NCBI GenBank assembly: GCA_964428315.1
Contig: CAYRXT010000013.1
Span: 1-62,513, forward strand
Length of the DNA stretch: 62,513 nucleotides
Source of the DNA: an uncultured Planctomycetales bacterium
Lineage (GTDB): Bacteria > Omnitrophota > Gorgyraeia > Zapsychrales > CAYRXT01
Direction of reading: 5' to 3'
Shown here: positions 1 through 62,513 of the stretch, piece by piece
Position numbering within the stretch: position 1 is the first letter of the stretch
How the letters are laid out: each line of letters opens with the position of its first letter
Translations under genes and position numbers: made by a program
The notes under the pieces: generated by a model
The model's input: the letters and a program-made list of their open reading frames with translations, nothing else
The model's database searches: none
Told to the model about the DNA's origin: nothing

Positions 1-220
1 CCGAATTCCGAATTTCAGACGGATCAGAAAAGTTTTTGTCATTGCGAGCGACCAAAGGGAGCGAAGCAATCTCATAAAGATTATTCTGACAAAGATTGCT
101 TCGGCGCTCCTTGCCGTCGCTTCTCGCAAAGACGGAGAGGGTGTACGGTCTAAGGATTCGATATTCAGGATTGGGAATTTATTCGGGATTTGGGATTTGG
201 CATTGGGAATTTTGAAATCC
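1..220 (+). repeat. Palindromic interspersed repeat (PR element), copy 1, truncated by window edge
   Basis: Matches 1681-1900 almost base for base. It contains the hairpin GTCATTGCGAGCGACCAAAGGGAGCGAAGCAATC...GATTGCTTCGGCGCTCCTTGCCGTCGCTTCTCGC. The ends are inverted: CCGAATTCCGAAT vs ATTCGGGATTTGGGATTCGG. Confidence 0.9.
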
Positions 221-3200
221 AAAGGAGGTGAAAAATGGTTACCAAAGCGGATTATTTCGACCTGGCGTTCGATCATGTCATCGAGATCGCCCGACTCGAC
301 TGCGTCTTCGCGGCAACGCGCGAGCGCCGGACGGGCAAGACCCGGCTCTTCCTTATTTACAACCATACCGGCAAGGTTTATTTTCGCGATTCTCTTCGTG
401 ACAGGTGGGTTGAGCTGGAGGAGAGGGAGTACAACATCTTCCGTTCCCTCGCCGACCACGCCCTCATGGACCGCAGGATTCCCCGCCTCAGGACCGACGA
501 TATCCCTGATCTCAACTGAGCCGACCGGATGGCAGGGGACTCTCTCGGGTTGCGCCGATCCCCTCAGGCTGGTCCCCCTGGATATGGCGGTTTTTATCAT
601 CTGCTCCTGGCTGATGCTGAAACTGGACATCTTCTTCCTTGAGCGCGCCGCACGCAGGCGGTCCAGGGGTTACGTCACGGGACTGGCCCTGAGTCTGCTG
701 TTGACGTCTCCGTTAGTCGTGAAGTCAGCGCGGTGGATCAAAGGCGGCGGTTCGCCGGTTATACTGCCGGAAGGAACCTGCGCGGCCGTCGCGGGGGCCA
801 TTGGCCTTTCGGTATCGGGTCTGGAGCGGCTGATTACCGCCGTGACCCTCGTGGCGGCCGTCCTGATGTTCGACCACCTGTTTTTCAGAAAGATCTGGAA
901 AAGGTTTAAAGAGAGCAACCCCACCGCGGCGACCATAAACACGTTCCGTTCCCTGGCGAGGTTTGGGTTTATCATGTCGTCCCTCGCGGTTTGTGTCGCC
1001 ATAACGGTCATGGGGCCGGCGGCGCGGGATTCATCCGATCGGGAAAAGGCCGCATTGTCACAGGACAGCCGTCCCGCGGCGTTTTGCTCAGCGGAGCAGC
1101 TTGAGGCCGCGCTTGTGCGTATCAGCCGCACGTGGCGGGAGGAAGGCCGGTACCTTTTTATCAGCTTCCCGGACGGGCTTAACCTTTTTATTCCGCTGGA
1201 CGAGGCGGTACGGGCCATGGGGCCGAGGCCGTCGGACTCCGATGACAACGTGAGCGGCGTGACGTTGTTCACGACCTCGGGCGAAGATATCAGCACCAGG
1301 GCTGTCCTTACCCACGTTACTGCGGTCGTCCGCGATGGGCGCGTTTGCGAAGTCCTGCTTCCGGCCGGTGACAGGCGTTCCCGCCGGACGATACTGGACA
1401 TGGTGGAGAAACATGAGACCGGCTACAGCCTGGAAGGCAGACTGGTTCTGCCCCAAAATGACGATGACGATCAGATTAAAACCGTCGTGGAAGAACACAT
1501 CAAACAAAACCTGGTCAACGAGCGAATGAAGGTGAAAAAGGTTGTCATCGCCGGAGGAAGTTCCGCCCTTCACGCCGGCTTCGGGTTTGGGTGGATCAAG
1601 AAACTGTGGGCGGGGATTGTGAGGCTGGTCGGGAAGGAATCAGGAATGACAACTGACAGATGCCGAATAAATGTCGAATCCCGAATTCCGAATTTCAGAC
1701 GGATCAGAAAAGTTTTTGTCATTGCGAGCGACCAAAGGGAGCGAAGCAATCTCATAAAGATTATTCTGACAAAGATTGCTTCGGCGCTCCTTGCCGTCGC
1801 TTCTCGCAAAGACGGAGAGGGTGTACGGTCTAAGGATTTGATATTCAGGATTGGGAATTTATTCGGGATTTGGGATTCGGTATTGGGGATTTTGCAGTCC
1901 GCCTTGAGGATCCTGAGGCGGATGGTCCCGGCTTTGAGCTCCCGCGCCGCGGCGGTGTCGGCGTTCCTGACGGTCTTTTTCTTCAGCAGTGACCTGCTGG
2001 CGGCCGGAAACCAGGCCGCGAGGTCTTCCGGCCTGGAAGGCCTGGTGATCCTGCTGGCGCTGGTATGTGCAATGATAGAAAAAGCTGACCCTAATGGACC
2101 GGAAATCCGCGAATTGACGAAAGACGAATTGATAGAAAAAGCCATAAGTATTATCAGAAAGCATAATGAAAATAAAGGGGTTATGCCAAGTTTTGCAAAA
2201 ATCACGGTCCAGCCGGGTATGGACTACAGAAGGTTAGAAAAATGTCTATGGGACGTCTATCAGGGCTTGAAGTTGGAGGACATTTCATACGAGACATTTT
2301 TGTTGAAGATCCAATATGACCAATTCATAGGCGAAGAGAGGTGGTCATCTCTGCGGGATTTGGTGAATAATGTTTCAGAAGAAGTTTTGTCGTATTATGA
2401 AAAGCACGGAAAACTAATGAGGCTTCGCGCTATTAAGGATATTTCACGTGGCCAATACAATTTTATATATCCCCTTTTGGCAGAACGATTAATAAAACTT
2501 TTTGCAGAAGAAAAGAAAATCAGCGGCCAGAATCAGGAAGACATTGTTGTTATGATTCACAAAAAATTTAAAACGACAACAACCCGGCCTAATGCCGAAG
2601 AAAACCGGATGACGCTTTCCGGAGAGGGGTGGAAAAAACTGTTTTATGAGGCTGGGGCTGGAGCCGGATTTGATGATAAGAAGTATTGGGATACCCTGGC
2701 AGGGGGGATTGACAATTTGCACGTGGCCGAGACCCAAAGAAAGGTCATTTTTGCCGCGGCGAAAATCTTGAAAAAAGACGTTGATCCCGATGGACTTATC
2801 CGCGATTTTATTTGCTCGAAGGCATTTGTTTTCGGCTTGATCGAGGAATTCGCCGGATGGTTTTGGAATAAGAAGGTTGCTGGTTCGGCGGAGTCTCCCG
2901 GGAAAGGAGATTCAGGGACGGGCGGTATAGATCGCCGTATTATTTATTGGTCGACATTGGTAAGCAATACTCCTATTAACATGGAAAAAGCGTGCTTAGA
3001 GGCGACTGTGGAGTCTCTTTTAAGGGTTAAGGAAAGGCCCGTTGTTATTCGTATCGACTGGCAGAAAGCCCTCCAGTTCGTTGAATCATCCAGTATTAGT
3101 CTTTTCCGGGTTGTTTCTACCATCGGGACGCTTTTAGGAGGATTCGAGGGGCCGGAGCGCAAGTTTTTTGATGAAGCGGATATTGTTCTCAAGAACAAGG

Positions 3201-6200
3201 TTATTTCTCAATTGAATCCACGGTTGTGTCAATCCTTGGCCGAAGAGTTTATTAGTATGCTGGGCTGTCGCGGGGAGGACCGGTCAGTGGACTTATTTAA
3301 AAATTTAATGGACGATGATTCACGCCTGCATGTCCTACAGGAAATTTTTAAAGATTTCGTGGCGTCCCCAAGTACCCCTTCGAGATCGGGATCTAGCCGG
3401 GAAGAGATTGAGAAGGAAGACAAACGGAAAGACATTTTGAGATATTTCCTGCAGAGATGGTCTGGGGTATCCGTATTCGTAAAGGAAAACGCGGGGCATT
3501 TCACATTGTCCTCGATCCTGGCCGAGTACTTTTTAACCCTGTTAGAGGAAGAAAACCTTGATATGACTGATGAGAGCTTTTTTCCTGCGCAAAGGATTGG
3601 GAAGTTAGGGGAATACTTGGGAGAATACGAAGAAATCATTGAGAACCAGGGGGAACGCGTCCGGAGGATCGGTGAAGAACAGCAGAAGGTTTTACGCGAC
3701 GGCTGGAAAAAGCTTGAGCTGGATGGTGTCATAGAGGACTCTCTTAATCAAATTTTGAACAATGAGACGGAACTGGGATTTGACCTTGTGTTTGCGCGGG
3801 AGGTCTACCGGCGTCTGTTCAACAAAGAACTCGTTATCAAGCATGTGAGTGAATTCTTGACGATCCTTCAGCCCTTTTTGGATGAAAGCCCCCAGAAAAG
3901 TTCTCTGGAAGATGCGGTGTATATCGCAGAAAGACATTGTACGAGTAGGGAGCATGCGTTTATTTTGGTGATTGTGCCTATGGTTTGGGCGGTCATTCGC
4001 TTGAAAATTTTAAAAAAGTTTAAAGAATTGGGATTCAGGATTTGGAATGTGTCCGGGGTTCGGGATTTGTTATTTGGGATTATAAGCGGGGCCTTCGGCA
4101 CGACGAAAAACTTCGGAGTCCTGATGCGGGACTTCGCGGCATTCTTCCGGCGGCTGAAGACCTCGCCGCCTGCGCAGCCGCTTCAGGCCTTCTTCAAGCG
4201 TGACAGGAATTCCCGGGGCGTGAGGACGGGGATATGGCGGAACTTTTTTAAAGCCAGAAGATGGCTGTCGCCGGAGATGAACACGTTTGTGTCAATGACG
4301 GCTTTAAGCATGGTTCTCGCGGCAGGCCTTTATTTCTTCGGCAATGTCCTCGCTGGAGACGGGGAAGCGTTTCAGCCTCCGGTCGATCATCTTTTCGCTC
4401 TGCTGTATTTTAAGGTCAAGGCTTATTTTGATCATGTCGGGGGCCTTCGTATGTTTGTTAACCAATATAGCATGCGCCCCGGGAATAGGCAAGACAAGCC
4501 CGCGGATGCTGGTTTTGAAAAAGGAAGAGCCGTCGCCCTTCGCGCCGGCTTCGGGTTTGGGTGGATCAAGAAACTGCGGGCGGGGGTGGCGATAGCGGCG
4601 TTCATGTTTACGGCCTCGCCGTGTCTGGCCGGCGTTATCATGCCGCAGAAACAGCAGGGGGTGTGGGAAGGCCGGGTGCAGGGGATGATTATGATAATCC
4701 TGGGATTGTTATGGATTTATAATATTTGGAAAAAGTGGATAAGAGAACGCAAGATTTTGGAGAAGATGCAAGAAGCGGACGATGATTCGGATTTTGACGT
4801 GATGTCCGCCTTCTCCGGCGCCGAGGCGCTCCTCGCCCTCCTCGCGGCGGTGAAGAGGCTGTGGACGGCGGGCCTGAAGCTGGTCGGAAAGAAATCAGGA
4901 ATGACAACTGACAGATGCCGAATAAATGTCGAATCCCGAATTCCGAATTTCAGACGGATCAGAAAAGTTTTTGTCATTGCGAGCGACCAAAGGGAGCGAA
5001 GCAATCTCATAAAGATTATTCTGACAAAGATTGCTTCGGCGCTCCTTGCCGTCGCTTCTCGCAAAGACGGAGAGGGTGTACGGTCTAAGGATTTGATATT
5101 CAGGATTGGGAATTTATTCGGGATTTGGGATTCGGTATTGGGGATTTTGCAGTCCGCCTTGAGGATCCTGAGGCGGATGGTCCCGGCGAGCGCCGTTCTT
5201 TTTGCCATGGTTTGGGCCGTGGTTCACTGTGCAATGAGGCTGTTTGATGCTGACATCCCATGGGCCGACGAGGCCGCGGCCATGGGGATGGCGGTTCTTC
5301 CGAACGCGATCCTGAAAGATCAAAATCTTAAAAATCGCGCCGCGCAGGTCGTCCGCAGGTTCACGAGCCTCTTCCAGGATAATTCTGATTCGGTGCGTGG
5401 GAAAATCTTCGGCGGGGATTTTGTCCCGAGGCGTTATTCTGTTTATCTGAAACAGCTTGAGAGCGAAAGCGCTTGGGTGGAAGGCGATAGGGTCCTTGTG
5501 GACACGTACTTGGCCGCATGGTCGTCCGGACAAAGTTCTGAGGTGCTGTCATGTATGTGCCGCCGGGCCTCCATAAGGTATCACCTTGATCCAATAGAGG
5601 ATACGCATCCGTCGCCCGGACAGGTGCGGCTTCTTATTTTCACTTTGAAAATCACGAAAGCAAAGTTTCGGGGAAAGACAGCGGCTGATATGCACCGTCT
5701 TTTTTCCAGAAAGGACAACGCGGCTTCCTACGCCCTGTTTGAGAACCGCGTCTCTATGGACGGATTCTCCTGGTTGATGAATGACGAACCCGTCCGCGGG
5801 CGGGTGCTGAAGGCCGTTTGTGCCGCGGGGAACAGGACAGGTAATTTCTCGCTTTTCCTTGAGATCACCGCTCTCGGCCGGGAGGCCGAACCGGACATCC
5901 GGGTTCTGCACAGATTCATGGATAACTGTGACGGTTCGGACGAAAACATCGCGGCCCCATTCTTGAGTCTGCACGGGGACGATTTCCGGTTATACCGTTA
6001 TGTCATGGATACATTGAAGGTGAAGGAGGAGCGGGACCGTGGATCCCGAATATGGTCGGCCGGGCCCTCGCAGATAATCCCTCTTGTGACGAGCGGCTGT
6101 GATTCGCGAGAGGTCCAGGACCGCGCCGAAGATGTCCGGCCGTTTCTGCGTGTCCTGGAGGACTACGCGTCGCAGGCCGGGAGGCATTACAAAAACGGCA

Positions 6201-9200
6201 GATTACTAAAGGCCGTTATGTTTTACCGCATGGCATGGGACATTGTAAGATATCTGGACGGTCCCGGAGAACGCGTCAGCCCCCGCGGGCTGTCGCCGGA
6301 CCGGGACACGGGGAAGGCCGTCGCAAAGGCGAAGGCCTTAACGGCGTTCGGCTATCTGCATTCACTCGATCGCGCGGCGCTTCATCAGGAGGCCTCCGTC
6401 CGTATTACCGGTATCCCCCGACAGAACCGCGGCGTTATCCAGATGGAACATGCGGTCGTACACCTGGCTGGTGTCCTGAGAAATCTGGGAGAATATGAAG
6501 AGGCCTTGAAGCTGATGACCGCCTCCCCGGACGGCACAGAACTCCGGAAAGATATTGTTTGGATTCAGGCCCGGGACAAGGCTTTCACGCTTCTCATCCG
6601 CGTCTGGACGGAAATGGCCGAACGCGAGACGCAAGACTGGGAGGGTTTTATGCGGCGTTTTAAGGCTTTGATGACAGAAAGGAGAATCAGCAGGACAAGT
6701 TATGAAAAGAGACATGAAGAGCCCTTTGCATTTTCCGGCCGGGAAAGCAGGGCGGCGTCTCCTGTATTTCGCGGCAAGATGGATATAGAGACATTCGAAG
6801 GTGACCGGCGGGAGGTCCAGATTCCTTTTCCGTTTTCCGATCCGCTGGAGGCGGAGAAAACAATTTACCTGTTTGTCTTTCGTCTTATGCAGGCGGAGGA
6901 CTTCAAGAAAAGGTTAATCGGCAGTATTGACTATGGGACGCTTGCCGCAGAAGAGATGGCCAGGATCCTCGGGCTGAAGCCGAAAGAGGTTGATATGGAG
7001 TTTAATGCGGTGACTTGTGAGCATCAGTTTTTAACAAATAGCCTTTTGGTAAAGGAATTTCTTAGGACTGTCTGGTGCAAGCCGGTTGTTCTCGTCCGGT
7101 CCGGCGGTAAAACCTATTTGATAAGCGGCCGGATCATACAGACAGACAAAGAAAGCGCCCGACAACTTTTCGCCAGGACGCTTTACGATCACCTTCGTCT
7201 TGTCCCGTCCTCTTGTCTGCCGGACATGACAGAAGATTTCGAGGTTACCCTGTTGCCGAAGGATTTTGAGCGTCAGATTGTTCCTCTTGGATTAAACGGA
7301 CAGGGCGGGCGGGCGTGTACCGTCATGAAGGCCGGACCGGAACATGTCCTGGCAGGATTGGGCAGGGGACCTGTCGGTGACATAGCCCCGGACTTCCTGG
7401 ATTACGTGACGGTCTCGCGTTTGAACACGCTCATTTTTACGGAAGCGCTTCCTGATCAGGTCAAAGAGTTGTATCGGCTTCTTGTTGCTTCCGACGTGAA
7501 GGTGTTATGGATGACGGAACCGGCTTTCGTTTTGACTAAAGACTTATGGGAGCATGATGTAGTAGGGTCCAAAAAGGAATATTTGGGGGTTTCGCGCATT
7601 ATTAAAGACTTGTTGGAGACAATCGCGCATGTTCATTTTTCCCGGTGGTATAAGCTGGGTGATGAGCTGACACTGTTAGTTTCCCGGGCCGGAGGTTTGC
7701 CCGGCAACGGCATTCTGTTATTCGGCACGCCCGGGGGATTTATCATGGAGGCGGGTCCGCGTTCACTGAAAGGCTCGGTATTAACGGAGGACGCGCAGGT
7801 GCCTGGTTATCCGGTGGACTGCCTTGTGAAACGGGTCGCTCCTTTATCCGTTACGGGCGGTGAGACCAAAAACCGGAAAGAGGACCTGGCCGGTCATGTG
7901 GCGCGGGTCATCCGCCGGGGAGGACATGTCTTCATCAGCGCTTGCGCGGTCGGAGCAGCCCAGGAATTTCTGTCACTCCTGATCCAAAAGCAAAAGCAGT
8001 CCGGTTATCCGGAGTTTTCCGTCTATGTCGCGGGATCGGTCTCAAGCATCACGGATTTAATAGACCGATATCCGAGGGTTTTCCCTGTCCGTCCCGGGGA
8101 GAGGCAGCGGCAGGATCCGGGACATGTCTTCATTCATGGCCGCGGCCCGGTGCGGAAACTGGAGGCCTTGCCAGATATGAATAATGTATTGGGTGTGCCG
8201 GGGGTTTTTGTGGTTCCCGAGGACTGGCAGAAAAATCCGAAGTGCCGTTGGATTTTCCGTCGGGTGGCGGCCGGAGCGAAGAACATGGTTATTGATGACG
8301 GCCCACCGGGGCGGGGCCTTCCGTCCTGGACCGGCGGGCCCGGGATGCCCGCTGCTGTCACCGCCGAGACTCTGAAGACCGACATTCTGCCTCCCGACAA
8401 CCCGCAGGATACCGCCGCATTTATCCGAAACGTTGACCCGGCCAGGGTCATCATTACCGGGGTGACACCGCGAGGGGCCGGGCTGTGGAAGAGGGTTCTG
8501 GAGGACGGGCTGAATGGCAGCTATCGCATTGAGACGGCCCGGCCTATGGTCCCGATGCATTTACCATTATCCGCTGACAGAAAGACGCTATTCGATTCTA
8601 TACTAATGACAAAGGAAAGGGGCAGTTTTTACGGTTTATTCATGGCCGCCGAAGCCGCGCTGGCGTTTTGGGTTGCCGGGGTCCTGCGCGCGGCGGCGCG
8701 GCTTCTGTCCCTGCCCGGTTTCGCCGCCTGGTTCGCGCGGACACACACGCGGTTTAAATCACGAATGACAAATAACAAATACCGAATTCCGAATTTCAGA
8801 CGGATCAGAAAAGTTTTTGTCATTGCGAGCGACCAAAGGGAGCGAAGCAATCTCATAAAGATTATTCTGACAAAGATTGCTTCGGCGCTCCTTGCCGTCG
8901 CTTCTCGCAAAGACGGAGAGGGTGTACGGTCTAAGGATTTGATATTCAGGATTGGGAATTTATTCGGGATTTGGGATTCGGTATTGGGGATTTTGAAATC
9001 CGCCGCCGGAGTGGCGAAAAACTTCGGCGTCCTCGCGCGGGACTTCCTGACATTCTTCCGCCGGCTGAAGACCTCGCCGCCTGCGCAGCCGCTTCAGGCC
9101 TTCTTCAAGCGTGACAGGAATTCCCGGGGAGTGAGGATAGGGATATGGCGGAACTTTTTTAAAGCCAGAAGATGGCTGTCACCGGATACGATGAGATCGG

Positions 9201-12200
9201 CGCCTTCCATGGCCGCTTCCAGGAAACGGTTATCCTGGGGATCTTCTTTGATGACGGTTAATGTCCTGCGCGGTCTGACCGCCACGGCCTGGATATGGAT
9301 TGTTTCGATGAGTCTGGCGGCGATGTCGCGGGTGATGACGGGATGGAACTTCGGTCTTGACAGGACGTCGATGAGTTCTTTGAGCGTGGCCGGCGATATG
9401 ATGAGCTTGAACCTGTTGTTTTTTAACGCTGAGATGATCTTTCGGTTTGTGGAATCTTTGAGCAGGCCGGAGATGAACACGTTTGTGTCAATGACGGCTT
9501 TAAGCATGGTTCTCGCGGCAGGCCTTTATTTCTTCGGCAATGTCCTCGCTGGAGACGGGGAAGCGTTTCAGCCTCCGGTCGATGTCACTCAAAATGCCGC
9601 TCCAGCGCCGGCGGAGGGTCTTCCGTTCAAGGTTGCGGAGAAGTCTGAGTTTCTGCGTAACCGGAAGGCGGTCAATCATCTTTTCGATCTGCTGTATTTT
9701 AAGGTCAAGGCTTATTTTGATCATTTCGGGTGCCTCCGTGTGTTTATTAAGCAATATAGCATACAGCCCGGGAATAGGCAAGACAAGGGACGCCGTCGCG
9801 TCTTCTGGGCGGCGAGGAAGCTGTGGGCGGCGGTGGCGATAGCGGCGTTCATGTTTACGGCCTCGCCGTGTCTGGCCGGCGTTATCATGCCGCAGAAACA
9901 GCAGGGGGTGTGGGAAGGCCGGGTGCAGGGGATGATTATGATAATCCTGGGATTGTTATGGATTTATAATATTTGGAAAAAGTGGATAAGAGAACGCAAG
10001 ATTTTGGAGAAGATGCAAGAAGCGGACGATGATTCGGATTTTGACGTGATGTCCGCCTTCTCCGGCGCCGAGGCGCTCCTCGCCCTCCTCGCGGCGGCGA
10101 GGAGGCTGTGGGCGGCGGGCCTGAAGCTGGTCGGGAAGAAATCACAAATGACAAATGCCAAATGCCGAATAAATGTCAAATTCCGAATTCCGAATTTTGA
10201 ACGGGATCGCAAAGACGGAGAGGGTGTACGGTCTAAGGATTTGATATTCAGGATTGGGAATTTATTCGGGATTTGGGATTCGGTATTGGGGATTTTGAAA
10301 TCCGCCGCCGGAGTGGCGAAAAACTTCGGCGTCCTCGCGCGGGACTTCCTGACATTCTTCCGCCGGCTGAAGACCTCGCCGCCTGAGTGGACCGGACAAT
10401 TCCCCATCCCTCCGCTGGGTTGCCTTGCCGTCGCCTGTCCTTCCGCGGCCGGACTCAACTCTATCACAGGCTATTGGCCCTGGGCGGCCGGCATCCTGCT
10501 GTGGCTGGCCATCCGCCGGGCTGTTTTGCGTAACCGCATTCCCTCCTTCCTTGTCACCAACCGTACCGAGAGGCTAGAGGCCGTGGCGGCTGTTCGGTCA
10601 GCCATCAGAGAAGAGATCCCCGTTGGCGGATGGCAGACGGCTCCCCTCAGCTATCTGCAGTATATCGAGTGGCTTTTGTCGAGGCTTCCCGAAGAGCGGA
10701 AAAATATTGAAGGCATCCGGATTATCCCATGGTATCTGAGCTTTGGGTTTCTTACCGGCCGTTTGGGAGGATTTTCGAAGAAGTCAAACGTGTTGACGGT
10801 CGTGTATCTTCCTTTCGGGAAAGTGTTCAAGAGGATTTGGGACCACGAGACAATCCATGTCCTGCTGGAGCATAATACGGAAGGCCGCGAGGAATTTACG
10901 GAGCACTGCTGGCATAATGTGGACCGCAGTAACCTGCGGACAGTTTTGAAGCTCGGCCTTGAGGCCTTAGCCTCATTTATTATTAACGTGGCAGCCCAAA
11001 CCTTATTGCTTTCAGCCGTTTTGGCGCTCGAAGCGACAAAGGCGCTGAGTCTTGCCTTTTTGGGGTATGCTGTCGTGTTCCTGTTCACGGATACATTATT
11101 GTTCCGTTTTCTGCTCCTGCTGTTCAATCAAAAAATCGAGGAGGTGAAGATGGGAGAGTCAGCGCATATGGTGAGCCTTTACGCGTTGACAAACCCCGAC
11201 GAGGATGGAGCGGAAACCGGAGCCAGTATCCTGGCTGGAGAGACAGGCGTGTTGACGGAGGGGCCTCTTTTCGATAAAGCGGAAACACTCAAACAAAAAG
11301 TCATTAAGGACGAAGATTTGTGCGCCCTGATGGAAGGGGCGAGACGTTTTGCGCATTCGGCCGTTTCCTATACCCTGACGGTCCGCTCCGCGCTCGTTGC
11401 CAGCTTTCTGGGCCATGCGTGGGTCATTACTTTCCTGGCGGCGGGGATGGATTCGGATTTTCACTGGATCACGCTGAAAGCGGCGCTGTACGCCGCGTTG
11501 GTCATGGGCTTTGCGATACATGCTTCCCGGTTCCGATCCCGTTTTGGGATCAACAGCCGCCTGGCGGGCGTAGTGAGGATTTGGCATGACGCCATGCGGC
11601 CGGTTGCTTTCATCGCGGTTTTACTTAATCTGTTTATTTCCAGCCCTGTGGAAATGAAGATCAGGGAATATCTTTCAGAAAAGTTGAGCAGTGATCCGAA
11701 TTATTATATCAATTTGAGGATCCCGGGGCACGAGACGGAAAGGCCGGCTCGATTGATCCTGACGGACTGGCGGATGACTCCCGAAGACGCGTCAAGGGTT
11801 GAGATTGAACCGGAAGAATTCCGTGAGGAGGCCTCAGAGAAGCCGGCGCGTCAGGCCGCGCCGCAGCGCGCGGGCTGTTACAGGTTTGAGTGGCCGCGCA
11901 GTTATAATGTTGGCGGCAGATATATTCCGGATCCTTTTGCCAAGGACAGTTCGGATTTTGCGGAAGCGGGCTTTGCCGTGACCCTCATGGAATTCGGACC
12001 GGAGGACGACAACCTATGGCCTCCTCCTTACGGGAAGGCGGTCCTGCTGGACGATTTGTCTGAGTTCGAGGGAATACGGATCTCAGTCGAGAAAGCGGAT
12101 CCCGGTACAATAGAGTTGATTTTTACTCTTGTGGTGTATTGTAACGAAAGGGGCACCAGATATAGGTTTGCTGAAATTGTGCTGCCCTTAACATTGTCCG

Positions 12201-15200
12201 GCGAGGACAACCAGGTCCTGTATGTCCCCGTGGAAAGCCTGCCTAATTGCAAATGGAATTACGGTATAAAACTTTATTATTTGCAGTTCTTTTTCAGTCC
12301 GGCCGGCCAGACGCCCATCAGGGCCAGGATTAAAGAGATCGAGTTTGTGCCCAAGGCGGGGACGGCTTGCTCGGAGAGCCGCCCGATATCGTCTCAACCG
12401 GGTGTGTCAGAAGCGGAGACCGGAAAAGAAAACGCGTCCGCCCTTTACGCCGGCTTCGGGTTTGGGTGGATCAAGAAACTGTGGGCGGCGGTGGCGATAG
12501 CGGCGTTCATGTTTACGGCCTCGCCGTGTCTGGCCGGCGTTATCATGCCGCAGAAACAGCAGGGGATGTGGGAAGGCCGGGTGCAGGGGATGATTATGAC
12601 AATCCTGGGATTGTTATGGATTTATAATATTTGGAAAAAGCGGATAAGAGAACGCAAGATTTTGGAGAAGATGCAAGAAGCGGTCGATGATTCGGATTCA
12701 GGCTTGATGTCCGCCTTCTCCGACGCCGAGGCGCTCCTCGCCCTCCTCGCGGCGGCGAGGAGGATGCGGGCAAAAGTCTTGTCATTGCGGGGAGCCGCCG
12801 GGACATTGTCGCGCGAGATCGCCGTCACTGCGAGCGACCAAAGGGAGCGAAGCAATCTTTGTCAGAATGTAATTAATGTAATGAATGAGATTGCTTCGCT
12901 CTTCCGGACTCGCAATGACAGAAAGATTAATAAGCTGCTGTCCAGATTCTTGTCATTGCGAGCGACCAGCGGGAGCGAAGCAATCCCTGCTATTGTGAAG
13001 GCTTCTTCCCCTACGATTCGGCATTTGTCTGGCGCTTGGGATTCGGTATCGGGGATTTTGAAATCCGTGATGGCAGTTCACTTTATCGGGAGGCTGCCGG
13101 GCGCTTTGTTAACCTCTATCCGTGGCTGGTGGAGACAAAGACCGCGTAAACCGATAGCCTCCTTCCACTTTATTAGGTCAGGAGGGTGCGAAAGCTCGCA
13201 GTATTCGGATGCGTATTATGCTTCTTCTTTTGGACTGCTGGAATTCCTGCAATCGGCAAGTGGGCTCTTGCATATGGCACGTGTTGTTATTCAACGACTT
13301 GGCGGGGAAGAGAATCGGGTGACAATGGATCATGTCCATTATACAAGTAATGATGTGCAAAAAATTGATGAGCTGGCGGCTCATTTTAAAGAGAAAAATG
13401 CGGCCTGTACTGTACGGTATTGGAAGCAAGGAGGAAAGGCCGTCAGGGTTATGAGTCTTGAGAAGCCTTTGCAGCACGGTTCAGAACTTGGGGTGAAGAC
13501 GGTGATGATAACAACCCTGGACGGCGGGGAGGCGTGTGGAACGGAAGGGGGTTCATGGCAGGCCGGATTTTATTACAGGGGAAAGGCCGGGGATCTGAAA
13601 TTGCCGGAACCGTGGGGGGGTGTCGCTTATAAGGGATCGTCGTATGAGGTGAAAAGGAGAAATCCTTATGCGATTGAGGTGGAGAGCGGGGCAGACTTGT
13701 TCGTTATCAGAAGCCTGCCGCTGTGCGGAAAAGAGAAAGAAATCAAATTGATCAAGGCTCACATGGGCATGGTCAGGAAGATTGCTGCTAGTTCTGGCGG
13801 GAAAAAAAGAGCGGGCTTCAACGAGCTTGTTGCCGCGGGAAATTTGGGGCTGACAGAGGCCGCAAAAGCATTCGCCGTGGAAATAGGAGTTCAGTTTTAC
13901 ACATTCGCAGTCAGACGAATAAAGGGTGCAATAACAGATTATCTGAGAGCCCTAAGCTGTGGGAAAAGGAAGAGTCATGAATGGGTAACAAAGGACCTTA
14001 ACCCCTTTATAGAGCAGTTTGCCCAGGAGAACAGCCGGTTGCCGACGGAACAGGAGATCCTGGAAGGCTTGGGATGCACCGAAGCAGAGTCGCGCTACAG
14101 GATTGAAACCAGTTCTTTTCAATGGCCTAGTTTGCAGGATTCCTTTAGGAATAGCAAAGGCGAGGAATGCAGATCAATAACAATGGCGGATCGCATTCCT
14201 GACGGGTCTGTCGAATCACCCCTGGCTCACATGATTCATAAGGAGGATATGCGAAGAATTTGGAAAGCTTTTAAAGAAGTGGGAGGCAGGCAATGGAAGA
14301 GAAACAAGGAAATATTTATAATGTATTTTTACGACGGCCTCCCGTGTTGGGAAATCGCAGATTATTTTGGGCTAACAGAATCTGCGATCTCTTTGATTAT
14401 TACAAAAATAATAAAAAGTCTGCGAAAAACACTGGGGCGTGAAGACAGGGACGACGATCGGCCCGGCAGTCTGGATGCGACAGCCATGAAGGATTTGGCG
14501 GCGCGGCTTCTAGAGAGCGCGCTGAGAGGCTTCGGACAACCGGACCGCACTGTTCAAGAGGAGCGGGAAGGAATAATCCTAGAGCTTTTTTCAAATGTGA
14601 AAGGTGAAAAATCGAAAAGAGCCTTGATGATCATGAAAATGTTATATTTAGACGAATTACCACCGAAGCAAATCGCAAATCATTTTGAACTGACAACAGC
14701 CTGTATCAATGAGATTCGGGAGCGAATGATAGATGGAATAGAGATGGAAATATGGCGCCGGGAAGACAATAACGAGGAGGCCCAGAGTTTGACAGGACTA
14801 TTCCCCGTTACCGGCGACGGGCTGGCGCTCGCCATGGCCGCGGCGGTCATTCTCCTGGCGCGGCTGGTGTACGGTGTGCGCGCGGCCGGGAGATCCGCCG
14901 CGCTGGCGTACGGCATGGATGTCTTTGTCAAGGCGGTCAACGCGTTCAGCCTGCGCGGGGCGGACAGAGAAAGACTGGCCCGCGCGCGCGTCCTGGTCTT
15001 GGCCGGCGGCAGCGGCGCGGGGCGCTCCCATATCATCAGTCTTCTGATCCGGAACGGGAACGCCGGCCGCGGCAGGGAGGCCCGGCACCTGAGGCTCGTC
15101 ACCAGTCGGCCGGCCAGGAGCAGTGGAGATGACAAGGAATGCGTGTCCATGTTCCGTTTCCTTAGGATGATGTTCGGCGGAAAGCTTGTGGACGTTCGGT

Positions 15201-18200
15201 TCCATTGGGAAGAGCTGGCCTTCTACGCGTTCAGGAAAGACGCCATCCTCCGGGACGGCGAGGATGAGACCGTCTGGCTCGCGGACGTACTGAGGTTCGA
15301 AAGCTTCCTCAAACTCCAAAAGATCTTCCCGGACATCGCGCTGGTCTACATCTCTCCGTTGCCCGTCGAAGAGCTGGAAGACGGCACGGCGGCGCTGGAG
15401 GCCGAGCTGACCCGGCGGCTCAGGGCCAGAAACGGCGGCATGACAGAGGAAAAGATCAGGCGCAGGGTCCGTCTGAGCACGGTTGAGTATCACAAGTTTA
15501 TGCGGCATATGGATGAAAACAGCGGTGGCGTTATCTTCATCAACACGATCCCCGGCCCGGGCGGATGGACGATGAAGAGAAAGATAGCTGATTTTCAATA
15601 TTCATTTCCCGCGGCTGTCCGGCCTCCTGCGCCACTGCCCAACGGGCCGGAGGCTTCAATGACCCGGGACGGGCCCAATGCCGGGACACATCCGGCGAAA
15701 AGATGGGTGCGGGAGCCCGGCACCACCGGATTTCATGAAGGCCACGATCCCTTGGCCCATCATTGGCAGACTGCAAACAATAACTATATAGGTTTGAACC
15801 ATGCTTTTGACGCCGTGAATGGCAATGACGATAGAACTCCCGCCGGGGGGGGGATTGATCCTCTTGAGGGCGTCCGGATGATCCGGGCGGCGTTGCAAAA
15901 TCAGTATGGGGATGCGTCTCGGCGGGACGCCGCCCGCCCGGACGGTCTTCACAGCCTCCTCTTCTGGGGCGGGATGCTGGCGACCGGGGTCTTCTTCTAC
16001 CGGCTGGTCCGCTCTTCGCTGTTAAAGGACTCCCTGCTTGCAGGGCGAGTTCTCACTCCGACGGTATCGCTGGCCGGGCTGGCCGACCGGTTGTTATTCA
16101 GGAAGATCTGGAAAAAGTTCGGTGAAGGCAGCGCCTTCGTGGCGACCTTGAACACGTTCCGCAGGATACCAAGGCTCGGGCTCTTCCTTTTGGTCATCTC
16201 GGTCACCGTCGCGCTGGTGGGGAGCGCGCTTTCGGAGAGAAAGAAGAGATCTGTCCCCCTGCAACCTTCCGAGAAGGTTGAGCCCGCGCGGAGCGCCGGC
16301 ACGGCGCTGAGGAGCGTTGATGCGCTGAGCGGGATTATATTTATTGGATTAGCGGCTGTGACCGTGCTCATGGCCTGGTTCATTTCGATGTGGGAAGACT
16401 GGAAGCCGGCCCGGAATCGAGCGGTGAAGTATGCGCGCGTTACGGCAGGGTACGTGGTCATTATCGGTCTGGGCGCGTGGCTGACGGATAACTTGTTGGT
16501 GATGTTACTATTCAGTTCCATCGGGTATGGATTTTTATATACATGCTTCAGTGAATCGGGAGACCGTGGAGCAAATGACAGAAAGGTTTACACAATTTCC
16601 GATTTGATATTTGGGATTGGGAATTTGTCCGGTGCCCGGGATTGGTTTTTTGGGATTTTGAAACCCGCCTTGAGGCCCCTGAGGCGGATGGTCCCGGCTT
16701 TGAGCTCCCGCGTCGCGGCGGTGTTGGCGTTCCTGACGTCCTTCTTCTTCAGCAGTGGCCTGCTGGCGGCCGGAAAGCAGGCCGCGCGGTCTTCCGGCCT
16801 GGAAGGCCTGGTGATCCTGCTGGCGCTGGGCGTGGTCGCGCTGGGGATGTGCCGGTATCATGCGGCAAAACATGAAGAGGCGCCGGGCCTCTCCGACGCC
16901 GGCGAAATCATGCGCCGCTGGCTTTACGGACGGGAAGACCTCCTCGCGCTTGCCGGCGGTGACCCTGAGACCGCCGAGGAGGTCCTCAAGACCATCGAAC
17001 TGCTTACTGCCGAAGCGTCCGCGGCCGGAAAGAATATCCACCGGCAGGACGAAGAAGGGTTCACGGGAGGCCGGGACCGGTTCAGCGATGATTTGCAAAA
17101 CCGGGGTGTTTCCCATGGAGAACTGCTCGCGCTCATGGAGTCTCTCAGGGAGAAGGCGGGCCGGGCCGCCGCAACCGGGGTGGAGTTGAAGGAGGAGGCG
17201 GACCTTGTGCGGTGCGGCCAGGAGGCGCGGACCGGCGTTTCCATGGCGAAATGGATCGGATGGGCGACTATTGCCGCCGGGCTCGTCGGACTGTTCGGCC
17301 GGCTGGCGCTGACCGGAGTGGTGGAAGCCGGCATCTCCTGGCTGGCCGGCGGCATAATTGTGGCCGGGGCGGCCACAATTCTCCTGGACCTGGTTGTCCT
17401 GGGGTGGGACGGTTTCGTTGAGAGCCTGAAGGAAGAGAGGGCCGCAGAAGATGTCGGGGCGCGCCGGACAGCCCGGCTCCTGAAACGGGCATGGCTGACC
17501 GCCGGTATTATATTCCTGGCCTTTCTGGCGGCGGCGGCCCTGACGGTGCCGGGGCTGTTCGGGGAAGCGATGGCGGGTGCGGCCGTCCAGAAGGCGGCCC
17601 TTTCGTCGGGCATCCTGGGGCTTATCAGCATCGCCGTGGGCCTGGGATACGGGAAGGCCGAAGAAGGCTCGTTCCAGATGAACCTGCGTTCGGGGCGGTT
17701 GTTCCGGTTCTTCATGTTCGCCTTGGCGGCGTTCATGGCCGGGTCCATGGCGGTGGACGCGGCACAGGCCTTTGCCGCGGGCCCGGCGCCGGACGCGGAC
17801 GGCGGCGCGGATGGTGACGGGGGGCTGTCCCCGTCAGGGGACCCCTCCGAAGGAGGAGCTGTGTCTCCGGCAGAAGGCGTAGTGCCGGCTGTGGACCGTC
17901 CTCAGCCGGACACGCCGCGGGAGGAGGGGCCGGAAGAAATGGCGCTGACGGATGCCCCTGCGAAAGAGCCGGTCTCCGTTGTTACGCAGGAGACGCGGGT
18001 GAATCCGGCGCGGGATCCGGAAAAGGCGTCCGCTCCGGACGGTACCAAAGGCACAGTCATATCCGCCGGAGATGACGGCGGGGATTCCTTCCTGTCGCGC
18101 GCGCGGGATTTTGCCGCGAAGGTCTGGGACGGCGTTTCTTTTGTGGGCACTGCCGCGGCGGCCGAATCCTCCCCGGCGGCCGGGCCGCCTTCGCCGCCTT

Positions 18201-21200
18201 CGTCGCCTTCGCCGCCTTCGCCGCCTTCGCCGCCGAAGAGGCCGCGGGATAAACCGACGGACGCTGCCGTTGCTGTGGAAGCGTCCGGCTTCTGGGCCGC
18301 TGTGGCCGCGGACAGTGTTTACACGCCGGAGGACGTCGCGGCGATGGCGCGCGCGACCGACAGCCTGTCTCGCGCCAAGGGCATCCCGGACAGCGATGAC
18401 TTTAAAAGACTTCTGGCGCCGGCCCTGCGGACGGCCGCGACCGCGCGGGATTCGCTGGAGGCGGTCAGGGCGCTGTTCATTCCGCGGGGAGCGGGGGCAT
18501 TCAGATTTCCGGACGAAGAGGTCCTTATTGCGCGGTCTTTTGCCGCGCCGCTGGCCGCGACAGACAGCCTGCGAAGGATCTTGAGCGGAGAACAAGGGCC
18601 GGAAGGGGTCATGAAATTTCTGGGCGAAGGCTGTATTTTAACCGTGTCTTACGCCGGGGCGGGCCTGTCGCGCGTAATGGCGGAGACCGTGTTTGAAACA
18701 AGGGTCATGGTTCTTCCGGGGCATAAATGTCTTTTCGTGAGCCTGCCCGGAGAAGAAGAGGGCTTTGTCTTTGACAGCGCGCTGCTGACAACCGGCCCGG
18801 TCTTCCGGCTGGCACAGTACACGGAGAAGAAAGGGGAGACCTATTATTTCAAAGAGGCGTTTTATGCCGATGTCATGCCCCGGGGATGGGCCGCCTACAA
18901 GGAGAATTTTACGAAATTCCGGCTGGGCCGCGTTGAGAAATTCGCGGCAGGCCTTTTATACAATATCGGCCGTTATTACGACGATCATTATGACTTTGCC
19001 GCGGGGGCGGATTATTTCAGGCGCGCGGCGGCGGTTGATCCGTCGGACACCGAGGCGTGGCATTTGCTGGGCGAAAGCTATCTGGAATTAGGAGAGCTTG
19101 GGCACGCGGTCGCATCCTTCAGGCGGGCCTTCGCGGCGGATCCGCTCCTGCTGGAGAGCTGGCATAACCGCGGAACCATGTTCTATCTTTCTGAGAATTA
19201 TGATAAAGCCGCGAAATATTTCCTGGTTGTTTCGTCGGTGGCCCCGAAGACCACCGGCCTCTGGTCCTCCCTGCTGGCCGGCGGCGTTTACACGCCGGAG
19301 GACGTCGCGGCGATGGCGCGCGTGACCGACAGCCTGTCTCGCGCCAAGGGCATCCCGGACGCGGATGACTTCAAAAGACTCCTGGCGCCGGCCCTGCGGA
19401 CGGCCGCGACCGCGCGGGATTCGCTGGAGGCGGTCCGGAGTGGCTTCGCGTCCCGGGGCCTCGAGCAGAGGCTCGGCGCCTACAACACCGGCGAACACAT
19501 GTCCCTCTTAAAGACCTTCGCCCTTCCGCTGGTCCGGGACGACAGCCTCCGGGCGTTGCTGGCGGACCCGGCCCGGACGGACGAGATAATACAGTACACA
19601 GGCGAGGGCTGTGCCCTGGACATGCCTTACGCGGGCATCACGCTGAAACGTTTTCTGGAAGGCACCGGATTCGAGGTCAGGAAGATGAAACTGCCGGGGC
19701 ATGTCTGTCTGTATGTCATCCTCGGCAAGGATTACGGCTTTATCTTTGACAGCTTTCACCGGACGTTCAGCCCGCCTTTCCGTCTGGAGCAGTACACGGA
19801 ACGCAGAGGAGAGGGGCCGGTTTATTATTTCAAAGAGGCGTTTTACGCCGATGTCATGCCCCCGCGCTGGAAGCCCTTTAAAGACGAGCTGATCAAATTC
19901 ACCCTCAGCGATCCCGGGACGTTTCCCGGGGACATGCTGGGGAACCTGGGCGTCGGCTATTATGCGGACAAAAATTATGAAGTGTCGCTGGAATATTTCG
20001 CGGCGGCTTCGGCCCTCGATACGGCCGAAATGGTTTACGCGCGCGGGACGGCCGACGCGTATTATGCGATGAAGGAAAACAAGCAAGCGGAGTATTACTA
20101 CCGCAGGACGCTGGAACTGGACCCCGATAACCTGGGGGCGTTGTACACCATCGGGGTGATGTTCGAGGAAGCGCGTGAATATGAACAGGCGGCGGCATTC
20201 CTTTCAAGGGCCCTGGACCAGGACTCCACGGACGCGGACGTGCTCGAATACCTGGGGCGCGCCTGCTATTACCTGGATCAGGATACACTGGCGGCCGGAT
20301 ACCTTGAGAGGGCCCTCGCCGAGGATCCCGCGGACGCGGACGTCCTCAAGTATCTGGGCATGACGTATTATTATATGGATAGAAACGCGGAGGCGGCGGG
20401 GCTTCTGGAGAGGGCCGCTGCCGCCGACCCCGCGAGTTCCCTGATCCGCAGGTTCCTCGGGCTGTCCTATTTCTATCTGGACCGGCCGGCGGAGGCGGTC
20501 ATCCGGCTGAAGCAAGCCCTGGACATGGTCCCCGGCGACGTTGAGGCCCTGACCTATCTGGGGCACGCGTATCTGGAGATGGATGAATACGAAAAGGCGG
20601 CGGATTATTTCGGGAAAGCCCTGGGGATAAACCCCGGCGACAAAGACTTGCAGGAATACTGGATCGAGGCCCGGGGGAAAATGAACGAGGATGGCTGGGC
20701 CGCGCCCGGTTCCGCGGATTCTTCCGGGACGAATAACCCGCGGGATTCGTCAGACACCCGGCCCTATTCGCTCCTCACCGTGCCGGAAGGCTGGGATGGC
20801 GGCGGGCGGACCTTCCGTTCGGCCGTGGTCCGGCGGGACGGGCGCTATGTCATCCAGGAAGAGGATCCGGCCGGGCTCTTCGCGGACATCCAGGCGGCGC
20901 TGGACCAGCTGCCCCATCTCTGGCCCCGGGACGTGCGCGGCCCGCCGGAGAGGTTCGAACTTGTGCTCACCGCCGACCGCCGGAAGCTGGGGACCGACCC
21001 CGAAACCGGCCTGACCTGCGCCGCATCCTCCGATACTGTCCGCGACACCGTTTATGTCCACCCGTACCTCAGGGACATCCTGCACGACACCGGAAGAGAG
21101 CTGAAAAACAACGAGAGTTTACGCGAACTGTACTTCCTGTTTTCCGGCCATATCGGTGTCAGTCATATTTACTACGACATATTTACCGAGAATCTCCTGA

Positions 21201-24200
21201 TCGAAATCATAACGCACGAGCTGTTCCACCTCGCCGAAGACATGGACGAGCCCGAGGCGCTGGAACTGACCTGGAGGTTCAGGGAAAACATTCCCCATTC
21301 GGTCCGGGTCGCCCTGAAGCCGTCCCTGACCGCTTTCGGTGAAAGCGACACGGTGTATCTTTCTCCGAGGATTCACATCAGCATGAAAGACAGGGTGAAG
21401 ACAAGGCCGCAGGACAGGGCATTCGCGCGTGACGTGTCCGACATCCTCTACGGAGCCTGGCTGGATTCCTTTACGGCCGGGAACGGGCCGACCATCGGCA
21501 ATAACGGGGTGATTTTGCGTTTTCTGGAACGGAAAGGGAATGAGGGCATTGAGAACATGACCTTTCTGCCCGAGATGACCCCGGAGGAAACGGACACGCT
21601 GTTAAAGATCACCGCCCCCGGCGGCGTTAGAAGCTGGGAGACGCTGGCTGTTATCATGCGGGATAAAAAGGTGCGCGAACCCGCCCTCGTTGCTGCGGGG
21701 TTATATCCGGCCCTCTTCGGCCCGTCGTTGTATTTATACAGCCGGGCTTTTATCGCCGGGACGGACATCGTCGCCGGCGAAGACGGGGCGCTGAAATGGA
21801 CGGCCATGGTCACGCAGGACATGGCCGAAAAAGCCAGGGAGACTCTCAATGACCATAACCGGAACGGGCGGTTCGACCAACTGATCCCGTTTGTGCGAGA
21901 GACGGATTTGAGGATGACCGCGGCCGGCGAAGAGACGCAGGCGGACAGCGCGTCCGCCCTGTGTCCGCTGGCCCCGGAGCTGGCCCGCAACCTCCTGGTC
22001 CAGGTTATCCGTTTCCACGCGGCGAATCTCAGACGTGACGAATATGTTTCCGAGGCCGCGCTCTCCACGCCGGGCCCCGTCTTCGTCGAGCGGGGCATGG
22101 CGCATCTCGCGAACGTCCGCTGGCTCCTCGCGGACCTCTACCGTCCCGTCCTCGTCGAAAACACGCCCGATTCGGCGGTGCTGAGCGTCCTGACGACGCG
22201 GTTCGCCGAAAGCGCGCGGCTGGTTGTTTACGGCGGCGAAGGGCAGGAGATTGTGTCCCTCGAGCTGAACCCCGGAGACAACAGGGTCGTCCTCACGTGG
22301 TCTTCGCCAAACATGAAAGACGCGGACCGGGCCGTGGTGTGGCGCGACGGCCTGCCTTTCAGGGAGATCCGTTTCAAGAGGCCCGAGCCGGCCGATACCC
22401 GCGATACCCGGAAAAATGGCCCCGCGCCCTCGCGTCCGGACGAAACAGGCGCCCTCATCCCGGCAGAAGAAAACAGAAAGGAAGAAGGACTCGCGGCCGT
22501 TCTCGACCACGCGCTGGCCGGCGAGGAATTCAGGATGACCGCCACGGCGTCGCTGGACGGGGCCGCGGGCGCTCTCAACGACCTGGCCCGTTCGAAATGG
22601 CCCCTGCGTTCGGCCCTGCGGTCAGGCCGTCTTTATGTCAGGGAGAGCTGTCTTGATTCCGCGGGCATGAACAGCGAATTCCGGTTTTATGAGCAAGAAC
22701 TCGGGAGGTTCAAGGACCTCGGTTTCGCGGTCCTCTTCGACAACGCGGCGAAGGAGCCGCTGGAGACTGTCGTCGGCCGGATAGACGATGTGTATTTCGA
22801 TGATACGGCGGCCGCCGGCTTTGAATTTGTCGACGCGTCCCTGCTGACCGACTGGGAAGGCTTCACGCCGGGTGAAGCCGGGCTGTTTGACTCCCCGCAG
22901 ATCCAGGCGGCCGCCGAAGAGGTGTTCGATGAATGGTTCCGTTCCCTGGCCGGGAAGAAAGAAGAGGACCGGACAAGTCGCGTCTTGATCAGGCAGTACG
23001 AAATGCAGACGGGGCGCAGGGCCTCCTTCCGCGGCCTGGCCGGCTGGATAAAGGAGGGGAAACTGGAGCCGCACAGGGGCATGGATGTCATCACCGGAGA
23101 CAGGCGTTCCCCGCGCGGGTTACTGCGCGGCGCGGTGATACAGGCACTGCTGGAGATGATCGCGGACAACACAGGTTATAAAGACGACGCCTTTAACCCG
23201 CTGTCGATGCTGAGGGCTCACACCGACGGAAATTATTACCGCGACTGCGTGGGGTCCTGTATCCTGTTCATGCTCGGGGCGCGGCAGTTCGGAGGGCTTC
23301 TCGACAACTGCGAGATTTTTGTCCTTTACAGGGAAGACGGCTTCCATCCGGTGGTCATCGTCAGGGAGGAAGGGCGCTTGGCGTCCGTCCTCGAACCCCA
23401 GACGGCCCAGCAGTGGGACCGGTTCAGCGACGACGGCTGGTATGCCGCGATGGGTTTTGACTCGGTCGGGGTGAGGATATTTGACCCTGAGAACAGAACT
23501 TTTGCGGACACTATGATGGGCCTGCGGGAATTTGAAGAGCGGTGTCTGAGCGGCCGCGGCAGGGCGGACAACTTTTACGGGCTCTCTTCTCCCGTGGACA
23601 TGAACGGCCTGATCGCCTGGAGATACGCGCTGGCCGGAGATAAATATTATAAGAGAGGGGACTTCCTCAAGGCCCGGGATTATTACGGCCTGGCCCTGAA
23701 GGTCTCGCCCGGCGACGAGTACAGTCAAAAAATGTCCGCGCGAGCGCGAGACAGAACGTCTTCGGCGCCGGCCGTGGAAAGCGGGATGCCTGAGTTTCAG
23801 ACTGATTTTGCATTTACCCCGGTAGGCGGGATCCCCGTAAGGAAGGAATGGAGCAGGTCCGAATTATACCGTCTGGATTTCCCCGATCATATGCTGATGA
23901 TCGATCTTGTCCAGGGCCGCTTTGAAGAGGCCATGCTGAGGATGGAATCCGACCTCTTCCTGGCCGGGCTGGCCGGAGAGGTAGACAAGGTGGTCGCGGC
24001 CAAGCTTCATTTCCTGGAAAAGGCTTTGGATGAATTTTTAGGCATGAGGGAGGATGTCACCGCACAAATCAAAGAGTACTTGAGGGCTTCCGGCGGGGAG
24101 AACGGCATAGAAAGCGGGCAGGCCAAAGACAGCCGGTATTTCGCCCGGCGCCTTTTGGCCAGACTGAAAGACATGGATCCGGACGTGCCGGATGAGGCAC

Positions 24201-27200
24201 GCCTTAGGGGTGACCGCGCGATGGCTTCTCAGCCGGCGTTTTACCTGGGGAATCTTTCTGATGGGGCCAGAGGGGAGATTGAGGATCATTTCATGGGAGG
24301 GCTGTATTCAGAGTTCCAGGAGCAGGGGACGATCATTCCGAAGGGATATAAGGAGGTTCATACTGTCGTGATGCGCGGGCCGTTTTTTCATGCACCGGAT
24401 GTCTTTATCTTCGGCATAGAGACGGGCGGATCTTTCGGGTGTAAGGAGAGCAGGAAGTTATATATCTGCTATTCCCCGAAGGCCCGGCAAATATTCATGG
24501 ACCAGGCTCAAATCCTGGTTGAGTCTGGAGGGGAACGGCTGTGTAAAGTTCTGTATAACGCCGTTCGCATTCACGAAGGCGTCGAGATAAGGCTGTTGGC
24601 CCGGGGGTACTCTTACGGATATGCGCATGGGATAGCCCTTACCGAAGAGCGCGGGTACACGGCTGACTATCCGGAAATCCAAATGGTCTTGGAGTGGATA
24701 AGAAGGCGATACTCGGACAATTGGGAGGGGTCCTTCGGGGACGCGCGTGAGCCCGCCGGAAATGCCGGATTTAAGTACGCCGACGCGTCCCTGTTGTCCG
24801 ACTGGGAAGGCTTCACGCCGGGAAGGGCGGCGCGATCTGCTCCGGCGCGCACGCGGGACGCATCCGCGGACACGGCGTCCGGGGAAGAAGGACCTCTTTT
24901 CCGCGGCCTGACCATGGGCGGTATTTACGATTATATCGCCCTGCTGAGGGAATACAAAGACACTGTTGTCCGCGCGTATTTTGGTTCTCCCGACCGGGCC
25001 GCGAGGGCGGCGGACATCCGGGAGGGTTACGCCGAAATGGTCCGGATCGTGCTCCGGGAAAAAGGCGTGCCCGGCGACCCGCTCGAATACGTCGTCGCGT
25101 CTTATGCAGGGGAATGGATGACGGGCGAGGCGGTCTTCGGGTTCACCCGGCAAGAGGCGGATTCAATCCTGACCGGGAAAGACTACGCGTACAGCCGCGC
25201 CCCGGTCGGCCGGCTTTATTCTCTTCTCGAGGATTGCGCGGACAGGCAGTCGTGGAACACGCGGTATTCGGTCACCCAGGTCCTTGTGCAATCAGGGCGC
25301 GTCGCGTTCGCGGAAGACGCGCAGGAGCGTTTCGGCCGCCTGTCCAGAAAACATGAAGGTAACAGGTTTGTGGGTATCAGGGAGGACGCGCCTTATATTG
25401 ATATGAATGTGTACACGCGGGAATACATTTTGCAAGTTAAGGGAAGCGGGATCGGGCTTTACCTTCCCGTGTCCACGGACCCGTCCCGGCCCCGGCTGAA
25501 GCCTTTCGACGACGTCGACACGCTGATGACTTATCTGGAAACCGCGATGCGGGCGCAGGAAGGCGGCGACAGGGAGACGGCCCTGCTTAATCTTAAGAAC
25601 GCCCTGTGGCGCGCGGAGAAGATCGACGAGGCCGACGGGAACGGATGGTGGAAACGGCTGATCATCGCGGACAAGGTCATTGAGTTCATCCGGGACTATA
25701 TCGAGCAGTATTTGAGCCCGGACAAAGAGAAAAGGCATGAGCCCGCCGGAGAAATATTCTACGGACAGAAGGGAGGCAGGAGCGGGCCGGTTATGGCCTC
25801 GGTGGCGGCGGGCTGGGCGCCGCTGATGGCGCGGGCGGCCGCCTGGCTCGCGGGGTTTGTGATGCCGGACCAAAACAGGTGCGGTTTGCCTCCGGCGGCT
25901 GAGAGGTCCGGGCTGTCGGTCCGGTATGTCTCCCGCGAGAACGCCGGGTCATTCATCGATGCGGGAGATCCGTCCGCCGGGCCGGGCGTCGGCATCGTCT
26001 ATAAAGACAGACAAGGCGCTGACAAACCCGGCGTCTTTTGCGTCTACGATACCGGCGGCCGGAAGGTTTATGAAACAATGGAGGTCTATCCGGAGGCCGG
26101 GCGCTGGGACTTCTTCTGGAGGGGGACGGATGCGTGCGGCAGCCGCGTGCCCGACGGAGTTTACCTGGTAAGCTTCCGTTCGGACGCGAAGACGGCCCGC
26201 GCGAAGGTCGTTTCCTTCCTGTCCATGGAAGAGGCGCTGGAAGACGCGTTTGAACGCCTTGCCTGGAATTTGAGAAAGGACCTGACCGCCGCGGTCGCCT
26301 TGGTCCAGAAGGATACCGCCGGGCTCGCGATAACCGGGGATCTCACGATAGAGGCGGCATTTCGCCTGAATAGTTGGACGCGCGCCGCGTCCGGTTACCT
26401 GGCCGGGAACGAGGAGATCGATTTCGGCCGCCTGAAAGAGCGGGCCCTGTTCGATATCGATCTGGGCCTGTACCTGGAGAGAAACGGGTGGGAGCCGCTG
26501 AATAGTTGGACGCGCGCCGCGTCCGGTTACCTGGCCGGGAACGAGGAGATCGATTTCGGCCGCCTGAAAGAGCGGGCCCTGTTCGATATCGATCTGGGCC
26601 TGTACCTGGAGAGAAACGGGTGGGAGCCGCGCGGCGCGGATTCCCTCATCGTGTTCAAGGACCGGCAGGGCTTCCCGCCGGTGTCCTGGGCAGAGCGGTC
26701 GCAGTACAGGAAGATAAAAGACATCCTGGAGCTTATGATTGGCGCGGGTTTCAGGTCCTGCGGCCCGGACGTCCGGCCGGACGCATTGCTCGCCTTCGGC
26801 GAGATGGAAACGGTCGTGGACAGCCTCAAGGGGTCCTGCCGCGGGTTGTCGCTGGTCTACGACGCGTACGCCCATGCCGCGGGGCTTGATGTCCAGATGC
26901 GGGAAAGCTGCGGTGGATCTGATTCGGCCTGGGACCACGTCTTTTTGACCGTCCGGGACAGCGCGTCCGGACTGACCTATCTCGTCGAGACTAACGACGG
27001 TGAGTGCGGCCTTGTCACCTTCGGTTTCATATGGGAAGAGGTCTTTCAATGGAAGTTTTCCGCGAACTGCTTCATCCGGAAAGGGCCGCTGACGGTCACC
27101 GTCATAAAAGAAGAAAACGGCGGGCGGCAGGTTCGTACCTTGCAGATATCCGACAAGTTCTATCACAGCGTGAGGAAGAGTTTTCCCGTCCGGGATTACA

Positions 27201-30200
27201 ATAAATTTTCTGTGATATCCCGAAGAGACAAGGACGGCCTGATCAAGGCAATCGAGCTGGATTACAAGTGGGACAATCTCCGCCCGGCGGACCCCATGCT
27301 GGAAAATCTCGAAGAGTCCTGGAGCCGCGGCTACGAATACTACGCTGAGGGACAATTTGCGCGGGCGGACTCCTGTTTTATGCGGGTTAATTGCATCCTG
27401 TCCAAGACTCCGGAATTGCAGGGTTATATGAATGAAGTCGGGGCCCTGCGGCAGAAAATCAGGGGCCTGATGGACCGGGACGCGAAAACCGTCGTCTATC
27501 AGCGGGGCCCGGTGAGCGGTTCGATCGTGATGGGCTGGGCGCCGCTGACGGCGCGGGCGGCCGCCTGGCTCGCGGGTGATGCGGCGACACAAATCACTCA
27601 GGAGGAAGACCGGATACTTGACATGATCCGCCAGAGACGCAACGAGACGGTGCTGATTATTTATGCCCTGGTTAAATATCAGGGGGACGCGGATAAAGAG
27701 GTGCGGGCAGATATGCTGAAGGCGGAGGGCCATATCCGGTACCTGCTGGATGTCTCCACGGATCAAGAGTACTATGAGCGTCGCGTGCCGGGTGAAAGAG
27801 CCAGGTTAAGGATTATGGCAGCGGCCGCGCGGGCGGTTCAGGATATCAGGAACGTGATTTTGGAGGAAATAAACAAGAGAAGCGGCATCGCAGAGGTCCA
27901 AGCCTGGCTGAAGCGACAAAGAGATATCATCGGCCGCGGGCCCGGGCAGGCGCCGGGCAGAGGCAGTATCGACCCGCGGGAAGAGGAGATCCTGATGGCC
28001 GGCGTTGGTTCCGGACGGCGGGAGTGGTTCAAGACGGCGCTCCGGGATTTTCTCGGCCTTTTTTCGGTGTCCGAGGCGATCGCGGCGGAGGGACAGGCGG
28101 AACGTACTTGGATCCCGACCGGGGTTATGGGCGATCTGAAAGTGAAAATTCAGGACGTGCAATGTATTACGACGGACAGGGCCGTCGCGGTGGGGGGACA
28201 TCGTTTCCTCTCCTGGATGGGCGGGTTTGTCGCGCTTTCGACCGACGGGGGCCGGACTTGGCGGCGGGTCGGCGAAGAAGTCGAAGAAATGATCAACGGC
28301 ATGAACGCCGTCTATTTTACTGATGACCGGAACGGATGGGCAGCTGGAGCGAACGGTGTAATTATTTCTACGGTGGACGGGGGAGAGACATGGGCCCTGG
28401 AAGATGTCCCGACACTTAATGATGACCGGTGGCTCGGGGACGTGTTTGTCCTTTCCGGAGGAAGCGGATGGGCCGTCGGTTATTCAGGGCTTCTCTTCAA
28501 GAGGCGCGAAGGCCGATGGAGGCCACTCGGCGTGGAGGGGCTCACGGAGAACGAACATCTTCTCTCTGTCTTTTTCATGGACGAACAGCGCGGGTGGACG
28601 GTCGGGTTCTCCTCCTCTTATCGGGCCGTCGCGCTCAGAACGGATGACGGCGGACAAACGTGGCGGCATATTCAGGATATCGAAAAACCCGGCATCAGTT
28701 TGTTTTACCGCGTTTTCTTTTCCGACAGCCTCAGGGGCTGGATCATCGGCACAGGGGGATCCCTCTTTAAAACCGTGGACGGCGGAGAGACATGGAACGC
28801 GCAGACCCTGCCCGTTTCATTAAAGGATCGTGATTTTGCCGATATTGGTTTTGTCGATGAAAACACGGGTTATATGGCCGGTAATGCCGTGGCCTTCACG
28901 CGGGACGGGGGAAAGACCTGGACGGGGGAACCGACCGGACACCCCGTTTCTTTGACCGGGCTTTCCGTGTATGACAAGGGGGCACGATGGGGTGCGCTGG
29001 CATCGGATGTCGAAGGATACGTGTGGCGGCTCGTCTGGGGGCCGCCGCAGGCGCCGGGCAGGCCTATTTTTACGGATATAACAACGCAGTCGCTGACTGT
29101 TTCCTGGAGGCGGGATCCTTCCGAACGGACCCTTTTCTATAATGTCTACCGTAAGAAGGATTCGGAGGCCGCCTTTCCCGCAAAGCCGGTCGCAAAGATC
29201 CTTTCCACGGATACTTCTTATGTGGATCAAAATATTCAATGCGGTCAAACGTATGATTATCTTGTTGAGGCCGAAAACAACAGCGGGAAATTCCGGGGAC
29301 CGTCGAACCAGGTGACTGTCGACTGCCTTTGTGATTTGAGCATCAGGATGGAAGATATCCCCGAATGGGTTGAACCTGGAGCGATGGTTTCTCTCGTTTT
29401 CTCGGTTGAAAATCATGGTCCGGCCGATTGTGACACAAGTTTTGCCGTTCAATTTTCTGAAAGCTGCTGGGGGATCAATGAGGTCTTTAAGAGTGAGCGG
29501 GTCTTGGATGTTATCCGTTATGATAGCATAAAAGCCCATCAAACTTTAACGGATACTTTATACTGGTCGGCTTACTGCCAGGGCGATGATTCCTTGGATA
29601 ACGGGTATATATACTATATCGATGCTGAAGCGGATGCGTTTGATGAGGTTAAAGAATTAAAGGAGTCTAATAATCGTGATCTTGATGGAACAAACGTCCG
29701 GTGTCCGTTTCTGCCCGATTTCGCCTTTATCCCGGATAGTTTTCATGTGAACGGCGAATACCTGCATGACAACACTCTAAAGGGCGGGAGCTGTGTGATT
29801 TTTTCCATTCCCATCATTAATCAAGGCAGGATAGGATTAGATTATATATTGGAGATGGATTACATTGAAGTCTTTTGTGAAATTGATTTGAATAATGACG
29901 GCGGCGAGGCATTTCAAAGGGATGTTATTCTCAGTTCTCAGCAGGGAGAAATTTTATTGCCGGACGCGGGGTCACAAATAGACATTGTTTTCAAAAAATG
30001 GATCAATATTCCTCCGGGAACGCATATGGTCGCGTTGGAGATTTATAATGAAAATATCGACGAGTCGGATGTGGAAAACAATTATTTTACGACCTGGATA
30101 AGGGTTGAAAACATGGATAAGGATTTTTCCCTGCCGTTTTTTGATGATTTTGACACGGAAGACGCCCGGCAGTGGTGGCACGCGGACTTGCCCTGGTCGG

Positions 30201-33200
30201 TCGACAACGGCCGTTATGTGCCCGGTCATCCACAATATAATTTTGAAAAAAATGTCGTGTATGCCGGCAGCGAACAATGGACCGATTATGATTACAGGGT
30301 GACGACGGGAGGTCACGACAGTCTGATGGCGGGCCTGATCTTCCGGGACGGCGACGTCCGTCATTACAGGTTGATTTACGTAAAGAGGCCGGCGTCTTCT
30401 TTCGGGCTTTTGAGGTTGTATCAGGGAGAGCATGGATGGCCGACCTGCATAATTTTGAAAGACGCGGTGGTCCCCCCTTGCGGGGACGCGCCGGTTGAAT
30501 TGCGCGTTGTCTGCCGGGATTCCCATATCGTGGCGGGGCTCGACGGAAAGGTCTTTATTGATGTCACCGACGACTGGTCCCCGCGGGGGAACATCGGGTT
30601 GATTAATGTGGGTGATCCTTCCGGGGTATGGTTTGATTCCGTTCGCGTTACCGGTTTTGATGACGGGGCCGCTTCCGCCTTTCCTGATCTGCCGGACAAT
30701 GTGTTTGTCGGGGAAGGGCTTCCCTTTACAATGGACCTGTTTTCTCCCGGGGAATGGCAAGCCAGGTTCCTGGCCGTGGCGGAGGTGGATGCGCCCCTGC
30801 CGGGAGACCTAACCCGGGAAGAAGACAGAATAGCGTGGATCCCGCCCTATACGACCGTCGACTCCGGAGAAACAGAAGGATATCCGTTAAAGGTGCGGTT
30901 CAAAGATCGGCAGACCGGACAGGTCTTAAAACAGGAGACGGTCACGGTTACCGTCGGGGATGTCCCGCGTCAGGCCGCGTCCTTTAAAAATTTCTTGATA
31001 TCCGCCTACAGTTTTCATTTGGAGAGTCCCTATTCCTGCGATCTGGGGCTTAACGTCTGGCACCCCTATGACGCGCGGGACGCCGAACAGATGTTAAAAG
31101 AGGCCAAGGCACTCGGGGTCAAAATCATTATGGGAGGATTTCACTATGACGGCCGATGGATTGCCTGGCATGATGTTTTAACGGTTTATGCTTTGCAGGG
31201 CGTGAAAGGATTAAGGCAGATCGCCCGGCAGACTTTGAGTCGTCTTAATGAACTGGACGCGCTTTCGGAGGTGTTTGCCTTTTATCTGGTGGACGAACCG
31301 GTTTACCGTACCGATAAAGAGAGGGAAGCGGCGCGGATTCTTAACTCCTTCTTGAAAGAATGCGACCCGCAGCGGCCGGGCATTGTTTCTATGGGCGGCT
31401 ACTTGTACAGGACGCACGGCGATCTTGCTTTTGACGACCTGAATCTGAATTATTACTGGAGCAATACGTATCCGGTTTTTGCCGTCACTCAGACAGAAGA
31501 TCATTTTCAGGAAAGGTTAGATATTTACATCATTTCTTTGGAATACGATCAGAAAAGGGCTTCTGAGGCCGGCGTGTTCTTTATGGCCGGCGTGCAGGCG
31601 CACGAATGGGCGCGTTTGCAGCAGGCGCTCAGACAGACGACACCCGGAGAGATGCGTGTTCTGGTCTGGCTGGCGCTTGCTTACGGCGCCAAGGGTATCT
31701 CTTATTTTGCCTATGATTTGAGTCCGCATTATAACGCCCTTTTAGGATTGGACGGAAACCCGACGGAATGTTATTACGAGGCGCAGGATTTGAATTGTAA
31801 TGTTCTTAAACCTCTGGGTTCTGTGTTGATGAAACTGCGATGGACCGGGGCCTGGCATGTCCGCGGGCACAAGAATCTTTCCGGAGAAATGCCGTACGTG
31901 AATACTATAACCGGTACGGACGCGAATATCCAGGTCTCTTCGTTCAAGCATGCCGATGACGGGTCTTATTATATTATGCTGGTTAACAGAAATCCTGATG
32001 AAGTAACGGATGTGACCGTAACCTTTAATTCTTCCGCAGATTTTGTCTGTTTGCAGGATGTCCTTACCGCGCAGCAGATATCGCTTTCGGGGCAAAGGGC
32101 CGAAATTCATCTTGAACCGGGTTCGGGAAGGCTGCTGAAGACGCCGCTTTTTGTCATACCGGTGGAGAAAGTGGAGAAAAAAGACGACGAAGGTGAACTG
32201 CGTTTTCAGCTGCTTCAGAATTTCCCCAACCCCTTTGACGGGTCGACGAAGATCCGCTACACGCTGGAGAAGGCCGGGCGGGTCACCGTCGAGGTTTACA
32301 ACCTGCTGGGGCGCAGCGTCCGCGCCCTGGCGCAGGGCCGTCAGGCCGCCGGGGAACACGCGGTGACGTGGGACGGCCGGGACGACGCCGGGAACGAGGT
32401 CGCGGCCGGCGTGTACCTGTATGTCCTGAAGGTCGACGGCAGGGTTGTCGGCAAAAAGAAGCTGCTCCTCCTCTCGTGCGGGGAGGGGGACAGCGCGGGA
32501 CCCGACATATCCTATGCCGGCGTGAACCTCGCCGGCGTCACGGGCTTCTTTGGCAGGGCCAAGGAGGCGATTGTTAATGTGGGGGCCAAGCTCTGGGATG
32601 CAATCGACTCCAAGGCCATGGCGGAATCTTCTCTGAGGACGGTGACCTCCAAAGGCCCTTCAGGAAAGGTCGTCCCTTGCCCAAGGTTAAAGGAGGCGGT
32701 TCATTATCCACATCAAGATACGATCATTCATGAAGCCGAATATTCTTTACAGAGAAATAACCCCCTGGATTCTTATGTGGTCAGCCGGACCGTCGTCAAT
32801 CAAAAAGAAAGAAGTTATGAGCCCGGCGTGATCGCGGTTAAATTAACCCCTTCCCCCGCCGCTACTCATTACACGACGGCCCAGCCGGTCCGAAATCGTT
32901 TCCCCTCGTCACAAAGAATAGAAACACTTAACAGGACATTCGCCTTGAGCGATCCGCGGCCCTTTTTCTCGAAGGTCATCAGGGAACACATCGCTGGCAG
33001 GAGAGCGGACCGTTCATTGAGGAAAGGCAACGCTGGTCCGGCCCCCTCCGCGCACGATTTGTCGTTATGGTACATGATTGAAGTTCGGCCCGGAGAGGAA
33101 CGGGAGGCTGTCCGCCAGTACGCCGGGGCTCGAGCGATCGAACGCGCCCAGCTGATTCACAGGCACACGCGTTTTTCTCATCTGCCTTACGACACTTATG

Positions 33201-36200
33201 TCAATCCGACGGGAGACGGCGTGACATGGAGCGGGGGAGTGTTCGCGAGAATCGAATTGGAGCTGGAAGATTCATGGTGGGCCAAACGGGGAAAGGTTTT
33301 TGAGGCCAGAGAGTATTTGAGGAATAGAGGCCTGCTCGATGGTTCCCAGACAAAGATTCCCCTTGGCTTTGTCGATACGGGAATTGATCCCGACCATCCC
33401 GATCTTGAAGGAAAAGTCAGGTTTAATCCGGATGAAATTCCCGATAACGGTCTGGATGACGACGGAAACGGTTATATTGATGATTTCTGGGGATTTGATT
33501 TTAAAGGGGGAACATTTAATTCTGGAACCGGGCTTTGGATCAATGACCGGGACGGACCATACGACCTTAGCGGACACGGGACCATGACGGCTGGGATTGC
33601 GGCGGCCATTAACAACAACGCGGAAGGCATTGCCGGGATTGCGGATGGTCTTGTCGAAATTGTCGTGGCCAGGGCCCTGGGGGGAGACGGGGCGACCGAC
33701 ATTATTTTATCCAACGCGCTCATGTATCTTGCCATTCGGGGAGCGCGCATTATTAACAACAGCTGGGGGCCCGCTCAACCTGTCGCGTCGAATCCTCTGA
33801 TCGAAGACGTTATCAAGACGCTCACTTATGATTATGGAATCATGGTGTTCTTTGCCGCCGGCAACAGCGGGGTCAATGTCGAGTACGTTTCTCCGATGAA
33901 TCTGGGCGAAACTTACAGCATTACGGCGACCAATCCTTTTGATCAGTGGGAGCCGTGGTCGCCTTTTGGACACGGGCCGAACTACGGACCGTTGAACGAC
34001 CTGGCCGCTCCGGGATACAAAATCCTTTCCACCGTTCCTCCTGACGCGCGCAATCTTAATCCGTGGCAGAAGGTGCCTTATGGCAGTATGCCCGGGCTGT
34101 ATTATTGGGATAACGGAACTTCCTATTCCTCTCCCATGCCGGCCGCCGCGGCCGCGCTTGTCATAACGGCTAATCCGGAATTAAACAAGCCCACGGTTCT
34201 TAACAACATGACGATTGGTCAGATCCTTATTGATACGGCCGATTCCCTTGACGGCGAAAACTACGCCGGCACCGGGATCATCAATATGCTTAAGGCTGTC
34301 AAAAAAGATCCCGGGTCAGTTCTTCCCGCGAGAATCACGTGCCCCGGGCCGGGAGAGGTCGTTTCAGGACCGCTCGAGCTGACCGGGACAGCGGCAGGAG
34401 ACCTTTTTGAAAGCTACAGCTTATATGTTAACACCGGAGACTCATGGGAGATGATCGGCCAGACGCAAAGGGATCCCGTGGTCAACGGAGCGCTGCTTGG
34501 CTGGGACTCGGGCATGCTTTCCGACGGACGCTATCCCCTGAAGCTTGTCGTGAAAGGCGGGGACGGAAATCACAGTGAGCATCAGACGGTCTTGCAGATT
34601 CAGAACAATTATATCAGTTATCCTCAAGCGGAAGATATCTTCAACAGAAAAGATAAAATTATTATCCGGGGAAAGGTTTCTCCGGTCGATTTTGTATCTT
34701 ACAGGATTGAATATAAAGAGACGAATCAGAACGGCTGGAAGACGGAAGGGATGGTCTTACTCGATGGAGGAACGGCTGCGCCGGGCGATGATCGTCTGGC
34801 CGAATGGGATATTTCCCGCATACCCTTTGGATTATATACCCTTCGCATGAGTGTCGTCACCCGCGATGATTTAGGAACGGAGGTCGAGACGGTTATCAAG
34901 GTCCCGAGGGTGTTGATTGAAACGGCAGATGAAATACCGTCTCAGGCGGGCTGGCCCAAAAGCACGCCGACTCAATTCATGACCGCCGCCGACATAAACA
35001 ACGACGGCTATAATGAGATTCTATTCTATTCGACAGATAAGGGGAGAGGAAACGGCATTCACATGTACCTCCACGACGGCAGACCGGTGCCGGGATGGTT
35101 TGATGCGCAGGGCCGGCCCGTCCACCGCGTTGGTGCTATTCCCAAGTTTGCCGTGGGCGATGTCAACGGAGATCAGAGAGTCGAAGTGGTCGGATTTTCG
35201 GTCCATGACAGCCTTTTTGTCTTTAACGCAGAAGGAGCCCTGCTGGACAAAAAGTTCGTGGGGCCGGGTCAACGATCGAATATGCCTCACGCGGCGGCCG
35301 TCTTGACGGATCAGACCGGAGACGGAATTTTGGATATTGTTATTGCCTCGGTTGATGCCAAGCTTTATACCTTCCAGTGTATCGGTAATACGATCCAGGA
35401 GCCCTGGACTCATCTGTCGCTGCCATATGCCGAGCTTCAAGCAGCGACTCCGGCCGTGGGGAATCTGGACAACGAAGGCCTGGAAGAAATTGTTCTCAGG
35501 CCGCATAACGGACGGATTTTTGTGGTGCGCCGGGACACAATTGTGACCTCGAACGCCCAGGCCGGCCATGGAGCCGCAGCTTCGCCTGTCTTGGCCGATC
35601 TGGATAATGACGGAAAGCCAGAAATAATTCTTCCTTTAGGGCTTGAAGGCAACGGCGGGGTTATCGTTTATCAGTCTATGGACGATAAATTGCACACTAT
35701 GCCGGGATGGCCTCAATACACAAATGATCCGGGGCACACGTACACGAACGAGATTTATGCGCATCCGGCCGTCGGTTTGATCAACAGCGATCAGCATCCG
35801 GATATTCTCTGCGTTTCTTTATTTAATGAACTCTACGGTTGGAGTCATGAGGGTTACCGGATCTGGGAGGATCCTCTTCAAATCAACGGATTGGGAGGGA
35901 CGCGGGATAATCCCGGCGCTTCTTATTATAACACGCCCCTGGTGGGCGATCTTGACGGGGACAGCGTCCCGGATATCGTCGTTGGAGTAAATAATGACCT
36001 TTATATCTTCAGCTGGGTTCCGCGGGAAGGGGCGAGAGTGTCTTACGTCTTCCACCTCGAGAATTCGGGATCTTTCTTCTATGGAGGGATTATCGATGAT
36101 ATCGACAAAGACGGGGATACCGATCTTCTCATCAGCGCTATGGACGGCGTGTACGCCTGGGATTTTCCCGGCGCGTATAATCCTGAGACAGTTCACTGGG

Positions 36201-39200
36201 GGGAGTGGCGCAACGGCCCGAGAAATACAGGCCTTTACAGAGCCCCCGACTTACCGACACATGTTGTTCCGGAACAATCGGCTCCGCAAACATTCGCTCT
36301 TTCGCAGAATTATCCCAATCCGTTTAGTCTTTCCACAACCATCCGGTATAACGTTGCCGAGCCGGGCCCAGTGCGGCTGGTGGTTTATAACATTAACGGG
36401 CGGAAGGTTCGGACATTGGTCGATGAGTTACAGGAAGCCGGCACGAAGAGCGTGGCGTGGGACGGCCGGGACGACGCCGGGAACGAGGTCGCGGCCGGCG
36501 TTTACCTGTATGTCCTGAAGGTCGACGGCAGGGTTGTCGGCAAAAAGAAGCTGCTCCTCCTCGCGTGCGGGGAGGGGGGGGATGATGAGGATCCTCTGAC
36601 GCAAGGCCGGGAGAAACCGGCGGCGCGGTTTGCGTCTCCCGGAGGGATCGCGTGCATAGGCGTCTCGGTGCGGATGATGCTGTTGCGGCTGGCAAACAGC
36701 GGCAGGCTTAACGTTTTTGACGCGAAGCCGGCTAATGGGGAAAATGGGGGCCGTCCCTATTTATCCCATTTATCAGGGCCGGTTGCTCTGAACAAAAAGA
36801 GAACGTCAGCTTTTAAGGAGTTGGATGAAATCTTCGGCAGGGATCCCGGCGCCTTTGAGGATAGCCTGGAAGGTTCCCGTTTTAATGATTTTCGATCCGT
36901 GGAGAGGGATGACGCATCTGCGCCGGAGGTCGCTTTTATGCCGCATGACGACATGAGAGCCTTTTTGACGGAGGATAATGAAGCCGGCCCTGCCCAGGCA
37001 CGCGACGATCTGTTTACCGGAAACCCGCGGCAGGCGGGTCATACGGAGACCTCGACGTCTTCCACCATGACATCGATGTCTGCGGACGGGACAGGAAGCC
37101 CGTCCATGCGAAGAGATTCGACATACAGCGCTATGGCTTCCTTGATATTGGCCAGGCCTTCGGCAACGGTCTCGCCCTGGCTTGCGCAGCCGGACAGCGA
37201 GGGAACAAAGAGGCTGTATCCGCCTTCAGGATCTTTCTCGATAACAACCTTGAATCGTTTGACCATTTTTTCACCTCCGTTAAAAAATATACTACGATTG
37301 TCCGGGGAAGTCAATTCATACACTTCTCAGACACGGATAGTCCATTCGGGAAACAGGGGCCGCCCCTGTATAGCTTGCGACGCGTCGGAGAAAGACCTGT
37401 CGCCGGAGGCGTTGGCGGGGTACGTGGATTATTTCGGCGGGATCGGGGAATTCACGCCCGTCGAGGATATCTATGGACGGCTGGAGGTCCGGGAGGCCCT
37501 GTCCGCCGCCGGCCTCTTCGCCGGCGACGCGCGGGCGCGCCTGCGGGGGAAGGGCGTGCGGTTCGTGCGTCCGCCTTCAAGCTGGAACCTGAAGTGGGAA
37601 TACGGCGCGGCGGTCTATGTCGAAAATGAAAACGACATTTACATCATCCTTCCGGAGGGTACGTCCTCGCTGGTCATCGCCCACGAGATCTGGGCCGCCC
37701 TTAATCTTGATTCCGGACACGAAGACAATCCCTTTGTCATCAAAGAGCCGGGATTCCGGAAGACGCTGGTCTCGATGCTCCCGTGGGTGAAACCCGATCC
37801 CCTTGACGGCGTTGAGATCGTCAACGACTACACGCGCAAACTCATAGAAGAGAAAAGGGACTACGGCCGGGCGCTCGGGGTCTCGCTCCCGGCCTACGAA
37901 CGGTCGCAGGACGAAAAGGTCCTGCGCCTCCTCATCCCCGCGCTGGTCTTGACCAACAATATCTCGGAGGCCGAAAGCCTCTACCTGCGCGCTGCGCCCG
38001 AGGACCGGGCCGAGGTCATCGATAACCTGGCCCGCGCCCTTGTCTGGTCAGTGACCGACTACAAGAGGGGATATGAGTTAATGGCCCTTTTCCTCGCGAC
38101 GGGGGATTCGCCCGCGTCTTACATGCGTTTCATGGGCCGATTTATGAAGACGTTTTTTATCCGGTATTTCAACGGGCCGGCTCACGACGTCCATTTGGAG
38201 AATCTCGCGGCGTTTAAGGCGGGCCGGCTCCCCGCGGCGCTGACACGGGACTACGGTCCGGTCGGATCCTTCCGGGAGGGCTTCGACCCCGGCGTCTTTC
38301 CGGAGATGACGTTCGCCGTGCCCGCGGACATCGGTTCCATGAACGCGCTGGGCAGGGCCCTGTTCGCGGCGGTCCGGGACGACGCCCGGCCTCGCAAGTT
38401 CGTACGGATCGACGGCCAGGAGGGGCTGGAACTCTCCATCCTGGAAGACGACCGGGTCCATGCCGAGATGTACGGCCGCATCCACGCCTTCCTGGAAGAC
38501 GCCCGGTATCACGGTACTATCGTACAGGGCAAACACCTGCCGACGGCCCTGAACGGCAGCCGCAGATTCCTCGGCAACGATTTCCGGGGCGAGGACCTGG
38601 CCGCCTATTTCAACAAGGCGGCCGCAGACACGGTGCCCCTCGATGCGTATGAGAGGTTCCTGCTGGATTATCTTCTGAATGAAAGAGGCGTCCTGGCCCT
38701 GAACGATGACGGCGCGTACGAAAGCCGCAAGAAGTATTTCCTCGCCACGGTCTGCATGGACGGGTTTTACAAGGATTACATGAAGGAGCATCTCTTCGGC
38801 CATGAACTGCGGCATTACATGCTTTACATGTCTCCCTCTTACGAAAAAGACCTGTGGGCTGTCTGGAAAGAGGACCTCAAGGAGGAAGAAAGGGAGGTGG
38901 TGGAAGACTTCTTCCACGGCCGGGGCTACGACAAGGGTAACGGGTGGCTGATGGTCAAGGAGCTCCCGGCGTGGATCTACCATCCGGATTTTATGAAGGC
39001 GACCAAGATCCGGCCTCAGGTGGTCGAAAAACTCAAGGAGAGGGAGGACGCCGCCTTCAGGGAGATCTTTCTTAGCCGGCATGGCTCCAGCGGCGAAGAG
39101 ATGTTTGGCGAGGCCACCCGGCCGCGCGCGCGCGAAGGTTCGGCTCTCCCCGTCATCGCCGGGCCGAAGCACTGCGTCGTCAATGCGGTCTTCATGGCGG

Positions 39201-42200
39201 TGAACCTGATCCGGTCGGCGCTGTCCCGGGGAAATAGTGAAAACGGGGACGGAACCTGTTTATCGAAATCCTCCAACTTCAGCGCCGCCGAGATGGACGA
39301 GGTAGCGCGGATGCTGGAGGAGGGTGACAAGGAGGCGGCGGCGCGCGCCTGGAAGTACGCTTCGATGATGCGGGCGCTGGAGCATCAGACAGGCGGCAAG
39401 GTGATCGAGCTGGAAGGGAACCTTATTTCCTGCAATCCGCAATTAAGCACGCCCGGCGGAGGGGCCTTTGACGTGAAGAAGATCCTCGCGGTCCTGGAGG
39501 TGAGCCCGGATTACACTATTACCAGCCGCACATATCAGGATGTTCATAACCTGATCGCCGCGCTTTATGTGATTAAAAGGCTCGAGTATTATGACAAAAC
39601 AAAAGACAAACTTGCGCATGCCCGGGATGTTATCGGCTCGTGGGATGAGCTCTGGGCGCCGCTGATTGCCGGGCGGATATATTCGCCGGCGCAAGTCGCT
39701 GACATCCTGCGCGCGACCGCGCGTTTATCCCGGCTTAGGGGCGTGCCCGGCAGCGAAGAGGCGAGAAGTGTGCTGTTCCGGGCCCTGCAAACGGCGCCGA
39801 CGGCAGAGGATTCAGTGGAGACGGTGCGACGGTTATTCACGGGATGGGATTTGAAGCGTAAACTTCAACTGGCCTTGTCGTCGATGCGGGAGGTTGCGCG
39901 CGAACTGGAATTGTTCAGTATGGATTTATGGGGACCTGAACGCAAGGTGAAAGCGGTTTTGTTTTCGGCCTGGGCTTTCAGTCATAGATCGTCGCGGTCT
40001 CTGCTTTTTTCGTGGGATCTCGAGGAGAAGCTCGGGCTTGAAAATGACAGCCAATACCTGCTCCTGTCACATATTTTCGCTGCGCCGCTGGCCTCGGAGA
40101 CTTCTTTGCGCCAGATATTTGAGGGAGCCCGGGGCAAAGACGCGGCCGAAGAAATCCTGGGACAGGGATGTGTTCTCGCTATGCCTTATGCGGGAATCGT
40201 TCTTTGCCGTTTCCTTGGGGCCTTTGATATTGTCATCAAACTGATGCGGCTTCAGACGCACTGCTGTTTGATGGTTATGAAGGATGGATATGCTTTTATT
40301 TTTGACAGCGGTTATTCGACGGCCAGCCGGTCTTTCCGGTTAGAGGACTATACGGAAAGGGACGGTGAAACTTACCATTTTAAAGAGGCGTTTTTCCGCG
40401 ACGTCTGTCCCGAGGGGTGGAAACACACACATTTTAAATGGTTTAAATTGTACGATATTTACGGGTTCCCCGGATTTATACAAAACAATATAGATCTCAA
40501 TATATATAAAACAAAAACAGAAACAGAAACAAAAACAAAAACAGGTGACAGTCACCAAACAGGTGACAGTCACCGTCCGGGGACAGGGATGACCGGGCCC
40601 GGCGAGGCCACCCGGCCGCGCGCGCGCGAAGGTTCGGCTCTCCCCGTCATCGCCGGGCCGAAGCACTGCGTCGTCAATGCGGTCTTCATGGCGGTGAACC
40701 TGATCCGGTCGGCGCTGTCCCGGGGAAATAGTGAAAACGGGGACGGAACCTGTTTATCAGTTTTGAACAGCCGCCTTCTCTTTGGTGATGCGTTGCGAAA
40801 TCCATTTCTGCGGGAGTTCTCCGGGGGAGAGGCCGGCCTTGCAGGCCAGCTTGTCAAGGATCCTGATCTGCCGGGGCTTAAGGTCGAGGACGATGTGTTT
40901 GGGGCGGGGGGGCCGCGCATTTCTTGCGGGCCTGATGTCCTCCGGGAAATCCGTTATGCTGTGGGTATCCCAGAAGGCCCGCTCTTCACGGACAGATTTG
41001 AATTCCGGGGTTTTTCCGGTCTTTTTCATCCCTCTTTATATTTTGTGGATTCTATAACGACCTTTTCTGATGACAGCCAAATGACCGGTCAGATCTTGTC
41101 GAGCCACTCGGGAAAGGAAGTCGCGGAGGAGTTCGTTGATTTCGCTGATGGTAAGCAGATGGACCCTCAGGAGAATAATCCCGCAATTAGACGGGGGAGG
41201 GTACCTGAGGATATTGCTAAAATCGGTATCTCTGGTAATGAGTATACAGGAATCACGTTGAATCCTTTCGAAAATTTCTTCATCCGTGGACTGCGGATTG
41301 ATATCCCGGATATCAACAGCATCATGCCCCATAGTTTCGCACGTACTTTTAATGGACCGGGGGCAATCGGCATCGATCAGAAATCTCATAGTTTAGGAAG
41401 GTTGTTTGATAAGTTCTTGTTCGTCAGTGAGCATTGCGGCGAACAGAAGGCAGGCATGAATATCTTCCATAGTAATGGGAGCGTATTCTCTAACAACCTC
41501 TTCGAAGGGCATCCCGCAGGCAAGAGCTTCGAGAACTACATGAACAGGTATGCGTGTGGCTTTAATACATGGCCGACCATGCTGAACCGCGGGGTCGGTA
41601 GTGATGTGTTTCTCAATAAGTCTTTTATTGACCATTTTTATCCTCTTTTAATGATTCCAAATATAACATGGAATAATAATATTGTCAATTTAGAAGGGAT
41701 TTTTGATAGAAATAAAGGTGACTGTCACCGTAACCGTAAACGGCCCTACTCTCTCCTCACCGTGCCGGAGGTGTATGGGGATAATGGAGAAGAGGGAGAC
41801 GGGGGAGAAGGGGGCCGCGGGCCGCGTCCTCCGCGGCAGGGTTCTTCTGAATCTTCATTAACGCGGCCCGCGGCCCTTGACAGCTTCACGGCCGTGTGGA
41901 ACGGGGACGCATACGGGTATGAAACAGGCAGCAGCGTCCGGCTGTACGGGGACATGGAAGACCATCTGAAACAGGCCGGGCTCCTGCTGAGCGAAAGCGG
42001 CCGCGACCCGCCGGAGCGGATCACCGTTATCATCACCGCCGACGCCGAACTCTTGGGCGTTGACCCGCGGACCGGCCGGACCTACGTCATGGCCAGCCGG
42101 ACCGATCCCGACGCACGTTTCCTCATCTTCATCCACCCCTACTATTTCACCCTGCGGGAAAACATAGACGGGGAACTCGCAAGCAACCGTAACGAGTCCC

Positions 42201-45200
42201 TGAGAGGTATCTACGACGCGTACACACGTGTCTTTGAGGTACGGTTTTTGCCCCGTGCCGACTTCGCCCGTCTCCTGATGATTGAGATGCCGGCGCACGA
42301 GTTCCTGCATTTCGCGGGGATGGACGAGGCGCAGGCGCTGGAGGCCACCTTCGTCTTGAGGGAGAGACTGGTGGAGGAGAGAAGGGCGGAGGACGTCCAA
42401 TGGTATATCCGGGCGGTTAAACAACTCCAGCGGCCTGATACGCGTGAGGAGGGCCGCGTTGCTTTAATGCGCATGAGGCATAAATCTGTTGTGCCCTCCC
42501 TCCGTCTCAAAGCGGATTCGGTCCTCTGCGCGATCCCGTTCTCTCCGGACTATCCTGTGGGCTTGCGCAGGGCCGTTGTTCAGGTTGTAGAAGACGGATT
42601 GACGCGCCGGCCTTATGCCGGACGTTACGGAGAAAGAGATATCCGGCTTCTTGAGAAATTGTCCTTCGCGGAGGCGGCCGGATGGAAAGTCCGCAAAGCG
42701 GCTCTGGAAACACTAATAGGCATAGCCCGCAAACAAAACCTGGTGGTCCCCGGGCACAGAAGGACAGCCCTGGAGGGCCTGGAGGAATTCATCATATCCA
42801 TCGATGACGATAAGTTGCGACATCTTGTTTTGAAAGCGATCACCATGAATGCTTTCCGTCCATCGCTTCCGGAAAACATAAACCGAGAGAATCTTGAGAG
42901 TCTGTTGCGTCTCTATGAAGCCCTTGGGGGGTCCCTCAAGATGATTGTCCTTGAACAGCTCAAGACGGTTTCGTCTCATGTGCGTTATAACGAAGTTAAA
43001 GAGGCCCTGTTCCGGTATTTTGCCGGTCAGTTGGACGCGCGTTCTGTTCCGGACGGCGGCATGGAGACCGTCTGCGCCCTGCTCGCGCGGACGATGAGCG
43101 TCTCGTCGACAATGCTCGCGCTCGGCGACAGCCTGATCAGCGCGGACAACCAGTATTATTACGCCGTGGACCTCGGGTTCGTTCCCGGTGAAGTCCGGAC
43201 CGTTTATGAGGACGGTTTTATCCTGGCCGCGGAGCCGGACGCGGGACTGCGGCTCGGGCTGGCCTTTGCCGTGGCCAAATACCTTAACGACCACGGCAAG
43301 GAAGTCTGTCCGTCCAACATCAGTGCCTTAGGAGGGTTTGTGGCCGGTCTGAGGAAGGAATTCTCGGAAAGAGAATACATTTCACCTGAGACAGATTATA
43401 TGCTGAATATTTACGACCGTTTGGATCGCGAAGTCTGTTTTAGGGATATAGCCGGGACTTGGGCCGGCCTTTCGGCCGGGTTCATCGGGGATTCCGTGAA
43501 GATAAAGCTTGCCAGCACGGGCGGCGGGCGGGATTTGCGCAGATCCCTGAATGAGGCCGGGCGGAAGGCCCGGGAGGGAAAAATCTTTGCGGGAGTGTTT
43601 GGCCACGGTTCCGGAGGGAAAGCAGGGGCCGTGAAGAGTCTGTTTGGCAGGCTGTTTCTGGACCCGACATGGCGGGAGGCCATTGAGATCAATCAAGATG
43701 TGATCCCGGCCGGCCGGATTATGAAAGGACTGATGAGCGGAACAGCCGCTGATTCGAATAAGAAGGTGCACCTGTCGGCATGTTTTGCCGAAGACAACGC
43801 CGTGGCCTGTGCCTGGTGGATTGCCCGGCGTTTCGATGTGAGTGCGTACAGGCCTGTTGACGCCCTGATAAGCGTAACCAGTTTGAGGCAGAAGGCGCTG
43901 CCCGGTATCTATGAGGAGGCCGCGCGCTCTTTTATCGAGGATAACCTCAAGGACGGCCGAGTAAAGAATCCTAAAGGACAGTGGACGGGGCGGGATTATT
44001 TCGAGCTTGAAAAACGGCTGATAAGGCAAAGACGCTATAAGCAGAAACCGTCAATCATCATCGGGCTGACGCCCCCCCAGCGGGAGGAGCTGATAAAGAT
44101 CGAGGAGACATTGATCGACCGAGGGACGCCCAGGCCCGCGCCCCGCGTGAAGCAGTTCGGCGCCTACCCGGAGACCATCCCCGACGGGTTCATGAAGATC
44201 TCTGGTAATGTGGACAAAGACGACAGGGACAAAGGGGCCAGTCCCCGAAAGGGGACTGGCCCCTTTGATGGCCCCTTCAAGGGGACTGCGCCCGTTGCGT
44301 CCCGGTTCACCGCCAGCATCGCCGGCTCCCATGCCCTTATCTTCAACTGGCTGGCGTCGGCGCTGGGCCGGGGAGGGGAAGCGGATGTCCCGGCGCGCGC
44401 GAAAGGCGCGAGCGCGGTCGAGGACCTTTACGTCGACGACAACGCGGCCGAAAACGGGGACGGGCTGAGCGCGCGGACGGCCTTCCTGACGGTCGGTGAG
44501 GCCACCGCCTTTATCGATTCTCTGCGGCAGGCCGGGGAAGCGCAGAGAGTGACGATCCATGTTGCGGCGGGTACCTACCGGGAGCAGGTCGTTCTCGGGG
44601 ACAACACGACCCTGCGGGGCGAAGGCCGGGACGCGACGGAAATTTATCTTCCGATCAAATGGGGCGCCATGGTGCGCGTCACGGGCGTTGACGTGCGGAT
44701 CGAGGATATCGAGATTGAGATTAAACCCGTTATGGGCGGCCCGGCGGGGCTCCATGTCGAAATGCCCATGGGTCTGAACTGCGAGGTCAAAAACAGCCGG
44801 ATCGTGGCGTATATGTCCTGTGGGACGGCGGTGGTTCTTTCGGGCAGTACCGGGCTGTTTGAAGGCAATGAGGTCATCGGCTTTGACTTCGGGCTTATCG
44901 TGAATGGCCATGGATGGCTGGTAAAGGACAACTATTTTGCAGGCTCGACGTTTGAGGAAATAAGGGTGTACGGCCAAACTCTGGTCCAAGACAACACGAT
45001 TGACGGGGAGATCGCCGTTTTCACGACGCCGCAGGGCACGCCGGCCCTGCTGAAGCGGATCGAAGCCGATCCCACCCTTTTCGGCATGGACAAGCTGACG
45101 GACAAGTTTTATTACAACGAGATTTTGCGGGGCAGGTGCGCACCCGATATGCCGGACGCCCTTTCTTCCGGGTATAACGCCGAGATCAAAGGTAACCTGC

Positions 45201-48200
45201 TCAATGGCTACCTTAACCTGGCCTCGGGAAACAATTATGTCCATCATAACGTCATTCGTAACGCAGGGAAAGCCGTGGACGTGGGCTGGTGGGCGTGGAC
45301 ATGCCACGGCAACAGGATCGAATCGAACCGGATCATCGACTGCGATGCCGGCATCCTCATCCACAAGGGCCGGGGCCACGTCGTCGAGAGGAACCTTATC
45401 GCGGTTTTCGATTACGGTGTCAATATTCGCAAAGAAAACATCGAAGGGCCGACCGTGCCCGGGGACGCGCAATTTGTGAACAACACCATCGTATCGACCG
45501 GAGAGGGCGGCCGTGGCGGGATCATCGTCTGGTCAAATGGCGGCGGCAACAGTGTCACGAACAATATCATCGTCATCCATGATCCGCAGACCGGGCGTTG
45601 TGTGTCTAACAATACAGGCAGGCCTTCGGATGTGAATGTGGCCTATAATGATCTGTACCGGATTGGCTTTTCAGACGAGCCGGATCCTTACCGTGATACT
45701 TACACAAACGAGGCCGGCAATATCTACGCCGACCCGCTGTTCACGGTGGGGAGCGGTTACCGTCTTGATGCGGCTTCGCCCTGTATAGATGCGGGCAACC
45801 CGGCGATGACCGATCCCGGGACTTTTTCCCGGGCGGATATGGGCTGCTACCCCTACAGGGTTCCGCGTGAGCCGTACAGCTTAGCCATCGCTTCCATAGG
45901 GGATCAAAGGGAACGCCGGCCGTTTTGGATCAGCTTGACCGCCATTGACAGCCTGGGCTTGCCTGTAACGGGCTTTACGGGCAGGGTGGATGTGACGGAT
46001 CTGACCGGCACCCTCAGGCCGCGGATGAGCGAACCGTTCATCGACGGCCGGCTACGCCAGCAGGTGGTTGTGGACAGTGCGGCCAGGCAGGACCGGATTA
46101 TCGTGGCTTTCTCCGGCGGTAACAAGACGTTTATGTCCGAACCATTTGACGTCTTGGATGTCTACGATTTATGCCATGTTTATCTGGACGGTTCTGCCGC
46201 GTCCGGCGGCGACGGGTCGCTGGCGCGGCCTTATGACAGATTCAACAATGCCATAGCAGGTGCGGCCAAACTGGCTCTTGACTATGAGTACAGGGAGGAG
46301 GTTACGATCCATGTGTTCCCGGGAAGGTACGAGATATCCGGTTCGCTCAATATCCCTCCGATGGTCAATCTTGTTTCCTTCAGCGGGGAAGGGGCGGGTA
46401 CCGGTGATGTGGAGATCGTTACGAGCGGCTTCCCGTCAACGGGACGGCACCGTGCAGTGGAAAAATACGGTACGGGCGTTGTTCGCGGTCTTGTTTTTCT
46501 TAACGGAGACAGCGAGAAGAACGTCATAGCGCTTGAGCTCGACGCGTACGGACGGGAGACCGGGGACAGGACGACCGTGGTGGAAGACTGCCTTTTCGAG
46601 GGGTTCACGGAAAGCATCCTAGCCTATCTTAAGACCGAAGGGGACATCCTGATACAGAGAAATACGATAAGATCAAGGTGGTTTGATATCACGTATATCG
46701 GATACTCGTCTGACGAGGGAGCTCTTGTCGTGAGAAGAAATATTCTCCAGGGTGCCCACGCCGGATTTTTATATGAAGGCCGTGACGAAGAGATCCCGCA
46801 GACGGAGGTCTTGATCCACAACAATACGTTTTACGGCGAGGACGGATGGCGGGGTATTAATATCTCCGATCCCATGCCGTATGCCACCAGGATCGAGAAT
46901 AATATCCTCTGCGGATGGGAGACTCCGGTGCGGGATCCTCACTTGGTCTCCGAGGGCGGCGTTAACTACAACCTGTTTTTCGACAACACGTACGATTATG
47001 CGGGCGGTGGGACCGGCAACATCACGGGTGATCCGTTATTTGTATATGAGAAAGGGAGCGATTTCCGTCTCATGCCGCTTTCGCCCTGTATCGACGCCGG
47101 CAATCCCGATCCGCAGTACAGAGACCCCGACGGGACGCGCAACGACATCGGCCGGCATGACTGCGCGTCGCGTTACGGCTATTTCGTCGTCGATTCTATA
47201 GCGGCACAGGCGGCGGGCCGGGACTTCCGGGTCAACATCACGGCCTACAAGAGAGGGGACGCAGGGGTCTGGAAAGATTTCAACGGGCAGGCGCGGATCC
47301 TGGACCGCACCGGTGACCTTACCTGTCTTCAGCCTGTATATTTCGAGGACGGAAGATGGACGGGGACGGTCCGCGTCGAGGAACACCTGGTCGACAACAT
47401 GCTTCGGGTGGAATCTCAGGAGGGCGTGCTGGGGTATTCTAACCTTTTTAGCGTCTACGATCCGCAATGGATGACGGTTTACGTCGACACAAACGGAACA
47501 GGAGGCGCGAGCGGCCGCGCCGACGATCCGTTTTCTTCGGTCATCGAGGCCGTGTCAGCGGCCAGCACGCGGGCCGAAGAATATCATATTCCCGTCACCG
47601 TCCGCGTGAGGGGCGGCAGGTACGATATCGTTCCTCCGGCGGGAGAGTTTTACGGGTGCGTTCTCGCGGACGGCGTCAGCCTGGAAGGCGATCCTGAGGA
47701 CAGGCCCGTGTTTGTTGCCCGGCACTCGCCTTCTCAACATCTGTTGATCAGTGCGTATCTGCTGAAGAAGGGGGCGGGCAACATCAAGGACATCATTCTC
47801 TTTAACGGGGCTGACCAGGCCAATTCTTCCGGCATCAGGACGGACAGCCGCGCCCGAACGGTGATACGTAACGTTCGGGTGGAAGACTTTGCGTCGCCTA
47901 TCAGCGCGTGGCGTTTCGCGAAGGTGACGGTGGACCACTGCCTGATCGCACGCTCTCCGGTAACGGCGGGCCTGACGGCTGGCAGCGGGGACACCCTCGT
48001 CGTTCGCAACACCACCTTCGCGGACACCCGGGGCGCGGTATGCTGGCGCAGCGCCGGGGTTTACAGCGAGTTCCTTAATAATATTGTCGTGAACCGCCAG
48101 GAAGACATCTTTGTCGATCCTTCCGGTGACGCGCGGATTAGCTTCAACTGTACATATCACCTGGATTCGGGGACTGGTTACACCGGAGGGACAGGGAACA

Positions 48201-51200
48201 TCGTCCTTGATCCAGCCCTGGATGCGGAGTGGCGCCTGACCGCGGATTCGCCGTGGCAGTGCAGGCAGGGATGGCATGCCATGGGCGATACCGCCGCATA
48301 CTGGGGCTGTTATCCCTTTGTCATGACTGAGACCGAACCCGCCGTGTCTGTGCGGATTCCCGAGGAAGTTATCCTTGAGCAGAACCACCCGAACCCCTTC
48401 AGGCCGGACACGCGCATCCGTTTCGGCCTGCCCGTAGCCGGGCGGGTGACCCTGGAGATCTTCAACCTGCTGGGGCAGGAAGTCAGGACGCTCGTGGCCG
48501 GCGGGGACTATCCGGCGGGTTACCATGCCGTGACGTGGGACGGCCGCGATAACAACGGCGCGGCGGTCAGCGCGGGGATTTATTTCGCGCGCCTGCGGTT
48601 CAGGGACAAGGTGTTGACCTCCAAGATGATGATGACGCGCCTCGAGCGGGACAACGACAAAGACGACAAAGACAAAGGGGCCAGTCCCCGAAAGGGGACT
48701 GGCCCCTTTGATGGCCCCTTCAAGGGGACTGCGCCCGTTGCGTCCCGGTTCACCGCCAGCATCGCCGGCTCCCATGCCCTTATCTTCAACTGGCTGGCGT
48801 CGGCGCTGGGCCGGGGAGGGGAAGCGGATGTCCCGGCGCGCGCGAAAGGCGCGAGCGCTAGGGAAGACCTTTACACCGATGCCGACGCGGCAGGTTTCCT
48901 GGAGCTGCTTTCCGCCGGAAATTTCTACACGACGGAAGAGGCCGCCGAAATCATACGTGCCACCGACAGCCTTTCAAGCGCGCACGGCGCGCCCGATCCC
49001 GATTCTCTGAACGGGCGGATCAGGGAAGAATTGAAGACGGCGCGCACGGCCGAGGACTCTCTAAAAGCCGTATGGCAGGCTATTGAGTCGCAAGGGCTGT
49101 CCGAAAAACTCCGTTTCCAGAACGACGAAGAATATCTGCTGCTGTCGCGGGTGTTCGCCGCGCCGCTGGTCCGGGAGGAACCCTTGAAGGGTATGTTTTC
49201 CGGGCGTCCGGATGACGGGATGTTTGGGCGGCTGCTGACAGCCCGAATGCGTTCCGGAATGGCAATCAACATAGGATTAGAGGAGGCGATCCAGGGCGCC
49301 AAGCTGTCGTTTAGTGAAGGCTGTGTCTTAAATATGTTTTACGTGGCGGTCACGCTGCCGCGCCTTACCAAGGGGACAGGCCTTTATGTCCGCGTCATGG
49401 AACTGCCCGGGCATGTCTGCTTTATGCTTATGAAGGGAAAACGCGCGTTCATCTTTGACACTTCTGGGGGAATCAGCGAAGGACCGTTCCGTCTCGGACG
49501 CTATACGCAAAAGGAAGGTTCCACGTATTATTTCAACGCGGCGTTTTTTGAGGAGATTTTTCCCGAAGAATGGAAACCTCACCGAAAAGATTACACGCGA
49601 TTCCGGCTGTATGACGTCGGGAGCTTTCCCCTCTTTGGCATGAATAATATCGGCGCGATATACGACTTGATCGGTGAAAAACACCTCGCCAGGGAATATT
49701 GGGAAGGGATTATTTCAAAAGACCTCGGCCAGGTCCTTGCCCTGGAAAATCTGGGTTCCGTTTGTTTTGAGTCGGCGGCGTACGCCAAGGCCGCTGAACA
49801 CTGGTCACAGGCCCTGTCTTTGGATCCCCGGAGCGGACGGATCCGTAATAACCTGAAGAGCGCACTGCTGGGGCAGGCCTCCCGGTCCCTCCAGGAAGGA
49901 AACCATTCGCAGGCGATTGAAGCCTTTTGGCGGGTACTGGAAATCGAGCCAGGGGATTTTCAGGCCGGTATCGGATTGTCCCTGGCTTATCTTGGGCAGT
50001 ACCGGGGCGTTATCCTGTTTGTGTGTTACGGCGTTTACCTTGCGGCCGCGCTGTACTTCATTGTCTTCTGGCTCGCCCTTGCGTTCAGGCGGGCGCTCCG
50101 CGCCCTGCGCGGACTCCGGGGGAAAGGGCAAGTTGCCGATAAAGAGGCAAAAACCGGCCATCCCAACGAAGCCCAAGACATATATAACGAATGGCAGGCT
50201 CAATACGGTAATAAAGCGGATGTCATCATTTCATCTTTTGGAGAATTGGTTCTTGCCAAAGAAGGCGCCAAGCGATTTATTGAGAGAGTTATTGAGATTT
50301 TTGCGAAAGATATCAATCCCCAAGCAGAGGTGAAAGATACAATTGAGAAAGTGAAAGATACTCGTTTTAGAGAATTTATTTGGTGGCTTCTTTCGATCGT
50401 TTCCTACGGGGAACCATGGAATATGTTTATTTCTTGTTTTGCAAACGAAGATCTTTTGCGCGTCGTTATTAAACATCGTGTTCCTGCAAAGAAATTTATA
50501 GATGCCTCAGATATCTATGACAAGGCAGGGCAATCAGGCGGGAAGGCTTACCATAAAGAGTATAGAGCATTGAGAGAGAAAAGGGGAGAAGAGCCTATAC
50601 CGAAGGTCTTTGTTGGTTTTCATTCGGATTTTGAAGCTATCAATTGGAATGCAAATCTTATCAGAGGAATCGAGGAACCTTCAGGGATCAAAGGGATTAA
50701 AGGATATAAGTTGACAATTATTAAAGCAATGGTTAAAGGTGATCTTCAATATTTGTTTATCAAAACAAAGGACCAAAAATTGATTAAGGATCTTTGGGAC
50801 ATTTTTAATTTGGATGAGTGGACGAAGACAGAATTATTAAAAAACAATTTTGATAAGTTTTTGCCCGTCTATTTGCTGCAGGTTAAAGAGGTAAAGAATG
50901 TTGATAGGAAAGGGATTTTTATTTATGAATACCAGCCTTTAGTAAGGGTTCCAAGGGATGCCAGTCAAGACTTGAAGGATTTTATGGGTGCTGTGGAGAA
51001 GTACGTTTCATTTGTTGCTAGTCATTATCCTGAAAAGTTAATCAGGGATAATGGTAAGATTTCTGAAATTCTTTTCCCCACCACGGGACATTTCATGATA
51101 AATGAAGGAATACTTTTTCAGCCATCCCTGTTCTTGAACAGGTATGGGTATTGGTTGAAGGATAGAGGTTATAGATTGGCAGTGCTTGATGAGCCGATTA

Positions 51201-54200
51201 AGTATACGCATCTGGATCAGCGAATTGGTGCCGTCCATTTTGTGTGGCAGAAAGAAAGATCTGTTAGACACTCAAGATGTTTTATCATCCGTAAATTAAT
51301 TAAAAATGGTAAAGATACCACCCATAGGTTGAATGTCTTTGGCGTCATGGCGGCGGTTGGGCAGGTAGCAATAGCGATAGTTTTCTTGGCGATTGCCGCG
51401 TGGGAGTTGCCGCGCATAGGGAAATTAATACTGAGAAACAGCGGGAGGTCCAAAAAGATAGATGGGGAAAAAGTTGCGATATTGGCAATAGAAGACTACT
51501 CCCCTGGAAAGAAGGGGTCAAAAGAGAAAGAGCCAGATATCAAAATAGCCGCCGATATCCTTAAAAAGGCGGGAACCTACTCACAAAAGGAAAAAACAGC
51601 GCGATACGCTCCGAAGAACGTGGATTTTGCGGATATCGTTAAAATCATCAAAGAGAAATCCGTCACGATCCGCGGCATTCTTGAGGGCCGGGAAGGTATG
51701 TTACCGAAGGAAGAGAGGATCGTGCGGGTGCTCGTGAAGGCTCTGCGGGACGCGGGATGGGGTGGCAAGATCCGGGTTTCCGGTTCGAAAAGGCCCAGAT
51801 ACAAGGGGAGGACACAGCAGGAGGATAAAAGAATCGTGATCGTCCAGGAGGATTTTGATCTGGTGAGGAAATCGAACCTGTCGATAGGCACGACGCTTGG
51901 GGTGTTTGACGGCGGGGAATGTATAGGCGCCGTGTCTCTGTTGAATGGTCCGATAACGACTATGATGACAGCGGGGGAGGAAGGAATACGGCATTTCGCC
52001 TATGACGGTGAAGCGTTCATCAAGCGGCGGGAAATTCTTGATTTAAGTCTGCCGACCGACAAGAAATCGACAGTCGCCTTGGGGGGACGATACACTGAGT
52101 GGCATCCGTTATTTCAAAACTACTATAAGGATAACGGGAAAGGGATCCCGGGCAGTGACGGCAAACATTTAAAGACGCGATACGGAGGGATTGTGAGGAG
52201 AGACGGGCGTGTGTACAGCGCACTGGCCGCGAATATGTACAACGCTTTTTGCAACAATGGGTTTGTGAGCGACATTGTGAGCCTGGAAGAGGCGAAGATC
52301 TATGAGAGGTTCACCCGCGCGGCCAAAGGCCGGATGTTATTCATGACGGAATACGGTCGTGAAGCCCAGGAAGAAACTTTGGCAGGACAAACAGTGCAGG
52401 TGTATTTTGGCAACGGCGATGCGGTCAACAGGTTAGAAAAATATTCGGAAGAGAAAAAAGATGGGCATGATAAAGCCCCGTTTGAGGCGCGGGCAGGTCC
52501 GCGGGCCGGATATCAGGGATGGCGTCTGGTCTTAAGAGTCCCGGGCGTTCTGCTGTCCCGGCTCAGGTGGAAGAAGAGTTTAAAGACATTCGTTAAAAGG
52601 CATATGCCGGCGGAGGAATGGAGAGACGATGTGATAAGCGGGGTATTGGCTGTGGCGGAGGCCGCGAAGTGTGTGAGAATATTATACGTCGAGGGAGGAG
52701 AGGGCACGGGGAAGATGGATTCCGGAGGGGCGGAGATGCGGAGGATAGACGCGGAGACGGATGAAATGCTCGCCAAAAATCTGAAGCCGCATGTCAAGAT
52801 ATATTACTCGGAGGATGCCGGTATATTCCAGTCGTTTGAGAACGGAGAAGGTTTTCAAGGGCAAGGCAAGCATATCTGGTACTCCGGTGACGGACTGGAC
52901 GGATCCTCGCTGGTTAAAAGCAACTGCGGAGGGGGGACGATTGGGGCTTTCAGGAAATTCTATGCGGAATCTCCCATCGTCGGCAGGGATGGGAGGCATA
53001 TTGTCGGTTCGATGTTCGTGACCTACGGCGTCAAGGTCGCGTTGATCGTCAGGATCGGCAATAAGGTCTATGAATTTGAGTTAAGGGAAGAGGAATTTTA
53101 CAAGACAGGCCGGATCAGATTGCACCGGAAAAGGAAGGCGCGCGCGAAGGACAAACGCATCGCCGTGGGAGGATCACGCAAACAATGGCCCGAAGGACTG
53201 GAGAAATTTTTTGACAGGTGGTTTGAGGGAGGCGCGGTTCTCGGATACGCGGGCGCGCTAGTCACGGATATCTACGGGATGATAAAGTTTATCCAGGACG
53301 GAGGGAATGGGCTGTTTTCCTATCCCGCCAACAAATTGAGGGTGCGCTCCGAACTGCAGGCGATAGCGGGTATCATAGAGGCGGCGGGAGGGAGAAGTAT
53401 CACCTATGTCCATAAAGACGGGGAATCGGCACAAGACATTCAAAGTCTGCTTGATCTGCCACTGACTCATGAGCCGGACAGCCTTCAACAGCAGAAGGCG
53501 CCTTCTGCGTTTGGGGACGAAAACAGCATAAATGAATTGGAAAGGGCCCTGTCCGGTTCCGGGCGTTATGGCGGGGGATCTGCCGTTCTTTTTGGGACAA
53601 CAATACCGCCGACTGTCATATTAGCCGTGGCATTAATTGCTGTATGGCTGTTGGCAAACAGCATTCTCCGGTCGATGCGAAAAGACTTGGCAGGCGGGGC
53701 CTCTGAGAAAAAGTCCGGTTCCAAAGGGGTTATCGCGGTCATCATTATCGTTTTGATATTGGGATTCTTTCTGTGTGTGAAGACAGACGCCAAGGGCGCT
53801 TCTTTGCGTACCCGGCCGGAGCGTCAAACGGAGAGTCTTGCGGAGCCGGACCGGACAAATCCCGCGGCCGGCAGCACGCGTTTGTATTTAAATATCGGGT
53901 ATGTGGCCGGGATTATTATGATTGCGCTTATAATTTATTTGTATTTGGTTTTGGATGAGGAGGCTCGGGGAGGAGCGAAAATACTGATGGCGGGAATTCT
54001 CATGACCTATTATTTGCTGGGGATGCCCGGGACATCGCCCCAGTCGCGTCTTCCGCGCGGGCTGGATTACGGCGAACTGAACGGAATTTCGGCGGGAGAT
54101 CCTCTCGCGCGGGTCACAAGCCAACGGCGTTATTTGGGTATTCCCGATTCCATGGAGATCCAGAACGTGAGGCCCCTGCCCGGGCGCGGGCGCGCGTACT

Positions 54201-57200
54201 TCGAGGTCCGCATCAACGGACCCCCGGGAAGCCCTCCCCCGCCCAAAATCGCCATGATCATGGGCTGTCCCGCCAGGGATGCCTCCGCGCCTCTGACAAG
54301 GTTTAACGGCTGGTTCCCTGTTTTCCTGGTCCTCCTGATGGCCATCACGCTCATCTGGCCCAAGATGGTGAAGCGGTATTCCGGCAAAAGGACCAATGAT
54401 ATCCCCGTGTATATCTTCCGTTATTCCGAAGGGAACAATGCCTGGAAATTCCTTTGGCTTTACTTGGGCCTGACGATCTTCACGCTCGGGCTGTTCACCT
54501 GGTTCACGCCCGCCCAGAATGACGCGGGGATTCTTCTGCGGATGGTGCTGTTTTTCTTAAATTCCTGCCTGATGATCGAAGGGATCTTCCTCTTGCTTGC
54601 CAATGCCTCTCTGTCCCGAGTCAATCCGCTTAAAGTCATTCTGAATTTCTCTCCCGCTTTCGCGGCGCTGGTAGCCGTGCTCTTCCAGCTCGATGAAGCC
54701 GTCCTGACCGGGTCGTTTGCCGTGCTGTTCTTTGTTCAGTTTGTCTATTTTGCGTCACTGTTTGGACCAATTTTTGTCATGGGTGTTTCAGGAATCCGTT
54801 ATGCGCGTTCCGTGGCCGCGGCGCTTGTATTGAGCGCTCTATTGTTTTTCGGCGTGAGCGCCTTTTTCCTGGAGCGGCCGCAACCCGCGGGCGGCGCAGA
54901 CAGTCCTTTAGTCCGGGAGCAGGTGGAAAATTCGCCTGGGGCGGAGGCGTTCAAAAAGCGTATGGCGGACATTATCCTCTCCAGGCTGGGCGCGCCCGGC
55001 GCACCGTTCAGGGACTGGAAACGCTGGCCTTTCGTGGAGGAATTCTGGGAAGAGGCGGGCATGACGCCCGAAGAGGCCGCGCGGGCCGCCGGGTTGTTCC
55101 ATGAAGAACTCAAAGGCATCCTTTTCTGGTGCGAGGCGCGTTTCGCGCAAGAATATATGAAGACGCAGAGAAGTCTGCCGGGCGGAGGATTTACGTTTAA
55201 GCCTGAATGGGAGTACGACGTGGTTGTACTGACGGTGCTCAGGCTGAAAGGAGAGTCCTGGGAGGCGGTGTGGGCGGTCATCGACAGACTGACCGGCCTT
55301 TGGGTGGAGGAGACAATCGAGGACCATAAGGAAGAGGGACTGTTCAGGAAAACCGGCTGCGGGTCTTCTACCACTCACATTGGCTTCGGGTCAAAGAATT
55401 CTGAGTATACGGTTCTGAATTCAAAAGCCGCATTGGCTGCCGCGATTCTGATTGTTTTCGTGTTTTCAAGTTGTCTTGCGTACATCATCTACCGTTTGAA
55501 TCGCCATGCCCGCGAACGACGCGGCATTCCTGACGCCCGAGAAGGGAGGCCGGTGCCGGGTGTCCTCCCGTATCAGGACGAGGTGCCCCTTGCCATTGAA
55601 CGGGCCGGCCATGATGAGGTTATGAAACGGGTCAAAGAAATAGTCGGTTCAACGGCATCGCCGGAACTGCCCTTAATCCGCTTTGAACCGGTCACCGTGA
55701 AGGATCTCCTCGGCATGATTCGACAAGAATTCTTCAGCCGGGCACCGTCAGAAAAAACCCTGAGCACCTGGATCGAGAAAGACTCGGCCGTGGTGAAACC
55801 GCACATGGGCCCGATGGTTCTCCGGGCCGATTTTCAGACTCTTTTAAATAAGAGATATATTATCGGGATCATCCGGCCCGGATCCGGGTGCCGTTATGTC
55901 GCGTGCTCGGAGTTCGGAAAAGAAAAGAGGCTCGCGCGTCTTCTGATGCCCGGAGAGAGGGCGCCGGTTTACATTGAGCAATCAAGCTTGCAAGCCCTTG
56001 AAGGAAAGACTCTCCGGCTCCTGGGCCGCGCCGGGATGCATACCTTGGACAAGGATGCCGTCGTCCGGGAGGAAGATGTCCACCTCCTGATCAAGGAGGG
56101 CCGGGTCGTCCGGGGGATCATGGAGGGCGAAGATGTCCTCATCACAAAATTCGCCCTTTCCCGAAACCGGAAATACCGGGACGCCCAGTGGCGGTGGCGG
56201 CTCAAGGAGATCACGGACGGACTGCCCGGGGACCCGGCTGTCGCTTTTGCGGCCTTCGAGAAGGCCCTGGAAGGACTCGGCGAATCCCAGTGGGAGAAAA
56301 ACGGGGACGTTTATGCTATCGACGCCCTCCTGGACCTGGCCGCGCTGGTGAAGGAGACGGCCCTTGAGGTCGTAACACACGGGTGTCCCTTTGCCACGGC
56401 CGGGCTTATCGCGGCGGCCCTGCTCCTGCCCGTCCAGTCGAAGACCTTGCGTCGCCGGCGGCTTTTAAACGGCCTGGCCTGCTCCGAAGATTTCGATCCC
56501 GCTGCCGTCGTCCAGAGGGTTCGCCAGGTCCGGAAGACCATGGAGGATTTTGACCTGCGCAACCTTAACAAGGACCGCGGATACGTCCAGAAACACCTGA
56601 AGATGGTCATCGACATGTTCCTCCACAGGCCCGAGGTCGCGCTCCTTTTCATGGCGGCGGAGCTCCACGACCTGCGCGACTGTGCCGGACCGGATAAGGC
56701 CCTGGAGGAAAATGAAAGCCATGTTCTGATGCTGCGGGCCGTGGCCGAGGCACTGTTCATGAAGAAGATCATGCGCCGGATCGAGGGTCTGACGGTGTTG
56801 CCGGAAACAATCAAGGAAATAGACGGTGAAGTCCGAGGCTTATACGGCATGGGCCTGGAAGCCATCAGGAGACAGCGGCATAGGATCGAGCTGTATATCC
56901 GGAACGCCCTGAAAAAAGAGGGGATGACTTCGTTTCGTGTTTCCGGACGGGAAAAGACTTTGCACTCGATCAAGAGGAAGATGGATTGCAGAAAGCCGAT
57001 TAATGAGATGTACGATCTCATAGCGTTTCGTGTGGTTGTAGAGGATTGGGAGACAGCCGAACGGATCACAAGTGTTTTACAGAAAGACAAGGCCTTGGGG
57101 GATGGCGTCGTAAATCTGGAGGTTAGGTCTAAGACCAGCGTGCCGACGCGATCAGGTTTTCAGGCCATTTACCTTGTTTTTGGCATCCCGCTTCCGGAGA

Positions 57201-60200
57201 GCGTCAGCAGGGTGACGGGGAGAGCGGGTTTTCTGCCCTTTGAGGTGCAGATCCAGACGCGAGACGCTTTTGAATTGGGTGAATTCGGCAAGGCCAACCA
57301 CGCGGGTTACGAATTTGATCTGCGGGGCTGGGGTTACCTTCCGCCCAGGACGATCGCGCGGATGAAAGACGACGACCTAGTACGCAACCTCGAGAGCTAT
57401 TTCGAAGCGAACGGCCTGAGAGGCAAGAACTTCGTGCGTTTCCGCGTGCGTTTCCGCGAGAAGGAGTCCGGAAAACGAACGTACACGGTCATTGCCGAGG
57501 TGCCGGAGATACAAAATGGAGACTTGCGAGGGTACAGCACGTTCCTGGACGCGCAGGCCGAGCCGGAGATCGACAAGTTCGGTTGTTACAAAACGGGCCG
57601 CCTGTATATGTTTGACGGATCAGAGAAAGATATCGATGCCGCCTACGCGAAGCTCCTGAGCGGGGACCTTGTCGAGGTGGATTTTGCCGATAAACCGCCT
57701 GAGAAGCTGGTGAAAAAGAAGATAATGTTCTGGCAAAAGGAGAAGGATAAGGATTGCGGTAAGCATGAGTCCAACCCTCCTATGTGGGTGCCCGTGGCCC
57801 CTGTCCAGTCGCCCCGCACAAAGATGCTGGTTTATTTGCTCGGAAAGTGGGATCCCGAAAGCTTGGAACACCTCCTGGGCCGCGAGGACAAGGGTTATTA
57901 TATCCAGATTAGCATAAATGCTCTGCGAGACAAAAGGCGCCTGAAGATCGTGACGGACAAAACGAAAGCCTGTGAAGAGGAGAAAGAACTCCTGGACGCT
58001 AGGACGATCCCCTGGCCTGATCCGAAAGAGCTGGACACGGTCCTCCTGCCCCTGATCCTCTGGGTCGCCCAAAGAGGCAAAGCGGCCCTTGAGGAATTGA
58101 AAATCTTGGCCGGTGATGACGAGTTTGGGGCACAGGAGAGCGCGCTTACTGACAAATACAAAGAGAAGGGTGAGCACTTGCAGACCGTTATTACGGCCCG
58201 GATGCTCACAAAAGTTCTGAAGGAGGAGTACGGGCTGACGGAAATTCAGGATAGAAATCAAAAATGGAAAGAGATCCGGGAGCTTTTGCAAGAGTGGGGC
58301 CTGTTCTTAAAAAAGGAGGAAGATGCCTGGAAAGTTGACGCGGATAAAACAAAAAGGGAGTGGAAAAGAAGAAAAGAGATTCTCGATAAAAAGCCGGTCC
58401 TGGGGGTGGTTGATCTCCTCGGGGCAACCGATCCCGAGACCCGGGAAAACGTTGACATTTTGCAGACCCTGGCGGAAAGGCTCGGGTTCAAGTCCATGGA
58501 AAACGACAGGGGTCTGGCAGAGATCCTAGTCGCTGCCGTGACGGTGGACGATGTTCAGGACCGGCTGATGGAGTTGATCAAAGAGGAAAAAGGATACAGA
58601 CGCCGGTTGAAGGAGAAGATGCAGGTTTCGCTTTGGGCCTTCCCCGGACCGCTTGCCGCGGCCTTGATGCTGCCGGGCGTTCTGACGGTTTGGTTAAAGT
58701 TAAATCTGAAGGGGCCGGTCCCTTATGGGGACGGCTGGGCAAAAGAGAATCATCCGCGCCGGGGCAGTCGTAAGACGACCACCCTCTTTCCGTGGCTGGT
58801 GGAGGGTCGCCGGCCCGGCGCGGATTTATCTTTAACCCCAGCCCCAGGTGACTGTCACCGCTGTGGTGACTGTCACCTGGGGCTTTTGCACAGCCTCGGC
58901 TGGGGCGATGTTTTCAATTATCTGAGGGGGTTGCTTCGCCGAAGGGGGCTTCGCCGCCCCCGGCATACTTCGTCACGGGGGTTCGCGATGACAGCGGGCT
59001 TGGGCGGCAAGGCCGCGGCGGCGGTCATTGTCGCGCTGGTCCTTTCCCGCCTGGGTGTTCCTCTGGCTTGGACCCTGCCTCTTGTGCTGGCTGCCCTGTC
59101 TTTCCAGGCGGGAGGCGGCGGTCAGCGGGACGCGGACACTCCGGAAAAGGTGATCCGGAAACTGGCAGGTCAGTTTGCATATACCCAGGATCAAGTGCAC
59201 GAGCTTGTCCGAAGATTCCGGGAGCGGGGCCTGGCCGCCGCGCGGGAGGGAGAAAAGACAGGCGAGCTGTTCAAAACGGTGGTTATCCCGGTTGAGCGGG
59301 TGCCCGGGACCCTGTACCACGAGGAGGCGTATATCTTCGCCCGGGCCATGGGGCTCGACGCGCGTATCGTGGAGTTGTCTCCGGCTTCCGGCCGGGATTT
59401 CGAAGGGTACGGGGTCATGATCCGCGAAAAAGAAAAAGTCTGGCTGATCGACCTGAGCAATGTCCGGGCGCCCCTGGGAGGGCCGTTCGACGCGGTCGTT
59501 GATAAGGAGAAAGGCGAGGATATCCTCCTTAAAAAAGAAGAAAAGGTTCACGTCCTGGCGCGGGTCCTGGACACGGACGCTGTTCTCGCCCTGAGATGCC
59601 GCCTGACCGGCGACCTCTTGCGTGATGAAAGATATTTCAAGAGCGCCGCCGCGCTTTATGAACAGGGCCTGGAGTACCTGCCGGGAAACACTACGCTCCT
59701 TTTGCGGCTGGGCATGGTCTATACGCTTTGGGCCCGGCGGGAGGCCGCGCGCGCCCAAAAAACAACCACGTGGCGCTATGAGGCCGGGAAGCGTTACGAC
59801 AAAGCCCTTCACTATTACCTGGAGGCGCTGGCCTTACAGAAAGACGACAGGTCTTTGTTAAACACGATTGGCGGCGTGCACAAGTCCCTCGGGGACATCG
59901 CGAAAAACCGCGAGGGAGCTGTCTTCCGCTACAACATGGCGCTCTTACTTTACAAGAGGGCCCTGGATCTGACCGGTGAGGATGACAACGCCGAAAAGAG
60001 CATCTTCAGTTTCAACGCCGGGGTTGTCTCCGAGCTGACCGGACAGTTTGAAACCGCGGCCGGGTTTTACAGGGAGGCTGCGGAGTTAGACCCGGCCAAT
60101 CCGGCCCCCCGCATCAAGCTGGGGCATGTGTATTTTGAAATGAAAGACTGGGACCAGGCCGCCGCGAGTTATGAAAAGGTGCTGGAAGAGTTCGGATGGA

Positions 60201-62464: not shown

Positions 62465-62513
62465 TAGTGACAAAAGTAACATGAAAGAAAAATGACAAAA
62501 AAATAGATTTTGT

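Follow-up and report, generated by a model that had tools for sequence, protein, structure and literature searches.

Giant bacterial open reading frames (ORFs) have been catalogued by the thousand, and their origin and their reading as one chain are open questions. The contig described here bears on both from sequence alone. The window is one entire contig, as the 94-aa ORF at 235-519 has a database record on a contig of exactly 62,513 nt, so both of its ends are assembly ends, and it raises the question of whether a frame that stays open over this whole length is a gene and how such a gene could have come about. We consider the frame to be probably a genuine protein-coding gene of an uncultured bacterium, kept open by selection and truncated at the 5' side where the assembly broke within a repeat. 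If the pattern found here is general, the domain content of giant proteins would have to be read differently, as embedded enzymes would not all necessarily be functional, and intact bacterial genes lying antisense within another gene, which are rare, would gain a further example.

Coding potential of the open frame

The frame and the features at its two ends are as follows.

2..62464, + strand: giant ORF in frame +2, 20,820 codons, open to the contig 5' end; candidate starts TTG197 and ATG584
235..519, + strand: ORF of 94 aa in frame +1, encoding an orphan protein, with a perfect Shine-Dalgarno (SD) sequence AAAGGAGGTGAAAAATG at nt 221-237; frame +2 is open across it
62462..62513, + strand: triple stop (TGA-TAG-TGA at 62462-62470) and A-rich tail

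A six-frame stop count over the whole contig found frame +2 free of stops between nt 2 and 62461 (20,820 codons), against 842, 883, 919, 315 and 599 stops in the other five frames, the first two values being those of the plus strand. Judged by these counts, a frame under no constraint should contain about 850 stops. The longest listed ORF ran from 197 to 62464 with a TTG start (20,755 aa), and the runner-up of 605 aa (25952-27766, minus strand) sits in the codon-aligned antisense shadow frame. A first-pass annotation had claimed one stop-free frame +2 over the window, hundreds of missing stops and a next-longest ORF of 605 aa, all of which agrees with these counts. It had also argued that the frame is not a shadow ORF and that a series of named domains lies in it, and it had asked for periodicity and codon usage per tile. 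Frame +2 ranked highest of the six by codon-usage log-likelihood in 404 of 415 100-codon windows, the order GC3 > GC1 > GC2 held in all 21 three-kb tiles, and all domain matches from Pfam, NCBIfam and PDB sequence searches, those of the named domains included, fell in this frame, which is thus the best-coding one nearly everywhere. Along the gene, GC3 varied between 0.38 and 0.82. That the 62 kb are translated as a single chain we infer from the evolutionary signature only.

Contig ends and assembly support

Copies of nucleotides 1-220 recur at 1681, 4936 and 8782 with 97-98% identity, and the 5' edge does lie inside a repeat, as the first-pass annotation had stated. Its further claim that the 5' end of the gene is not reached stood as likely, since frame +2 has no stop over nt 235-583 (116 codons), an outcome of about 1% by chance at the off-frame stop density of the contig and the sole argument for an upstream extension; the gene caller on a Logan unitig, however, begins the large gene at ATG584, downstream of the small ORF. 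Frame +1 has the top codon score over this small ORF, and its lead over the other frames extends from about nt 121 to 571. The contig holds at least 20,626 codons of the gene. The Logan unitig (1,434 nt, run SRR7048225) is identical to nt 168-1601; hence the contig sequence derives from real reads and this part of it was reproduced by an independent assembly. At the other end, the 3' tail bears a weak likeness to the left arm of a palindromic element described below, with the terminal TGA aligning to a TCA codon of internal copy 5.

Exact internal repeats measure 118-179 nt, repeats of 220-335 nt with 97-98% identity concentrate in the first 13 kb, and further exact pairs start at 26366/26498 and 39107/40601. 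Given the exact 118-179-nt repeats, segment order or copy number may be mis-assembled. In short-read assemblies, which break at repeats, genes of this kind often fill an entire contig (10.1101/2023.11.21.568195; 10.64898/2026.06.07.730766). No phylogenetic marker genes were found on the 62,513-nt contig.

Domain architecture of the predicted product

Transmembrane (TM) segments were assigned by a Kyte-Doolittle hydropathy scan alone (19-mers), which gave 67 hydrophobic segments over the whole ORF. These segments and the recognised modules are arranged as follows.

65..17755, + strand: N-terminal TM-rich arm (aa 22-5918), 40 hydrophobic 19-mers, repeated cassettes with conserved AGFGFGWIKKLWAG ends
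7271..8299, + strand: metallo-beta-lactamase/beta-CASP RNase-like module (aa 2424-2766; Integrator-11, 2.6e-4; TIGR03675, 2e-10, far under cut-off)
13745..14437, + strand: complete FliA/WhiG-type sigma module (aa 4582-4812; Sigma70_r2 and r4 exceed the Pfam cut-off; 1rp3 residues 16-236 of 239)
17756..50008, + strand: TM-free centre (aa 5919-16669, ~10,700 aa) with a single isolated hydrophobic peak inside a soluble-looking module
18248..20125, + strand: the first two copies of a paralogous module that occurs four times and has invariant Cys, His and Asp; TPRs come next
28454..29674, + strand: BNR/Ycf48-like beta-propeller, fn3 and CARDB (Pfam/PDB sequence search)
33347..34309, + strand: peptidase S8, subtilase (aa 11,116-11,436; 7.7e-32; DTG, HGT and GTSxSxP motifs present)
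34991..35989, + strand: FG-GAP/VCBS-type repeats
39650-40507 and 48866-49828: the remaining two paralogous Cys/His/Asp modules
45182..45571, + strand: NosD-type parallel beta-helix, with kindred paralogous modules at aa 15239-15879
50009..62008, + strand: C-terminal TM-rich arm (aa 16670-20669), 26 hydrophobic 19-mers
52703..53542, + strand: FBPase/SBPase-like module (motif DGLDGSS)
56528..57313, + strand: Rel-type module comprising part of the HD domain and the (p)ppGpp synthetase domain (RelA_SpoT, 1.9e-7; 6s2t residues 104-352)

Together about 20 distinct non-TPR families were recognised, and the centre also has an unassigned TIM-barrel-like module. The sigma module covered positions 1-223 of the 224 of TIGR02479 (FliA/WhiG) with 117 bits, under the cut-off of 189.6. 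There was no Pfam match in the ORF to a glycosyltransferase, methyltransferase, glycosyl hydrolase, SAM enzyme or NUDIX domain, nor to dockerin or TSP3 repeats, and none to a C39 peptidase in the Pfam tiles. SecA family domains (SecA_DEAD, SecA preprotein-binding) were likewise not found in the tiles over all 20,820 aa at E <= 1e-3; the missing N-terminus could carry one.

The predicted product would be a polytopic membrane-anchored mosaic megaprotein with TM-rich arms around an exoplasmic TM-free stretch of ~10,700 residues. The arms would hold modules of cytoplasmic type (beta-CASP RNase-like, FliA-type sigma, FBPase-like and Rel-like), and the centre binding and degradative ones (TPR, BNR propeller, FN3, CARDB, TIM-barrel-like, S8, FG-GAP, beta-helices and Ig-like sorting domains). 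By analogy, this predicted architecture fits the role in cell-surface attachment and digestion that was proposed for other giant bacterial proteins. The sigma, Rel and FBPase modules and the internal sorting domains make little mechanistic sense in one membrane protein unless they are processed or relics.

Sorting domains inside the frame

Among the modules of the centre were sorting domains of the type IX secretion system (T9SS).

31217..32473, + strand: T9SS-related module, to which ordinary 'T9SS type A sorting domain-containing' proteins of ~760 aa align co-linearly with their C-terminal ~410 aa
36311..36550, + strand: second internal T9SS type A sorting domain (aa 12,104-12,183; TIGR04183, 31.4 bits, cut-off 23)

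The C-terminus of the ordinary homologues aligns to '...KKKLLLL' at nt ~32473, where the giant ORF continues. Approximately 75 of the best 150 matches of an exhaustive HMMER search were ordinary proteins with their own C-terminus at giant aa ~10822-10824; one of them, MBN1547914.1 (767 aa, 'T9SS type A sorting domain-containing protein'), was co-linear over residues 352 to 766 with an E value of 5e-32. The last 127 nt of the second domain share 97.6% identity with nt 32363-32489, and the sorting-domain test also returned a Pfam match to FlgD_ig (2.9e-13). At least four occurrences were counted, with internal positions at aa ~10,824, ~12,187 and ~16,200 of 20,820. The likeness to T9SS type A cargo (TIGR04183/Por_Secre_tail) consists in scores above the NCBIfam cut-off and in the co-linearity of one module with the final ~410 residues of the cargo. 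In cargo proteins, however, the domain lies at the extreme C-terminus, whereas here it is internal and the frame reads on.

Palindromic elements and antisense toxin-antitoxin operons

Some 7% of the frame departs from ordinary coding sequence. Nested palindromic elements, three intact toxin-antitoxin (TA) operons in antisense orientation and the one +1-frame ORF make up this share, which is selfish or foreign DNA held in frame. The palindromes are the following.

1..215, + strand: element copy 1, truncated where the contig ends, with 97-98% identity to its internal counterparts
1640..1900, + strand: nested element copy 2, outer inverted-repeat arms and an inner ~100-nt hairpin GTCATTGCGAGCGA...GCGAAGCAATC, in frame and without a stop
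4895..5155, + strand: nested element copy 3
8745..9000, + strand: nested element copy 4
10139..10295, + strand: element copy 5, 57-nt outer arms only, without the inner hairpin
12845..12985, + strand: two more GAGCGAAGCAATC-type hairpins, one in another register relative to the ORF, both stop-free in +2
60640..60800, + strand: REP-like GC-rich palindrome of a distinct type, spotted by eye, in frame, with a non-coding-like codon score

All five copies, like the extra hairpins, lie inside the ORF, and the five are stop-free in one shared register; the four besides copy 1 are all internal. The predicted RNA fold of copy 2 has an energy of -111 kcal/mol (z = -6.7). Linker peptides encoded by the elements include VFVIASDQRERSNLIK and IGNLFGIWDSVLGILK, and signal-peptide-like N-termini come after the elements. 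Rickettsia palindromic elements (RPEs) are selfish palindromes inserted in frame within protein-coding genes (PMC10969869). Those found here resemble RPEs as multi-copy palindromes of ~100-260 nt that are in frame and stop-free inside an ORF and add a peptide segment; the likeness is one of placement, with no apparent relationship in sequence, and an Rfam search gave no match. Unlike RPEs, they are nested, with outer arms and an inner hairpin, and clustered within one gene. They are placed at what appear to be the borders of former genes, so that an origin as captured intergenic repeats, not as insertions, is possible.

The TA loci were found on the opposite strand.

4018..4498, - strand: decayed copy of the TA-bearing segment 8929-9787, with a 62-aa antitoxin fragment (4304-4492) left and the PIN gene deleted
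9094..9781, - strand: TA operon of a PIN_3 toxin (9094-9507; PIN_3, 3.4e-23) and a partner gene of 93 aa (or 74 aa) at 9500-9781
36806..37323, - strand: hicBA operon, HicB at 37039-37323 (3.2e-11) and HicA at 36806-37042 (1.3e-16)
40757..41635, - strand: TA island of DUF433 (41393-41635; 8.5e-20), a DUF5615 PIN-like gene (41036-41389; 6.5e-21) and a CopG_antitoxin-like gene (40757-41029; 4.7e-5)

The genes are adjacent or overlapping, have their own SD sites and match the family profiles of PIN_3, HicA, HicB, DUF433 and DUF5615; the likely start of HicB is M20, behind GGAGGTGAAAAATG. Judged from these features the three operons are intact. They share small adjacent or overlapping pairs, full-length family matches and SD sites with ordinary type II TA operons (HicBA, PIN_3 with partner, DUF433/DUF5615), but here they are wholly within, and antisense to, a far larger ORF that is open throughout. 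Within the three loci, frames +1 and +3 hold 8-31 stops each and frame +2 none. When the same TA proteins were given resampled synonymous codons, the probability of frame +2 being open was 0.10-0.44 per gene and about 1e-5 jointly. The decayed segment and its intact counterpart differ in length by 378 nt, that is 3 x 126.

Selection on the frame and on its residues

All 29 blastn self-matches had an end offset of 0 modulo 3, and repeat spacings were multiples of 3 throughout. The four Cys/His/Asp modules gave dN/dS values of 0.35-0.47 and the central paralogues 0.35-0.55; by this measure the central paralogues are under purifying selection in frame +2. N-terminal paralogues, at 0.6-0.92, showed differences spread evenly over codon positions and no stops, which suggests that the repeated segments of the N-terminal 13 kb are almost neutral at the amino-acid level. 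For the near-identical N-terminal copies alone, a simulation gave a joint probability of about 0.012 for staying stop-free. Selection thus appears to be split: absolute on the frame and relaxed on the residues in filler. In such filler segments it would act on the frame and on the absence of stops, not on residues, which implies that ribosomes must read through the filler to make the downstream parts.

Relation to known giant genes

No homologue of the tested stretches was found at stringent thresholds, and no giant relative in GTDB representatives, JGI metagenomes or the exhaustive HMMER search. The first-pass annotation had named the giant TM-rich ORFs of Omnitrophota and a few other phyla as the nearest cases, and the literature supports this choice (10.1101/2023.11.21.568195; 10.64898/2026.06.07.730766). 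The giants of West-Roberts et al. 2023 exceed 90,000 bp per gene and 30,000 aa per protein, carry SecA_DEAD in most members and have C39 or S8 near the N-terminus (10.1101/2023.11.21.568195). They share with our gene a very long single ORF spanning a short-read contig, many TM segments, long domain-poor stretches, divergent domains, TPRs, beta-helices, an S8 peptidase and, as proposed there, a role in surface attachment and degradation. In contrast, no SecA_DEAD, C39, dockerin/TSP3, glycosyltransferase, methyltransferase or NUDIX domain was detected here, the 20,820 aa on a contig that may be 5'-truncated are below their threshold of > 30,000 aa. The S8 domain lies at aa 11,116-11,436 as numbered from the contig edge. 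The enzymes of their Archaeovorin subtype (glycosyl transferases, methyltransferases, glycosyl hydrolases, SAM enzymes, NUDIX) were not found here, where only a peptidase and the TIM-barrel-like module were seen, and neither were the many dockerin and TSP3 repeats of the Dockerin-type subtype. Their text does not mention antisense genes, palindromes or sigma factors (10.1101/2023.11.21.568195).

The membrane-anchored 'multi-enzyme' long proteins of Nielsen & Lui 2026 are also similar, being proteins of >= 10 kAA with TM helices or a signal peptide, tiled by many distinct Pfam families with none dominating, with cytoplasmic-type enzymes in a TM-anchored chain, nucleotide-diverged internal repeats and mostly unique sequences. 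With 20,820 aa, 67 hydrophobic segments and ~20 distinct non-TPR families, the product falls into their class 1. Their hallmark sugar-metabolism or histidine-kinase modules were not found here, whereas our gene has T9SS-type sorting domains. Their text mentions neither nested antisense TA operons nor in-frame palindromes, and TA genes occur in it only as flanking genes or cargo (10.64898/2026.06.07.730766). This kind of gene is already known from uncultured bacteria, and the present contig adds in-frame palindromes and intact antisense TA genes without a frame break.

Origin of the gene and alternative explanations

The ~7% of foreign DNA, the 29 in-register repeats, the near-neutral stop-free paralogues and the mid-ORF sorting domain matching the C-termini of other proteins indicate that the gene grows by stop-free accretion under selection for continuity, and we regard accretion as the route of gene construction as largely established. 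Growth would proceed by segmental duplications, always in register modulo 3, by capture of once-independent genes (the fossil C-terminal sorting domain in mid-ORF, the complete sigma factor), by in-frame insertion of palindromic elements in a manner comparable to RPEs and by insertion of whole TA operons on the opposite strand, with only those events retained that leave frame +2 open. Tentatively, this might act as a ratchet that takes in neighbour genes, the palindromes between them and mobile cassettes each time the frame happens to stay open, after which read-through selection alone holds them. Megaproteins would then be part filler, making up a measurable fraction of the chain, and the nested TA operons, expressed antisense, may be addiction modules that shield a repeat-rich gene from recombinational deletion. 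The analogy is to TA cassettes in chromosomal superintegrons, to which such protection is attributed.

Rather unlikely, in our view, is that the contig carries a stop-free array of once-separate genes which, along with intergenic palindromes, lost their stops, that discrete products arise by internal initiation or polyprotein cutting (e.g. by the embedded S8) and that the open frame mainly keeps ribosomes on a long transcript. The fossil C-terminus, the signal-peptide-like N-termini behind palindromes, the complete stand-alone-type modules (FliA-type sigma factor, Rel N-terminal region), in-frame SD and ATG candidates at 11150 and 58619 and a GC3 mosaic pointing to mixed origins would all agree with this, and self-cleavage by C39/S8 domains was raised by West-Roberts et al. 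(10.1101/2023.11.21.568195). Yet an SD and start codon are absent at most junctions, and internal initiation alone does not need a stop-free frame; the origin is moreover shared with stop-free accretion, so that the two differ only in the mature products. It is unlikely as well that the gene is complete on the contig, with its start at ATG584 or, given a shift into +2, at ATG235, and encoding ~20,626 aa, the 5' palindrome being an ordinary intergenic copy. The perfect SD and ATG235 directly behind the element, the lead of frame +1 in this region, the choice of ATG584 by the gene caller, a hydrophobic helix after M195 and the element-like tail behind the stop, which places an element also outside the ORF, speak for it. 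However, frame +2 is open over nt 235-583, ATG584 lacks an SD, the same SD precedes nested genes at other places in the ORF and the other four element copies are all internal.

That chimeric joins or collapsed copies at near-identical repeats produced an artificial long frame is very improbable. Exact and near-exact repeats in the first 13 kb, the two further exact pairs and the position of both contig ends in or near repeats would provide the opportunity, but mis-joins cannot remove ~850 expected stops and nt 168-1601 recur exactly in the Logan unitig. As each unique segment is stop-free and all repeat copies share one register, any permutation of segments would still be open. Chance, or a non-functional relic frame, is hardly conceivable: apart from the near-neutral dN/dS of the N-terminal repeats nothing points to it, and it is effectively refuted by the stop count (0 against about 850 expected), the codon-usage ranking and the dN/dS of the central paralogues, in line with the intact S8 triad motifs and the invariant Cys, His and Asp columns.

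Reading frame and coding signal

In the window, frame +2 runs over nt 2-62461 (20,820 codons) without meeting TAA, TAG or TGA and closes with TGA-TAG-TGA, whereas the remaining five frames carry 842, 883, 919, 315 and 599 stops. The first-pass annotation, which had claimed one stop-free frame over the entire window, was correct in this respect. A mechanical ORF call gave 197..62464 with a TTG start (20,755 aa), and the second-longest ORF, 605 aa on the minus strand at 25952-27766, occupies the codon-aligned antisense shadow frame of this giant ORF; these lengths and the TTG start agree with the earlier figures. Three-nucleotide periodicity per tile and codon usage, both suggested there as checks, also favoured frame +2: GC content by codon position followed GC3 > GC1 > GC2 in 21/21 three-kb tiles, and the frame ranked first of six by codon-usage log-likelihood in 404/415 windows. 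Stop-codon reassignment was ruled out, as the frame lacks stops of any kind and the ORF closes with three of them. Sequence statistics together with evolutionary signatures support the core of the earlier interpretation, namely that this is a genuine giant gene and belongs with the TM-rich ones already known.

The window is the entire contig (62,513 nt). The Logan unitig SRR7048225_372977 (1-1434) from run SRR7048225 is 100% identical to nt 168-1601; the sequence therefore derives from real reads, with this stretch reproduced by a second assembler, and a synthetic sequence is ruled out. Repeats cause such genes to fill whole short-read contigs (West-Roberts et al. 2023, bioRxiv 10.1101/2023.11.21.568195), and the unitig ends on both sides at repeats of the present contig. 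The window also holds direct repeats, one pair of which is tandem:

Exact direct repeats (100% identity, 118-179 nt)
26366-26629 (exact pair 26366/26498)
39107-39264 and 40601-40758
8905-9083 and 10207-10385
4270-4387 and 9466-9583

These repeats point to duplication or gene conversion in the very recent past, and it is here that segment order or copy number could be mis-assembled. No relatives turned up in GTDB representative genomes at either the protein or the DNA level. Neither the C-terminal 1,200 aa nor the Rel region had a homologue at E <= 1e-5 among 8,000 candidates each.

Protein architecture and comparison with known giant genes

A hydropathy scan found 67 TM-like 19-mers, of which 40 are in the N-terminal arm (aa 22-5918), 26 in the C-terminal arm (aa 16670-20669) and one is a single isolated hydrophobic peak between these TM-rich arms. 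The domains named in the first-pass annotation (S8 triad, sigma-70 r2/r4, Asp-boxes, beta-helix, TPRs, RelA/SpoT and FBPase) were all matched in frame +2:

Modules of the giant protein
Centre (aa ~5919-16669): TPR arrays
Centre: BNR/Ycf48-like propeller, fn3, CARDB
Centre: FlgD_ig / T9SS-type sorting domains, at least 4 occurrences
Centre: Peptidase_S8 (7.7e-32), with DTG, HGT and GTSxSxP motifs visible in the translation
Centre: FG-GAP repeats and NosD-type beta-helix
Arm, aa 2424-2766: metallo-beta-lactamase/beta-CASP RNase-like stretch
Arm, aa 4582-4812: complete FliA/WhiG-type sigma factor
Arm, aa 17568-17847: FBPase/SBPase-like module
Arm, aa 18843-19104: Rel-type HD/synthetase module

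Little of the first 4,500 aa matches any family, the beta-CASP stretch being the exception. The sigma module covered positions 1-223/224 of the FliA/WhiG NCBIfam profile at 117 bits, under the family cut-off, and its Pfam r2 and r4 both exceed their own cut-offs. Directly after it, at ~14440-14850, a second region-4-like helix-turn-helix ('LYLDELPPKQIANHFELTTACINEIRERM') was seen by eye, followed by a hydrophobic helix; this arrangement might serve as a membrane tether for the sigma module.

Protein self-comparison revealed numerous in-frame paralogous modules with 26-100% identity. GC3 ranged from 0.38 to 0.82 in 200-codon windows, with 2100-3600, 29100-29700 and 50100-51300 contrasting with 14700-28000. 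This is unusually heterogeneous for a single gene, and the swing suggests modules differing in origin or age.

One paralogous module of ~220 aa occurs four times, with TPRs on its downstream side:

Cys-His-Asp/TPR paralogues
18248-19144
19232-20125
39650-40507
48866-49828

Its Cys, His and Asp columns are invariant in all four copies (dN/dS 0.35-0.47). An AlphaFold2 model of the module had a mean pLDDT of 71.8, and Foldseek against the PDB matched the TPR tail alone and not the catalytic-looking core; a 'transglutaminase-like' reading of the invariant residues, made by eye, is for that reason unconfirmed. No JGI metagenome matched the profile of the four paralogues or an exact 40-mer.

The giant ORF as such belongs to an already known kind. 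Omnitrophota ORFs reach 85,804 aa; they combine numerous TM regions with divergent domains, among which SecA_DEAD and C39/S8 are frequent, and a role in attachment and cell-wall digestion has been proposed for them (bioRxiv 10.1101/2023.11.21.568195). In contrast, SecA_DEAD, C39, dockerin, TSP3, GT and NUDIX were not detected here, so that membership in these Omnitrophota families cannot be shown, and the T9SS-type sorting domains point to no specific lineage. A catalogue of 916 proteins of at least 10 kAA, most of them sequence-unique, has a maximum of 147,155 aa, TM helices or a signal peptide in 94%, and one class in which a membrane-anchored chain is tiled with many unrelated, often cytoplasmic enzymes (Nielsen & Lui 2026, bioRxiv 10.64898/2026.06.07.730766). 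The same work gives 5,761 public ORFs of at least 10 kAA. It is this membrane-anchored multi-enzyme class that the giant ORF resembles in how it works and looks. It is set apart, and made worth pursuing, by its in-frame palindromes, nested antisense toxin-antitoxin (TA) operons, fossil C-terminus and apparent selection on the frame only. A limited text search of both preprints turned up nothing on nested or antisense genes, palindromes, sigma factors, fusion or polyproteins. The wider literature, in an equally limited search, yielded no earlier case of a giant gene with antisense TA operons nested inside it.

Palindromic elements and nested genes

The palindromes, the antisense genes and a small ORF in frame +1 were not part of the first-pass annotation. 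The palindromes form a family of elements, with ~57-nt outer inverted arms that enclose, except in the fifth copy, a ~100-nt inner hairpin of the GTCATTGCGAGCGA...GCGAAGCAATC type:

Element copies (~260-nt nested palindrome)
1-215: cut at the contig end, 97-98% identity
1640-1900, 4895-5155 and 8745-9000: 97-98% identity
10139-10295: fifth copy, inner hairpin missing
12845-12985: further hairpins

The copy without inner hairpin suggests that one element may have inserted inside another. With a fold energy of -111 kcal/mol (z = -6.7), the element scores as non-coding-like in codon usage, and no family reached the gathering score in Rfam. All copies are free of stops and share a common register, encoding filler peptides such as VFVIASDQRERSNLIK and IGNLFGIWDSVLGILK in frame +2. 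Upstream of the copies a conserved 'AGFGFGWIKKLWAG' end is encoded, and downstream signal-peptide-like starts (RRMVPALSSRAAAVSAFLTVFFF...). In-frame palindromic elements are common to this ORF and to Rickettsia, where RPEs are the precedent (PMC10969869). An integron attC array was rejected, since inspection by eye showed no core of the GTTRRRY type and the cassettes are fused in frame. A different, GC-rich REP-like palindrome was seen by eye at ~60640-60800, where the last TPR block has ended and the C-terminal polytopic domain has yet to begin; it is in frame and translated as '...SSPRVLSGDRSLSLLGPRLRGNG...'.

Nested genes were sought by comparing all 239 off-frame (non-+2) ORFs of at least 58 aa with Pfam. 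Codon log-likelihood was dropped as detector; it missed DUF5615 and is unreliable for nested genes because the GC3 mosaic confounds it. Matches in the Pfam scan were confined to TA families, every one on the minus strand, and three intact loci lie antisense within the giant ORF (9094-9781, 36806-37323 and 40757-41635):

Nested genes and decayed copy
9094-9507, minus: PIN_3 (3.4e-23)
9500-9781, minus: partner gene upstream of PIN_3
37039-37323, minus: HicB (3.2e-11), overlapping HicA
36806-37042, minus: HicA (1.3e-16)
41393-41635, minus: DUF433 (8.5e-20)
41036-41389, minus: DUF5615 (6.5e-21)
40757-41029, minus: CopG_antitoxin-like gene (4.7e-5)
4018-4498: decayed duplicate of the PIN-bearing segment (intact: 8929-9787)
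235-519, plus: 94-aa ORF in frame +1 (221-519 with its Shine-Dalgarno sequence)

Several of the antisense genes have good ribosome-binding sites, that of HicB being GGAGGTGAAAAATG. A look-up of the HicA, PIN_3, DUF433 and DUF5615 sequences gave no exact entry on record. The 94-aa ORF is preceded by a perfect Shine-Dalgarno sequence, AAAGGAGGTGAAAAATG; over 235-519 the codon score is highest in frame +1, with coding-like usage, and the ORF was called as a gene on contig and Logan unitig alike. The protein database returned only the product itself and no homologue. Elements, antisense genes, frame +1 ORF and decayed TA copy together take up ~4.5 kb (~7%) of the frame.

Probable selection for continuity

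Across the three TA loci, frames +1 and +3 contain 8-31 stops each and frame +2 none. With the proteins fixed and synonymous codons resampled, the probability of an open frame +2 was 0.10-0.44 per TA gene and ~1e-5 jointly. The decayed copy has lost the PIN gene but still contains 62 aa of the antitoxin (4304-4492); the copy is 378 nt shorter than the intact one (3 x 126), so its decay kept frame. Nucleotide self-matches ended at offset 0 modulo 3 in 29/29 cases, and all repeat spacings were multiples of three. Central paralogues showed dN/dS of 0.35-0.55 and N-terminal ones (aa 500-4400) 0.6-0.92, the latter with differences even over codon positions. None of the N-terminal paralogues had acquired a stop, for which the simulated chance was ~0.012 for the near-identical copies alone. 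The simplest reading would be that in these N-terminal stretches the residues hardly matter, yet ribosomes must pass through.

Proposed growth by accretion

When aa 9900-11099 were searched exhaustively by HMMER, 242,034 matches were obtained at E <= 1e-3. Among the best 150 of these the longest was no more than 4,041 aa, and about half align their own C-terminus (within 3 residues) to aa ~10822-10824 of the giant protein, where a T9SS-type sorting domain finishes in '...KKKLLLL' (frame +2 sequence ...KKKLLLLSCGEGD...). Six proteins among the matches listed show co-linearity for 280-410 residues, running to their own C-terminus. One of them is MBN1547914.1 from a Syntrophaceae MAG, a 767-aa 'T9SS type A sorting domain-containing protein' whose residues 352-766 match the giant protein (BLASTP, E 5e-32), and the giant ORF continues beyond. 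Judged from these alignments, the sorting-domain end is a fossil protein end in mid-gene. Some HMMER matches contain 8-15 tandem internal copies of the same Ig-like domain, and its internal use is thus not unprecedented by itself; the argument for a fossil end rests on the co-linear matches. The signal-peptide-like starts behind the palindromic copies, the conserved 'AGFGFGWIKKLWAG' end ahead of them and the GC3 mosaic also speak for accretion.

The 50-nt tail past the real stop (62462-62513) shows weak similarity to the element's left arm plus the sequence upstream of that arm (score 42.5; background 99th percentile 40.5), and in this alignment the terminal TGA faces TCA (Ser) in internal copy 5. 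At most, this hints that junctions inside the ORF used to be stops.

The 5' end of the gene

The gene caller places the start of the large gene at ATG584, beyond the 94-aa ORF, and M195 opens a hydrophobic helix. A start at ATG584 is disfavoured, because frame +2 is open over nt 235-583 (116 codons; a ~1% event at the off-frame stop density of the contig), ATG584 has no Shine-Dalgarno sequence, nested genes bearing the same Shine-Dalgarno sequence as the 94-aa ORF are found elsewhere in the giant ORF, and the four remaining element copies are all internal to it. A programmed +1 frameshift from ATG235 was not supported, with no canonical slippery site. The gene probably continues upstream of the contig.

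Follow-up and report, generated by a model that had tools for sequence, protein, structure and literature searches.

A nested palindromic repeat of a usually intergenic kind occurs at least five times in one giant bacterial open reading frame without breaking it

The window, by which we mean the whole stretch of 62,513 nucleotides that was analyzed, is occupied by one very long open reading frame. A stop scan of the contig found no stop codon in frame 2 between base 2 and base 62461 (at least 20,820 codons), against 842 stops in frame 1 and 883 in frame 3. The frame is open at its 5′ side, where the contig ends, and is closed at its 3′ side by a triple stop, TGA TAG TGA, at 62462-62470. The order GC3>GC1>GC2 was kept throughout, and 97 hydropathy peaks were counted. 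Pfam domains recognized in the frame include sigma70, TPR, FlgD_ig/Por_Secre_tail-like, S8, BNR, fn3, CARDB, FG-GAP, NosD, FBPase and RelA_SpoT, and a guanylate-kinase-like domain is also found among the cytoplasmic-type enzyme domains. A recoded genetic code was rejected because all three stop codons are absent from frame 2 and occur in normal numbers in frames 1 and 3. Chance was likewise rejected as the origin of the giant ORF as a whole.

A nested palindromic repeat of about 260 bp, of a kind that is usually intergenic, occurs at least five times in this ORF and leaves the frame unbroken. The features concerned are the following.

2-62461, plus strand: giant open frame (frame 2)
1-213, plus strand: element copy 1, matching copy 2 at 97.3% over 220 nt
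1638-1893, plus strand: element copy 2, full, with heptamer left arm, central hairpin (1713-1812) and heptamer right arm
4893-5148, plus strand: element copy 3, full, matching copy 2 at 100% over 283 bp (4893-5175)
8756-8993, plus strand: element copy 4, hairpin complete, left arm shortened, left flank different (type B)
10139-10295, plus strand: element copy 5, outer arms intact, central hairpin taken by an exact 99-nt (33-codon) deletion
12778-13067, plus strand: variant element with double hairpin, comprising a hairpin (12819-12924), a second left arm (12947-12985) and a heptamer right arm (13015-13067)
4018-4086, plus strand: relic of the right arm, with 76-78% identity to full copies, joined to a right flank of type Y
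16560-16686, plus strand: right-half relic that spans the end of the hairpin right arm up to and including the heptamer arm, joined to a flank of type X
4520-4892, plus strand: left-flank block (T + A) with transmembrane-like segments
1906-2080, plus strand: type X right flank with GAGG..ATG ahead of a signal-peptide-like or transmembrane start (MVPALSSRAAAVSAFLTVFFFSS...)

An earlier note on this DNA had placed copies at 1, 1638, 4893, 8757 and 10140 and variants at 4026, 12778 and 16601, and a BLASTN search of the window with positions 1638-1920 as the query agreed with these positions. It returned 1-220 at 97.3% identity, 4893-5175 at 100%, 8770-9004 at 97.4%, and the two segments 10140-10197 and 10207-10306, which together form the copy without the central hairpin. 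Partial or variant matches were obtained at 4018-4081, 12819-13067 and 16601-16686. All copies, variants and relics lie on the plus strand within 17 kb. The identity of copies 2 and 3 was confirmed, with a measured length of 283 bp instead of the ca. 297 bp given before; over a wider 335 bp the two match at 96.7%. Copy 4 is identical to both up to core position 214. The left arm of copy 1 is incomplete because the contig begins inside it. The left part of copy 5 has an offset of 8502 and its right part one of 8403, and the arms still show 74% complementarity over 57 nt with a predicted fold of −51 kcal/mol (z = −3.1). The variant at 12778-13067 reads 'VTASDQRERSNL...EIASLFRTRNDRK...SLRATSGSEAIP' when translated in the giant frame. 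The type X flank of the right-half relic shares 89% identity with that of copy 2.

The element is a two-layer composite of ca. 256 nt, in which outer arms of ca. 57 nt, consisting of degenerate heptamer (period-7) arrays, enclose a central hairpin of ca. 100 nt. Complementarity between the outer arms reaches 74% over up to 57 nt and 80-82% over 17-25 nt, so that the nested inverted repeats reported before were indeed found. The predicted structure is strong, with an RNA fold of −111.3 kcal/mol (z = −6.6 relative to shuffled sequences) and a predicted DNA fold with z = −4.6. In the four full copies the first 158 nt are 100% identical and the hairpin carries no substitutions. A search of the whole window against Rfam at gathering thresholds gave no match, and a permissive Rfam search with the element produced chance microRNA-like matches only (E 0.3-1).

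Recomputing the core offsets gave 1680, 3255, 7101 and 8502, all multiples of three as had been claimed. A three-frame stop test likewise verified that, among the three sense frames of the element, the giant frame alone is stop-free. One antisense frame is open as well, which brings the viable frames to two of six. The description 'always phase-locked' holds for the core offsets of the copies and fails for the second arm of the variant (12947-12985), which is read out of phase with them (offset mod 3 = 2). This arm lacks the TAA that canonical copies have just after the arm in that frame. Phase lock is moreover no property of this element in particular. All 17 direct-repeat families of the contig (17/17) have spacings divisible by three, which is required of any repeat inside one uninterrupted ORF. 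The copies keep one phase because the giant frame admits no stop, whereas the other sense frames carry stops, and also because the copies are parts of in-frame segmental duplications with common flanks.

Coding-like sequence borders copies 2-5 and the variants on either side, and all of them fall within stop-free frame 2. Within the elements themselves the frame-2 codon score drops to ca. 0.05-0.15, compared with a mean of 0.27. No homologue of the junction peptide (element plus flanks) turned up among 5.8 billion proteins, exhaustive HMMER searching with the junction at 4520-5401 found none among 1.84 billion representatives, and the protein homology search with the 1,187-aa module at 5177-8737 was also empty. 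The read-through frame and the one antisense frame are the only open frames of the element, and neither has a homologue. Its dN/dS values of 0.46-2.0 are based on small counts that are too few to be decisive. The earlier proposal that the repeats act as in-frame spacers between modules is correct as to their position, in frame at module junctions, and as to the intergenic type of the palindrome. A selected spacer function is not supported, given a peptide with no homologue, a low codon score and a dN/dS of 0.5-2.

The elements sit in frame between a transmembrane-like block and a signal-peptide-like start. The left-flank block has paralogues at 9817-10138 and 12424-12771 and a shortened one at 1562-1637; these are 94-96% identical and have common junction repeats (families D3, D9 and D15). 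The type X right flank has a paralogue at 16687-16852 and a short version after copy 3. The copies are bordered by no fewer than four different right flanks and three different left flanks, and the flank types are mosaic, with the left+right combinations A+X, A+Y and B+Y. The block at 4018-4950 is paralogous to that at 8929-10197, each with a copy or relic before it and a copy after it. Within DNA that is 77-96% identical, 100%-identical tracts of 283, 179 and 118 nt occur. These identical tracts in diverged DNA, together with the mosaic flanks, point to multiplication of the copies by segmental duplication and gene conversion. The suggestion of recent spread or gene conversion is consistent with the homogenized state of the copies, whose first 158 nt show no difference in four of them while the flanks are at 77-96%. 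No target-site duplication was seen by eye at the aligned junctions of copies 2-5, where the fuzzy ends would still accommodate one of 2-3 bp. The contig contains no partner transposase or cognate insertion sequence. No orthologous 'empty site' for the element was found, and capture of an intergenic spacer is therefore indistinguishable from insertion into an existing ORF.

The central hairpin belongs to a family that extends far beyond this contig. The exact 29-nt core pattern occurs in at least 119 species genomes or loci of many phyla, and one viral contig is also among the matches. The family pattern, 'GTCATTGCGAG...CTCGCAATGAC', consists of a left arm GTCATTGCGAGCGACCnnnGGGAGCGAAGCAATC, a variable loop and a complementary right arm ending in CTCGCAATGAC, over ca. 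75-140 nt. The right arm is present in 106 of 122 family copies; in the window copy the left arm is exact and the right arm degenerate (GATTGCTTCGGCGCTCCTTGCCGTCGCTTCTCGCAAAGAC). Members are mostly intergenic with no consistent genic position, their lengths show no bias toward divisibility by three (32/103), and any one frame is open in just 40-55% of them. In-frame copies of the hairpin occur in other phyla within SecA (two copies), ValRS, LpxB and a MiaB-like gene. In the SecA of another genome, L024, one hairpin copy follows TIATNMAGRG and forms an insertion of ca. 66 aa relative to PDB entry 3din, and the second lies inside a similar-sized extra segment relative to the same structure. The ca. 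90-nt GTCATTGCGAG hairpin could be a cross-phylum counterpart, apparently undescribed, of the Rickettsia palindromic elements (RPEs) that colonizes essential genes in frame. A literature search by hairpin sequence or by encoded peptide motifs found nothing relevant. The right-arm pattern specific to the present element had 0 matches in a scan of JGI metagenomes, and a looser right-arm pattern retrieved only generic (GGGATTY)n heptamer arrays, which tell the sequence type and not homology. Heptamer arrays resembling the arms were found at 85 metagenome loci, many of them directly 3′ of stop codons.

The giant frame also reads through other DNA that does not appear native to it.

235-519, plus strand: 94-aa ORF in frame 1, with AAGGAGGTG-N5-ATG upstream, directly after copy 1
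36806-37323, minus strand: intact hicB-hicA toxin-antitoxin operon (Pfam HicA_toxin, 1.3e-16; HicB_lk_antitox, 1.7e-11), ORFs with Shine-Dalgarno (SD) sites
48673-48710, plus strand: perfect hairpin with 17-bp stem, ca. 50 nt past the end of a C-terminal-sorting-type domain
58840-58990, plus strand: low-coding spacer with a 20-bp-stem hairpin, followed by ATG and a transmembrane-like start
60660-60790, plus strand: spacer in which a second hairpin type (GTCATCACCGCG..GCGGGGATC / GGTCCCCGCTTGCGCGGGAAC) is present as degenerate copies

The right flank of copy 1 is a perfect SD site, the best in the window, followed by the frame-1 ORF. The giant frame crosses this ORF out of frame, frame 1 outscores frame 2 there, and the ORF is called as a gene in both the source and the Logan assemblies. 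On the Logan contig the gene caller starts the giant gene at ATG 584; if that is the true start, copy 1 is simply intergenic. NCBIfam gave no match for HicA, HicB or the 94-aa ORF, and an exact-sequence look-up of HicA matched no other contig. The 17-bp-stem hairpin recurs in identical form at 44230-44267. The spacer at 58840-58990 holds a degenerate right half of the core hairpin family (GTTGCTTCGCC...TTCGCGATGAC), and the second hairpin type at 60660-60790 is probably ubiquitous. Stop-free windows with the lengths of the individual non-native stretches are 1-5% events in the DNA of this contig, and a survivorship filter thus fits, no special mechanism being required.

The explanation that we prefer, with a probability of roughly 55%, is that intergenic-type palindromic DNA was captured in frame at module junctions of the giant gene and has been kept only by a filter that forbids stops and preserves the frame. 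A palindrome of intergenic type would have become part of the reading frame at these junctions and would persist since one of its sense frames is stop-free and each change, such as the 99-nt deletion, keeps the frame; a copy in another phase would truncate a gene of which the downstream 45+ kb evidently needs translation. The single open sense frame, the missing TAA at the out-of-phase arm and the exact 99-nt change in copy 5 all argue for such a filter. A non-coding origin is suggested by the low codon score, the peptide with no homologue, the dN/dS values, the cross-phylum hairpin family, the heptamer arrays that follow stop codons in metagenomes, and the SD site and frame-1 gene right after copy 1. 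That such DNA can be captured is indicated by the tolerance of the core hairpin for coding contexts (SecA, ValRS, LpxB, MiaB-like) and by the antisense hicBA, terminator-like hairpins and other hairpin relics that the giant frame also spans. Spread and homogenization within the gene would have proceeded mainly by unequal crossing-over, gene conversion and the in-frame duplication of segments, and independent transposition would be unnecessary for the pattern. The element is assumed to be translated, through the −111 kcal/mol hairpin, as a linker of ca. 85 aa with no detectable constraint at the protein level. Near-identical in-phase homology of ca. 0.26-0.6 kb could then let modules duplicate, be deleted or be swapped with the frame intact.

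A broader version of this history, which we put forward tentatively, is that an entire gene neighborhood, together with its spacers, was fused by read-through to give the giant gene. It would account for a frame that runs stop-free over palindromes, over a +1-frame gene with its own SD site, over the antisense hicBA and over terminator-like hairpins. The palindromes would then be fossil, still-recombining intergenic spacers, and some of the embedded genes may still be expressed independently. An active non-autonomous transposon, either a true MITE or an RPE-like element, which inserted repeatedly and of which only the insertions in the open sense phase are seen, is in our view unlikely. It could explain why four copies are 97-100% identical between far more diverged flanks, since near-identity amid at least four distinct right and three distinct left flanks is also an outcome of recent transposition, and both the terminal inverted repeats and a hairpin family that enters conserved genes in frame elsewhere, in many phyla and on a viral contig, would fit it. 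However, no target-site duplication is visible at any junction, the contig is devoid of a transposase or cognate insertion sequence, the element-linked outer-arm pattern is absent from the JGI metagenomes, and several copies have common flanks within larger paralogous blocks. Furthermore, the eight copies and relics have one orientation despite the open antisense frame, for which the chance is ca. 1/16 for five full copies, given viability. The single orientation, mosaic flanks, paralogous blocks and identical tracts favor duplication over independent insertion, and for the 'MITE-like' repeat of the earlier note, with its copies confined to 17 kb, true MITE status is not supported.

The capture of intergenic DNA can also be weighed against selection and against assembly error. 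We consider it highly improbable that the palindromes serve as signals in the nucleic acid, kept by selection at the boundaries of modules, for instance RNase III-type processing or stabilizing hairpins, sites of ribosome pausing for module folding or membrane insertion, or recombination signals. Selection on nucleotide structure could explain the very stable predicted fold, the hairpin that is free of substitutions in four copies, the precise position between the transmembrane-like block and the signal-peptide-like start and the absence of conservation in the encoded peptide, but the frame continues though copy 5 lost the entire hairpin and two relics lost the left half. The variant at 12.8 kb differs in architecture, the element is absent from most module junctions of the remaining 45 kb, Rfam holds no matching family, and the hairpin family has no consistent genic position elsewhere. 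The assembly hazard noted before is real, as the contig start falls inside a copy and a Logan contig from the same run, of 1,434 bp, has both ends within repeats. The repeat could thus be genuine with its arrangement partly an artifact of threading the contig through near-identical repeats of 283-335 bp, which would make module number and order, and perhaps the link between the first 17 kb and the remainder, unreliable. Since all copies are in phase, a wrong join between them would still look in frame, and frame continuity is therefore no validation of the assembly. We regard this as improbable, because the flank-to-element junctions involve unique sequence, one of which, that of copy 1, is reproduced exactly by an independent assembler in Logan contig L120, because assembly cannot produce diverged relics and variants, and because misjoins alone cannot yield a stop-free frame over all unique segments. 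Module order and number between identical copies are those of the assembly and should be taken as provisional.

In-frame palindromes have precedents. According to the review PMC10969869, RPEs (Ogata et al. 2000) are palindromes located in frame in genes, to which they add a peptide segment. Like the present element, they are considered selfish DNA that is tolerated where a site is permissive. The present element resembles them as a stop-free palindrome inside an ORF, and its core hairpin family resembles them by its in-frame presence in SecA, ValRS, LpxB and a MiaB-like gene. The likeness is one of behavior only and a sequence relationship is not expected. The present element is a two-layer composite of ca. 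256 nt. In contrast to RPEs, its copies on the contig lie in one gene, in one orientation, with common flanks and homogenized by conversion, whereas the core hairpin family spans many phyla and RPEs one genus. Small size (<~500 bp), inverted-repeat ends, strong hairpins and near-identical copies are shared with MITEs and with ERIC, BOX, Correia and REP/BIME repeats. Occasional in-frame intragenic copies are shared with ERIC and its kin, for which intragenic copies with open frames were described by Delihas 2007 (as cited in PMC10969869). Unlike classical MITEs, the element has no visible target-site duplication or cognate transposase, is known from 17 kb of one contig (the analysis covered this 62.5-kb contig and the 1.4-kb Logan contig of the organism), and has arms that are heptamer arrays instead of a defined terminal inverted repeat.

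If the capture of intergenic DNA is correct, the elements would offer a concrete clue, at the level of sequence, to the origin and change of bacterial genes that are tens of thousands of codons long, with giant genes absorbing neighbors plus intergenic repeats and then shuffling modules via in-phase recombination handles. Some caution would be needed, as parts of the giant ORF may be merely stop-free and no selected protein segment, and the element copies would flag the least trustworthy spots in giant-gene assemblies. A widespread small hairpin repeat can, furthermore, occupy essential genes far beyond Rickettsia. Omnitrophota are described as having very long multi-domain proteins, the 'Archaeovorins' and 'multi-enzyme metabolic cluster' giants, with tens of thousands of residues, many transmembrane regions and often a divergent SecA DEAD domain (bioRxiv 10.1101/2023.11.21.568195, 10.64898/2026.06.07.730766). 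Term searches of these two papers returned nothing on in-frame palindromes, embedded antisense genes or intergenic relics. Unlike many of these giants, the part of the giant ORF on this contig has no SecA_DEAD domain. It resembles them in its length of more than 20,000 codons, its many transmembrane-like segments and its mixture of cytoplasmic-type enzymes (FBPase, RelA/SpoT, sigma-70, guanylate-kinase-like) with extracellular-type domains (S8, FG-GAP, BNR, fn3, TPR).

The repeated element, about 256 nt long, is best regarded as a palindromic repeat of two layers and intergenic type, placed in frame where modules of the giant gene meet. Its presence inside the giant frame (frame 2) is real. 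BLASTN of 1638-1920 against the window, a repeat finder and junction alignment bore out the copies listed in the earlier note:

1-213, + strand: element copy 1, left arm cut by the contig end
1638-1893, + strand: element copy 2
4893-5148, + strand: element copy 3
8756-8993, + strand: element copy 4
10139-10295, + strand: element copy 5
12778-13067, + strand: variant element
4018-4086 and 16560-16686, + strand: right-half relics

The reported core offsets of 1680, 3255, 7101 and 8502 nt were right and are all divisible by 3. Copies 2 and 3 are indeed identical, but over 283 bp at 100% (335 bp at 96.7%) rather than about 297 bp. All four full copies are identical over the first 158 core nt, a stretch that comprises the inner left arm and the entire hairpin. 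As had been claimed, the giant frame alone is open among the three sense frames; in addition, one antisense frame is open.

The nested inverted repeats are real as well, and folding predicts a long nested hairpin for the RNA (−111.3 kcal/mol, z = −6.6) and z = −4.6 for the DNA, with complementary outer arms. The element is a composite of these outer arms and a central hairpin. The arms, of at most 57 nt and 74% complementary, are degenerate period-7 arrays (left AAATGAC / CGAATTC, right ATTCGGG / ATTGGGG). The central hairpin of copy 2 occupies 1713-1812, with the left arm GTCATTGCGAGCGACCAAAGGGAGCGAAGCAATC. In copy 5 exactly 99 nt (33 codons) are missing: the hairpin is gone but its last 9 nt are retained, which marks this copy as derived by deletion rather than as an empty site. 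Its arms can still pair on folding. The 12.8-kb variant has one complete hairpin plus an additional left arm in a different phase, which reads SLRATSGSEAIP where the canonical reading is VIASDQRERSNL, and which is without the TAA that canonical copies have just past this arm in that frame. The proposed likeness to a MITE does not establish a true MITE, as we found neither a target-site duplication nor a partner element, and the element has a single orientation at a single locus. In behaviour it is analogous to the Rickettsia palindromic elements (review PMC10969869).

Both layers were followed into other genomes. The element-specific outer-arm pattern gave no matches in JGI metagenomes. A looser arm pattern matched 85 JGI metagenome loci (L122-L206) from diverse environments, all of them simple arrays of the heptamer (GGGATTY)n, and stop codons directly precede many of them; an inverted partner array was nearby (within 250 nt) in about a quarter (21 of 86). 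This shows that the heptamer arm type is common intergenic material, and its low complexity means that homology cannot be claimed.

The 29-nt core pattern TGCGAGCGACCNNNGGGAGCGAAGCAATC was matched exactly by at least 119 stretches from species-representative genomes; those listed included Chloroflexota, Planctomycetota, Omnitrophota, Patescibacteria, Aminicenantes, Pseudomonadota and one Pacearchaeota metagenome-assembled genome (MAG). A single viral-contig match was intergenic. Elsewhere the pattern serves as left arm to a hairpin that spans about 90 nt, ends in CTCGCAATGAC and often sits within lineage-specific outer inverted repeats. Literature searches of limited coverage found no description of this family. 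It is not coding-adapted: among the matches listed, the length is a multiple of 3 in only 32 of 103 complete copies, and any given frame is free of stops in 40-55% of copies. Ten of 122 copies among those matches lie in frames open for at least 100 codons on either side, and five of these are within conserved, Pfam-confirmed genes of unrelated phyla, as the in-frame hairpin GTCATTGCGAG...CTCGCAATGAC:

L024:1113-4091, − strand: SecA of a Parcubacteria MAG, two hairpin copies
L101:41-2818, + strand: ValRS
L055:5951-7438, + strand: MiaB-like radical-SAM enzyme
L080:1863-3101, − strand: LpxB of an Omnitrophota MAG

Compared with the Thermotoga SecA structure (PDB entry 3din), the SecA copy following TIATNMAGRG adds about 66 residues as a clean insertion; the other copy falls within an extra segment of comparable size. 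In the genes with a recorded peptide, the downstream arm reads EIASLPxVARND, in the same phase as KIASALLAVASRKD in the window.

The peptide encoded by the element gave no evidence of selection at the protein level; the sole constraint detected was that stops and frameshifts are lacking. Codon usage in frame 2 scores 0.05-0.15 within the elements, against a contig mean of 0.27. No homologues of the element with its flanks were found among 5.8 billion proteins, nor of the junction 4520-5401 among 1.84 billion representatives. Values of dN/dS between relics and full copies were 0.46-2.0, from small counts. Two stretches are borderline hydrophobic, SNLIKIILTKIASALLAVA by hydropathy scan and LIFRIGNLFGIWDSVLGIL by hand averaging.

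The frame that contains the element has no stop from base 2 to 62461 (codon starts congruent to 2 mod 3), against 842 stops in frame 1 and 883 in frame 3. The coding pattern GC3>GC1>GC2 holds in all 3-kb bins. The frame ends with three in-frame stops in a row, TGA TAG TGA at 62462-62470, and a TAA follows two codons further on. The window is the whole contig: the longest contig recorded in the protein collection for the 94-aa protein of 235-519 measures 62,513 bp. The giant ORF is therefore incomplete at its 5' end and spans at least 20,820 codons.

The earlier note had described the copies as always phase-locked to the giant frame; such locking is unremarkable. An uninterrupted single frame requires that any repeat inside it has spacings divisible by 3, and this was the case for all 17 direct-repeat families of the 62.5-kb contig, among them those at 18-20, 26, 32-36, 39-40 and 44-48 kb, which have no relation to the element. 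As the other two sense frames of the element hold stops, a copy in either of those phases would destroy the ORF. Furthermore, the copies are not independent of each other. Blocks 4018-4950 and 8929-10197 are paralogues, both bounded by a relic or copy on the 5' side and by a copy on the 3' side; the 16.6-kb relic has 229 nt in common with copy 2 and its flank at 89%, and 179 nt, right flank included, are identical between copies 4 and 5. Left flanks of types A and B and right flanks of types X, Y, Z and one at 13.07 kb combine as a mosaic (A+X, A+Y, B+Y), and tracts of 100% identity (283, 179 and 118 nt) are embedded in 77-96% identical DNA, a patchwork that we infer to reflect gene conversion and unequal recombination. 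The uniform + orientation, a 1-in-16 outcome if insertions were independent with two viable configurations, fits such duplication and conversion. The phase lock is thus the outcome of a no-stop filter plus in-frame duplication and conversion, and is not element-specific.

The suspicion that the repeats are an assembly hazard was justified. The contig starts inside copy 1, and an independent Logan assembly (run SRR7048225) yielded a contig of 1,434 bp that matches window 168-1601 exactly and breaks inside repeats at both ends. This contig bears out both the unique module and the passage from copy 1 via the Shine-Dalgarno sequence (SD) into the ORF, and it demonstrates that these repeats are where assemblers break. 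Because all copies are in phase, a wrong join would still look in frame, so that frame continuity is no evidence for the order or number of modules between copies 1-4. On the Logan contig the gene start was called at ATG 584. If this is the true start, copy 1 is intergenic, and the open frame upstream would be a coincidence of about 1% (a rough estimate from a 1-in-3 phase match and out-of-frame stop-free rates).

The giant frame also crosses DNA that looks non-native to it. In a scan of the 62 kb, frame 2 was not the best + frame at only two places, 121-570 and 36.8-37.3 kb. The features concerned, with further spacers and hairpins, are:

235-519 (222-519 with SD), + strand, frame 1: SD-led 94-aa ORF, called as a gene in two assemblies
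36806-37323, − strand: intact hicB-hicA toxin-antitoxin operon (Pfam HicB 1.7e-11, HicA 1.3e-16)
44230-44267 and 48673-48710: identical pair of perfect 17-bp-stem hairpins, CAAAGGGGCCAGTCCCC gaaa GGGGACTGGCCCCTTTG, within a 236-bp repeat
58840-58990: low-scoring spacer with a 20-bp-stem hairpin and a degenerate right half of the core hairpin family
60660-60790: low-scoring spacer with degenerate copies of a second, GC-rich hairpin type, then transmembrane-like or start-like sequence

Directly 3' of copy 1, AAGGAGGTG-N5-ATG provides a near-perfect SD, the best ribosome-binding site in the window. The 94-aa ORF behind it, which the giant frame reads in the +1 frame, matched nothing in Pfam or NCBIfam and has no homologue beyond itself. 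The hicB-hicA operon has its own SD (GGAGGTG-N6-ATG) and a 4-nt gene overlap, and frame 2 of the + strand is open right across it; it is located in a 0.9-kb low-scoring spacer 3' of a C-terminal sorting-type domain ending in ...GKKKLLLL. The hairpin at 48673-48710, in a low-scoring spacer about 50 nt past the end of a FlgD_ig / C-terminal-sorting-type domain, resembles a former gene end with a terminator read through in frame. The 58.84-58.99 kb spacer leads into an ATG with a transmembrane-like start. Behind copy 2, copy 3 and the 16.6-kb relic, the giant frame has GAGG..ATG and then MVPALSSRAAAVSAFLTVFFFSS..., reminiscent of the start of a signal peptide or membrane anchor. The giant frame thus runs through stretches that resemble the ends and starts of former genes, spacers and even foreign genes. 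For any one out-of-frame or antisense stretch, a window of the length in question is free of stops with a frequency of 1-5% in DNA from this contig, so a survivorship filter can explain each case; the accumulation of such stretches argues that uninterrupted translation is a selected property. Of greater interest, the giant gene may plausibly have taken in spacers and neighbouring genes wholesale.

The domain content of the giant frame is mixed, with cytoplasmic-type Pfam domains (sigma-70 regions 2 and 4, FBPase, RelA_SpoT), extracellular-type ones (TPR, BNR, fn3, CARDB, Peptidase_S8, FG-GAP, NosD) and 97 transmembrane-like peaks in a simple hydropathy scan. FlgD_ig / Por_Secre_tail-like domains usually lie at protein C-termini; here Pfam placed four internally, at about 26.0-26.2, 32.2-32.4, 36.3-36.5 and 48.4-48.6 kb. 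Two of the four terminate in ...GKKKLLLL, and the domain copies at 32.4 and 36.5 kb have a 127-nt tract in common at 98% identity. The architecture is similar to that of the multi-enzyme giant proteins of Omnitrophota (bioRxiv 10.1101/2023.11.21.568195; 10.64898/2026.06.07.730766).

The sigma-70 regions 2 and 4 (Pfam, 13.7-14.5 kb) have transmembrane-like segments on either side, and a guanylate-kinase-like P-loop segment at about 14.9-15.6 kb, spotted by eye only, also lies between such segments. A perfect in-frame tandem duplication of 132 nt (44 codons, 100% identity) occupies 26366-26629. Along the single ORF the GC content swings between 0.44-0.46 (2001-4000 and 50001-52000) and 0.61-0.63 (16001-24000), which suggests modules of mosaic origin; the GC skew is positive over the whole ORF.

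Follow-up and report, generated by a model that had tools for sequence, protein, structure and literature searches.

Length differences in multiples of three among linker repeats of a giant open reading frame carrying antisense toxin-antitoxin genes

Giant ORF and composite linker repeats

The window analyzed here, an entire contig of 62,513 nt, is occupied by a single giant ORF on the plus strand. Within this ORF lie several copies of a composite linker repeat:

2-62464, plus strand: giant ORF of at least 20,820 codons, without an in-frame stop until the TGA at 62462-62464
1-302, plus strand: linker L0, at the edge of the contig; has the inner hairpin plus the right arm and shares its phase with the internal copies
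1562-1932, plus strand: linker L1; junction block, left arm, inner hairpin and right arm, without the 285-nt TM module
4018-5190, plus strand: linker L2 (the 4.2-kb copy); full nested palindrome at 4895-5160, TM module at 4570-4869
8770-10385, plus strand: linker L3/L4; intact antisense VapB/PIN operon, TM module at 9817-10116
12424-13067, plus strand: linker L5; TM module at 12475-12774, then a rearranged hairpin region
16601-16829, plus strand: linker L6, diverged; right arm and hydrophobic segment, 89% identical to 1835-2063

The ORF either starts at ATG 584 or is truncated by the contig edge. The other sense frames, +1 and +2, contain 880 and 840 stops, respectively (one per ~72 nt), with a longest open run of 648 nt, and codon usage ranked the giant frame best in 402 of 414 segments (97%). 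Pfam domains detected in the giant ORF were Sigma70 r2/r4, TPR, BNR, fn3, Peptidase_S8, FlgD_ig/Por_Secre_tail, FG-GAP, FBPase and RelA_SpoT. Scanning for stretches with a Kyte-Doolittle value of at least 1.6, a cruder predictor than DeepTMHMM, yielded 60 hydrophobic segments. In region 1574-10303, unique protein-like segments of 1.3 to 3.6 kb alternate with the composite repeat copies, and >50 kb of the ORF remains downstream. Searches with segments 5192-8770 and 8771-10387 detected no homologs. This region is likely to be the 5′ part of a giant multidomain, multipass-membrane ORF of the kind found in Omnitrophota.

At the nucleotide level, the linker repeat is a mosaic of three elements. The first is an imperfect palindrome with a nested structure, in which outer arms of ~55 nt enclose a REP-like inner hairpin, GTCATTGCGAG...CTCGCAA(A/T)GAC; the second is a VapB/PIN_3 operon encoded by the opposite strand, of which the only intact copy is that at 9094-9781; and the third is a TM module of ~100 codons encoding hydrophobic helices. 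Linker L2 consists of a diverged right arm, antisense remnants of the PIN and antitoxin genes, the TM module and the palindrome, in that order, while L3/L4 has a palindrome with the inner hairpin, the VapB/PIN operon, the TM module and a second palindrome (10139-10295) lacking the inner hairpin. The 1,302-nt TA and TM unit of L3/L4 (8905-10206) is associated with perfect 179-nt direct repeats (8905-9083 is identical to 10207-10385). The palindrome folded better than shuffled sequences (z = −5.4), had no match in Rfam at gathering thresholds, and was also present in unrelated genomes (loci L037, L087 and L001); no RAYT-type or other transposase was seen with the palindromic repeats. Identity between copies was patchy, with 100% tracts beside tracts of 70 to 90%, and near-identical stretches extended up to 335 nt at 97% and 179 nt at 100%.

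Antisense toxin-antitoxin genes

Three toxin-antitoxin (TA) loci and one decayed TA operon are located antisense to the giant ORF:

9094-9507, minus strand: intact PIN_3/TIGR00305 toxin gene
9500-9781, minus strand: VapB-like antitoxin gene, with a probable start codon (ATG) at 9721 and an 8-nt overlap with the PIN start
4183-4492, minus strand: decayed TA operon; delta-PIN at 4183-4311 (42 codons) and delta-antitoxin at 4304-4492 (62 codons), both open
36806-37323, minus strand: second TA operon; HicB-like gene at 37039-37323, HicA at 36806-37042
40760-41647, minus strand: third TA cluster; DUF433 at 41396-41647, DUF5615 PIN-like at 41036-41389, weak CopG/BrnA-like ORF at 40760-41035

An initial sequence-only reading had identified the PIN and antitoxin genes, correctly as judged by profile matches, homologs, invariant residues and paired neighbors. 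The PIN gene matched PF13470 (E = 3.4e-23, profile positions 1 to 114 of 115) and TIGR00305 (63.7 bits versus a cutoff of 29). Its product had 416 homologs, the best at 66% identity, and retains all of the invariant residues, including the catalytic acidic ones. The antitoxin matched the VapB15 family with an E value of 1.2e-7, under the curated cutoff; antitoxin homologs were found directly upstream of PIN in L001 and L018, and homologs of 79 to 80 amino acids were present upstream of every close PIN homolog. A promoter-like −35/−10 pair lies on the upstream side of the antitoxin at 9781-9753. By its gene content, this pair is a predicted type II VapBC module. The HicB/HicA operon matched PF07927 (E = 1.3e-16) and PF15919 (E = 3.2e-11), and the third cluster matched PF18480 (E = 6.5e-21), PF04255 (E = 9.7e-20) and PF12441 (E = 5e-5, below the cutoff); HicAB and DUF433/DUF5615 thus each comprise neighboring genes that pair a toxin with an antitoxin Pfam domain. 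The pN/pS ratio in the PIN frame was 0.2 to 0.46. These are genuine TA genes subject to purifying selection. The PIN gene is phased such that its wobble positions coincide with those of the giant frame on the opposite strand.

Length differences between linker copies

Four length differences between linker copies had been reported, each a multiple of three nucleotides (3n). Global alignment of 3990-5200 with 8900-10320 (indels 1 to 3) and BLAST offsets (indel 4) located all four where they had been placed, with lengths of 285, 93, 99 and 285 nt:

9181-9465, unstranded: indel 1, 285 nt, covering PIN residues ~15 to 109; absent from L2 at 4270
9584-9676, unstranded: indel 2, 93 nt within the antitoxin; absent from L2 at 4388
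4960-5058, unstranded: indel 3, 99 nt net, left arm and loop of the inner hairpin; absent at 10197-10206
4586-4870, unstranded: indel 4, 285-nt TM module present in L2, L3 and L5; absent from L1

The junction of indel 1 has a CCGGA microhomology. Indel 2 was aligned as 9582-9674, which is equivalent to 9584-9676 because of a flanking CGGTC(G/A)AT microhomology. The indel 3 segment is present in L2, L0, L1 and L3, and its absence from the remaining copy was ascribed to deletion because the right arm keeps its last 10 nt (TCGCAAAGAC) at 10197-10206; this retained sequence ruled out an empty site. Indel 4 is bordered by the imperfect direct repeats AAGAAACTG(T/C)GGGCGG and AAGAGGCTGTGGACGGCGG. 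BLAST paired 1564-1615 with 4534-4585 (offset 2,970) and 1598-1932 with 4853-5187 (offset 3,255), placing the junction in L1 within the 18-nt overlap 1598-1615.

Further length differences of −42, 60, 105 and 1,302 nt were also all 3n, and the offsets of ungapped same-strand HSPs were 3n in 47 of 52 cases. The other five were not. The generalization that all indels are 3n held for the four named indels and failed in the 12.4- to 13.1-kb linker, where chains of 359 and 74 nt (each 2 modulo 3) both cross an extra hairpin arm, 12947-12985, whose reading phase is unlike that of all other copies. The L5 arm GTCA(T/C)TGCGAGCGACC... has a phase-0 occurrence starting at 12824 and a phase-2 occurrence at 12952.

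The sequence-only reading had assigned a probability of (1/3)^4, or 1/81, to four 3n indels arising by chance. This value disregards the setting in which the copies were found, an ORF already known to be open. Within this ORF, 3n lengths are forced because the other two sense frames are full of stops: non-3n versions of the four deletions would encounter a stop 4 to 205 nt downstream, and a compensated frameshift was possible only for the pair of indels 1 and 2. Given the open ORF, the probability of four of four being 3n is about 1/2, and the four indels carry no independent weight. Counting them as 3n only says again that the ORF is open, and the statistic is ordinary. Luck, with the long ORF as a by-product of four unconstrained indels, would draw on the small sample size and nothing else; 20,820 stop-free codons against 840 to 880 stops in the other sense frames is not a chance outcome, and the stop-free property recurs on independent contigs, leaving this explanation with a negligible probability.

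The lengths of indels 1 and 2 could instead have been set by the antisense TA frames, through production of in-frame toxin and antitoxin variants. Deletions of 3n stay in frame on both strands, and the 42-codon delta-PIN and 62-codon delta-antitoxin are open. Indel 1, on the other hand, removes ~95 of 137 PIN residues, the invariant E44 and D92 among them, and hence there is no PIN function left to protect in delta-PIN. Indels 3 and 4 lie outside the TA genes, and non-3n versions would cut the giant ORF short within 8 to 205 nt. Control by the TA frames is, on this evidence, extremely improbable.

Conservation of the open frame

Among linker paralogs, the giant-frame pN/pS was 0.9 to 3 (up to 10 in one block) with no third-position excess, in comparisons that were mutually nonindependent and involved few substitutions (2 to 39 per block). 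The same hairpin DNA is translated as VIASDQRERSNL at one place and as SLRATSGSEAI at another, and reading in two phases was observed both in the window and in L087, indicating that openness is kept rather than the peptide. A search of 5.8 billion proteins with the 539-amino-acid linker translation returned zero homologs. The giant frame is also stop-free across all seven antisense TA genes (VapB/PIN_3, HicB/HicA, DUF433/DUF5615 and CopG-like); a synonymous-recoding null gave probabilities of 0.10 to 0.48 per gene and a joint value of 1.6e-5 for the seven.

These data bear on the possibility that the linkers are functional protein modules, such as TM hairpins and spacers, with selection acting on their amino acids and 3n indels reflecting modular loss or gain of domains. 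Strong hydrophobicity is seen in the TM module and in several linker stretches, numerous TM regions have been reported for giant Omnitrophota proteins, and indel 4 takes out a whole module between the similar peptides IKKLWAG and VKRLWTAG. The pN/pS values, the translation of one hairpin in two phases and the lack of a database homolog all point the other way, as does the origin of some of the "peptide", which comes from conserved PIN and antitoxin codons read in reverse complement. Selection for protein modules was hence considered unlikely, and the linker peptides evolve neutrally. The proposal that the preserved frame is the sense giant frame, even through junk-like translation, survived these analyses, although the 3n argument advanced for it did not; the openness is instead backed by the linker pN/pS, the two-phase hairpin, the seven stop-free TA genes and the PIN homologs described below.

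Related loci in other metagenomes

In other metagenomes, the same antisense phase was stop-free in 8 of 8 distinct close PIN homologs versus 6 of 79 distant ones (Fisher's test, 5e-8). The null probability of a stop-free antisense frame in the close PIN genes was 0.014 to 0.095 per gene and ~1e-17 jointly, with synonymous sites saturated; shared ancestry could be part of the cause of this clade-wide property. One antisense frame was open along the entire contig in L083 to L088 and L091, and L090 carries a VapB/PIN cassette inside a 3,124-codon ORF. The more distant L001 is spanned over its whole contig by a stop-free frame (at least 7.3 kb), and the strand facing that frame encodes VapB/PIN, HicAB and an AF2212-like antitoxin. 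Omnitrophica or Omnitrophota was the annotation given to the closest PIN homologs and look-alike loci. By analogy with these, the host of the window may be a member of Omnitrophota; the window contains no marker gene.

Misjoins or collapsed repeats in a short-read contig could also have generated the linker copies and their apparent indels. The window is a whole contig that begins inside a linker, and the order of its unique segments rests on assembly across near-identical linkers. The only other assembly of the locus, L081 from Logan SRR7048225, matches it at 100% identity over 168-1601, and its breaks coincide exactly with linkers L0 and L1; fragmentation of giant-gene assemblies by repeats has been described by West-Roberts et al. 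(10.1101/2023.11.21.568195). An artifact is nevertheless very unlikely, since the junction microhomologies (5 to 18 nt) are below the usual assembly k-mers, the copies also differ by scattered substitutions, TA versions with distinct flanks are present in both decayed and intact form, and a linker with an antisense TA cassette occurs in eight other independently assembled contigs.

Proposed explanation

The linker copies would diverge through patchy gene conversion and through deletions, which in three of four cases are bounded by short direct repeats and presumably arose by slippage or recombination. Survival would be limited to variants in which the giant frame stays open, through either 3n deletions or paired frameshifts over a stretch that is stop-free in a second phase. 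The 3n pattern would then be the mark left by purifying selection to keep translation of the giant ORF uninterrupted, and we consider it probable that selection acts in this way and not on the linker peptides. As deduced from the sequence, the selective agent would be translation of the giant ORF from end to end, or transcription coupled to that translation.

More tentatively, the VapBC clade may be a specialized resident of giant ORFs, placed antisense in interdomain linkers and keeping the host frame stop-free via the coinciding wobble phase, such that the cassette is "translated through" and does not interrupt the giant gene. It would probably move with the palindromic repeats, and the HicAB and DUF433/DUF5615 modules would join it here. 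On this reading, the conserved openness of the cassettes would be direct evolutionary evidence for obligatory end-to-end translation of such giant ORFs. In that case, TA cassettes may be addiction modules guarding a repeat-rich giant gene against recombinational deletion, and the flanking palindromes may serve as recombination sites for adding new in-frame segments. More remarkable than the 3n lengths is that neither palindromic repeats nor intact antisense TA operons interrupt the frame of this giant gene, a property shared with several other giant genes of the Omnitrophota type.

Comparison with known systems

Like type II VapBC modules, the window operon is an overlapping pair with the antitoxin first, conserved PIN acidic residues, a promoter-like site upstream and homologous pairs in many genomes; unlike them, the operon and its closest homologs lie wholly inside a stop-free ORF on the opposite strand. 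In sedentary chromosomal integron arrays, unrelated cassettes are separated by imperfect palindromes, and interspersed, sometimes inverted, TA cassettes are thought to stabilize the array. The 1,302-nt TA and TM unit between its perfect direct repeats may be analogous to such a cassette, although the window "cassettes" are fused in one reading frame; no integrase domain was among the Pfam matches of a general domain scan of the window, and no attC signature was noticed. The linkers resemble REP and MITE repeats in being imperfect nested palindromes with copies dispersed at the nucleotide level and in several unrelated genomes, but REP and MITE repeats are intergenic, whereas all linker copies are inside the open giant frame, in phases that differ between copies. 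Embedded antisense genes and synthetic "entangled" genes, such as relE encoded within ilvA (bioRxiv 10.1101/2023.02.27.530340), likewise place two protein-coding frames on one DNA, with a toxin nested in a larger gene; here, in contrast, nothing in the overlapping part of the host frame points to a conserved peptide, and only openness is required.

Published giant genes of Omnitrophota include the "multi-enzyme metabolic cluster" giant ORFs and the Archaeovorins (West-Roberts et al. 2023; Nielsen & Lui 2026). For Omnitrophota giant ORFs, transcription as a single mRNA and proteomic detection have been reported, together with numerous TM regions, many tiled enzyme domains and assemblies broken at repeats (10.1101/2023.11.21.568195; 10.64898/2026.06.07.730766). 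The window ORF is similar in having >20,000 codons, tiled unrelated Pfam domains (sigma-70, FBPase, RelA/SpoT, subtilase and TPR), dozens of hydrophobic segments and assembly-breaking repeats, and its product could be processed by the subtilase. The word "antisense" has zero occurrences in West-Roberts et al. (10.1101/2023.11.21.568195), and antisense genes within ORFs are mentioned neither there nor by Nielsen & Lui (10.64898/2026.06.07.730766), in which TA genes figure only as flanking genes or hypervariable-region cargo; nested antisense TA cassettes in giant ORFs appear to be undescribed. The window differs from most full-length Omnitrophota giant genes in that no SecA DEAD-like domain (PF07517) was detected in the giant ORF at an E value of ≤1e-3, the gene possibly continuing upstream of the contig, and in its GC content, which is 55% compared with 34 to 46% in the related loci.

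Results

Linker copies and their length differences

The window is a whole public contig of 62,513 nt and was covered almost completely by one sense reading frame of at least 20,820 codons, which runs without a stop from nt 2 until a TGA at 62462-62464; the two remaining sense frames contained 880 and 840 stops, with a longest open run of 648 nt. With a codon-usage log-likelihood model trained on part of this giant ORF, the giant frame ranked first in 402 of 414 sliding windows. Pfam matches comprised Sigma70 r2/r4, many TPRs, BNR/Ycf48, fn3, CARDB, Peptidase_S8, three internal FlgD_ig/Por_Secre_tail domains, FG-GAP, NosD, FBPase and RelA_SpoT, and a crude hydropathy scan detected 60 hydrophobic segments. 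The ORF matches the 'multi-enzyme', multi-pass giant ORFs reported for Omnitrophota (10.1101/2023.11.21.568195; 10.64898/2026.06.07.730766), the phylum to which we infer that the contig belongs. Rfam and tRNA scans of the window gave zero matches, and GC skew was strongly positive throughout.

Repeat comparison within the window located six copies of a composite repeat, termed linkers (a palindrome with an inner hairpin, an antisense VapB/PIN_3 operon and a TM module), within the first 17 kb between unique segments of 1.3 to 3.6 kb. The sequence-only reading had described four length differences between them, and alignment and block offsets agreed exactly with the claimed places and lengths.

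Linker copies and the deletions that distinguish them
1-302, linker copy
1562-1932, linker copy
4018-5190, linker copy
8770-10385, linker copy
12424-13067, linker copy
16601-16829, linker copy
9181-9465, deletion 1, 285 nt
9584-9676 (equivalent placing 9582-9674), deletion 2, 93 nt
4960-5058, deletion 3, net 99 nt, inner hairpin, missing at 10197-10206
4586-4870, deletion 4, 285 nt, TM module, missing at 1598-1615

Microhomology or imperfect direct repeats (CCGGA; CGGTC(G/A)AT; CTG(T/C)GG.CGG) were present at three of the four deletion junctions and would fit slippage or illegitimate recombination. The hairpin-less copy retained the final 10 nt of the right arm and is, therefore, a deletion derivative rather than an empty site. 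Perfect direct repeats of 179 nt (8905-9083 = 10207-10385) bracketed a 1,302-nt unit containing the antisense toxin-antitoxin (TA) operon, the TM module and the left palindrome arm, hinting at a recent duplication or a (single-crossover) insertion; recombination between these repeats would remove the unit in frame. One identical Logan contig was found (assembly of SRR7048225), and the Logan assembly breaks exactly at the near-identical linkers; the order of segments across these linkers is putative. A search of metagenome contigs for a 25-mer of the right palindrome arm gave no exact match, and peptide-pattern searches of genome and metagenome contigs and a search of the protein database revealed no relative of the unique segment 5192-8770.

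Deletion lengths and the giant frame

All four lengths are divisible by three (3n), for which a chance probability of (1/3)^4 had been proposed. This argument was circular, as the copies compared all came from an ORF whose openness was established beforehand; given that openness, the probability of four 3n lengths out of four is about 1/2, not 1/81. After a +1 or +2 shift, respectively, a stop is encountered within 8 or 141 nt for deletion 1, 205 or 23 nt for deletion 2, 35 or 27 nt for deletion 3 and 4 or 38 nt for deletion 4. Only deletions 1 and 2 could compensate each other, since phase +2 is stop-free in the 118 nt that separate them. The 3n count is by itself nothing new, since a living ORF keeps its indels in frame.

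The 3n pattern stood for these four lengths and was incomplete in a census of the window, where 47 of 52 ungapped same-strand repeat matches had 3n offsets and five had offsets of 2 mod 3. Each of the five involved an extra hairpin arm at 12947-12985, where GTCATTGCGAGCGACC...GAAGCAATC gives the translation LSLRATSGSEAIP; in the remaining hairpin-arm copies, one of them 128 nt upstream, the translation is V(I/T)ASDQRERSNL. As this arm is stop-free in phases 0 and +2 and is read in both, the rule is 'no stop' and not 'same frame'. The identification of the giant frame as the one preserved was nonetheless right, despite the circular statistics behind it, and the 3n indels are what purifying selection to keep the giant ORF unbroken would be expected to leave behind.

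Antisense TA genes within the giant ORF

Several TA genes were detected on the strand opposite the giant ORF; this count of nested antisense genes is a minimum.

Antisense TA genes in the window
9094-9507, minus strand, full-length PIN_3/TIGR00305 toxin (profile matches)
ATG at 9721, minus strand, VapB15-like antitoxin, upstream of PIN and overlapping its ORF (profile match)
36806-37323, minus strand, HicB/HicA operon (Pfam), giant frame stop-free across it
41036-41647, minus strand, DUF433/DUF5615 operon (profile matches), giant frame stop-free across it
40760-41035, minus strand, CopG/BrnA-like ORF (weak match) beside DUF433/DUF5615

The PIN toxin had 416 homologs (best identity, 66%) and every invariant residue, and homologs of the antitoxin lie directly upstream of PIN in other genomes. 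A promoter-like site precedes the operon at 9781-9753, and the 4.2-kb linker copy carries a decayed form of the operon. Exact look-ups of the PIN, HicA and DUF5615 products found no record of them, presumably as a result of the giant ORF having been called in their place. Long minus-strand ORFs (605, 473, 406 and 364 aa) and several others were discarded as spurious, having no Pfam match.

Under a recoding null in which protein sequences were kept and synonymous codons were redrawn from the codon usage of the window, the giant frame was open with a probability of 0.10 to 0.48 per TA gene and of 1.6e-5 for seven genes jointly. Relative to the TA codons, the giant frame was at offset 0 or 2 in every case and never at the stop-rich offset 1.

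Openness opposite TA cassettes in other contigs

An open antisense frame was present in only 6 of 79 distant PIN_3 genes from GTDB genomes. One of the six, in L001 (an Omnitrophica bacterium from Hainich groundwater), lies in a contig in which this frame is stop-free over all 7,364 nt, running opposite three TA modules in 7.3 kb (VapB-like/PIN, HicB/HicA and an AF2212-like antitoxin); the L001 PIN has one internal stop. Contigs were also fetched for the closest PIN homologs (57 to 66% identity), of which L083 to L091, like L001, are of Omnitrophota type. In L083 to L088 and L091 (0.6 to 4 kb; GC, 0.34 to 0.43), one opposite-strand frame had zero stops over the whole contig and the remaining frames had 17 to 129. 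The L090 cassette, or antisense VapB/PIN pair, was within a 3,124-codon ORF (frame open for at least 9.4 kb) with putative kinase-like, TPR, sigma-70-like, GNAT and HD-type regions, read by eye from the translation. The frame was open for 1,032 nt in L089 and over the cassette only in L082.

Antisense stops numbered zero at offset 2 in all eight distinct close PINs and zero at offset 0 in all their antitoxins, the same phases as in the window. The difference between the close (8/8) and distant (6/79) PINs was significant (Fisher, 5e-8), and a recoding null with the cassettes' own codon usage gave 0.014 to 0.095 per gene and about 1e-17 jointly, for clade members that share ancestry. Synonymous divergence among the cassettes was saturated (pS, 0.6 to 0.9) and the PIN frame was constrained (pN/pS, 0.2 to 0.46); hence, openness cannot be simply inherited.

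Along 1,440 nt that include the cassette, L083 and L084 shared 99.4% identity, beyond which their flanks were unrelated, as is also seen for the dispersed linkers in the window. L083 and L085 differed by a 1-nt gap, which sits at the extreme edge of a contig and is unusable as an indel. The inner hairpin recurred beside the cassette in the L087 giant frame, where the alternative phase is used (SSLRAAKESEAIQPEIASSLSLLAMT). REP-like 'junk' peptides (CHSRESGNPE, SLAMTG, ASSPVARVKGIASSP) were read in frame at ~1-60 of L087, the end of the giant-frame strand, and in the L001 giant frame. Translated-through palindromic repeats thus seem, from these reading frames, to be general in such giant ORFs.

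Constraint on the linker peptide

Substitutions between paralogous linker blocks were spread evenly over giant-frame codon positions (e.g., 14/11/14 and 9/8/9), and pN/pS in this frame was 0.6 to 1.8, and higher in the TM module, in comparisons that were overlapping and based on small numbers. The 539-aa sense translation of linker 8771-10387 had no homolog among 5.8 billion proteins. The giant-frame translation opposite PIN includes the stretch FVSMTALSMVLAAGLYFFGNVLAGDGEAFQPPVD. The even substitutions, the pN/pS values and the lack of a homolog suggest, without being conclusive alone, that the linker peptide is unconstrained and that only continuity of the frame is retained.

In the right hairpin arm, CAATGAC is altered to CAAAGAC by a T-to-A substitution; judged by phase, this substitution does not remove an in-frame TGA. 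Between the outer palindrome arms (4895-5160, 8770-8993 and 10139-10295), 10 G.U mismatches (sense strand) were observed versus 3 A.C. This excess could reflect RNA structure in the giant mRNA or merely strand-biased mutation, and the signal was too weak to argue for structure at the RNA level.

Implications for giant genes

Those who described the giant genes of Omnitrophota raised the question of whether ORFs of 20,000 to 150,000 codons are really read as one unit. The giant frame was open through DNA whose translation appears to evolve neutrally and through whole opposite-strand operons, as in about eight other contigs of 34 to 46% GC, in which openness by chance is very unlikely. Taken together, these contigs provide comparative evidence that uninterrupted translation is under selection. 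The inter-domain linkers are crowded with DNA-level repeats and antisense TA cassettes, which would be tolerated only when the giant frame stays open. The cassettes may be tolerated passengers, stabilisers of a repeat-rich gene or markers of the recombination sites that build it. These findings point to giant-gene linkers as a previously unnoticed niche for selfish elements. They also suggest an annotation problem: nested TA genes are missed where the giant ORF is called, as apparently occurred for this contig, and, conversely, called TA genes cut the giant ORF short.

Other features of the giant ORF

FlgD_ig/Por_Secre_tail domains (T9SS C-terminal sorting) usually sit at the end of a protein. 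The three inside the giant ORF were at ~32.2-32.5, 36.3-36.6 and 48.4-48.6 kb, each followed by a linker, and a Peptidase_S8 domain was at ~33.4-34.2 kb; the interior position of the sorting domains would fit proteolytic cleavage of the giant product.

A 94-aa ORF at 235-519 (plus strand; frame +2 relative to the giant frame) had the top codon-usage score among non-giant frames, and the score of the giant frame was negative across this region. Public records list this ORF as a gene (P0121), the only product on record among those looked up, and it had no Pfam or NCBIfam match. One possibility is that it overlaps the giant gene as a sense-strand gene; another is that the true start of the giant gene is ATG 584.

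At 26366-26630, 132 nt (44 codons, including ...NSWTRAASGYLAGNEEIDFGRLKERALFDIDLGLYLERNGWEP...) are perfectly duplicated in tandem and in frame, either through a very recent event or through an error of assembly. Three further families of dispersed near-identical repeats, all with 3n offsets, were 39107-39264 = 40601-40758 (100%), 44213-44448 ~ 48656-48891 (95%) and 32363-32489 ~ 36452-36578 (98%). Some of the further dispersed repeats resemble REP-like palindromes of other types that are read in frame, e.g., ...ENGDGTCLS... and ...GTGPFDGPFKGTAPV....

Follow-up and report, generated by a model that had tools for sequence, protein, structure and literature searches.

The window analysed here, a stretch of 62,513 nucleotides from an uncultured Planctomycetales bacterium, carries on its minus strand a whole toxin-antitoxin (TA) operon (9094-9781) that is nested inside a 62-kb plus-strand open frame, an arrangement that an earlier reading had pointed out and that we confirm. 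The toxin gene (9507..9094, minus strand) encodes a 137-aa PIN_3 (VapC-like) protein, for which profile searches returned 83.1 bits against PF13470 (PIN_3; cut-off 27) and 63.7 bits against TIGR00305 (cut-off 29.15), the latter covering profile positions 1-115 of 115. Residues D7, S38, E44 and D92, invariant among 45 relatives, are all present in the window PIN, which also has D104 and D110. An AlphaFold2 model of the toxin (pLDDT 95.5, pTM 0.88) found VapC and PIN structures as its top Foldseek matches (probability 1.00, TM ∼0.6), and the modelled fold is VapC-like.

The antitoxin gene (9724..9500, minus strand, with its ATG at 9724) lies upstream, overlaps the PIN gene by 8 nt (ATGCTTAA) and encodes a 74-aa protein. 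Against NF047401, the VapB15-family equivalog, this protein scored 31.7 bits (E 1.3e-7), below the cut-off of 80 bits, and it is hence a distant relative and not a member of that family. All ten antitoxin family members (10/10) matched the same model below cut-off, the best with E 1.2e-12. A Shine-Dalgarno (SD) sequence, GGAGG, was read at 9737-9733, 8 nt before the antitoxin ATG, and its counterpart AAGGAGG is conserved across related loci. Further upstream, a promoter scan and a pattern search located a sigma-70-type promoter (9781-9753) composed of a −35 hexamer TTGCCT (9781-9776), a 17-nt spacer and a TG-extended −10 hexamer TATATT (9758-9753); in the scan, it was the sole sigma-70-like site in 8600-10400. 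Related cassettes have TTGAC(T/G)-17-TATAnT at the equivalent place, the window −35 hexamer being weaker than theirs. The sequence-only reading had proposed the PIN toxin, the overlapping 74-aa antitoxin, the promoter and the SD sequence, and each of them was recovered where it had been placed.

Downstream, an inverted-repeat search revealed an imperfect palindrome, TCTTCCGCCGGCTGAAGA (9054..9071), 23-40 nt past the PIN stop codon. It may form a transcript-end hairpin, with no T-run following it; a terminator scan detected no terminator after PIN and did not report the palindrome either. A small upstream antitoxin, a stop/start overlap and a promoter of its own make up the layout of a type II TA operon. 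This layout is shared by 11 related cassettes, and in each of the related loci PIN is preceded by a homologous antitoxin. The cassette looks like a genuine, functional type II TA operon, from which toxin activity and its neutralisation are predicted.

The frame that surrounds the operon (2..62464, plus strand, codons at positions 197+3k) meets no stop codon between base 2 and its terminal one at 62462-62464; counted from its first TTG it comprises 20,755 aa, and on the left it runs open to the window edge. Stops number 315-919 in each of the remaining five frames, and 13, 0 and 19 in the three plus frames across 9094-9781, which upholds the claim that the giant frame passes through the cassette without a stop. 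Pfam searches on 1000-aa chunks placed in-frame domains from ∼13.7 kb onward (sigma-70, TPR, BNR, fn3, CARDB, three FlgD_ig, Peptidase_S8, FG-GAP, NosD, FBPase and RelA_SpoT), that is, at least 11 distinct domain types within ∼62.3 kb of open sequence; the first ∼12 kb of the frame, a stretch rich in repeats, gave no Pfam match. The window thus contains a giant ORF in the sense of a single open frame of >20 kb with several unrelated domains.

The nested genes stand in defined relations to this host frame. The PIN gene is in relation r1, its codons offset such that toxin and host codons share their wobble positions, whereas the antitoxin gene is in relation r0, codon-aligned antisense. When amino-acid sequences were held fixed and synonymous codons drawn from host codon usage, the coding part of the window cassette was free of host-frame stops in ∼3% of resamplings (P ∼0.03). 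A further nine distinct cassettes from this clade, all of them open (9/9), gave P values of 0.0000-0.0055 each, and in the window, multiplying the per-gene probabilities of its seven nested genes yields ∼5e-5. The openness of the host frame over the cassettes is not a matter of chance. Tyrosine, the residue likeliest to create host-frame stops, accounts for 0.14% of residues in the close PIN clade versus 1.85% in distant PIN_3 proteins, and tyrosine-free proteins make up 84% of the former versus 8% of the latter. What appears to be an adaptation of the close PIN clade to avoid host-frame stops, at both the codon and the amino-acid level, is visible in these proteins.

Could the giant frame not be one translated gene at all, with the TA operons sitting in ordinary spacers and the continuous frame a by-product or an annotation illusion? 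Three C-terminal domains of the FlgD_ig type look like former gene ends, and these, together with hairpin-like repeats of an intergenic kind, would fit separate genes, as would the lack of Pfam matches in the first 12 kb, a host-frame module beside the cassette that has no relatives, and a 9.4-kb open frame in a related locus (L120) that carries no gene call. However, a 62-kb stop-free frame, set against 315-919 stops elsewhere, cannot be a by-product; all repeat spacings in the giant frame, as well as both deletions in a decayed cassette described below, are multiples of 3; and the nested genes avoid stops at the codon and amino-acid levels. Moreover, SD-led in-frame starts are not enriched within the giant frame, and in V. 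archaeovorus proteomics has mapped peptides to a giant ORF (PMC10066038). We regard separate genes as very unlikely.

Comparison of related cassettes pointed to the strand on which selection acts. Mean pairwise amino-acid identity was 0.50 in the TA frames versus 0.32-0.40 in the host frame, and BLOSUM62 scores per site were 2.4-2.5 versus 1.3. Changes that are silent in the TA frames and alter the host frame outnumbered the reverse 1.93-fold for PIN and 1.51-fold for the antitoxin (neutral expectation, 1.0), in pairwise counts that are not phylogenetically independent. By this evidence, the toxin and antitoxin frames appear to be under amino-acid selection, with the host frame merely kept stop-free. 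The sequence-only reading had left a choice between a tolerated in-frame insertion and dual-strand coding: the segment behaves as the former, and of the latter it is the constraint on both strands that stands, the host strand being constrained only to remain open. A dual-coding antisense pair with purifying selection on both strands was rejected, since the host frame is less conserved and absorbs 1.5-1.9 times the neutral share of single-frame changes. The same comparison leaves next to no room for a dead fossil, that is, a recently captured, non-functional operon in which disabling mutations have yet to accumulate. Such decay is seen in a copy within the same gene and in the truncated PIN of one relative (L002), but here both genes are full length, catalytic residues, promoter, SD sequence and translational coupling are all kept, and purifying selection on the TA frames is clade-wide, over divergence down to ∼40% identity.

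Beyond what the sequence-only reading had described, we observed a second, decayed PIN cassette (4183-4492) and two further antisense TA operons within the same giant frame, as well as nesting in related Omnitrophota loci. The first of the additional operons, HicB-HicA (36806..37314, minus strand), is intact and is headed by a TTGACT-17-TATATT promoter (37314-37286) followed by GGAGG. Its HicB-like antitoxin (37266..37039, 75 aa, relation r1) scored 44.7 bits against PF15919 and its HicA toxin (37042..36806, 78 aa, relation r0) 60.9 bits against PF07927, both with a cut-off of 27; the two genes overlap by 4 nt (ATGA). The second, likewise intact (40757..41688, minus strand), has a TTGACA-17-TATATT promoter (41688-41660) and encodes a DUF433 antitoxin (41635..41393, 80 aa; PF04255, 70.8 bits, above cut-off), a DUF5615 PIN-like toxin (41389..41036, 117 aa; PF18480, 74.7 bits, above cut-off) and a CopG/BrnA-like ORF (41029..40757, 90 aa) whose 24.5 bits against PF12441 fall below the cut-off of 28. 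Relation r0 applies to each of these three genes. DUF433 is known to pair with DUF5615, of the Mut7-C group of PIN-like proteins, in TA systems (PMC5499597). The window contains four strong promoter matches, and all four are oriented against the giant frame.

The decayed paralogous PIN cassette (4183..4492, minus strand) was recognised from repeat offsets (4911, 5196 and 5289), alignment, translations and a promoter match. Its promoter is retained at 4464-4492, while the antitoxin is reduced to a 43-aa remnant (4435..4304) and PIN to one of 42 aa (4311..4183). The deletions responsible, of 93 and 285 nt, respectively, preserve the frame, and no stop interrupts the host frame across the copy. 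The host frame is likewise open in L002 with its truncated PIN; as both cases show, the host frame outlives the cassette. Perfect repeats lie next to two of the intact operons. A 179-nt direct repeat (family D1) is present in two 100% identical copies (8905..9083 and 10207..10385), spaced 1302 nt or 434 codons apart, which bracket the PIN cassette together with a repeated membrane-segment-like module; the first copy stops 10 nt short of the PIN stop codon and forms the PIN-side boundary of the cassette. Similarly, a 158-nt perfect repeat adjoins the DUF433 operon.

Related loci were found by PIN search, and they are therefore silent on how common nesting is among giant genes in general. DNA was available for 11 distinct related cassettes (L081, two in L082, L089, L002, L116, the L117 group, the L120 group, L122 and L123). 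Over the operon, the antisense frame (r1) is open in 10 of these 11, extending to contig ends (0.75-10.8 kb) or over at least 9.4 kb, and the frame relation of the nested cassette is identical in all ten; in L116, the antisense frame stays open over only ∼1 kb about the cassette. When the window cassette was translated in the host frame, the product matched 11 other predicted proteins, with lengths of up to 4053 aa. Source names are attached to six of the nine clusters consulted, and the read-through proteins so named all come from Omnitrophica/Omnitrophota MAGs, as do the nearest relatives of the window PIN, the related cassettes being mostly from Omnitrophota metagenomes. GC content is 37-48% in the relatives and 55% in the window. 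The host frames of the relatives interleave real in-frame domains with cassettes, which also include HicB-like, AF2212-like and DUF5678 ORFs and a second PIN. In these genomes, the nested arrangement is hidden by standard annotation. The earlier statement that an antisense operon inside a coding frame is unusual holds for bacteria generally; within this lineage, and within this same window, the arrangement is recurrent.

Sharing between host frames is limited to the cassette: flanks are unrelated and cassette positions are not conserved. Present twice in the window and also twice in L082, the PIN cassette evidently moves or gets copied. An inverted-repeat search of six loci found no consistent flanking inverted repeats, and the frames scanned with Pfam contained no transposase, integrase or recombinase domain. 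On the evidence of these six loci and scanned frames, an integron cassette, a MITE or a transposon, which would call for terminal inverted repeats or attC-like sites and for a recombinase, was rejected.

We consider it likely that the operons are addiction modules adapted to life inside giant genes, the one at 9094-9781 being a type II operon, with a distantly VapB15-like antitoxin and a VapC-like toxin, nested antisense in a multi-domain gene whose host is probably a member of Omnitrophota. The sequence of the operon and the workings of VapBC systems suggest that a near-consensus promoter within it drives its transcription, head-on to the giant gene; the antitoxin would neutralise the RNase and repress the promoter, and loss of the operon or of the antitoxin would release the toxin. 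The cassette clade would have adapted to giant open frames by keeping PIN in r1 and the antitoxin in r0 and by avoiding stop-creating codons and tyrosine, and it is through these wobble- or codon-aligned relations and this avoidance that the giant gene would stay readable through the cassette, which in the giant frame would amount to ∼230 residues of arbitrary linker. Selection would preserve host-frame openness on one side and intact toxin and antitoxin proteins on the other. The most likely role of the cassette is that of a selfish addiction module, persisting and duplicating in the spacers of giant genes, where it may survive because the gene is unbroken and the cassette hard to delete; any stabilisation of the repeat-rich host segment would then be a by-product.

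Alternatively, nested operons might be kept because they serve the giant gene, either by stabilising a repeat-rich, recombination-prone gene against deletion or as regulators, with head-on transcription and operator-bound complexes coupling expression to toxin release. TA cassettes stabilise superintegrons and genomic islands. Nesting is conserved in diverged genomes and involves several TA families, the four strong promoters all oppose the giant frame, and recombination between the perfect 179-nt repeats could delete the PIN cassette, a setting to which the 158-nt repeat beside the DUF433 operon may be added. Yet cassettes decay, as in the short window copy and in L002, their positions differ between host frames, and a recent duplication would leave perfect flanking repeats just as well. 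While our results are compatible with both host benefit and selfish persistence, we hold a host-serving function to be unlikely. It is improbable, too, that nested antisense TA operons form an integral maintenance or control layer of Omnitrophota giant genes. If they did, losing giant-gene segments by recombination would carry a penalty through addiction, the head-on promoters would link the release of toxin with transcription of the giant gene, and giant genes would grow and persist in small genomes only because TA modules police them.

Having found no published description of antisense TA operons nested in giant genes, we compared the selfish addiction modules that we favour with known systems. 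PIN_3/COG1569 toxins form a VapC-like group of type II systems (PMC5499597). As in VapBC systems, with structural examples in Shigella VapC (5ecw), Rickettsia VapBC2 (3zvk) and M. tuberculosis VapBC11 (6a7v), a small antitoxin encoded upstream is coupled in translation to a PIN toxin of ∼135 aa that has acidic active-site residues and, in the model, a VapC-like fold, and the operon has its own promoter. Unlike them, the window antitoxin is only distantly related to VapB15 and belongs to no Pfam family, the operon lies wholly antisense within another ORF, and codon and amino-acid usage of the clade appear shaped by the host frame, tyrosine being nearly absent. Among the giant ORFs of Omnitrophota are the 'Archaeovorins' and a multi-enzyme class (bioRxiv 10.1101/2023.11.21.568195; 10.64898/2026.06.07.730766; PMC10066038). 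Those papers describe sense-strand content only, in contrast with the nested antisense operons seen here; the word 'antisense' is absent from all three texts and 'opposite strand' from the bioRxiv preprints. The window ORF resembles the giant ORFs in its length of >20 kb, its many unrelated domains, long unannotated stretches and poor conservation, and the closest relatives of its nested PIN are in Omnitrophota MAGs.

The TA cassettes of superintegrons and genomic islands are small, self-contained addiction modules set in one orientation along long dispensable or repeat-rich DNA. The window modules are likewise small, self-contained, scattered and in one orientation; however, the window has neither attC sites nor an integrase, and its cassettes lie inside one reading frame, whose openness they have to preserve. 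Selfish elements such as inteins and intron-encoded homing endonucleases survive in essential or large host genes without destroying the product, much as the decayed window copy keeps the host frame. The cassettes differ in lying on the opposite strand, with no splicing signature and no Rfam intron match, and host translation apparently continues through them, the additional residues being retained. Finally, long antisense overlapping gene pairs, with open frames on both strands of the same DNA, have been reported in bacteria. Here, operons of 0.5-0.9 kb are overlapped over their full length, an arrangement that recurs in different genomes, and the constraint is asymmetric, acting on protein sequence on one strand and on openness alone on the other.

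On the minus strand at 9094-9781, inside the 62-kb plus-strand open frame that we refer to as the host frame, lies a putative toxin-antitoxin operon. A reading made from the sequence alone had described a promoter, a Shine-Dalgarno site and two overlapping ORFs of 74 and 137 aa here, and all of these are present. The promoter combines a -35 box TTGCCT (9781-9776) with a -10 box TATATT (9758-9753) across a 17-nt spacer, carries a TG before the -10 box, and is the only sigma-70-like site that a promoter scan found within 8600-10400. It is followed by GGAGG (9737-9733), positioned 8 nt before the ATG at 9724, then by the antitoxin ORF (74 aa, 9724 to 9500) and the PIN ORF (137 aa, 9507..9094), which share an 8-nt overlap (ATGCTTAA). 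The PIN identity proposed in the sequence-only reading was borne out by HMM search, the 137-aa protein being PIN_3 according to both PF13470 (83.1 bits, cut-off 27) and TIGR00305 (63.7 bits, cut-off 29.15). In an alignment with 44 relatives, the invariant residues D7, S38, E44 and D92 as well as the near-invariant positions are all present. An exact look-up found no identical entry on record for this protein, and sequence searches of the PDB, whether by the profile of the PIN clade or by the protein alone, gave no meaningful match. The structures closest to an AlphaFold2 model built from the alignment (pLDDT 95.5, pTM 0.88) are VapC toxins and other PIN domains at a TM of ~0.6, with Shigella VapC 5ecw, AF0591, Rickettsia VapBC2, PAE2754, FitB and M. 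tuberculosis VapC11 among the matches. The operon is thereby shown to be complete and, as judged from its sequence, catalytically plausible.

The antitoxin matches no Pfam family, a word-seeded search with it returned zero matches, and its profile retrieved only designed helical repeats from the PDB. Homologues of 75-80 aa are found upstream of PIN at all related loci, and 10/10 antitoxins tested matched NF047401 (VapB15 family), with a best E of 1.2e-12 and scores below the equivalog cut-off of 80 bits. We therefore regard the antitoxin as a distant relative of the VapB15 family, not as a member.

As also claimed from sequence alone, the host frame runs uninterrupted across the cassette, with zero stop codons compared to 13 and 19 in the other two plus frames; its translation there is unremarkable, partly hydrophobic text. 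The cassette is bracketed by a 179-nt perfect direct repeat (8905-9083 = 10207-10385). Repeat analysis additionally revealed a decayed paralogue of the cassette on the minus strand at 4183-4492, which keeps its promoter (4464-4492), start codon and both gene ends. Deletions at short microhomologies have removed 93 nt of its antitoxin and 285 nt of its toxin, leaving remnants of 43 and 42 residues. Each deletion is a multiple of three in length, and the host frame remains open at this site. Of the two explanations originally offered, an in-frame insertion tolerated as a linker agrees with the open host frame and with this mode of decay. A transposon-like or integron-like unit was considered as well and is not supported, since no consistent terminal inverted repeats surround the cassettes at six loci; no recombinase was found either. 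Searches of the whole window with Rfam and a tRNA scan returned no known RNA family and no tRNA; this speaks against an intron or an RNA element as the explanation.

We screened the window for off-frame ORFs preceded by a Shine-Dalgarno site at the correct spacing and for promoter patterns, the matches to which lie on the minus strand in 4/4 cases. Two further minus-strand operons came to light. The first is a HicBA operon (36806-37314) with a TTGACT-17-TATATT promoter, a GGAGG site and an ATGA overlap, encoding a HicB-like antitoxin (PF15919, 44.7 bits) and a HicA toxin (PF07927, 60.9 bits); in the host frame, a C-terminal domain of the FlgD_ig type comes just before it. The second (40757-41688; promoter TTGACA-17-TATATT) encodes a DUF433 antitoxin (70.8 bits), a DUF5615 PIN-like toxin (74.7 bits) and a third, weakly CopG/BrnA-like ORF (24.5 bits, below cut-off). 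A perfect repeat of 158 nt (39107-39264 = 40601-40758) extends to this operon's 3′ end. NCBIfam returned no models for the HicBA, DUF433 and DUF5615 genes, and eight further off-frame ORFs led by a Shine-Dalgarno site had no Pfam match. A 94-aa off-frame ORF at 235-519 shares the strand of the giant frame and has AAGGAG 7 nt upstream of its ATG; it matched neither Pfam nor NCBIfam, and a crude coding score at 197-377 favored its frame. As to their register, the PIN antitoxin, HicA and all three genes of the DUF433 operon are codon-aligned with the host frame in antisense (r0), and PIN and HicB occupy the antisense relation in which the wobble positions of both strands coincide (r1). The third antisense relation, which contains 19 stops across PIN, is used by none of the nested genes.

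The same arrangement recurs in other genomes. The closest relatives of the PIN protein (55-66% identity) are metagenomic, several of them named Omnitrophica; a scan of species-representative genomes gave only distant PIN_3 relatives with at most 44% identity. DNA was obtained for 11 distinct related cassettes, which were ascertained through PIN and are not a sample of giant genes at large, and in 10/11 of them the r1 frame is open to the contig ends or, at locus L120, for 9.4 kb. The open frames span 10,818 nt in L081, 10,566 nt in L082 (which carries two cassettes), 9,414 nt in L120, 8,415 nt in L002, 7,200 nt in L123, 5,079 nt in L122, 4,026 nt in L117 and 1,164 nt in L089. Four shorter contigs hold the same cassettes again: L118 (3,489 nt) and L119 (1,554 nt) that of L117, L121 (753 nt) that of L120, and L092 (1,455 nt) the second one of L082. 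Only in L116 is the antisense frame bounded, with ~1 kb around the cassette open. The operon, with a TTGAC(T/G)-17-TATAnT promoter and AAGGAGG, is present in full at every related locus (GC content 37-48%), the PIN gene being truncated in L002.

When the cassette's host-frame translation was used as query in an exhaustive search, 11 predicted proteins matched, the longest of 4053 aa; labels such as 'GNAT family N-acetyltransferase, partial' and 'response regulator, partial' occur in their annotation. Their source-named members (6/9 clusters looked up) all derive from Candidatus Omnitrophica/Omnitrophota MAGs. The host frames of L081, L082 and L002 contain in-frame HATPase_c, WD40, methyltransferase, TPR, HAD and GNAT domains, and in L082 a HATPase_c domain sits between the two cassettes. 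What the host frames have in common is the cassette alone; the sequences flanking it are unrelated. It is accompanied by further antisense genes of toxin-antitoxin type, each with a promoter of its own: HicB-like genes in L002 and L081, an AF2212-like gene in L002, a DUF5678 ORF in L081 and a second PIN in L122. Antisense genes of this type lie at 3599-7247 in L002, 9178-10797 in L081, 3333-3993 in L122 and 7801-8450 in L082; in L081 the cluster takes up the open frame's initial ~550 codons, and the second PIN cassette of L082 is a divergent copy. The evidence extends what had been a single case to a recurrent architecture: giant ORFs of an Omnitrophota-type lineage contain, nested in antisense, several toxin-antitoxin families.

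Could such open frames arise by chance? When the amino acid sequence was held fixed and synonymous codons were redrawn from host usage, 3% of trials left the antitoxin and PIN coding region of the window without a stop in the host frame. The corresponding values for nine further cassettes, all distinct, were 0.00-0.55%, and the actual sequences are open in 9/9. The seven nested genes of the window have individual stop-free probabilities of 0.14-0.45, with a product of ~5e-5. Among 112 PIN_3 genes of all kinds, 11.6% are stop-free in r1; at a GC content of ≤45%, the stop-free cases noticed were the nested ones.

In r1, each host codon is the complement of positions 2 and 1 of a PIN codon plus the preceding wobble base, so that the wobble positions of both strands coincide and host stops can occur only at PIN TAN codons (after a pyrimidine-ending codon) or CAN codons (after a T-ending codon). 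Tyrosine is therefore the dangerous residue. It makes up 0.14% of the close PIN clade versus 1.85% of distant PIN_3 proteins, and 84% of 45 close-clade proteins versus 8% of the distant ones are tyrosine-free (Mann-Whitney p = 4e-16 for the tyrosine contrast, in samples that are not phylogenetically independent). The background set comprised the distant PIN_3 relatives from the species-representative scan minus L002, which is itself a nested case. Antisense as the sole orientation for a nested gene was rejected, same-strand off-frame nesting being possible in principle; the antisense relation with shared wobble positions is the least constraining.

Among nine cassettes compared pairwise, PIN and antitoxin each have a mean identity of 0.50 versus 0.40 and 0.32 for the host frame of the same DNA, and BLOSUM62 scores per site are 2.4-2.5 in the toxin-antitoxin frames versus 1.3 in the host frame. 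Differences that are silent for toxin or antitoxin and change the host protein exceed the reverse 1.93-fold (PIN) and 1.51-fold (antitoxin) in pairwise counts that share phylogeny, compared with a neutral ratio of 0.99-1.00 from enumeration of all possible single-base changes. Toxin and antitoxin are thus under amino acid selection, with the host frame essentially only kept open. Decay points in the same direction, as cassettes die (the short 4183-4492 copy, the truncated PIN in L002) while the host frame stays intact. Dual-strand coding, the second of the explanations offered originally, is therefore right in that both strands are constrained, but selection on amino acids acts on the toxin and antitoxin frames and leaves to the host frame little more than being open. 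With this specification, the earlier finding is real and its interpretation holds. At the level of sequence comparison, antisense nesting is shown to be clade-wide and selected for, with the two strands differently constrained.

By analogy with VapBC systems, the antitoxin would neutralize the PIN RNase and repress the promoter, and its loss would free the toxin. Their anatomy suggests that the cassettes are probably addiction modules adapted to the spacer regions of giant genes, that the host would read them through as arbitrary linker, and that they probably spread between giant frames by duplication and possibly transfer. Addiction modules may colonize, and perhaps stabilize, very long repeat-rich genes. 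The host might benefit if cassettes stabilize repeat-rich segments, such as the 179-nt repeats around the PIN cassette and the 158-nt repeat at the DUF433 operon, or if the giant gene is regulated via head-on transcription.

Gene callers either hide nested operons or break up the giant frame at these sites. For L123, the long protein is all that the NCBI annotation calls, and the intact nested operon goes unannotated. In L120, the 9.4-kb open frame around the cassette (7402-16815) was not called, beside a called gene of 5133 aa; in L117 (1-2726), a called long gene was extended over the antitoxin. Toxin-antitoxin inventories of Omnitrophota and giant-gene lengths are therefore both likely underestimated, and judging by L120 and L117, this may include published giant-gene lengths. 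The word 'antisense' is absent from three publications on giant ORFs (PMC10066038; 10.64898/2026.06.07.730766; 10.1101/2023.11.21.568195), 'opposite strand' is absent from the two preprints among them, and we found no description of nested toxin-antitoxin operons in the wider literature. The nested architecture appears to have gone undescribed, and standard annotation seems not to reveal it; its molecular signatures of adaptation over a long time are clear. It offers a clean natural case of two-strand constraint, whose signature (frame relation, codon avoidance and tyrosine loss) is usable in searches for nested genes elsewhere.

The host frame itself (codons at 197+3k) has zero stops from base 2 to 62462, compared with 315 to 919 in the other five frames; within the next 50 nt (62462-62513), an A-rich stretch, five stop codons follow. 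Training a codon log-odds model on the giant frame did not help to separate the frames, as the model mostly rewarded the absence of stops, and in-frame ribosome-binding sites retained in the giant frame showed no enrichment. From ~13.7 kb on, the frame encodes sigma-70 regions 2 and 4, TPR, BNR/PSII_BNR, fn3, CARDB, three FlgD_ig, Peptidase_S8, FG-GAP, NosD, FBPase and RelA_SpoT domains. No Pfam match was obtained for the first ~12 kb, which include the PIN cassette and are made up of repeat families. A search with the host-frame module at 10388-12436 gave no relatives. All 14/14 direct-repeat spacings measured (1-14000 and 39107-40758) are multiples of three.

The internal FlgD_ig/type IX-like C-terminal domains lie at ~32240-32428, 36338-36517 and 48437-48583. 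Two of the three are followed by '...GKKKLLLL', normally the end of a protein, and unrelated modules come after these domains (S8 peptidase, FBPase, RelA/SpoT), with a sigma factor elsewhere. The giant frame has the look of an in-frame fusion of genes that were once separate. Hairpin/REP-like DNA, usually intergenic, is also read in the plus frame at ~40.5 kb and at several sites within 1-13 kb; such sequences include 'TKTGDSHQTGDSH' (GGTGACAGTCAC palindromes), 'KGTGPFDGPFKGTAPV' in two copies, and 'VIASDQRERSNL' (minus strand 'SLRSLWSLAMT') in at least four copies.

The frame stays open even where the protein meaning of the DNA lies on the other strand, which speaks for giant ORFs being read along their whole length. 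For Omnitrophota, peptides map to one giant ORF in V. archaeovorus (PMC10066038), and a 'multi-enzyme' architectural class has been distinguished (10.64898/2026.06.07.730766). Whether the product of a giant ORF acts as a single molecule has been posed as an open question (10.1101/2023.11.21.568195), on which both this openness and the loss of sequence from decayed cassettes only in multiples of three have a direct bearing. [quoted passage not shown]

Follow-up and report, generated by a model that had tools for sequence, protein, structure and literature searches.

How can complete toxin-antitoxin (TA) genes on one strand share their bases with a very long open frame on the other? Long antisense overlaps of two real protein genes are rare in bacteria and usually contested. 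We examined a stretch of 62,513 nucleotides from an uncultured Planctomycetales bacterium, which is called the window throughout. A six-frame stop count revealed that the forward frame with codon starts congruent to 2 mod 3 is free of stops from 2 to 62461, whereas the other five frames contain 315-919 stops each. Because this frame is open from the window's first full codon, the giant ORF probably extends upstream of the window. All Pfam domains on the plus strand lie in this frame (Sigma70, TPR, BNR, fn3, Peptidase_S8, FG-GAP, FlgD_ig, NosD, FBPase and RelA_SpoT), and the spacings of dispersed and tandem repeats in the window are all multiples of 3. Most of its 20,820 residues are without a Pfam match, pieces of it have almost no homologues in sequence searches, and large parts consist of translated repeats. 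The scarcity of homologues and the share of repeats would also fit a frame that is untranslated and open for another cause, which we regard as scarcely probable: 20,820 stop-free codons, when the other two plus frames have roughly 850 stops each, cannot be neutral, the Pfam domains keep to the giant frame, indels and repeat spacings all preserve it, and peptides have been reported from giant ORFs of Omnitrophota (Omnitrophota giant-ORF literature). Expression of the giant ORF in the window is probable, as judged from its sequence. A giant ORF of Omnitrophota has been defined as a single ORF of >20 kb (Seymour et al., 2023; PMC10066038). The ORF of the window exceeds this length and has peptidase and adhesion-type multi-domain content with few annotated domains, and in the explanation favored below, the window covers a section of such an Omnitrophota-type giant gene, in which a single frame stays open for at least 62 kb.

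Among the 143 minus-strand ORFs of the window, Pfam matches were found in TA genes only. With Pfam/NCBIfam support, seven such genes form three operons that lie wholly inside the giant frame (Table 1). In cassette 1, a PIN toxin gene is preceded by a small antitoxin gene that overlaps it by 8 nt, which is the VapBC-like arrangement; homologues of the antitoxin lie upstream of PIN in one related contig (L013) and are present in another (L023). Cassette 2 contains HicA and HicB-like domains in adjacent genes of one operon, as in HicAB systems. In cassette 3, the DUF433 gene is directly upstream of the DUF5615 gene with a 3-nt gap, a pairing that recurs in dozens of loci, and the CopG-like gene, which has a nested homologue in contig L040, ends at a stop codon abutted by copy 2 of a 158-nt repeat. 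The promoter-like site of cassette 3 is followed by an AAGAGGA Shine-Dalgarno (SD) sequence and an ATG at 41635, and its leader (41636-41730; 27% GC) contains no stop in the giant frame but 4 and 6 in the remaining plus frames. By family, the nested operons appear to be type II TA systems with predicted toxin and antitoxin roles, and they are probably expressed. A second, degraded copy of cassette 1 has lost 285 nt within PIN and 93 nt within the antitoxin gene, both lengths divisible by 3, and across this copy the giant frame is still open.

Table 1. Features of the window, with coordinates counted from its first nucleotide.
Feature	Coordinates	Strand	Remarks
Giant ORF	2..62461	+	at least 20,820 codons; open from window's first full codon
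Three tandem stops, TGA TAG TGA	62462-62470	+	end of giant ORF
Degraded second copy of cassette 1	4018..4498	-	repeat families D8, D15, D17
PIN_3 / TIGR00305 toxin, 137 aa	9094..9507	-	off2 register; PIN_3 E 3e-23, TIGR00305 above cutoff
VapB-type antitoxin, 74 aa	9500..9724	-	codon-aligned; NCBIfam VapB15 family E 1.3e-7, below curated cutoff
Cassette 1 promoter, sigma-70-like TTGCCT-17-TATATT with TG	9753..9781	-	consensus match only; then GGAGG SD, ATG at 9724
hicA toxin, 78 aa	36806..37042	-	codon-aligned; HicA_toxin E 1.3e-16; ATGA overlap with hicB
hicB-like antitoxin, 75 aa	37039..37266	-	off2 register; HicB_lk_antitox E 3.2e-11
Cassette 2 promoter, sigma-70-like TTGACT-17-TATATT	37286..37314	-	consensus match only; then GGAGG SD, ATG at 37266
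Exact 158-nt direct repeat, copy 2	40601..40758		copy 1 at 39107-39264; family D11
CopG/BrnA-like antitoxin-type gene, 90 aa	40757..41029	-	codon-aligned; CopG_antitoxin E 4.7e-5, below Pfam cutoff
DUF5615 PIN-like, 117 aa, putative toxin	41036..41389	-	codon-aligned; E 7e-21, above Pfam cutoff
DUF433, 80 aa, putative antitoxin partner	41393..41635	-	codon-aligned; E 9e-20, above Pfam cutoff
Cassette 3 promoter, sigma-70-like TTGACA-17-TATATT with TG	41660..41688	-	consensus match only; 11/12 matches

An earlier note on this DNA had claimed that five of these genes are codon-aligned with the giant frame and had counted by hand about 66 Leu and Ser codons in them, none of which is TTA, CTA or TCA, the three codons that are forbidden in aligned antisense genes because each creates a stop in the giant frame. 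Both claims hold, as the low coordinates of the five genes are all congruent to 2 mod 3, and recounting gave exactly 66 such codons with 0 forbidden in any gene (15 in the VapB-like antitoxin, 13 in hicA, 10 in the CopG-like gene, 20 in DUF5615 and 8 in DUF433). The five genes, some of which the earlier note called only moderately GC-rich, have a GC of 0.46-0.57 and a GC3 of 0.42-0.70. Of the Leu/Ser codons, 9.6% are of the forbidden kind in the giant ORF as a whole (315/3272), 6.3% within its Pfam-domain parts and 23% in PIN, which is offset (6/26; three TTA and three TCA), all above the 2-3% below which the earlier note would have considered their absence unremarkable, and across these backgrounds the probability of 0/66 is 1.4e-2 to 4e-5. 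Across the three cassettes, the other two plus frames contain 19/13, 8/10 and 8/31 stops. When synonymous codons were resampled, the giant frame stayed open with a probability of 0.13-0.44 across single genes, of 1.3e-3 across the five aligned genes jointly and of 4e-5 across all seven. The count of 0/66 is a restatement of the open giant frame rather than independent evidence, and consequently the weight of the argument comes from controls and related loci.

One such control is the register of the overlap. Dynamic programming over synonymous codons indicated that only two of the five overlap phases are permissive: the antisense aligned and antisense off2 phases, with 0.8-2.5 expected stops per gene, whereas 2.5-14 stops are expected in the sense+1, sense+2 and antisense off1 phases, which would be open with a probability no higher than about 0.05. 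The seven TA genes of the window occupy exactly the two permissive phases, and no same-strand overlapping open frame was found among 110 DUF5615 homologues. In the aligned phase, TTA, CTA and TCA alone are forbidden, and all have synonymous alternatives; in the off2 phase, the codon pairs NNY|TAN and NNT|CAN are forbidden instead. The earlier note had proposed repeating its test for PIN and hicB in their offset register, and both genes turned out to lie in the off2 phase and to avoid these pairs: PIN contains no Tyr codon and its 6/6 His/Gln codons follow C-ending codons, and the Tyr codons of the hicB-like gene are preceded by GGA and CTG. The off2 DUF433 genes of related contigs behave in the same way, with 19/19 Tyr codons after A/G-ending codons, 25/25 His/Gln codons after non-T-ending codons, and a His+Gln content of 3.3%, down from about 8%.

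For the nested TA genes, the closest relatives are mostly on contigs of Omnitrophota metagenome-assembled genomes with the same nested architecture. A DUF5615 homologue lies inside an opposite-strand open frame in 15/26 GTDB contigs (mostly Omnitrophota), a biased frequency since a nested cassette served as the seed of the sample, and in a further 8 JGI contigs. These frames are 1-20.3 kb long, where the top value is the limit of the stretch examined (~20 kb), and have 34-60% GC. Forbidden codons are absent from the aligned nested DUF5615 genes (0/518, from 0/336 + 0/182) and from other aligned nested TA genes (0/118). They account for 62/187 Leu/Ser codons (33%) in other nested TA genes of the off2 phase, none of these genes being off1, and for 21-31% in free-standing homologues (40/195, 261/934 and, for other TA genes, 30/98); the difference between aligned nested and free-standing DUF5615 homologues is significant (Fisher p = 2e-19). 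In the giant frames of the relatives, 2169/8533 Leu/Ser codons (25%) are of this kind. These controls bear on whether the organism or the TA families seldom use TTA, CTA and TCA, so that 0/66 would be unremarkable through chance or codon bias. Some aligned genes do have a GC3 of 0.63-0.70, and at the lowest background, that of the Pfam-domain parts, the probability is only 0.014. However, PIN uses forbidden codons within the same cassette as an aligned gene, and the related genomes use them for 12-34% of Leu/Ser codons, yet their aligned nested genes contain none and their offset and free-standing genes contain many. We give this reading almost no credence, as the register-dependent controls contradict it.

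We also asked which of the two frames is selected. Among 14 nested DUF5615 genes, mean pairwise identity at codon positions 1/2/3 is 0.61/0.73/0.40, and 18 residues are invariant in 29 DUF5615 sequences. Because positions 1 and 2 are more conserved than position 3, these alignments show that amino-acid selection acts on the TA frame and indicate that the giant frame is merely kept open there, which agrees with the claim that the primary function of this DNA is on the other strand. Both frames therefore carry the signature of selection expected of overlapping genes, the TA frame in its position identities and the giant frame in its register-specific lack of stop-creating codons and codon pairs. 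The same data weigh against TA genes that are decaying, functionless passengers in a giant frame that alone matters: although the degraded copy of cassette 1 is clearly dead and the CopG-like and VapB-like matches fall under curated cutoffs, the PIN_3, HicA, DUF5615 and DUF433 matches are full-length, the TA reading frames are intact with start signals, the promoter -35 element, SD and ATG are conserved at the starts of homologous cassettes, the 18 residues above are invariant, and the codon-position pattern is typical of selection on proteins. We judge such decay highly unlikely.

A further possibility is a filter that acted only once, on recently inserted cassettes that by luck were stop-free in phase, with no later codon-level selection. 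The chance of being open, 2-7% per cassette, is enough for filtering, and the closest homologues of the window's cassettes are <=63% identical, so that these cassettes may be of any age. In contrast, the nested homologues differ at most third positions and contain 0 forbidden codons in about 23 contigs, and the degraded copy kept its frame through two deletions. Third positions near saturation together with 0 forbidden codons in aligned nested lineages point to continuing purifying selection and not only to a one-off filter, which by itself is an unlikely account. Along with the register-dependent avoidance and the selection on the TA frame, this result supports the suggestion of the earlier note that selection or a filter keeps the sense frame open.

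Taken together, these results make it very likely that a stop-free giant gene and its opposite-strand TA cassettes are held under purifying selection against nonsense codons. Selection would act against any stop codon that arises in the giant gene, and persistence would consequently be limited to the two permissive phases, in which synonymous choices in the TA genes can avoid giant-frame stops and leave the ORF unsplit; in other phases or orientations, insertion or fusion would split it. Later mutations that create a forbidden codon or codon pair would be purged while ordinary amino-acid selection on the TA proteins continues, each operon being equipped with a promoter-like site, a ribosome-binding site and an ATG of its own, and the giant protein would gain an arbitrary, merely stop-free peptide at each cassette site. 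The constraint on the giant frame is not absolute because in one contig (L042) a frame of ~20 kb is interrupted by a cassette in the non-matching register, and the two long ORFs that result have both persisted. About ten 'ghost' cassettes (e.g., in L001, L015, L016, L037 and L043) lack forbidden codons even though the open antisense frame spans the cassette only, which suggests that codon absence can outlast nesting or that the contigs carry breaks.

How the cassettes arrived is less certain, and insertion may not be the only route. TA operons could first have occupied spacers between same-strand genes, over which the giant ORF then grew through stop-codon loss and fusion. In agreement with such growth, hicBA lies about 230 nt past a FlgD_ig/Por_Secre_tail-like domain that is normally C-terminal, cytoplasmic-type and secreted-type domains are mixed in the giant frame, and L001 has a TA island between two large opposite-strand ORFs, where the open frame of the cassette shares its register with the downstream ORF and is only two stops away from it. 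However, cassette homology is sharp-ended, stopping at the toxin stop codon, and the flanks are unrelated between contigs; sorting-domain-like modules of the giant ORF are duplicated internally with the sequence that follows them (repeat family D13); and fusion needs all spacers to be both in phase and free of stops. Among the related contigs, none with an empty site was found, and either insertion or the fusion of ORFs over a spacer with TA genes could have led to the present arrangement. We consider such accretion doubtful, and it is compatible with purifying selection against nonsense codons because the identical constraint applies afterwards.

The cassettes could also be more than tolerated passengers, a proposal that we put forward tentatively. 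They may belong to an 'ORF-compatible' TA lineage, with a stop-free antisense strand, that is specialized in colonizing giant genes of Omnitrophota, in keeping with the ghost cassettes and with the sharp borders of cassettes whose flanks are unrelated. They may additionally be kept for a function, either as protection of a huge, repeat-rich gene against deletion or, alternatively, because head-on transcription of the giant gene silences the TA promoter and couples toxin activation to production of the giant protein.

The nested TA system offers dozens of full-length genes of known families with internal aligned, offset and free-standing controls, and they show directly what overlap costs: in the aligned phase three codons are forbidden, and in off2 codon pairs are forbidden and His/Gln residues are fewer. 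Parts of the giant gene need only stay open, with no particular peptide required, and this tolerance of cassettes bears on whether giant proteins work as one chain or as cut pieces and on how such genes grow. The overlap also matters for annotation, as gene callers that accept the giant ORF overlook the nested TA genes. Giant-frame similarity between contigs is limited to the cassette of roughly 200 aa: in an exhaustive HMMER search with 1200 aa spanning cassette 3, 17 of 18 matches were solely to the antisense translation of the cassette, so that protein databases already contain 'proteins' that are mere antisense readings of TA cassettes.

Like the giant ORFs of Omnitrophota, the ORF of the window runs uninterrupted for tens of kb, is poorly conserved and has few annotated domains, and it has in common with them subtilase, adhesin-type and repeat domains as well as numerous hydrophobic segments. 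Unlike the published examples as they are described, it holds complete opposite-strand TA operons. Antisense or nested genes are absent from the papers on Omnitrophota giant ORFs by Seymour et al. (2023; PMC10066038), West-Roberts et al. (2023; bioRxiv 10.1101/2023.11.21.568195) and Nielsen & Lui (2026; bioRxiv 10.64898/2026.06.07.730766), in which TA genes appear as flanking genes only. In these giant-gene papers, we found no description of opposite-strand TA operons inside a giant gene.

The window's cassettes resemble the TA modules that stabilize other DNA in being small type II operons within large, repeat-rich, recombination-prone sequence. Such modules stabilize large or unstable DNA, including superintegron cassettes and integrative elements. 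The location of the window's operons inside a coding frame is a new feature, and a stabilizing role would be hypothetical here. Rickettsia palindromic elements, reportedly described by Ogata and colleagues in 2000, are said to be selfish elements that lie in frame within protein-coding genes; like them, the cassettes survive in coding genes with the host frame open and would be translated as an extra peptide. In contrast to those short, non-coding elements, the TA units are operons of 0.5-0.9 kb with their own promoter-like site and 2-3 opposite-strand protein genes each, under their own protein-level selection. Finally, as in antisense overlapping genes, the same bases serve two reading frames, one on each strand, and work on such genes and 'shadow ORFs' in bacteria and phages has identified the codon-aligned antisense phase as the poorest in stops. 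The antisense overlaps reported in bacteria are mostly single, short, family-less ORFs of disputed coding status, whereas the nested TA genes are full length, belong to known families and occur on >20 contigs. Unlike in most antisense overlaps, the direction of the constraint is measurable, with protein selection on the small gene and stop avoidance only on the large one.

The window is spanned by one plus-strand frame (codon starts congruent to 2 modulo 3), the giant frame, which contains no stop from base 2 to 62461 and ends in three consecutive in-frame stops (TGA TAG TGA, 62462-62470). The remaining five frames contain 315-919 stops apiece, and the other two plus-strand frames lack a long ORF. 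The domains found in the giant frame are Sigma70_r2/r4, TPR, BNR, fn3, Peptidase_S8, FG-GAP, NosD, FBPase and RelA_SpoT, together with three FlgD_ig/Por_Secre_tail-like domains, and Omnitrophota are reported to carry giant ORFs of this type, with peptide evidence in print. Secreted-type domains (subtilase, FG-GAP and sorting-domain-like) share this frame with cytoplasmic-type ones, and the giant frame of the related contig L021 likewise encodes AA_kinase, HAD and methyltransferase domains; this mixed content suggests that giant ORFs have absorbed ordinary genes. Scans of the whole window gave no Rfam or tRNA match, and no relative of the giant ORF was recovered by protein search with 39266-43000 or the FBPase-like part (52601-53650), or by GTDB and JGI scans with 41702-43501.

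The opposite strand has 143 ORFs with a length of 66 aa or more; Pfam matches were obtained for 7, every one a toxin-antitoxin (TA) component. The TA genes form cassettes 1 (antitoxin/PIN), 2 (hicB/hicA) and 3 (DUF433/DUF5615/CopG-like). Each operon is preceded on its own strand by a sigma-70-like site (TTGACA, TTGACT or TTGCCT, 17 nt, TATATT), followed by a GGAGG-type ribosome-binding site and then ATG; this predicted arrangement led us to reassign the hicB start to the 37266 ATG. The longer minus-strand ORFs (150-605 aa) were rejected as additional nested genes, since they had no Pfam match; they are treated as shadow ORFs, most of which lie in the aligned, stop-poor register of a frame rich in GC.

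Coordinates of antisense TA genes, giant-frame domains and repeats in the window
Feature	Position	Strand	Basis or remark
PIN_3 toxin	9094-9507	-	Pfam
Antitoxin upstream of PIN	9500-9724	-	NCBIfam VapB15 family, E 1.3e-7, below cutoff
hicA toxin	36806-37042	-	Pfam
hicB-like antitoxin	37039-37266	-	Pfam
CopG-antitoxin-like gene	40757-41029	-	Pfam
DUF5615	41036-41389	-	Pfam
DUF433	41393-41635	-	Pfam
Sigma70 r2/r4	13748-14428	+	cytoplasmic-type domain
FBPase	52703-53542	+	cytoplasmic-type domain
RelA_SpoT	56945-57313	+	cytoplasmic-type domain
G/T-rich 53-mer, 8 copies	169-221, 1849-1901, 4039-4091, 5104-5156, 8950-9002, 10252-10304, 13015-13067, 16615-16667
Tandem duplication	26366-26629		exact, 132 nt (44 codons), in giant frame
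Direct repeat	39107-39264, 40601-40758		exact, 158 nt, 1494 nt apart
Palindrome pair	40544-40574		flanks cassette 3
Palindrome, single copy	41717-41729		flanks cassette 3
Second palindrome pair	58847-58877		within a longer hairpin

An earlier note claimed that five of these genes are codon-aligned with the giant frame and lack TTA, CTA and TCA, the forbidden codons that would place stops in it. Our recount agrees exactly: the antitoxin, hicA, CopG-like, DUF5615 and DUF433 genes are aligned, their Leu and Ser codons number 15, 13, 10, 20 and 8, and none is forbidden. This 0/66 is logically equivalent to the absence of giant-frame stops there, and controls were therefore needed. As a share of all Leu and Ser codons, the forbidden ones account for 9.6% across the giant ORF, 6.3% within its stretches matching Pfam domains and 6/26 for PIN, which is offset, so the window backgrounds lie above the 2-3% usage at which the earlier note would have held a zero count unremarkable; against these three backgrounds the probability of 0/66 is between 1.4e-2 and 4e-5. 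Synonymous resampling gave each gene a 13-44% chance of leaving the frame open; the joint chance falls to 1.3e-3 when the five aligned genes are taken together and to 4e-5 when PIN and hicB are included. In the other two plus-strand frames the three cassettes contain 19/13, 8/10 and 8/31 stops, and the promoter and leader of cassette 3 (27% GC), which interrupt those frames with 4 and 6 stops, leave the giant frame open.

The phases in which the TA genes lie were evaluated by dynamic programming across every synonymous codon choice for the seven TA proteins. Two of the five overlap phases are permissive, namely antisense aligned (0.8-2.5 expected stops per gene) and off2, one of the two offset antisense phases (0.8-2.0). 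The two same-strand phases and the other offset antisense phase, off1, have 2.5-14 expected stops per gene, with P(open) at most about 0.05, and for some genes their stops can be removed only by altering the protein. PIN and hicB lie in off2, out of the aligned phase because of 8-nt and 4-nt overlaps with their partner genes. The constraint in off2 falls on codon pairs, with NNY|TAN and NNT|CAN forbidden; PIN has no tyrosine and all six of its His/Gln codons are preceded by C-ending codons, and in hicB one Tyr codon follows GGA and the other CTG. The same avoidance is seen in off2 DUF433 genes of related loci, where 19/19 Tyr codons follow A- or G-ending codons, 25/25 His/Gln codons follow codons that do not end in T, and His plus Gln falls from about 8% to 3.3%. 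No nested TA gene in off1 was found in the window or related loci, and none of 110 DUF5615 homologues had a same-strand overlapping open frame.

The arrangement recurs on related contigs. Exact look-up found no record identical to the window DUF5615 protein, and its homologues, several labelled Candidatus Omnitrophica, are up to 63% identical. A DUF5615 alignment scan of GTDB species representatives yielded 28 loci, mostly Omnitrophota MAGs, and in 15 of 26 full-length matches the gene is nested inside an opposite-strand open frame; these frames, of 38-53% GC, take up either the complete locus as fetched or 2.4-20.3 kb. Eight further nested cases came from a JGI metagenome scan, three of them open across the full 20.3 kb fetched. 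On an Omnitrophica MAG contig of 38% GC (GCA_018821665.1), an 8.5-kb locus is entirely open opposite five small TA-type genes, with forbidden codons at 0/58 in four aligned genes and 3/13 in the offset one. Related giant frames use these codons at 12-34% of Leu/Ser (pooled 2169/8533), and aligned nested genes contain none (Fisher p = 2e-19 against free-standing homologues, for DUF5615 of the GTDB loci plus window). When 252 opposite-strand ORFs of nested loci were searched with Pfam, small TA-type families alone were matched: DUF433, DUF5615, HicA/HicB, PIN_3, DUF4258/DUF2283, DUF7718/DUF5647, DUF5678, Mut7-C and small retropepsin-like proteases.

Forbidden codons per Leu+Ser codons by register; off2 nested DUF5615 genes are counted in neither DUF5615 row
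Gene set	Aligned nested	Off2 nested	Free-standing
DUF5615, GTDB loci and window	0/336		40/195
DUF5615, JGI loci	0/182		261/934
PIN/antitoxin/hicA/hicB/DUF433 homologues	0/118	62/187	30/98

Codon positions distinguish which strand is under protein selection. Pairwise identity across 14 nested DUF5615 genes averages 0.61, 0.73 and 0.40 at TA positions 1, 2 and 3; giant-frame position 1 is TA position 3, so selection on the giant-frame peptide predicts the reversed order. We therefore conclude that the TA proteins are the selected products and that the giant frame is merely kept open there. Third positions are near saturation and every aligned nested lineage has zero forbidden codons, which implies continuing purifying selection beyond a one-time filter alone. 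Register-dependent codon absence and codon-position identities thus make selection or filtering, as the earlier note proposed, the best-supported reading, specifically purifying selection against nonsense in the giant gene acting on compact antisense TA operons, together with a filter on cassette orientation and phase at establishment. Both the giant ORF and the TA operons are probably expressed.

The cassettes behave as units. Giant-frame translations of different contigs are alike only over ~200-350 aa, corresponding to a cassette read in antisense, with unrelated flanks, and DNA homology runs from the promoter -35 element to the toxin stop codon. Exhaustive HMMER with 1200 aa across cassette 3 matched 18 proteins among 1.84 billion representatives, 17 of them confined to residues ~310-518, the cassette antisense. 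Public collections thus include predicted proteins of 187-1532 aa (among P0058-P0075) that resemble the window solely in the antisense of a DUF433/DUF5615 cassette; in these cases gene callers picked the giant-frame strand and overlooked the TA genes. In a neighbor-joining tree, nested and free-standing copies are intermixed with "ghost" copies, which have zero forbidden codons and an antisense open frame limited to the cassette. On the JGI contig L042 (Ga0082335_1000276), two long stretches, of 9.6 and 10 kb, are open in a common register, and the DUF433/DUF5615 cassette between them (9608-10417) is open solely in its own, different aligned register; here a cassette has divided a giant frame into two, and the constraint is therefore strong, not absolute. 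In the window, 4018-4498 is a dead but frame-keeping second copy of the PIN/antitoxin cassette, in which 285 nt are deleted from PIN and 93 nt from the antitoxin, both divisible by 3, and the giant frame continues through it. On another JGI contig (L001, Ga0171657_1002297), a six-gene TA island at 5600-8000 lies between two large opposite-strand ORFs, with one stop-free antisense register per TA gene; the open frame of its first cassette and the downstream large ORF share a register, with two stops between.

The cassettes may have arrived by insertion, or the ORF may have grown across spacers that already carried TA genes; the protein, GTDB and JGI searches for giant-ORF relatives yielded neither an empty site nor TA paralogues from the same genome. 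A search for terminal repeats of the cassettes gave only a 13-nt palindrome on either side of cassette 3 and a 158-nt direct repeat, and no ends were consistent across contigs. The palindrome, GGTGAC(A/T)GTCACC, occurs in 5 copies in the window vs 0.01 expected and could represent a REP-like element or mark the edge of a cassette; the second copy of the direct repeat terminates at the CopG-like stop codon. All dispersed-repeat spacings and tandem-repeat periods in the window are multiples of 3, the latter being 9, 66 or 132 only. All dispersed families of 50-300 nt in 1-17000 are translated as part of the giant frame, and such repeats resemble small elements, mobile or duplicated, that persist in one phase only.

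Papers on giant ORFs (PMC10066038; 10.1101/2023.11.21.568195; 10.64898/2026.06.07.730766) do not mention antisense, nested or opposite-strand genes, and a full-text search, of incomplete coverage, found no literature that combines giant ORFs with antisense or nested TA genes. Precedents exist for giant ORFs, TA systems, antisense overlaps and in-frame selfish elements taken singly; their combination, as TA operons antisense within a giant ORF, is provisionally new.

Follow-up and report, generated by a model that had tools for sequence, protein, structure and literature searches.

Our analysis of the window, i.e. the whole stretch of 62,513 nucleotides, points to a FliA/WhiG-type (group 3) sigma factor that became part of a giant multi-pass protein by in-frame capture and that lies there in a long, probably cytoplasmic loop, where it may act by a mechanism based on tethering or proteolysis. 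The probability that we assign to this explanation is somewhat under one half (about 0.45). The combination of a sigma module, a spare region 4 and a crippled guanylate kinase midway in the chain of a membrane protein that exceeds 20,000 residues is without counterpart among published sigma factors. All the sequence features described in the earlier note on this DNA were found, with coordinates close to those given there:

nt 2-62464, plus strand: giant ORF of 20,820 aa, one frame without a stop, 5' end open
nt 12491-12634, plus strand: hydrophobic pair upstream of the block, part of an internal repeat module
nt 12845-12901, plus strand: perfect 14-nt inverted repeat GAGCGAAGCAATCT / AGATTGCTTCGCTC, one copy of a repeat
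nt 13166-13747, plus strand: unique 194-aa extension ahead of the sigma module
nt 13748-14434, plus strand: FliA/WhiG-like sigma-70 module with regions 2, 3 and 4 (profile, fold, alignment)
nt 14576-14764, plus strand: second helix-turn-helix (HTH), a tandem duplicate of sigma region 4 (Smith-Waterman; GC 0.36)
nt 14822-14878 (aa 4941-4959), plus strand: hydrophobic helix LALAMAAAVILLARLVYGV, Kyte-Doolittle mean 2.24
nt 14987-15493, plus strand: degenerate guanylate-kinase-like P-loop domain (fold, intermediate homologues)
nt 15494-16174, plus strand: Pro/Gly-rich tail, modelled with poor confidence, common to contig C67, dN/dS 0.96 (near neutral)
nt 16175-17755, plus strand: about 11 clustered hydrophobic segments, closing the loop (hydropathy)

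A sigma module inside a giant membrane protein

The 62.5-kb window is a single open frame throughout, and its product combines many hydrophobic segments (78 hydrophobic windows by hydropathy, part of them overlapping) with domains of extracytoplasmic and of cytoplasmic type. Pfam identifies the secreted or surface types Peptidase_S8 (108 bits), FG-GAP, BNR, fn3, CARDB, FlgD_ig/Por_Secre_tail and NosD, and alongside them FBPase and RelA_SpoT, the latter further along the same polypeptide than the sigma and guanylate-kinase-like (GK-like) block. This domain content of one giant membrane ORF agrees with the earlier claim that modules of cytoplasmic and of secreted type are joined in a single frame. 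Judging from sequence, the host is an uncultured Omnitrophota bacterium: by RpoD the genome comes closest to Candidatus Omnitrophota MAGs (at most 81% identity). By its size, its number of membrane helices and its phylum the ORF belongs with the Omnitrophota giant membrane proteins, and it shares with the published giants the phylum, a length of more than 20,000 aa, the many membrane helices and the mixing of surface-type with metabolic or regulatory domains (West-Roberts et al., 2023, 10.1101/2023.11.21.568195; 2026 preprint, 10.64898/2026.06.07.730766). The predicted localisation of giants is called unreliable or unvalidated in these two sources, and the terms sigma, Sigma70, PF04542, transcription, helix-turn-helix, guanylate and polyprotein are absent from their main texts, whose supplements may list such domains.

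The sigma module is real, with a complete sigma-2/3/4 architecture and fold as judged by profiles and structure prediction. Pfam Sigma70_r2 (nt 13748-13951; E 1.9e-9, 37.6 bits, cut-off 24) and Sigma70_r4 (approximately nt 14300-14428; E 6.8e-7, 29.1 bits, cut-off 24.1) both score above their gathering thresholds, and the sigma70-ECF superfamily model TIGR02937 gives 93.9 bits (cut-off 42.9). The NCBIfam model FliA_WhiG (TIGR02479) is matched over its whole length (profile positions 1-223 of 224), without a frame break and with sigma-2, sigma-3 and sigma-4 in order, at E 5.2e-35 and 121.2 bits on the cut-out segment and at 112.2 bits in the genome search; both scores fall short of the curated cut-off of 189.6 bits. 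The complete-looking sigma region 2 to region 4 that had been read at 13729-14436 is upheld by these matches. The AlphaFold2 model reaches pLDDT above 90 in blocks 41-160 and 201-270, and Foldseek against the PDB gave only sigma factors among the matches listed (best E 3.8e-8). Among solved structures, WhiG, E. coli FliA and Aquifex sigma-28 match the sequence best. Additionally, an alignment of 72 sigma sequences shows that the module keeps all eight of the eight near-invariant region 2 columns, together with the region 2 consensus F-x-T-[YF]-A-x-x-R-I-[RK]-G-A. On this basis the module is a member of the sigma-70 family, with core RNA polymerase binding and initiation at specific promoters as its putative functions.

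The module resembles FliA/WhiG factors (TIGR02479; 1rp3, 6pmi, 6pfv) in the whole-profile match, the domain order, the region 2 consensus and the best solved-structure matches. Unlike them, it scores below the family cut-off, is internal to a 20,820-aa frame, is followed by a second sigma-4 and resides in a genome (95% complete) where FHIPEP (FlhA) and Flagellin_N gave 0 matches each. It also differs in region 4.2, where the family's ESRVSQ has become ESAISL (within T-E-S-A-I-S-L): the Arg and Gln that are kept in at least 90% of the 72 aligned sequences are replaced by Ala and Leu, and because of this promoter recognition may be lost. As for the extra region-4-like HTH noted earlier at 14605-14750, Pfam gave no match on the second HTH at E<=10, and the claim was borne out by Smith-Waterman comparison with the module's own region 4, which scored 75 over 63 ungapped residues versus 22.3+-3.9 for shuffled sequences (maximum 42; 0 of 2000 reached 75).

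One could argue that the sigma-like stretch is a relic which no longer works with RNA polymerase and persists as a scaffold, as a piece that simply binds DNA or protein, or as filler that drifts in a giant, rapidly evolving gene. The missing Arg and Gln of region 4.2, the FliA_WhiG score under the family cut-off and the lack of FlhA and flagellin matches in the genome are what one would expect of a relic, and so are the long branch of the module (1.94 versus a median of 1.07), indicative of fast evolution, the best identity of 33% to any of 1.84 billion representatives and the relaxed constraint on the adjoining GK-like domain. However, the intact set of near-invariant region 2 residues, the whole-profile match in an unbroken frame, the three sigma domains modelled with high confidence and the recurrence of sigma modules in several giant ORFs, mostly with the 4.2 motif kept, make it improbable that the module is only a remnant.

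The guanylate-kinase-like domain and the course of the chain

The P-loop GGSGAGRS (nt 15005-15028) of the GK-like domain carries Arg in the position of the Walker A Lys (G-x-x-G-x-G-K-[ST]), as had been noticed before. Profile searches gave a divided answer: NCBIfam guanyl_kin (TIGR03263) matches at E 3.4e-5 with 23.5 bits (cut-off 160.45), Pfam Guanylate_kin (PF00625) at E 0.16 with 12.1 bits (cut-off 25.2), and all family cut-offs are missed. The earlier note had named the absence of a significant guanylate-kinase HMM match as an argument against the domain, and this argument applies by half, since only the guanyl_kin E-value is significant. The guanylate-kinase ancestry is supported by fold and by intermediate homologues. 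The top Foldseek matches of the model are all guanylate kinases (E 1.7e-10, TM 0.65-0.77, with PDB 4f4j among the fold matches), for a model built from an alignment of 6 rows of which 2 are true guanylate kinases, so that the fold is biased towards this family. By tblastn the domain finds embedded relatives in large ORFs (E 7.6e-8 and 6.6e-7). These relatives, from ORFs of 2,122 and 5,747 aa, exceed the Pfam threshold for Guanylate_kin (63.2 and 44.4 bits), and the P-loop Lys is kept in them (ORFs of G052 and G131) as well as in true kinases. Its predicted fold and its homology to true GK domains elsewhere in large ORFs of Omnitrophota make the domain one of guanylate-kinase type.

The C67 copy of the domain is 78% identical and has the same GGSGAGRS; the dN/dS of 0.50 between the two copies indicates weak constraint. 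The genome's real gmk is found on contig C47 (212 bits). We would regard the GK-like domain as a nucleotide-binding module, non-catalytic or slow, that lies on the same face as the sigma module, and not as a working GMP kinase. Catalytically dead guanylate-kinase domains that serve binding are known from MAGUK proteins. They likewise keep the fold with changed catalytic features, whereas the window domain, where YGT has changed to YAF, retains the glycine-rich P-loop, with Arg substituted for Lys, along with the TxRxxR motif and the arginines of the lid.

The block lies in a loop of about 1,180 residues (aa ~4212-5391) with hydrophobic segments on both sides; the upstream pair consists of VAIAAFMFTASPCLAGVIM (nt 12491-12547) and a weaker segment, GMIMTILGLLWIYNIW (nt 12587-12634), with KKRIRERK behind it. 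The long loop, which holds the sigma module, is probably cytoplasmic. The hydrophobic helix reported to follow the sigma and HTH parts is indeed present, and with an insertion-energy sum of 0.28 it resembles the neighbouring accepted spans on both hydrophobicity scales, so it may be a membrane span. If it is, the sigma and GK-like domains would be on opposite sides of the membrane. The N-side flank is acidic and the C-side flank basic, and a spanning helix would therefore be oriented N-out/C-in, which clashes with a cytoplasmic sigma. In the C67 paralogue the helix at the corresponding place is non-hydrophobic. As the helix may or may not cross, the earlier description of the domains as embedded between membrane segments may amount to one long cytoplasmic loop.

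A crossing helix would be essential if the protein were a one-chain sensor of the IutY type: a cytoplasmic sigma, the helix as a true single span, a GK-derived extracytoplasmic ligand sensor with a dead P-loop, and signal-dependent intramembrane proteolysis that frees the sigma. The hydropathy and insertion energy of the helix are consistent with such a sensor, the Lys-to-Arg and YGT-to-YAF changes would suit loss of catalysis, and fused sigma, membrane and sensor chains activated by Prc and RseP are described in PMC8999054. However, the flank charges predict the reverse orientation, the closely similar C67 copy has no hydrophobic helix in front of it, and the intact P-loops of GK relatives in other large ORFs suit a cytoplasmic, ATP-using ancestor. 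Additionally, Pfam gave no match to an anti-sigma domain (ZAS, FecR or RskA type) at E<=10 in nt 14501-14800 and 14861-15601, which speaks against this sensor and does not support the anti-sigma-like arrangement proposed in the earlier note. A sensor of this kind is in our opinion unlikely.

Recurrence and possible capture of the block

The block had been described as AT-richer than its flanks. This holds for the sigma half (GC 0.455) and the HTH duplicate (0.363), the window mean being 0.559, but not for the GK-like half, which is GC-rich (0.627; GC3 0.81); the composition breaks at about nt 14750. The step from 0.36-0.46 to 0.63 could be the seam of an assembly or binning artefact that joined unrelated pieces, in a gene that is rich in repeats, with the contig itself ending in one of them and unitigs breaking at nt 15029 inside the stretch common to C67. 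However, a contig of run X1 covers 12734-15029 and one of run X2 (other sample, same study) 14139-15029 with 0 differences each, the depth is even across the break (28.6 in X1, about 6 in X2) and the frame is open all along. Because contigs from two samples bridge the sigma module to the P-loop, the fusion is not an assembly chimera, and an artefact is extremely improbable.

The stretch of aa ~4389-5349 is single-copy within the ORF and flanked by internal repeat modules. Family searches gave none for the 194-aa extension at its front, and the inverted repeat of nt 12845-12901 is present in 5 copies on the plus strand of the window, in identical codon phase in all of them. With the block as query, sigma matches within ORFs of 6,684-85,816 aa were found in 4 of 40 related genomes. 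Sigma70_r2 scores above the Pfam cut-off 13 times in ORFs of more than 2,000 aa in five genomes, which were chosen because such matches had already been seen there; region 3 and/or region 4 adjoin these matches, and the sigma modules of other giant ORFs mostly retain the 4.2 motif. The order to which the window belongs is represented by 168 genomes, in which FliA_WhiG scores best in two ORFs of 44,145 and 85,816 aa; no match at all reaches the family cut-off, and a stand-alone FliA passing it was found in none (0/168). Stand-alone FliA-like genes of 234-340 aa occur elsewhere in the phylum, in other classes, and share 27-29% identity with the window module. The captured gene considered in the earlier note fits this picture: a unique block between repeats, a jump in composition, and stand-alone FliA-like genes elsewhere, with none above the FliA cut-off in the order's 168 genomes.

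Possible workings of an embedded sigma factor

The giant chain could also be a polyprotein of whole proteins that is cut constitutively, which would leave the sigma module as a free alternative sigma factor like any other and the GK-like domain as a small protein of its own, with the membrane segments as spacers or parts of other products. A Peptidase_S8 domain is carried by the same ORF, cleavage of giants by their own peptidase domains has been proposed (West-Roberts et al., 2023), and the sigma module is complete and protein-sized. However, the Ser-Ser-Pro junction motif SSP[LVAI] occurs 3 times versus 1.2+-1.0 in shuffles, without clear enrichment, and several of the 22 occurrences of the pattern [SA]SP. 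(8.6+-2.7 in shuffles) lie within internal repeats. The S8 domain sits among extracytoplasmic-type modules and for this reason may not reach the cytoplasmic loop. Constitutive cutting thus seems rather doubtful.

We infer that the sigma module is tethered, the giant chain keeping it at the membrane, which is a reasonable reading. It would act while tethered, or would be freed by proteolysis as pro-sigma factors and one-chain sigma/anti-sigma fusions are, and would then guide core RNA polymerase to promoters whose -35 requirement is altered or absent. Pro-sigma-E and pro-sigma-K of Bacillus sporulation are inactive membrane-associated precursors with short N-terminal pro-sequences that are activated by proteases; unlike the window module, they are not embedded in a giant multi-domain chain. 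One-chain fusions such as IutY (ECF243) of Pseudomonas putida, ECF48/52/53 (e.g. SCO4117) and ECF36 are described as activated by proteolytic release (PMC8999054), and they have in common with the window protein a sigma domain covalently tied to membrane segments and further domains. However, they have a group 4 (ECF) sigma at the protein start, extensions of at most about 400 residues and an anti-sigma or zinc-finger part (PMC8999054), whereas the window module resembles group 3 and lies mid-chain, flanked by hydrophobic segments, with thousands of residues in both directions and no anti-sigma domain found.

One could go further and see in the giant protein a self-contained surface-to-gene machine, a single chain that senses, signals and re-programmes transcription; we regard this as a very unlikely extension. 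If it were true, contact or cleavage at the outer modules would free or switch on the built-in FliA-derived sigma factor, the dead GK-like domain would be a sensor of guanine nucleotides or (p)ppGpp fed by the RelA/SpoT-type synthetase domain, and the in-frame palindromic repeats would shuffle such cassettes into giant genes.

The sigma module and its duplicated region 4

A single frame of 20,820 codons, truncated at the 5' end, fills the contig from nt 2 onwards and is closed by a stop at 62464. The source genome (2.28 Mb in 77 contigs, rated 95% complete) has an RpoD closest to Candidatus Omnitrophota records, at up to 81%. Surface-type Pfam domains (TPR, BNR, fn3, CARDB, FlgD_ig/Por_Secre_tail, Peptidase_S8, FG-GAP and NosD) lie along this frame together with cytoplasmic-type ones (Sigma70_r2/r4, FBPase and RelA_SpoT), and 78 hydrophobic windows, overlapping in some cases, were counted on the Kyte-Doolittle scale. 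Giant membrane ORFs of this kind have been described for Omnitrophota in two preprints (West-Roberts et al., 2023, bioRxiv 10.1101/2023.11.21.568195; 2026 preprint, 10.64898/2026.06.07.730766). The earlier note, made from the sequence alone, had recognized a sigma factor from region 2 to region 4 in this frame, and the Pfam search bears this out:

Sigma70_r2: nt 13748-13951, + strand, above the Pfam gathering score
Sigma70_r4: about nt 14300-14428, + strand, above the Pfam gathering score

The NCBIfam profile FliA_WhiG is aligned with the module over positions 1-223 of 224 (E 5.2e-35), at a score of 121 bits that stays below the curated cut-off of 189.6 bits. The solved structures nearest to it by sequence are WhiG (6pfv, E 3e-16), FliA of E. 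coli (6pmi) and sigma-28 of Aquifex (1rp3). The AlphaFold2 model, based on a 72-row alignment, has a mean pLDDT of 76, with values over 90 for sigma-2/3 and for sigma-4; sigma factors make up all the matches listed by Foldseek against the PDB. Of the near-invariant columns in the alignment, the eight of region 2 are all retained, and in region 4.2 the near-invariant Arg and Gln of E-S-R-x-S-Q are replaced by Ala and Leu. FlhA and flagellin have no match in this 95% complete genome; therefore the module is not a working flagellar FliA. For the 194 aa preceding it no family was found, the best ESM Atlas score (0.84) being below the tool's usable level.

The extra region-4-like helix-turn-helix (HTH) of the earlier note also proved to be real. 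Neither the Pfam search over this segment nor BLASTP of region 4 against it gave any match. When the segment is aligned by Smith-Waterman to region 4 of the module itself, the score is 75 across 63 residues with no gap, compared with 22.3+-3.9 and a maximum of 42 for shuffled sequences (n=2000), and the segment is the top non-self match to region 4 across all 20,820 residues. Therefore, we regard this segment (nt 14576-14764) as a copy of sigma-4 that arose by tandem duplication. Its pLDDT is about 50-78, i.e. the model is unsure there. The tandem arrangement was rejected as a general feature: only one of the seven other embedded modules having region 4 is followed by a region-4-like stretch within 250 aa. 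Elsewhere in the frame, the stretch at 58260-58980 (aa about 19420-19530) gives Smith-Waterman scores of 61-77 with the sigma-4 segment (shuffles at most 42); this alignment contains gaps and many charged residues and may be compositional only.

The guanylate-kinase-like domain and the continuity of the frame

The guanylate-kinase (GK)-like domain which the earlier note had placed after the sigma part holds by its fold and by its relatives, and its own HMM scores are weak taken alone (guanyl_kin E 3.4e-5, Pfam E 0.16). Several guanylate kinases of the PDB match it at E 0.3-1.4, and a word-indexed homologue search among proteins of 135-433 aa found nothing. Its model reached a pLDDT of 70.8 and a pTM of 0.69, with guanylate kinases as the only top matches (E 1.7e-10, TM 0.65-0.77); this model is biased, because its 6-row alignment held two true kinases. 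Among the 168 genomes of the order, matches at E<=0.001 were obtained in seven, and two of these matches are embedded in ORFs of 2,122 aa (G052) and 5,747 aa (G131). The two relatives are 23-25% identical to the window's domain (tblastn E 7.6e-8 and 6.6e-7), score 63.2 and 44.4 bits with Pfam Guanylate_kin, above its cut-off, and retain the P-loop Lys. As the earlier note had read, this Lys is Arg in the window (GGSGAGRS), and the same motif is found in a second copy, 78-79% identical, on C67, another contig of the genome. Both copies carry YAF where the sequences aligned with them read YG[TV], and both retain T-x-R-x-x-R, the strand 3 Asp and three lid arginines. The dN/dS between them is 0.50 over 250 GK-like codons and 0.96 over the next 160 codons, and judged from these codons the constraint on the domain between the two copies is weak. 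The genome's real gmk sits on a different contig (C47). We take the domain to be derived from a kinase and probably non-catalytic.

The block had been described as AT-rich in the earlier note, which is correct for the sigma block (GC 0.455, among the lowest 3.7% of the contig's windows of the same size) and for the HTH duplicate (0.363), and incorrect for the GK-like part (0.627). A GC break of such size could be a sign of an assembly chimera. However, Logan contigs from two runs cross the break without difference and pass through the P-loop (12734-15029 and 14139-15029). The runs are microbial mat metagenomes from two samples of one study, one of which is possibly the source of the assembly; none of the sequencing runs listed for this stretch is an RNA run. 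The unitigs end at 15029, within a stretch common to C67, and past this point the path depends on short overlapping contigs.

The block itself (aa ~4389-5349) occurs once in the giant ORF. The module just upstream (aa 4127-4388) is repeated at aa 1492-1722 and 3272-3475, and pieces downstream repeat aa 276-347 and 612-687. A 14-nt motif, GAGCGAAGCAATCT, has five + strand copies in the window, all in one codon phase of the giant frame (0.03 in shuffles), and the protein modules around the copies are 52-95% identical to each other:

59-72, + strand, copy of the motif
1739-1752, + strand, copy of the motif
4994-5007, + strand, copy of the motif
8840-8853, + strand, copy of the motif
12845-12858, + strand, copy of the motif, in the upstream repeat
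12888-12901, - strand, perfect inverted partner, 29 nt from the 12845-12858 copy

Only the last + strand copy has such a partner. The final 37 nt of C67 (6,006 nt, open throughout; G000:C67:5970-6006) are identical to window 1-37 and in the same frame; C67 is the only contig with such an end. As this overlap falls within the motif-bearing repeat, a join of the two contigs is no more than possible; it would give about 22,810 codons with the 5' end still open and two GK-like modules. Upstream of its GK-like copy and between membrane-segment clusters, C67 (locus L043) encodes a stretch that looks receiver-like by eye, together with a domain that Pfam assigns to aldose-1-epimerase (36.8 bits).

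Membrane topology and possible release of the sigma module

Upstream of the block, the first hydrophobic segment (aa 4164-4182) precedes a weaker one, after which comes KKRIRERK. The helix behind the second HTH (aa 4941-4959) equals accepted spans in hydrophobicity, and its flanks, acidic before and basic after, predict an N-out/C-in orientation. The corresponding helix of C67 is non-hydrophobic: on an insertion-energy scale its best sum is 7.75, and that of the helix at aa 4941-4959 is 0.28. On these predictions, an arrangement in one loop, with the sigma and GK parts on the same side, is somewhat favoured. Both giant-gene preprints warn in their main texts that predictions of the localisation type are unreliable or unvalidated for such proteins.

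An internal start could not yield a free sigma factor, because the giant frame stays open as far as nt 62464. The scan of nt 12500-16500 for promoters and terminators gave counts not above those of shuffles, with no promoter-like site on the + strand. A Peptidase_S8 (subtilase) domain of 108 bits at window about 33360-34250 makes the polypeptide a candidate for self-processing; a Ser-Ser-Pro junction motif is not clearly enriched in the giant frame. Other cytoplasmic-type functions also lie between membrane clusters, namely a RelA_SpoT nucleotidyltransferase domain at about 56945-57313 (43.3 bits) and a fructose-1,6-bisphosphatase at about 52700-53540, of which the C-terminal domain scores 28.3 bits and the N-terminal domain 27.6 bits, the latter below its cut-off.

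Relatives, origin and significance

Against 1.84 billion representatives the block gave 5,153 matches at E<=0.001 and none at 1e-30, with a best identity of 33%; the best 150 of the 5,153 all match the sigma part only and are mostly 230-300 aa long. Word-indexed searches found nothing, either for the sigma segment (against proteins of 689-2000 aa) or for the whole block (against proteins of 5,500-17,500 aa), and no relative was confirmed in the genome-contig collection (393-aa query, sigma and second HTH) or in the metagenome-contig collection (660-aa query, sigma to GK). Closer to home, the block as query finds sigma matches inside ORFs of 6,684-85,816 aa in 4 of 40 related genomes. The order holds 664 Sigma70_r2 matches; in five genomes, chosen for having shown embedded sigma matches, 13 of 33 are within ORFs of more than 2,000 aa, and region 3 and/or region 4 adjoin most of these 13 by Pfam. 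The design recurs in the order, the longest of the ORFs having 85,816 codons.

NCBIfam typing of 11 embedded modules gave five FliA/WhiG-like and five RpoD/RpoS-like ones and one whose best model is that of the sigma-70 superfamily. They fall into at least two groups, all long-branched, in a tree of 75 sigma rows, where 39 of 72 inner branches are open and the window's module is placed only inside the FliA-like set; the two copies of one 85,816-aa ORF are sisters. The FliA_WhiG cut-off is reached in none of the 168 genomes of the order, the top two matches being in the 44,145-aa and 85,816-aa ORFs. When 401 genomes of the phylum were searched with a profile built from six embedded FliA-like modules, the two giant-ORF matches came first, followed by ~95 stand-alone ORFs (202-340 aa, 124-180 bits), mostly from other classes. 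Two stand-alone relatives share 27-29% identity with the window's module and have retained E-S-R-V-C-Q (four sequences retrieved; locus L126 excluded from the comparison). Such sequences fit a FliA-type gene, resident in the phylum, that would have been captured into giant genes and then diverged fast.

The neighbours of other embedded modules differ in kind. At L029 (G010:C1:315000-318000, 44,145-aa ORF) the sigma module is accompanied by an APH phosphotransferase domain and by HTH_8 of the Fis type (64.6 bits), and at L032 (G021:C24:20900-23900, 8,679-aa ORF) by a GNAT acetyltransferase. One genome of the order (L033 and L034, on G119:C23 and G119:C32) has 13-14 Sigma70_r2 matches in 1.8 Mb, with several tandem RpoD/RpoS-like modules with region 1.2 in ORFs of 2,143-3,581 aa.

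Sigma factors are regarded as free subunits, which bind RNA polymerase and leave it again in cycles, and to our knowledge the tethered forms are small ECF proteins or carry short pro-sequences. Here, a complete sigma factor of the group 3 type is encoded in the middle of a membrane protein that exceeds 20,000 residues. The layout varies the theme of tethered sigma factors and pro-sigma factors, within the known class of Omnitrophota giant genes. Fused sigma/anti-sigma chains that are freed by Prc and RseP are treated in a review (PMC8999054). The main texts of the two giant-gene preprints do not contain the words sigma, Sigma70, PF04542, transcription, helix-turn-helix, guanylate or polyprotein, and by title or opening of the abstract none of five out of the seven papers pairing Omnitrophota with sigma factor concerns sigma factors in giant genes.

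What the earlier note had observed is confirmed, and its interpretation is supported in part. We propose that the sigma factor would be held at the membrane within the giant chain, facing the cytoplasm, and would act in place or once freed by proteolysis, a reading to which we assign a probability slightly below one half (about 0.45). Two ideas arise, both of them testable: either bacteria process giant proteins into functional pieces, or a sigma factor can operate while it is attached to the membrane. The sigma module is small and recognisable and its ends could be sought in proteomes, which gives a handle on whether the giant genes of Omnitrophota are polyproteins.
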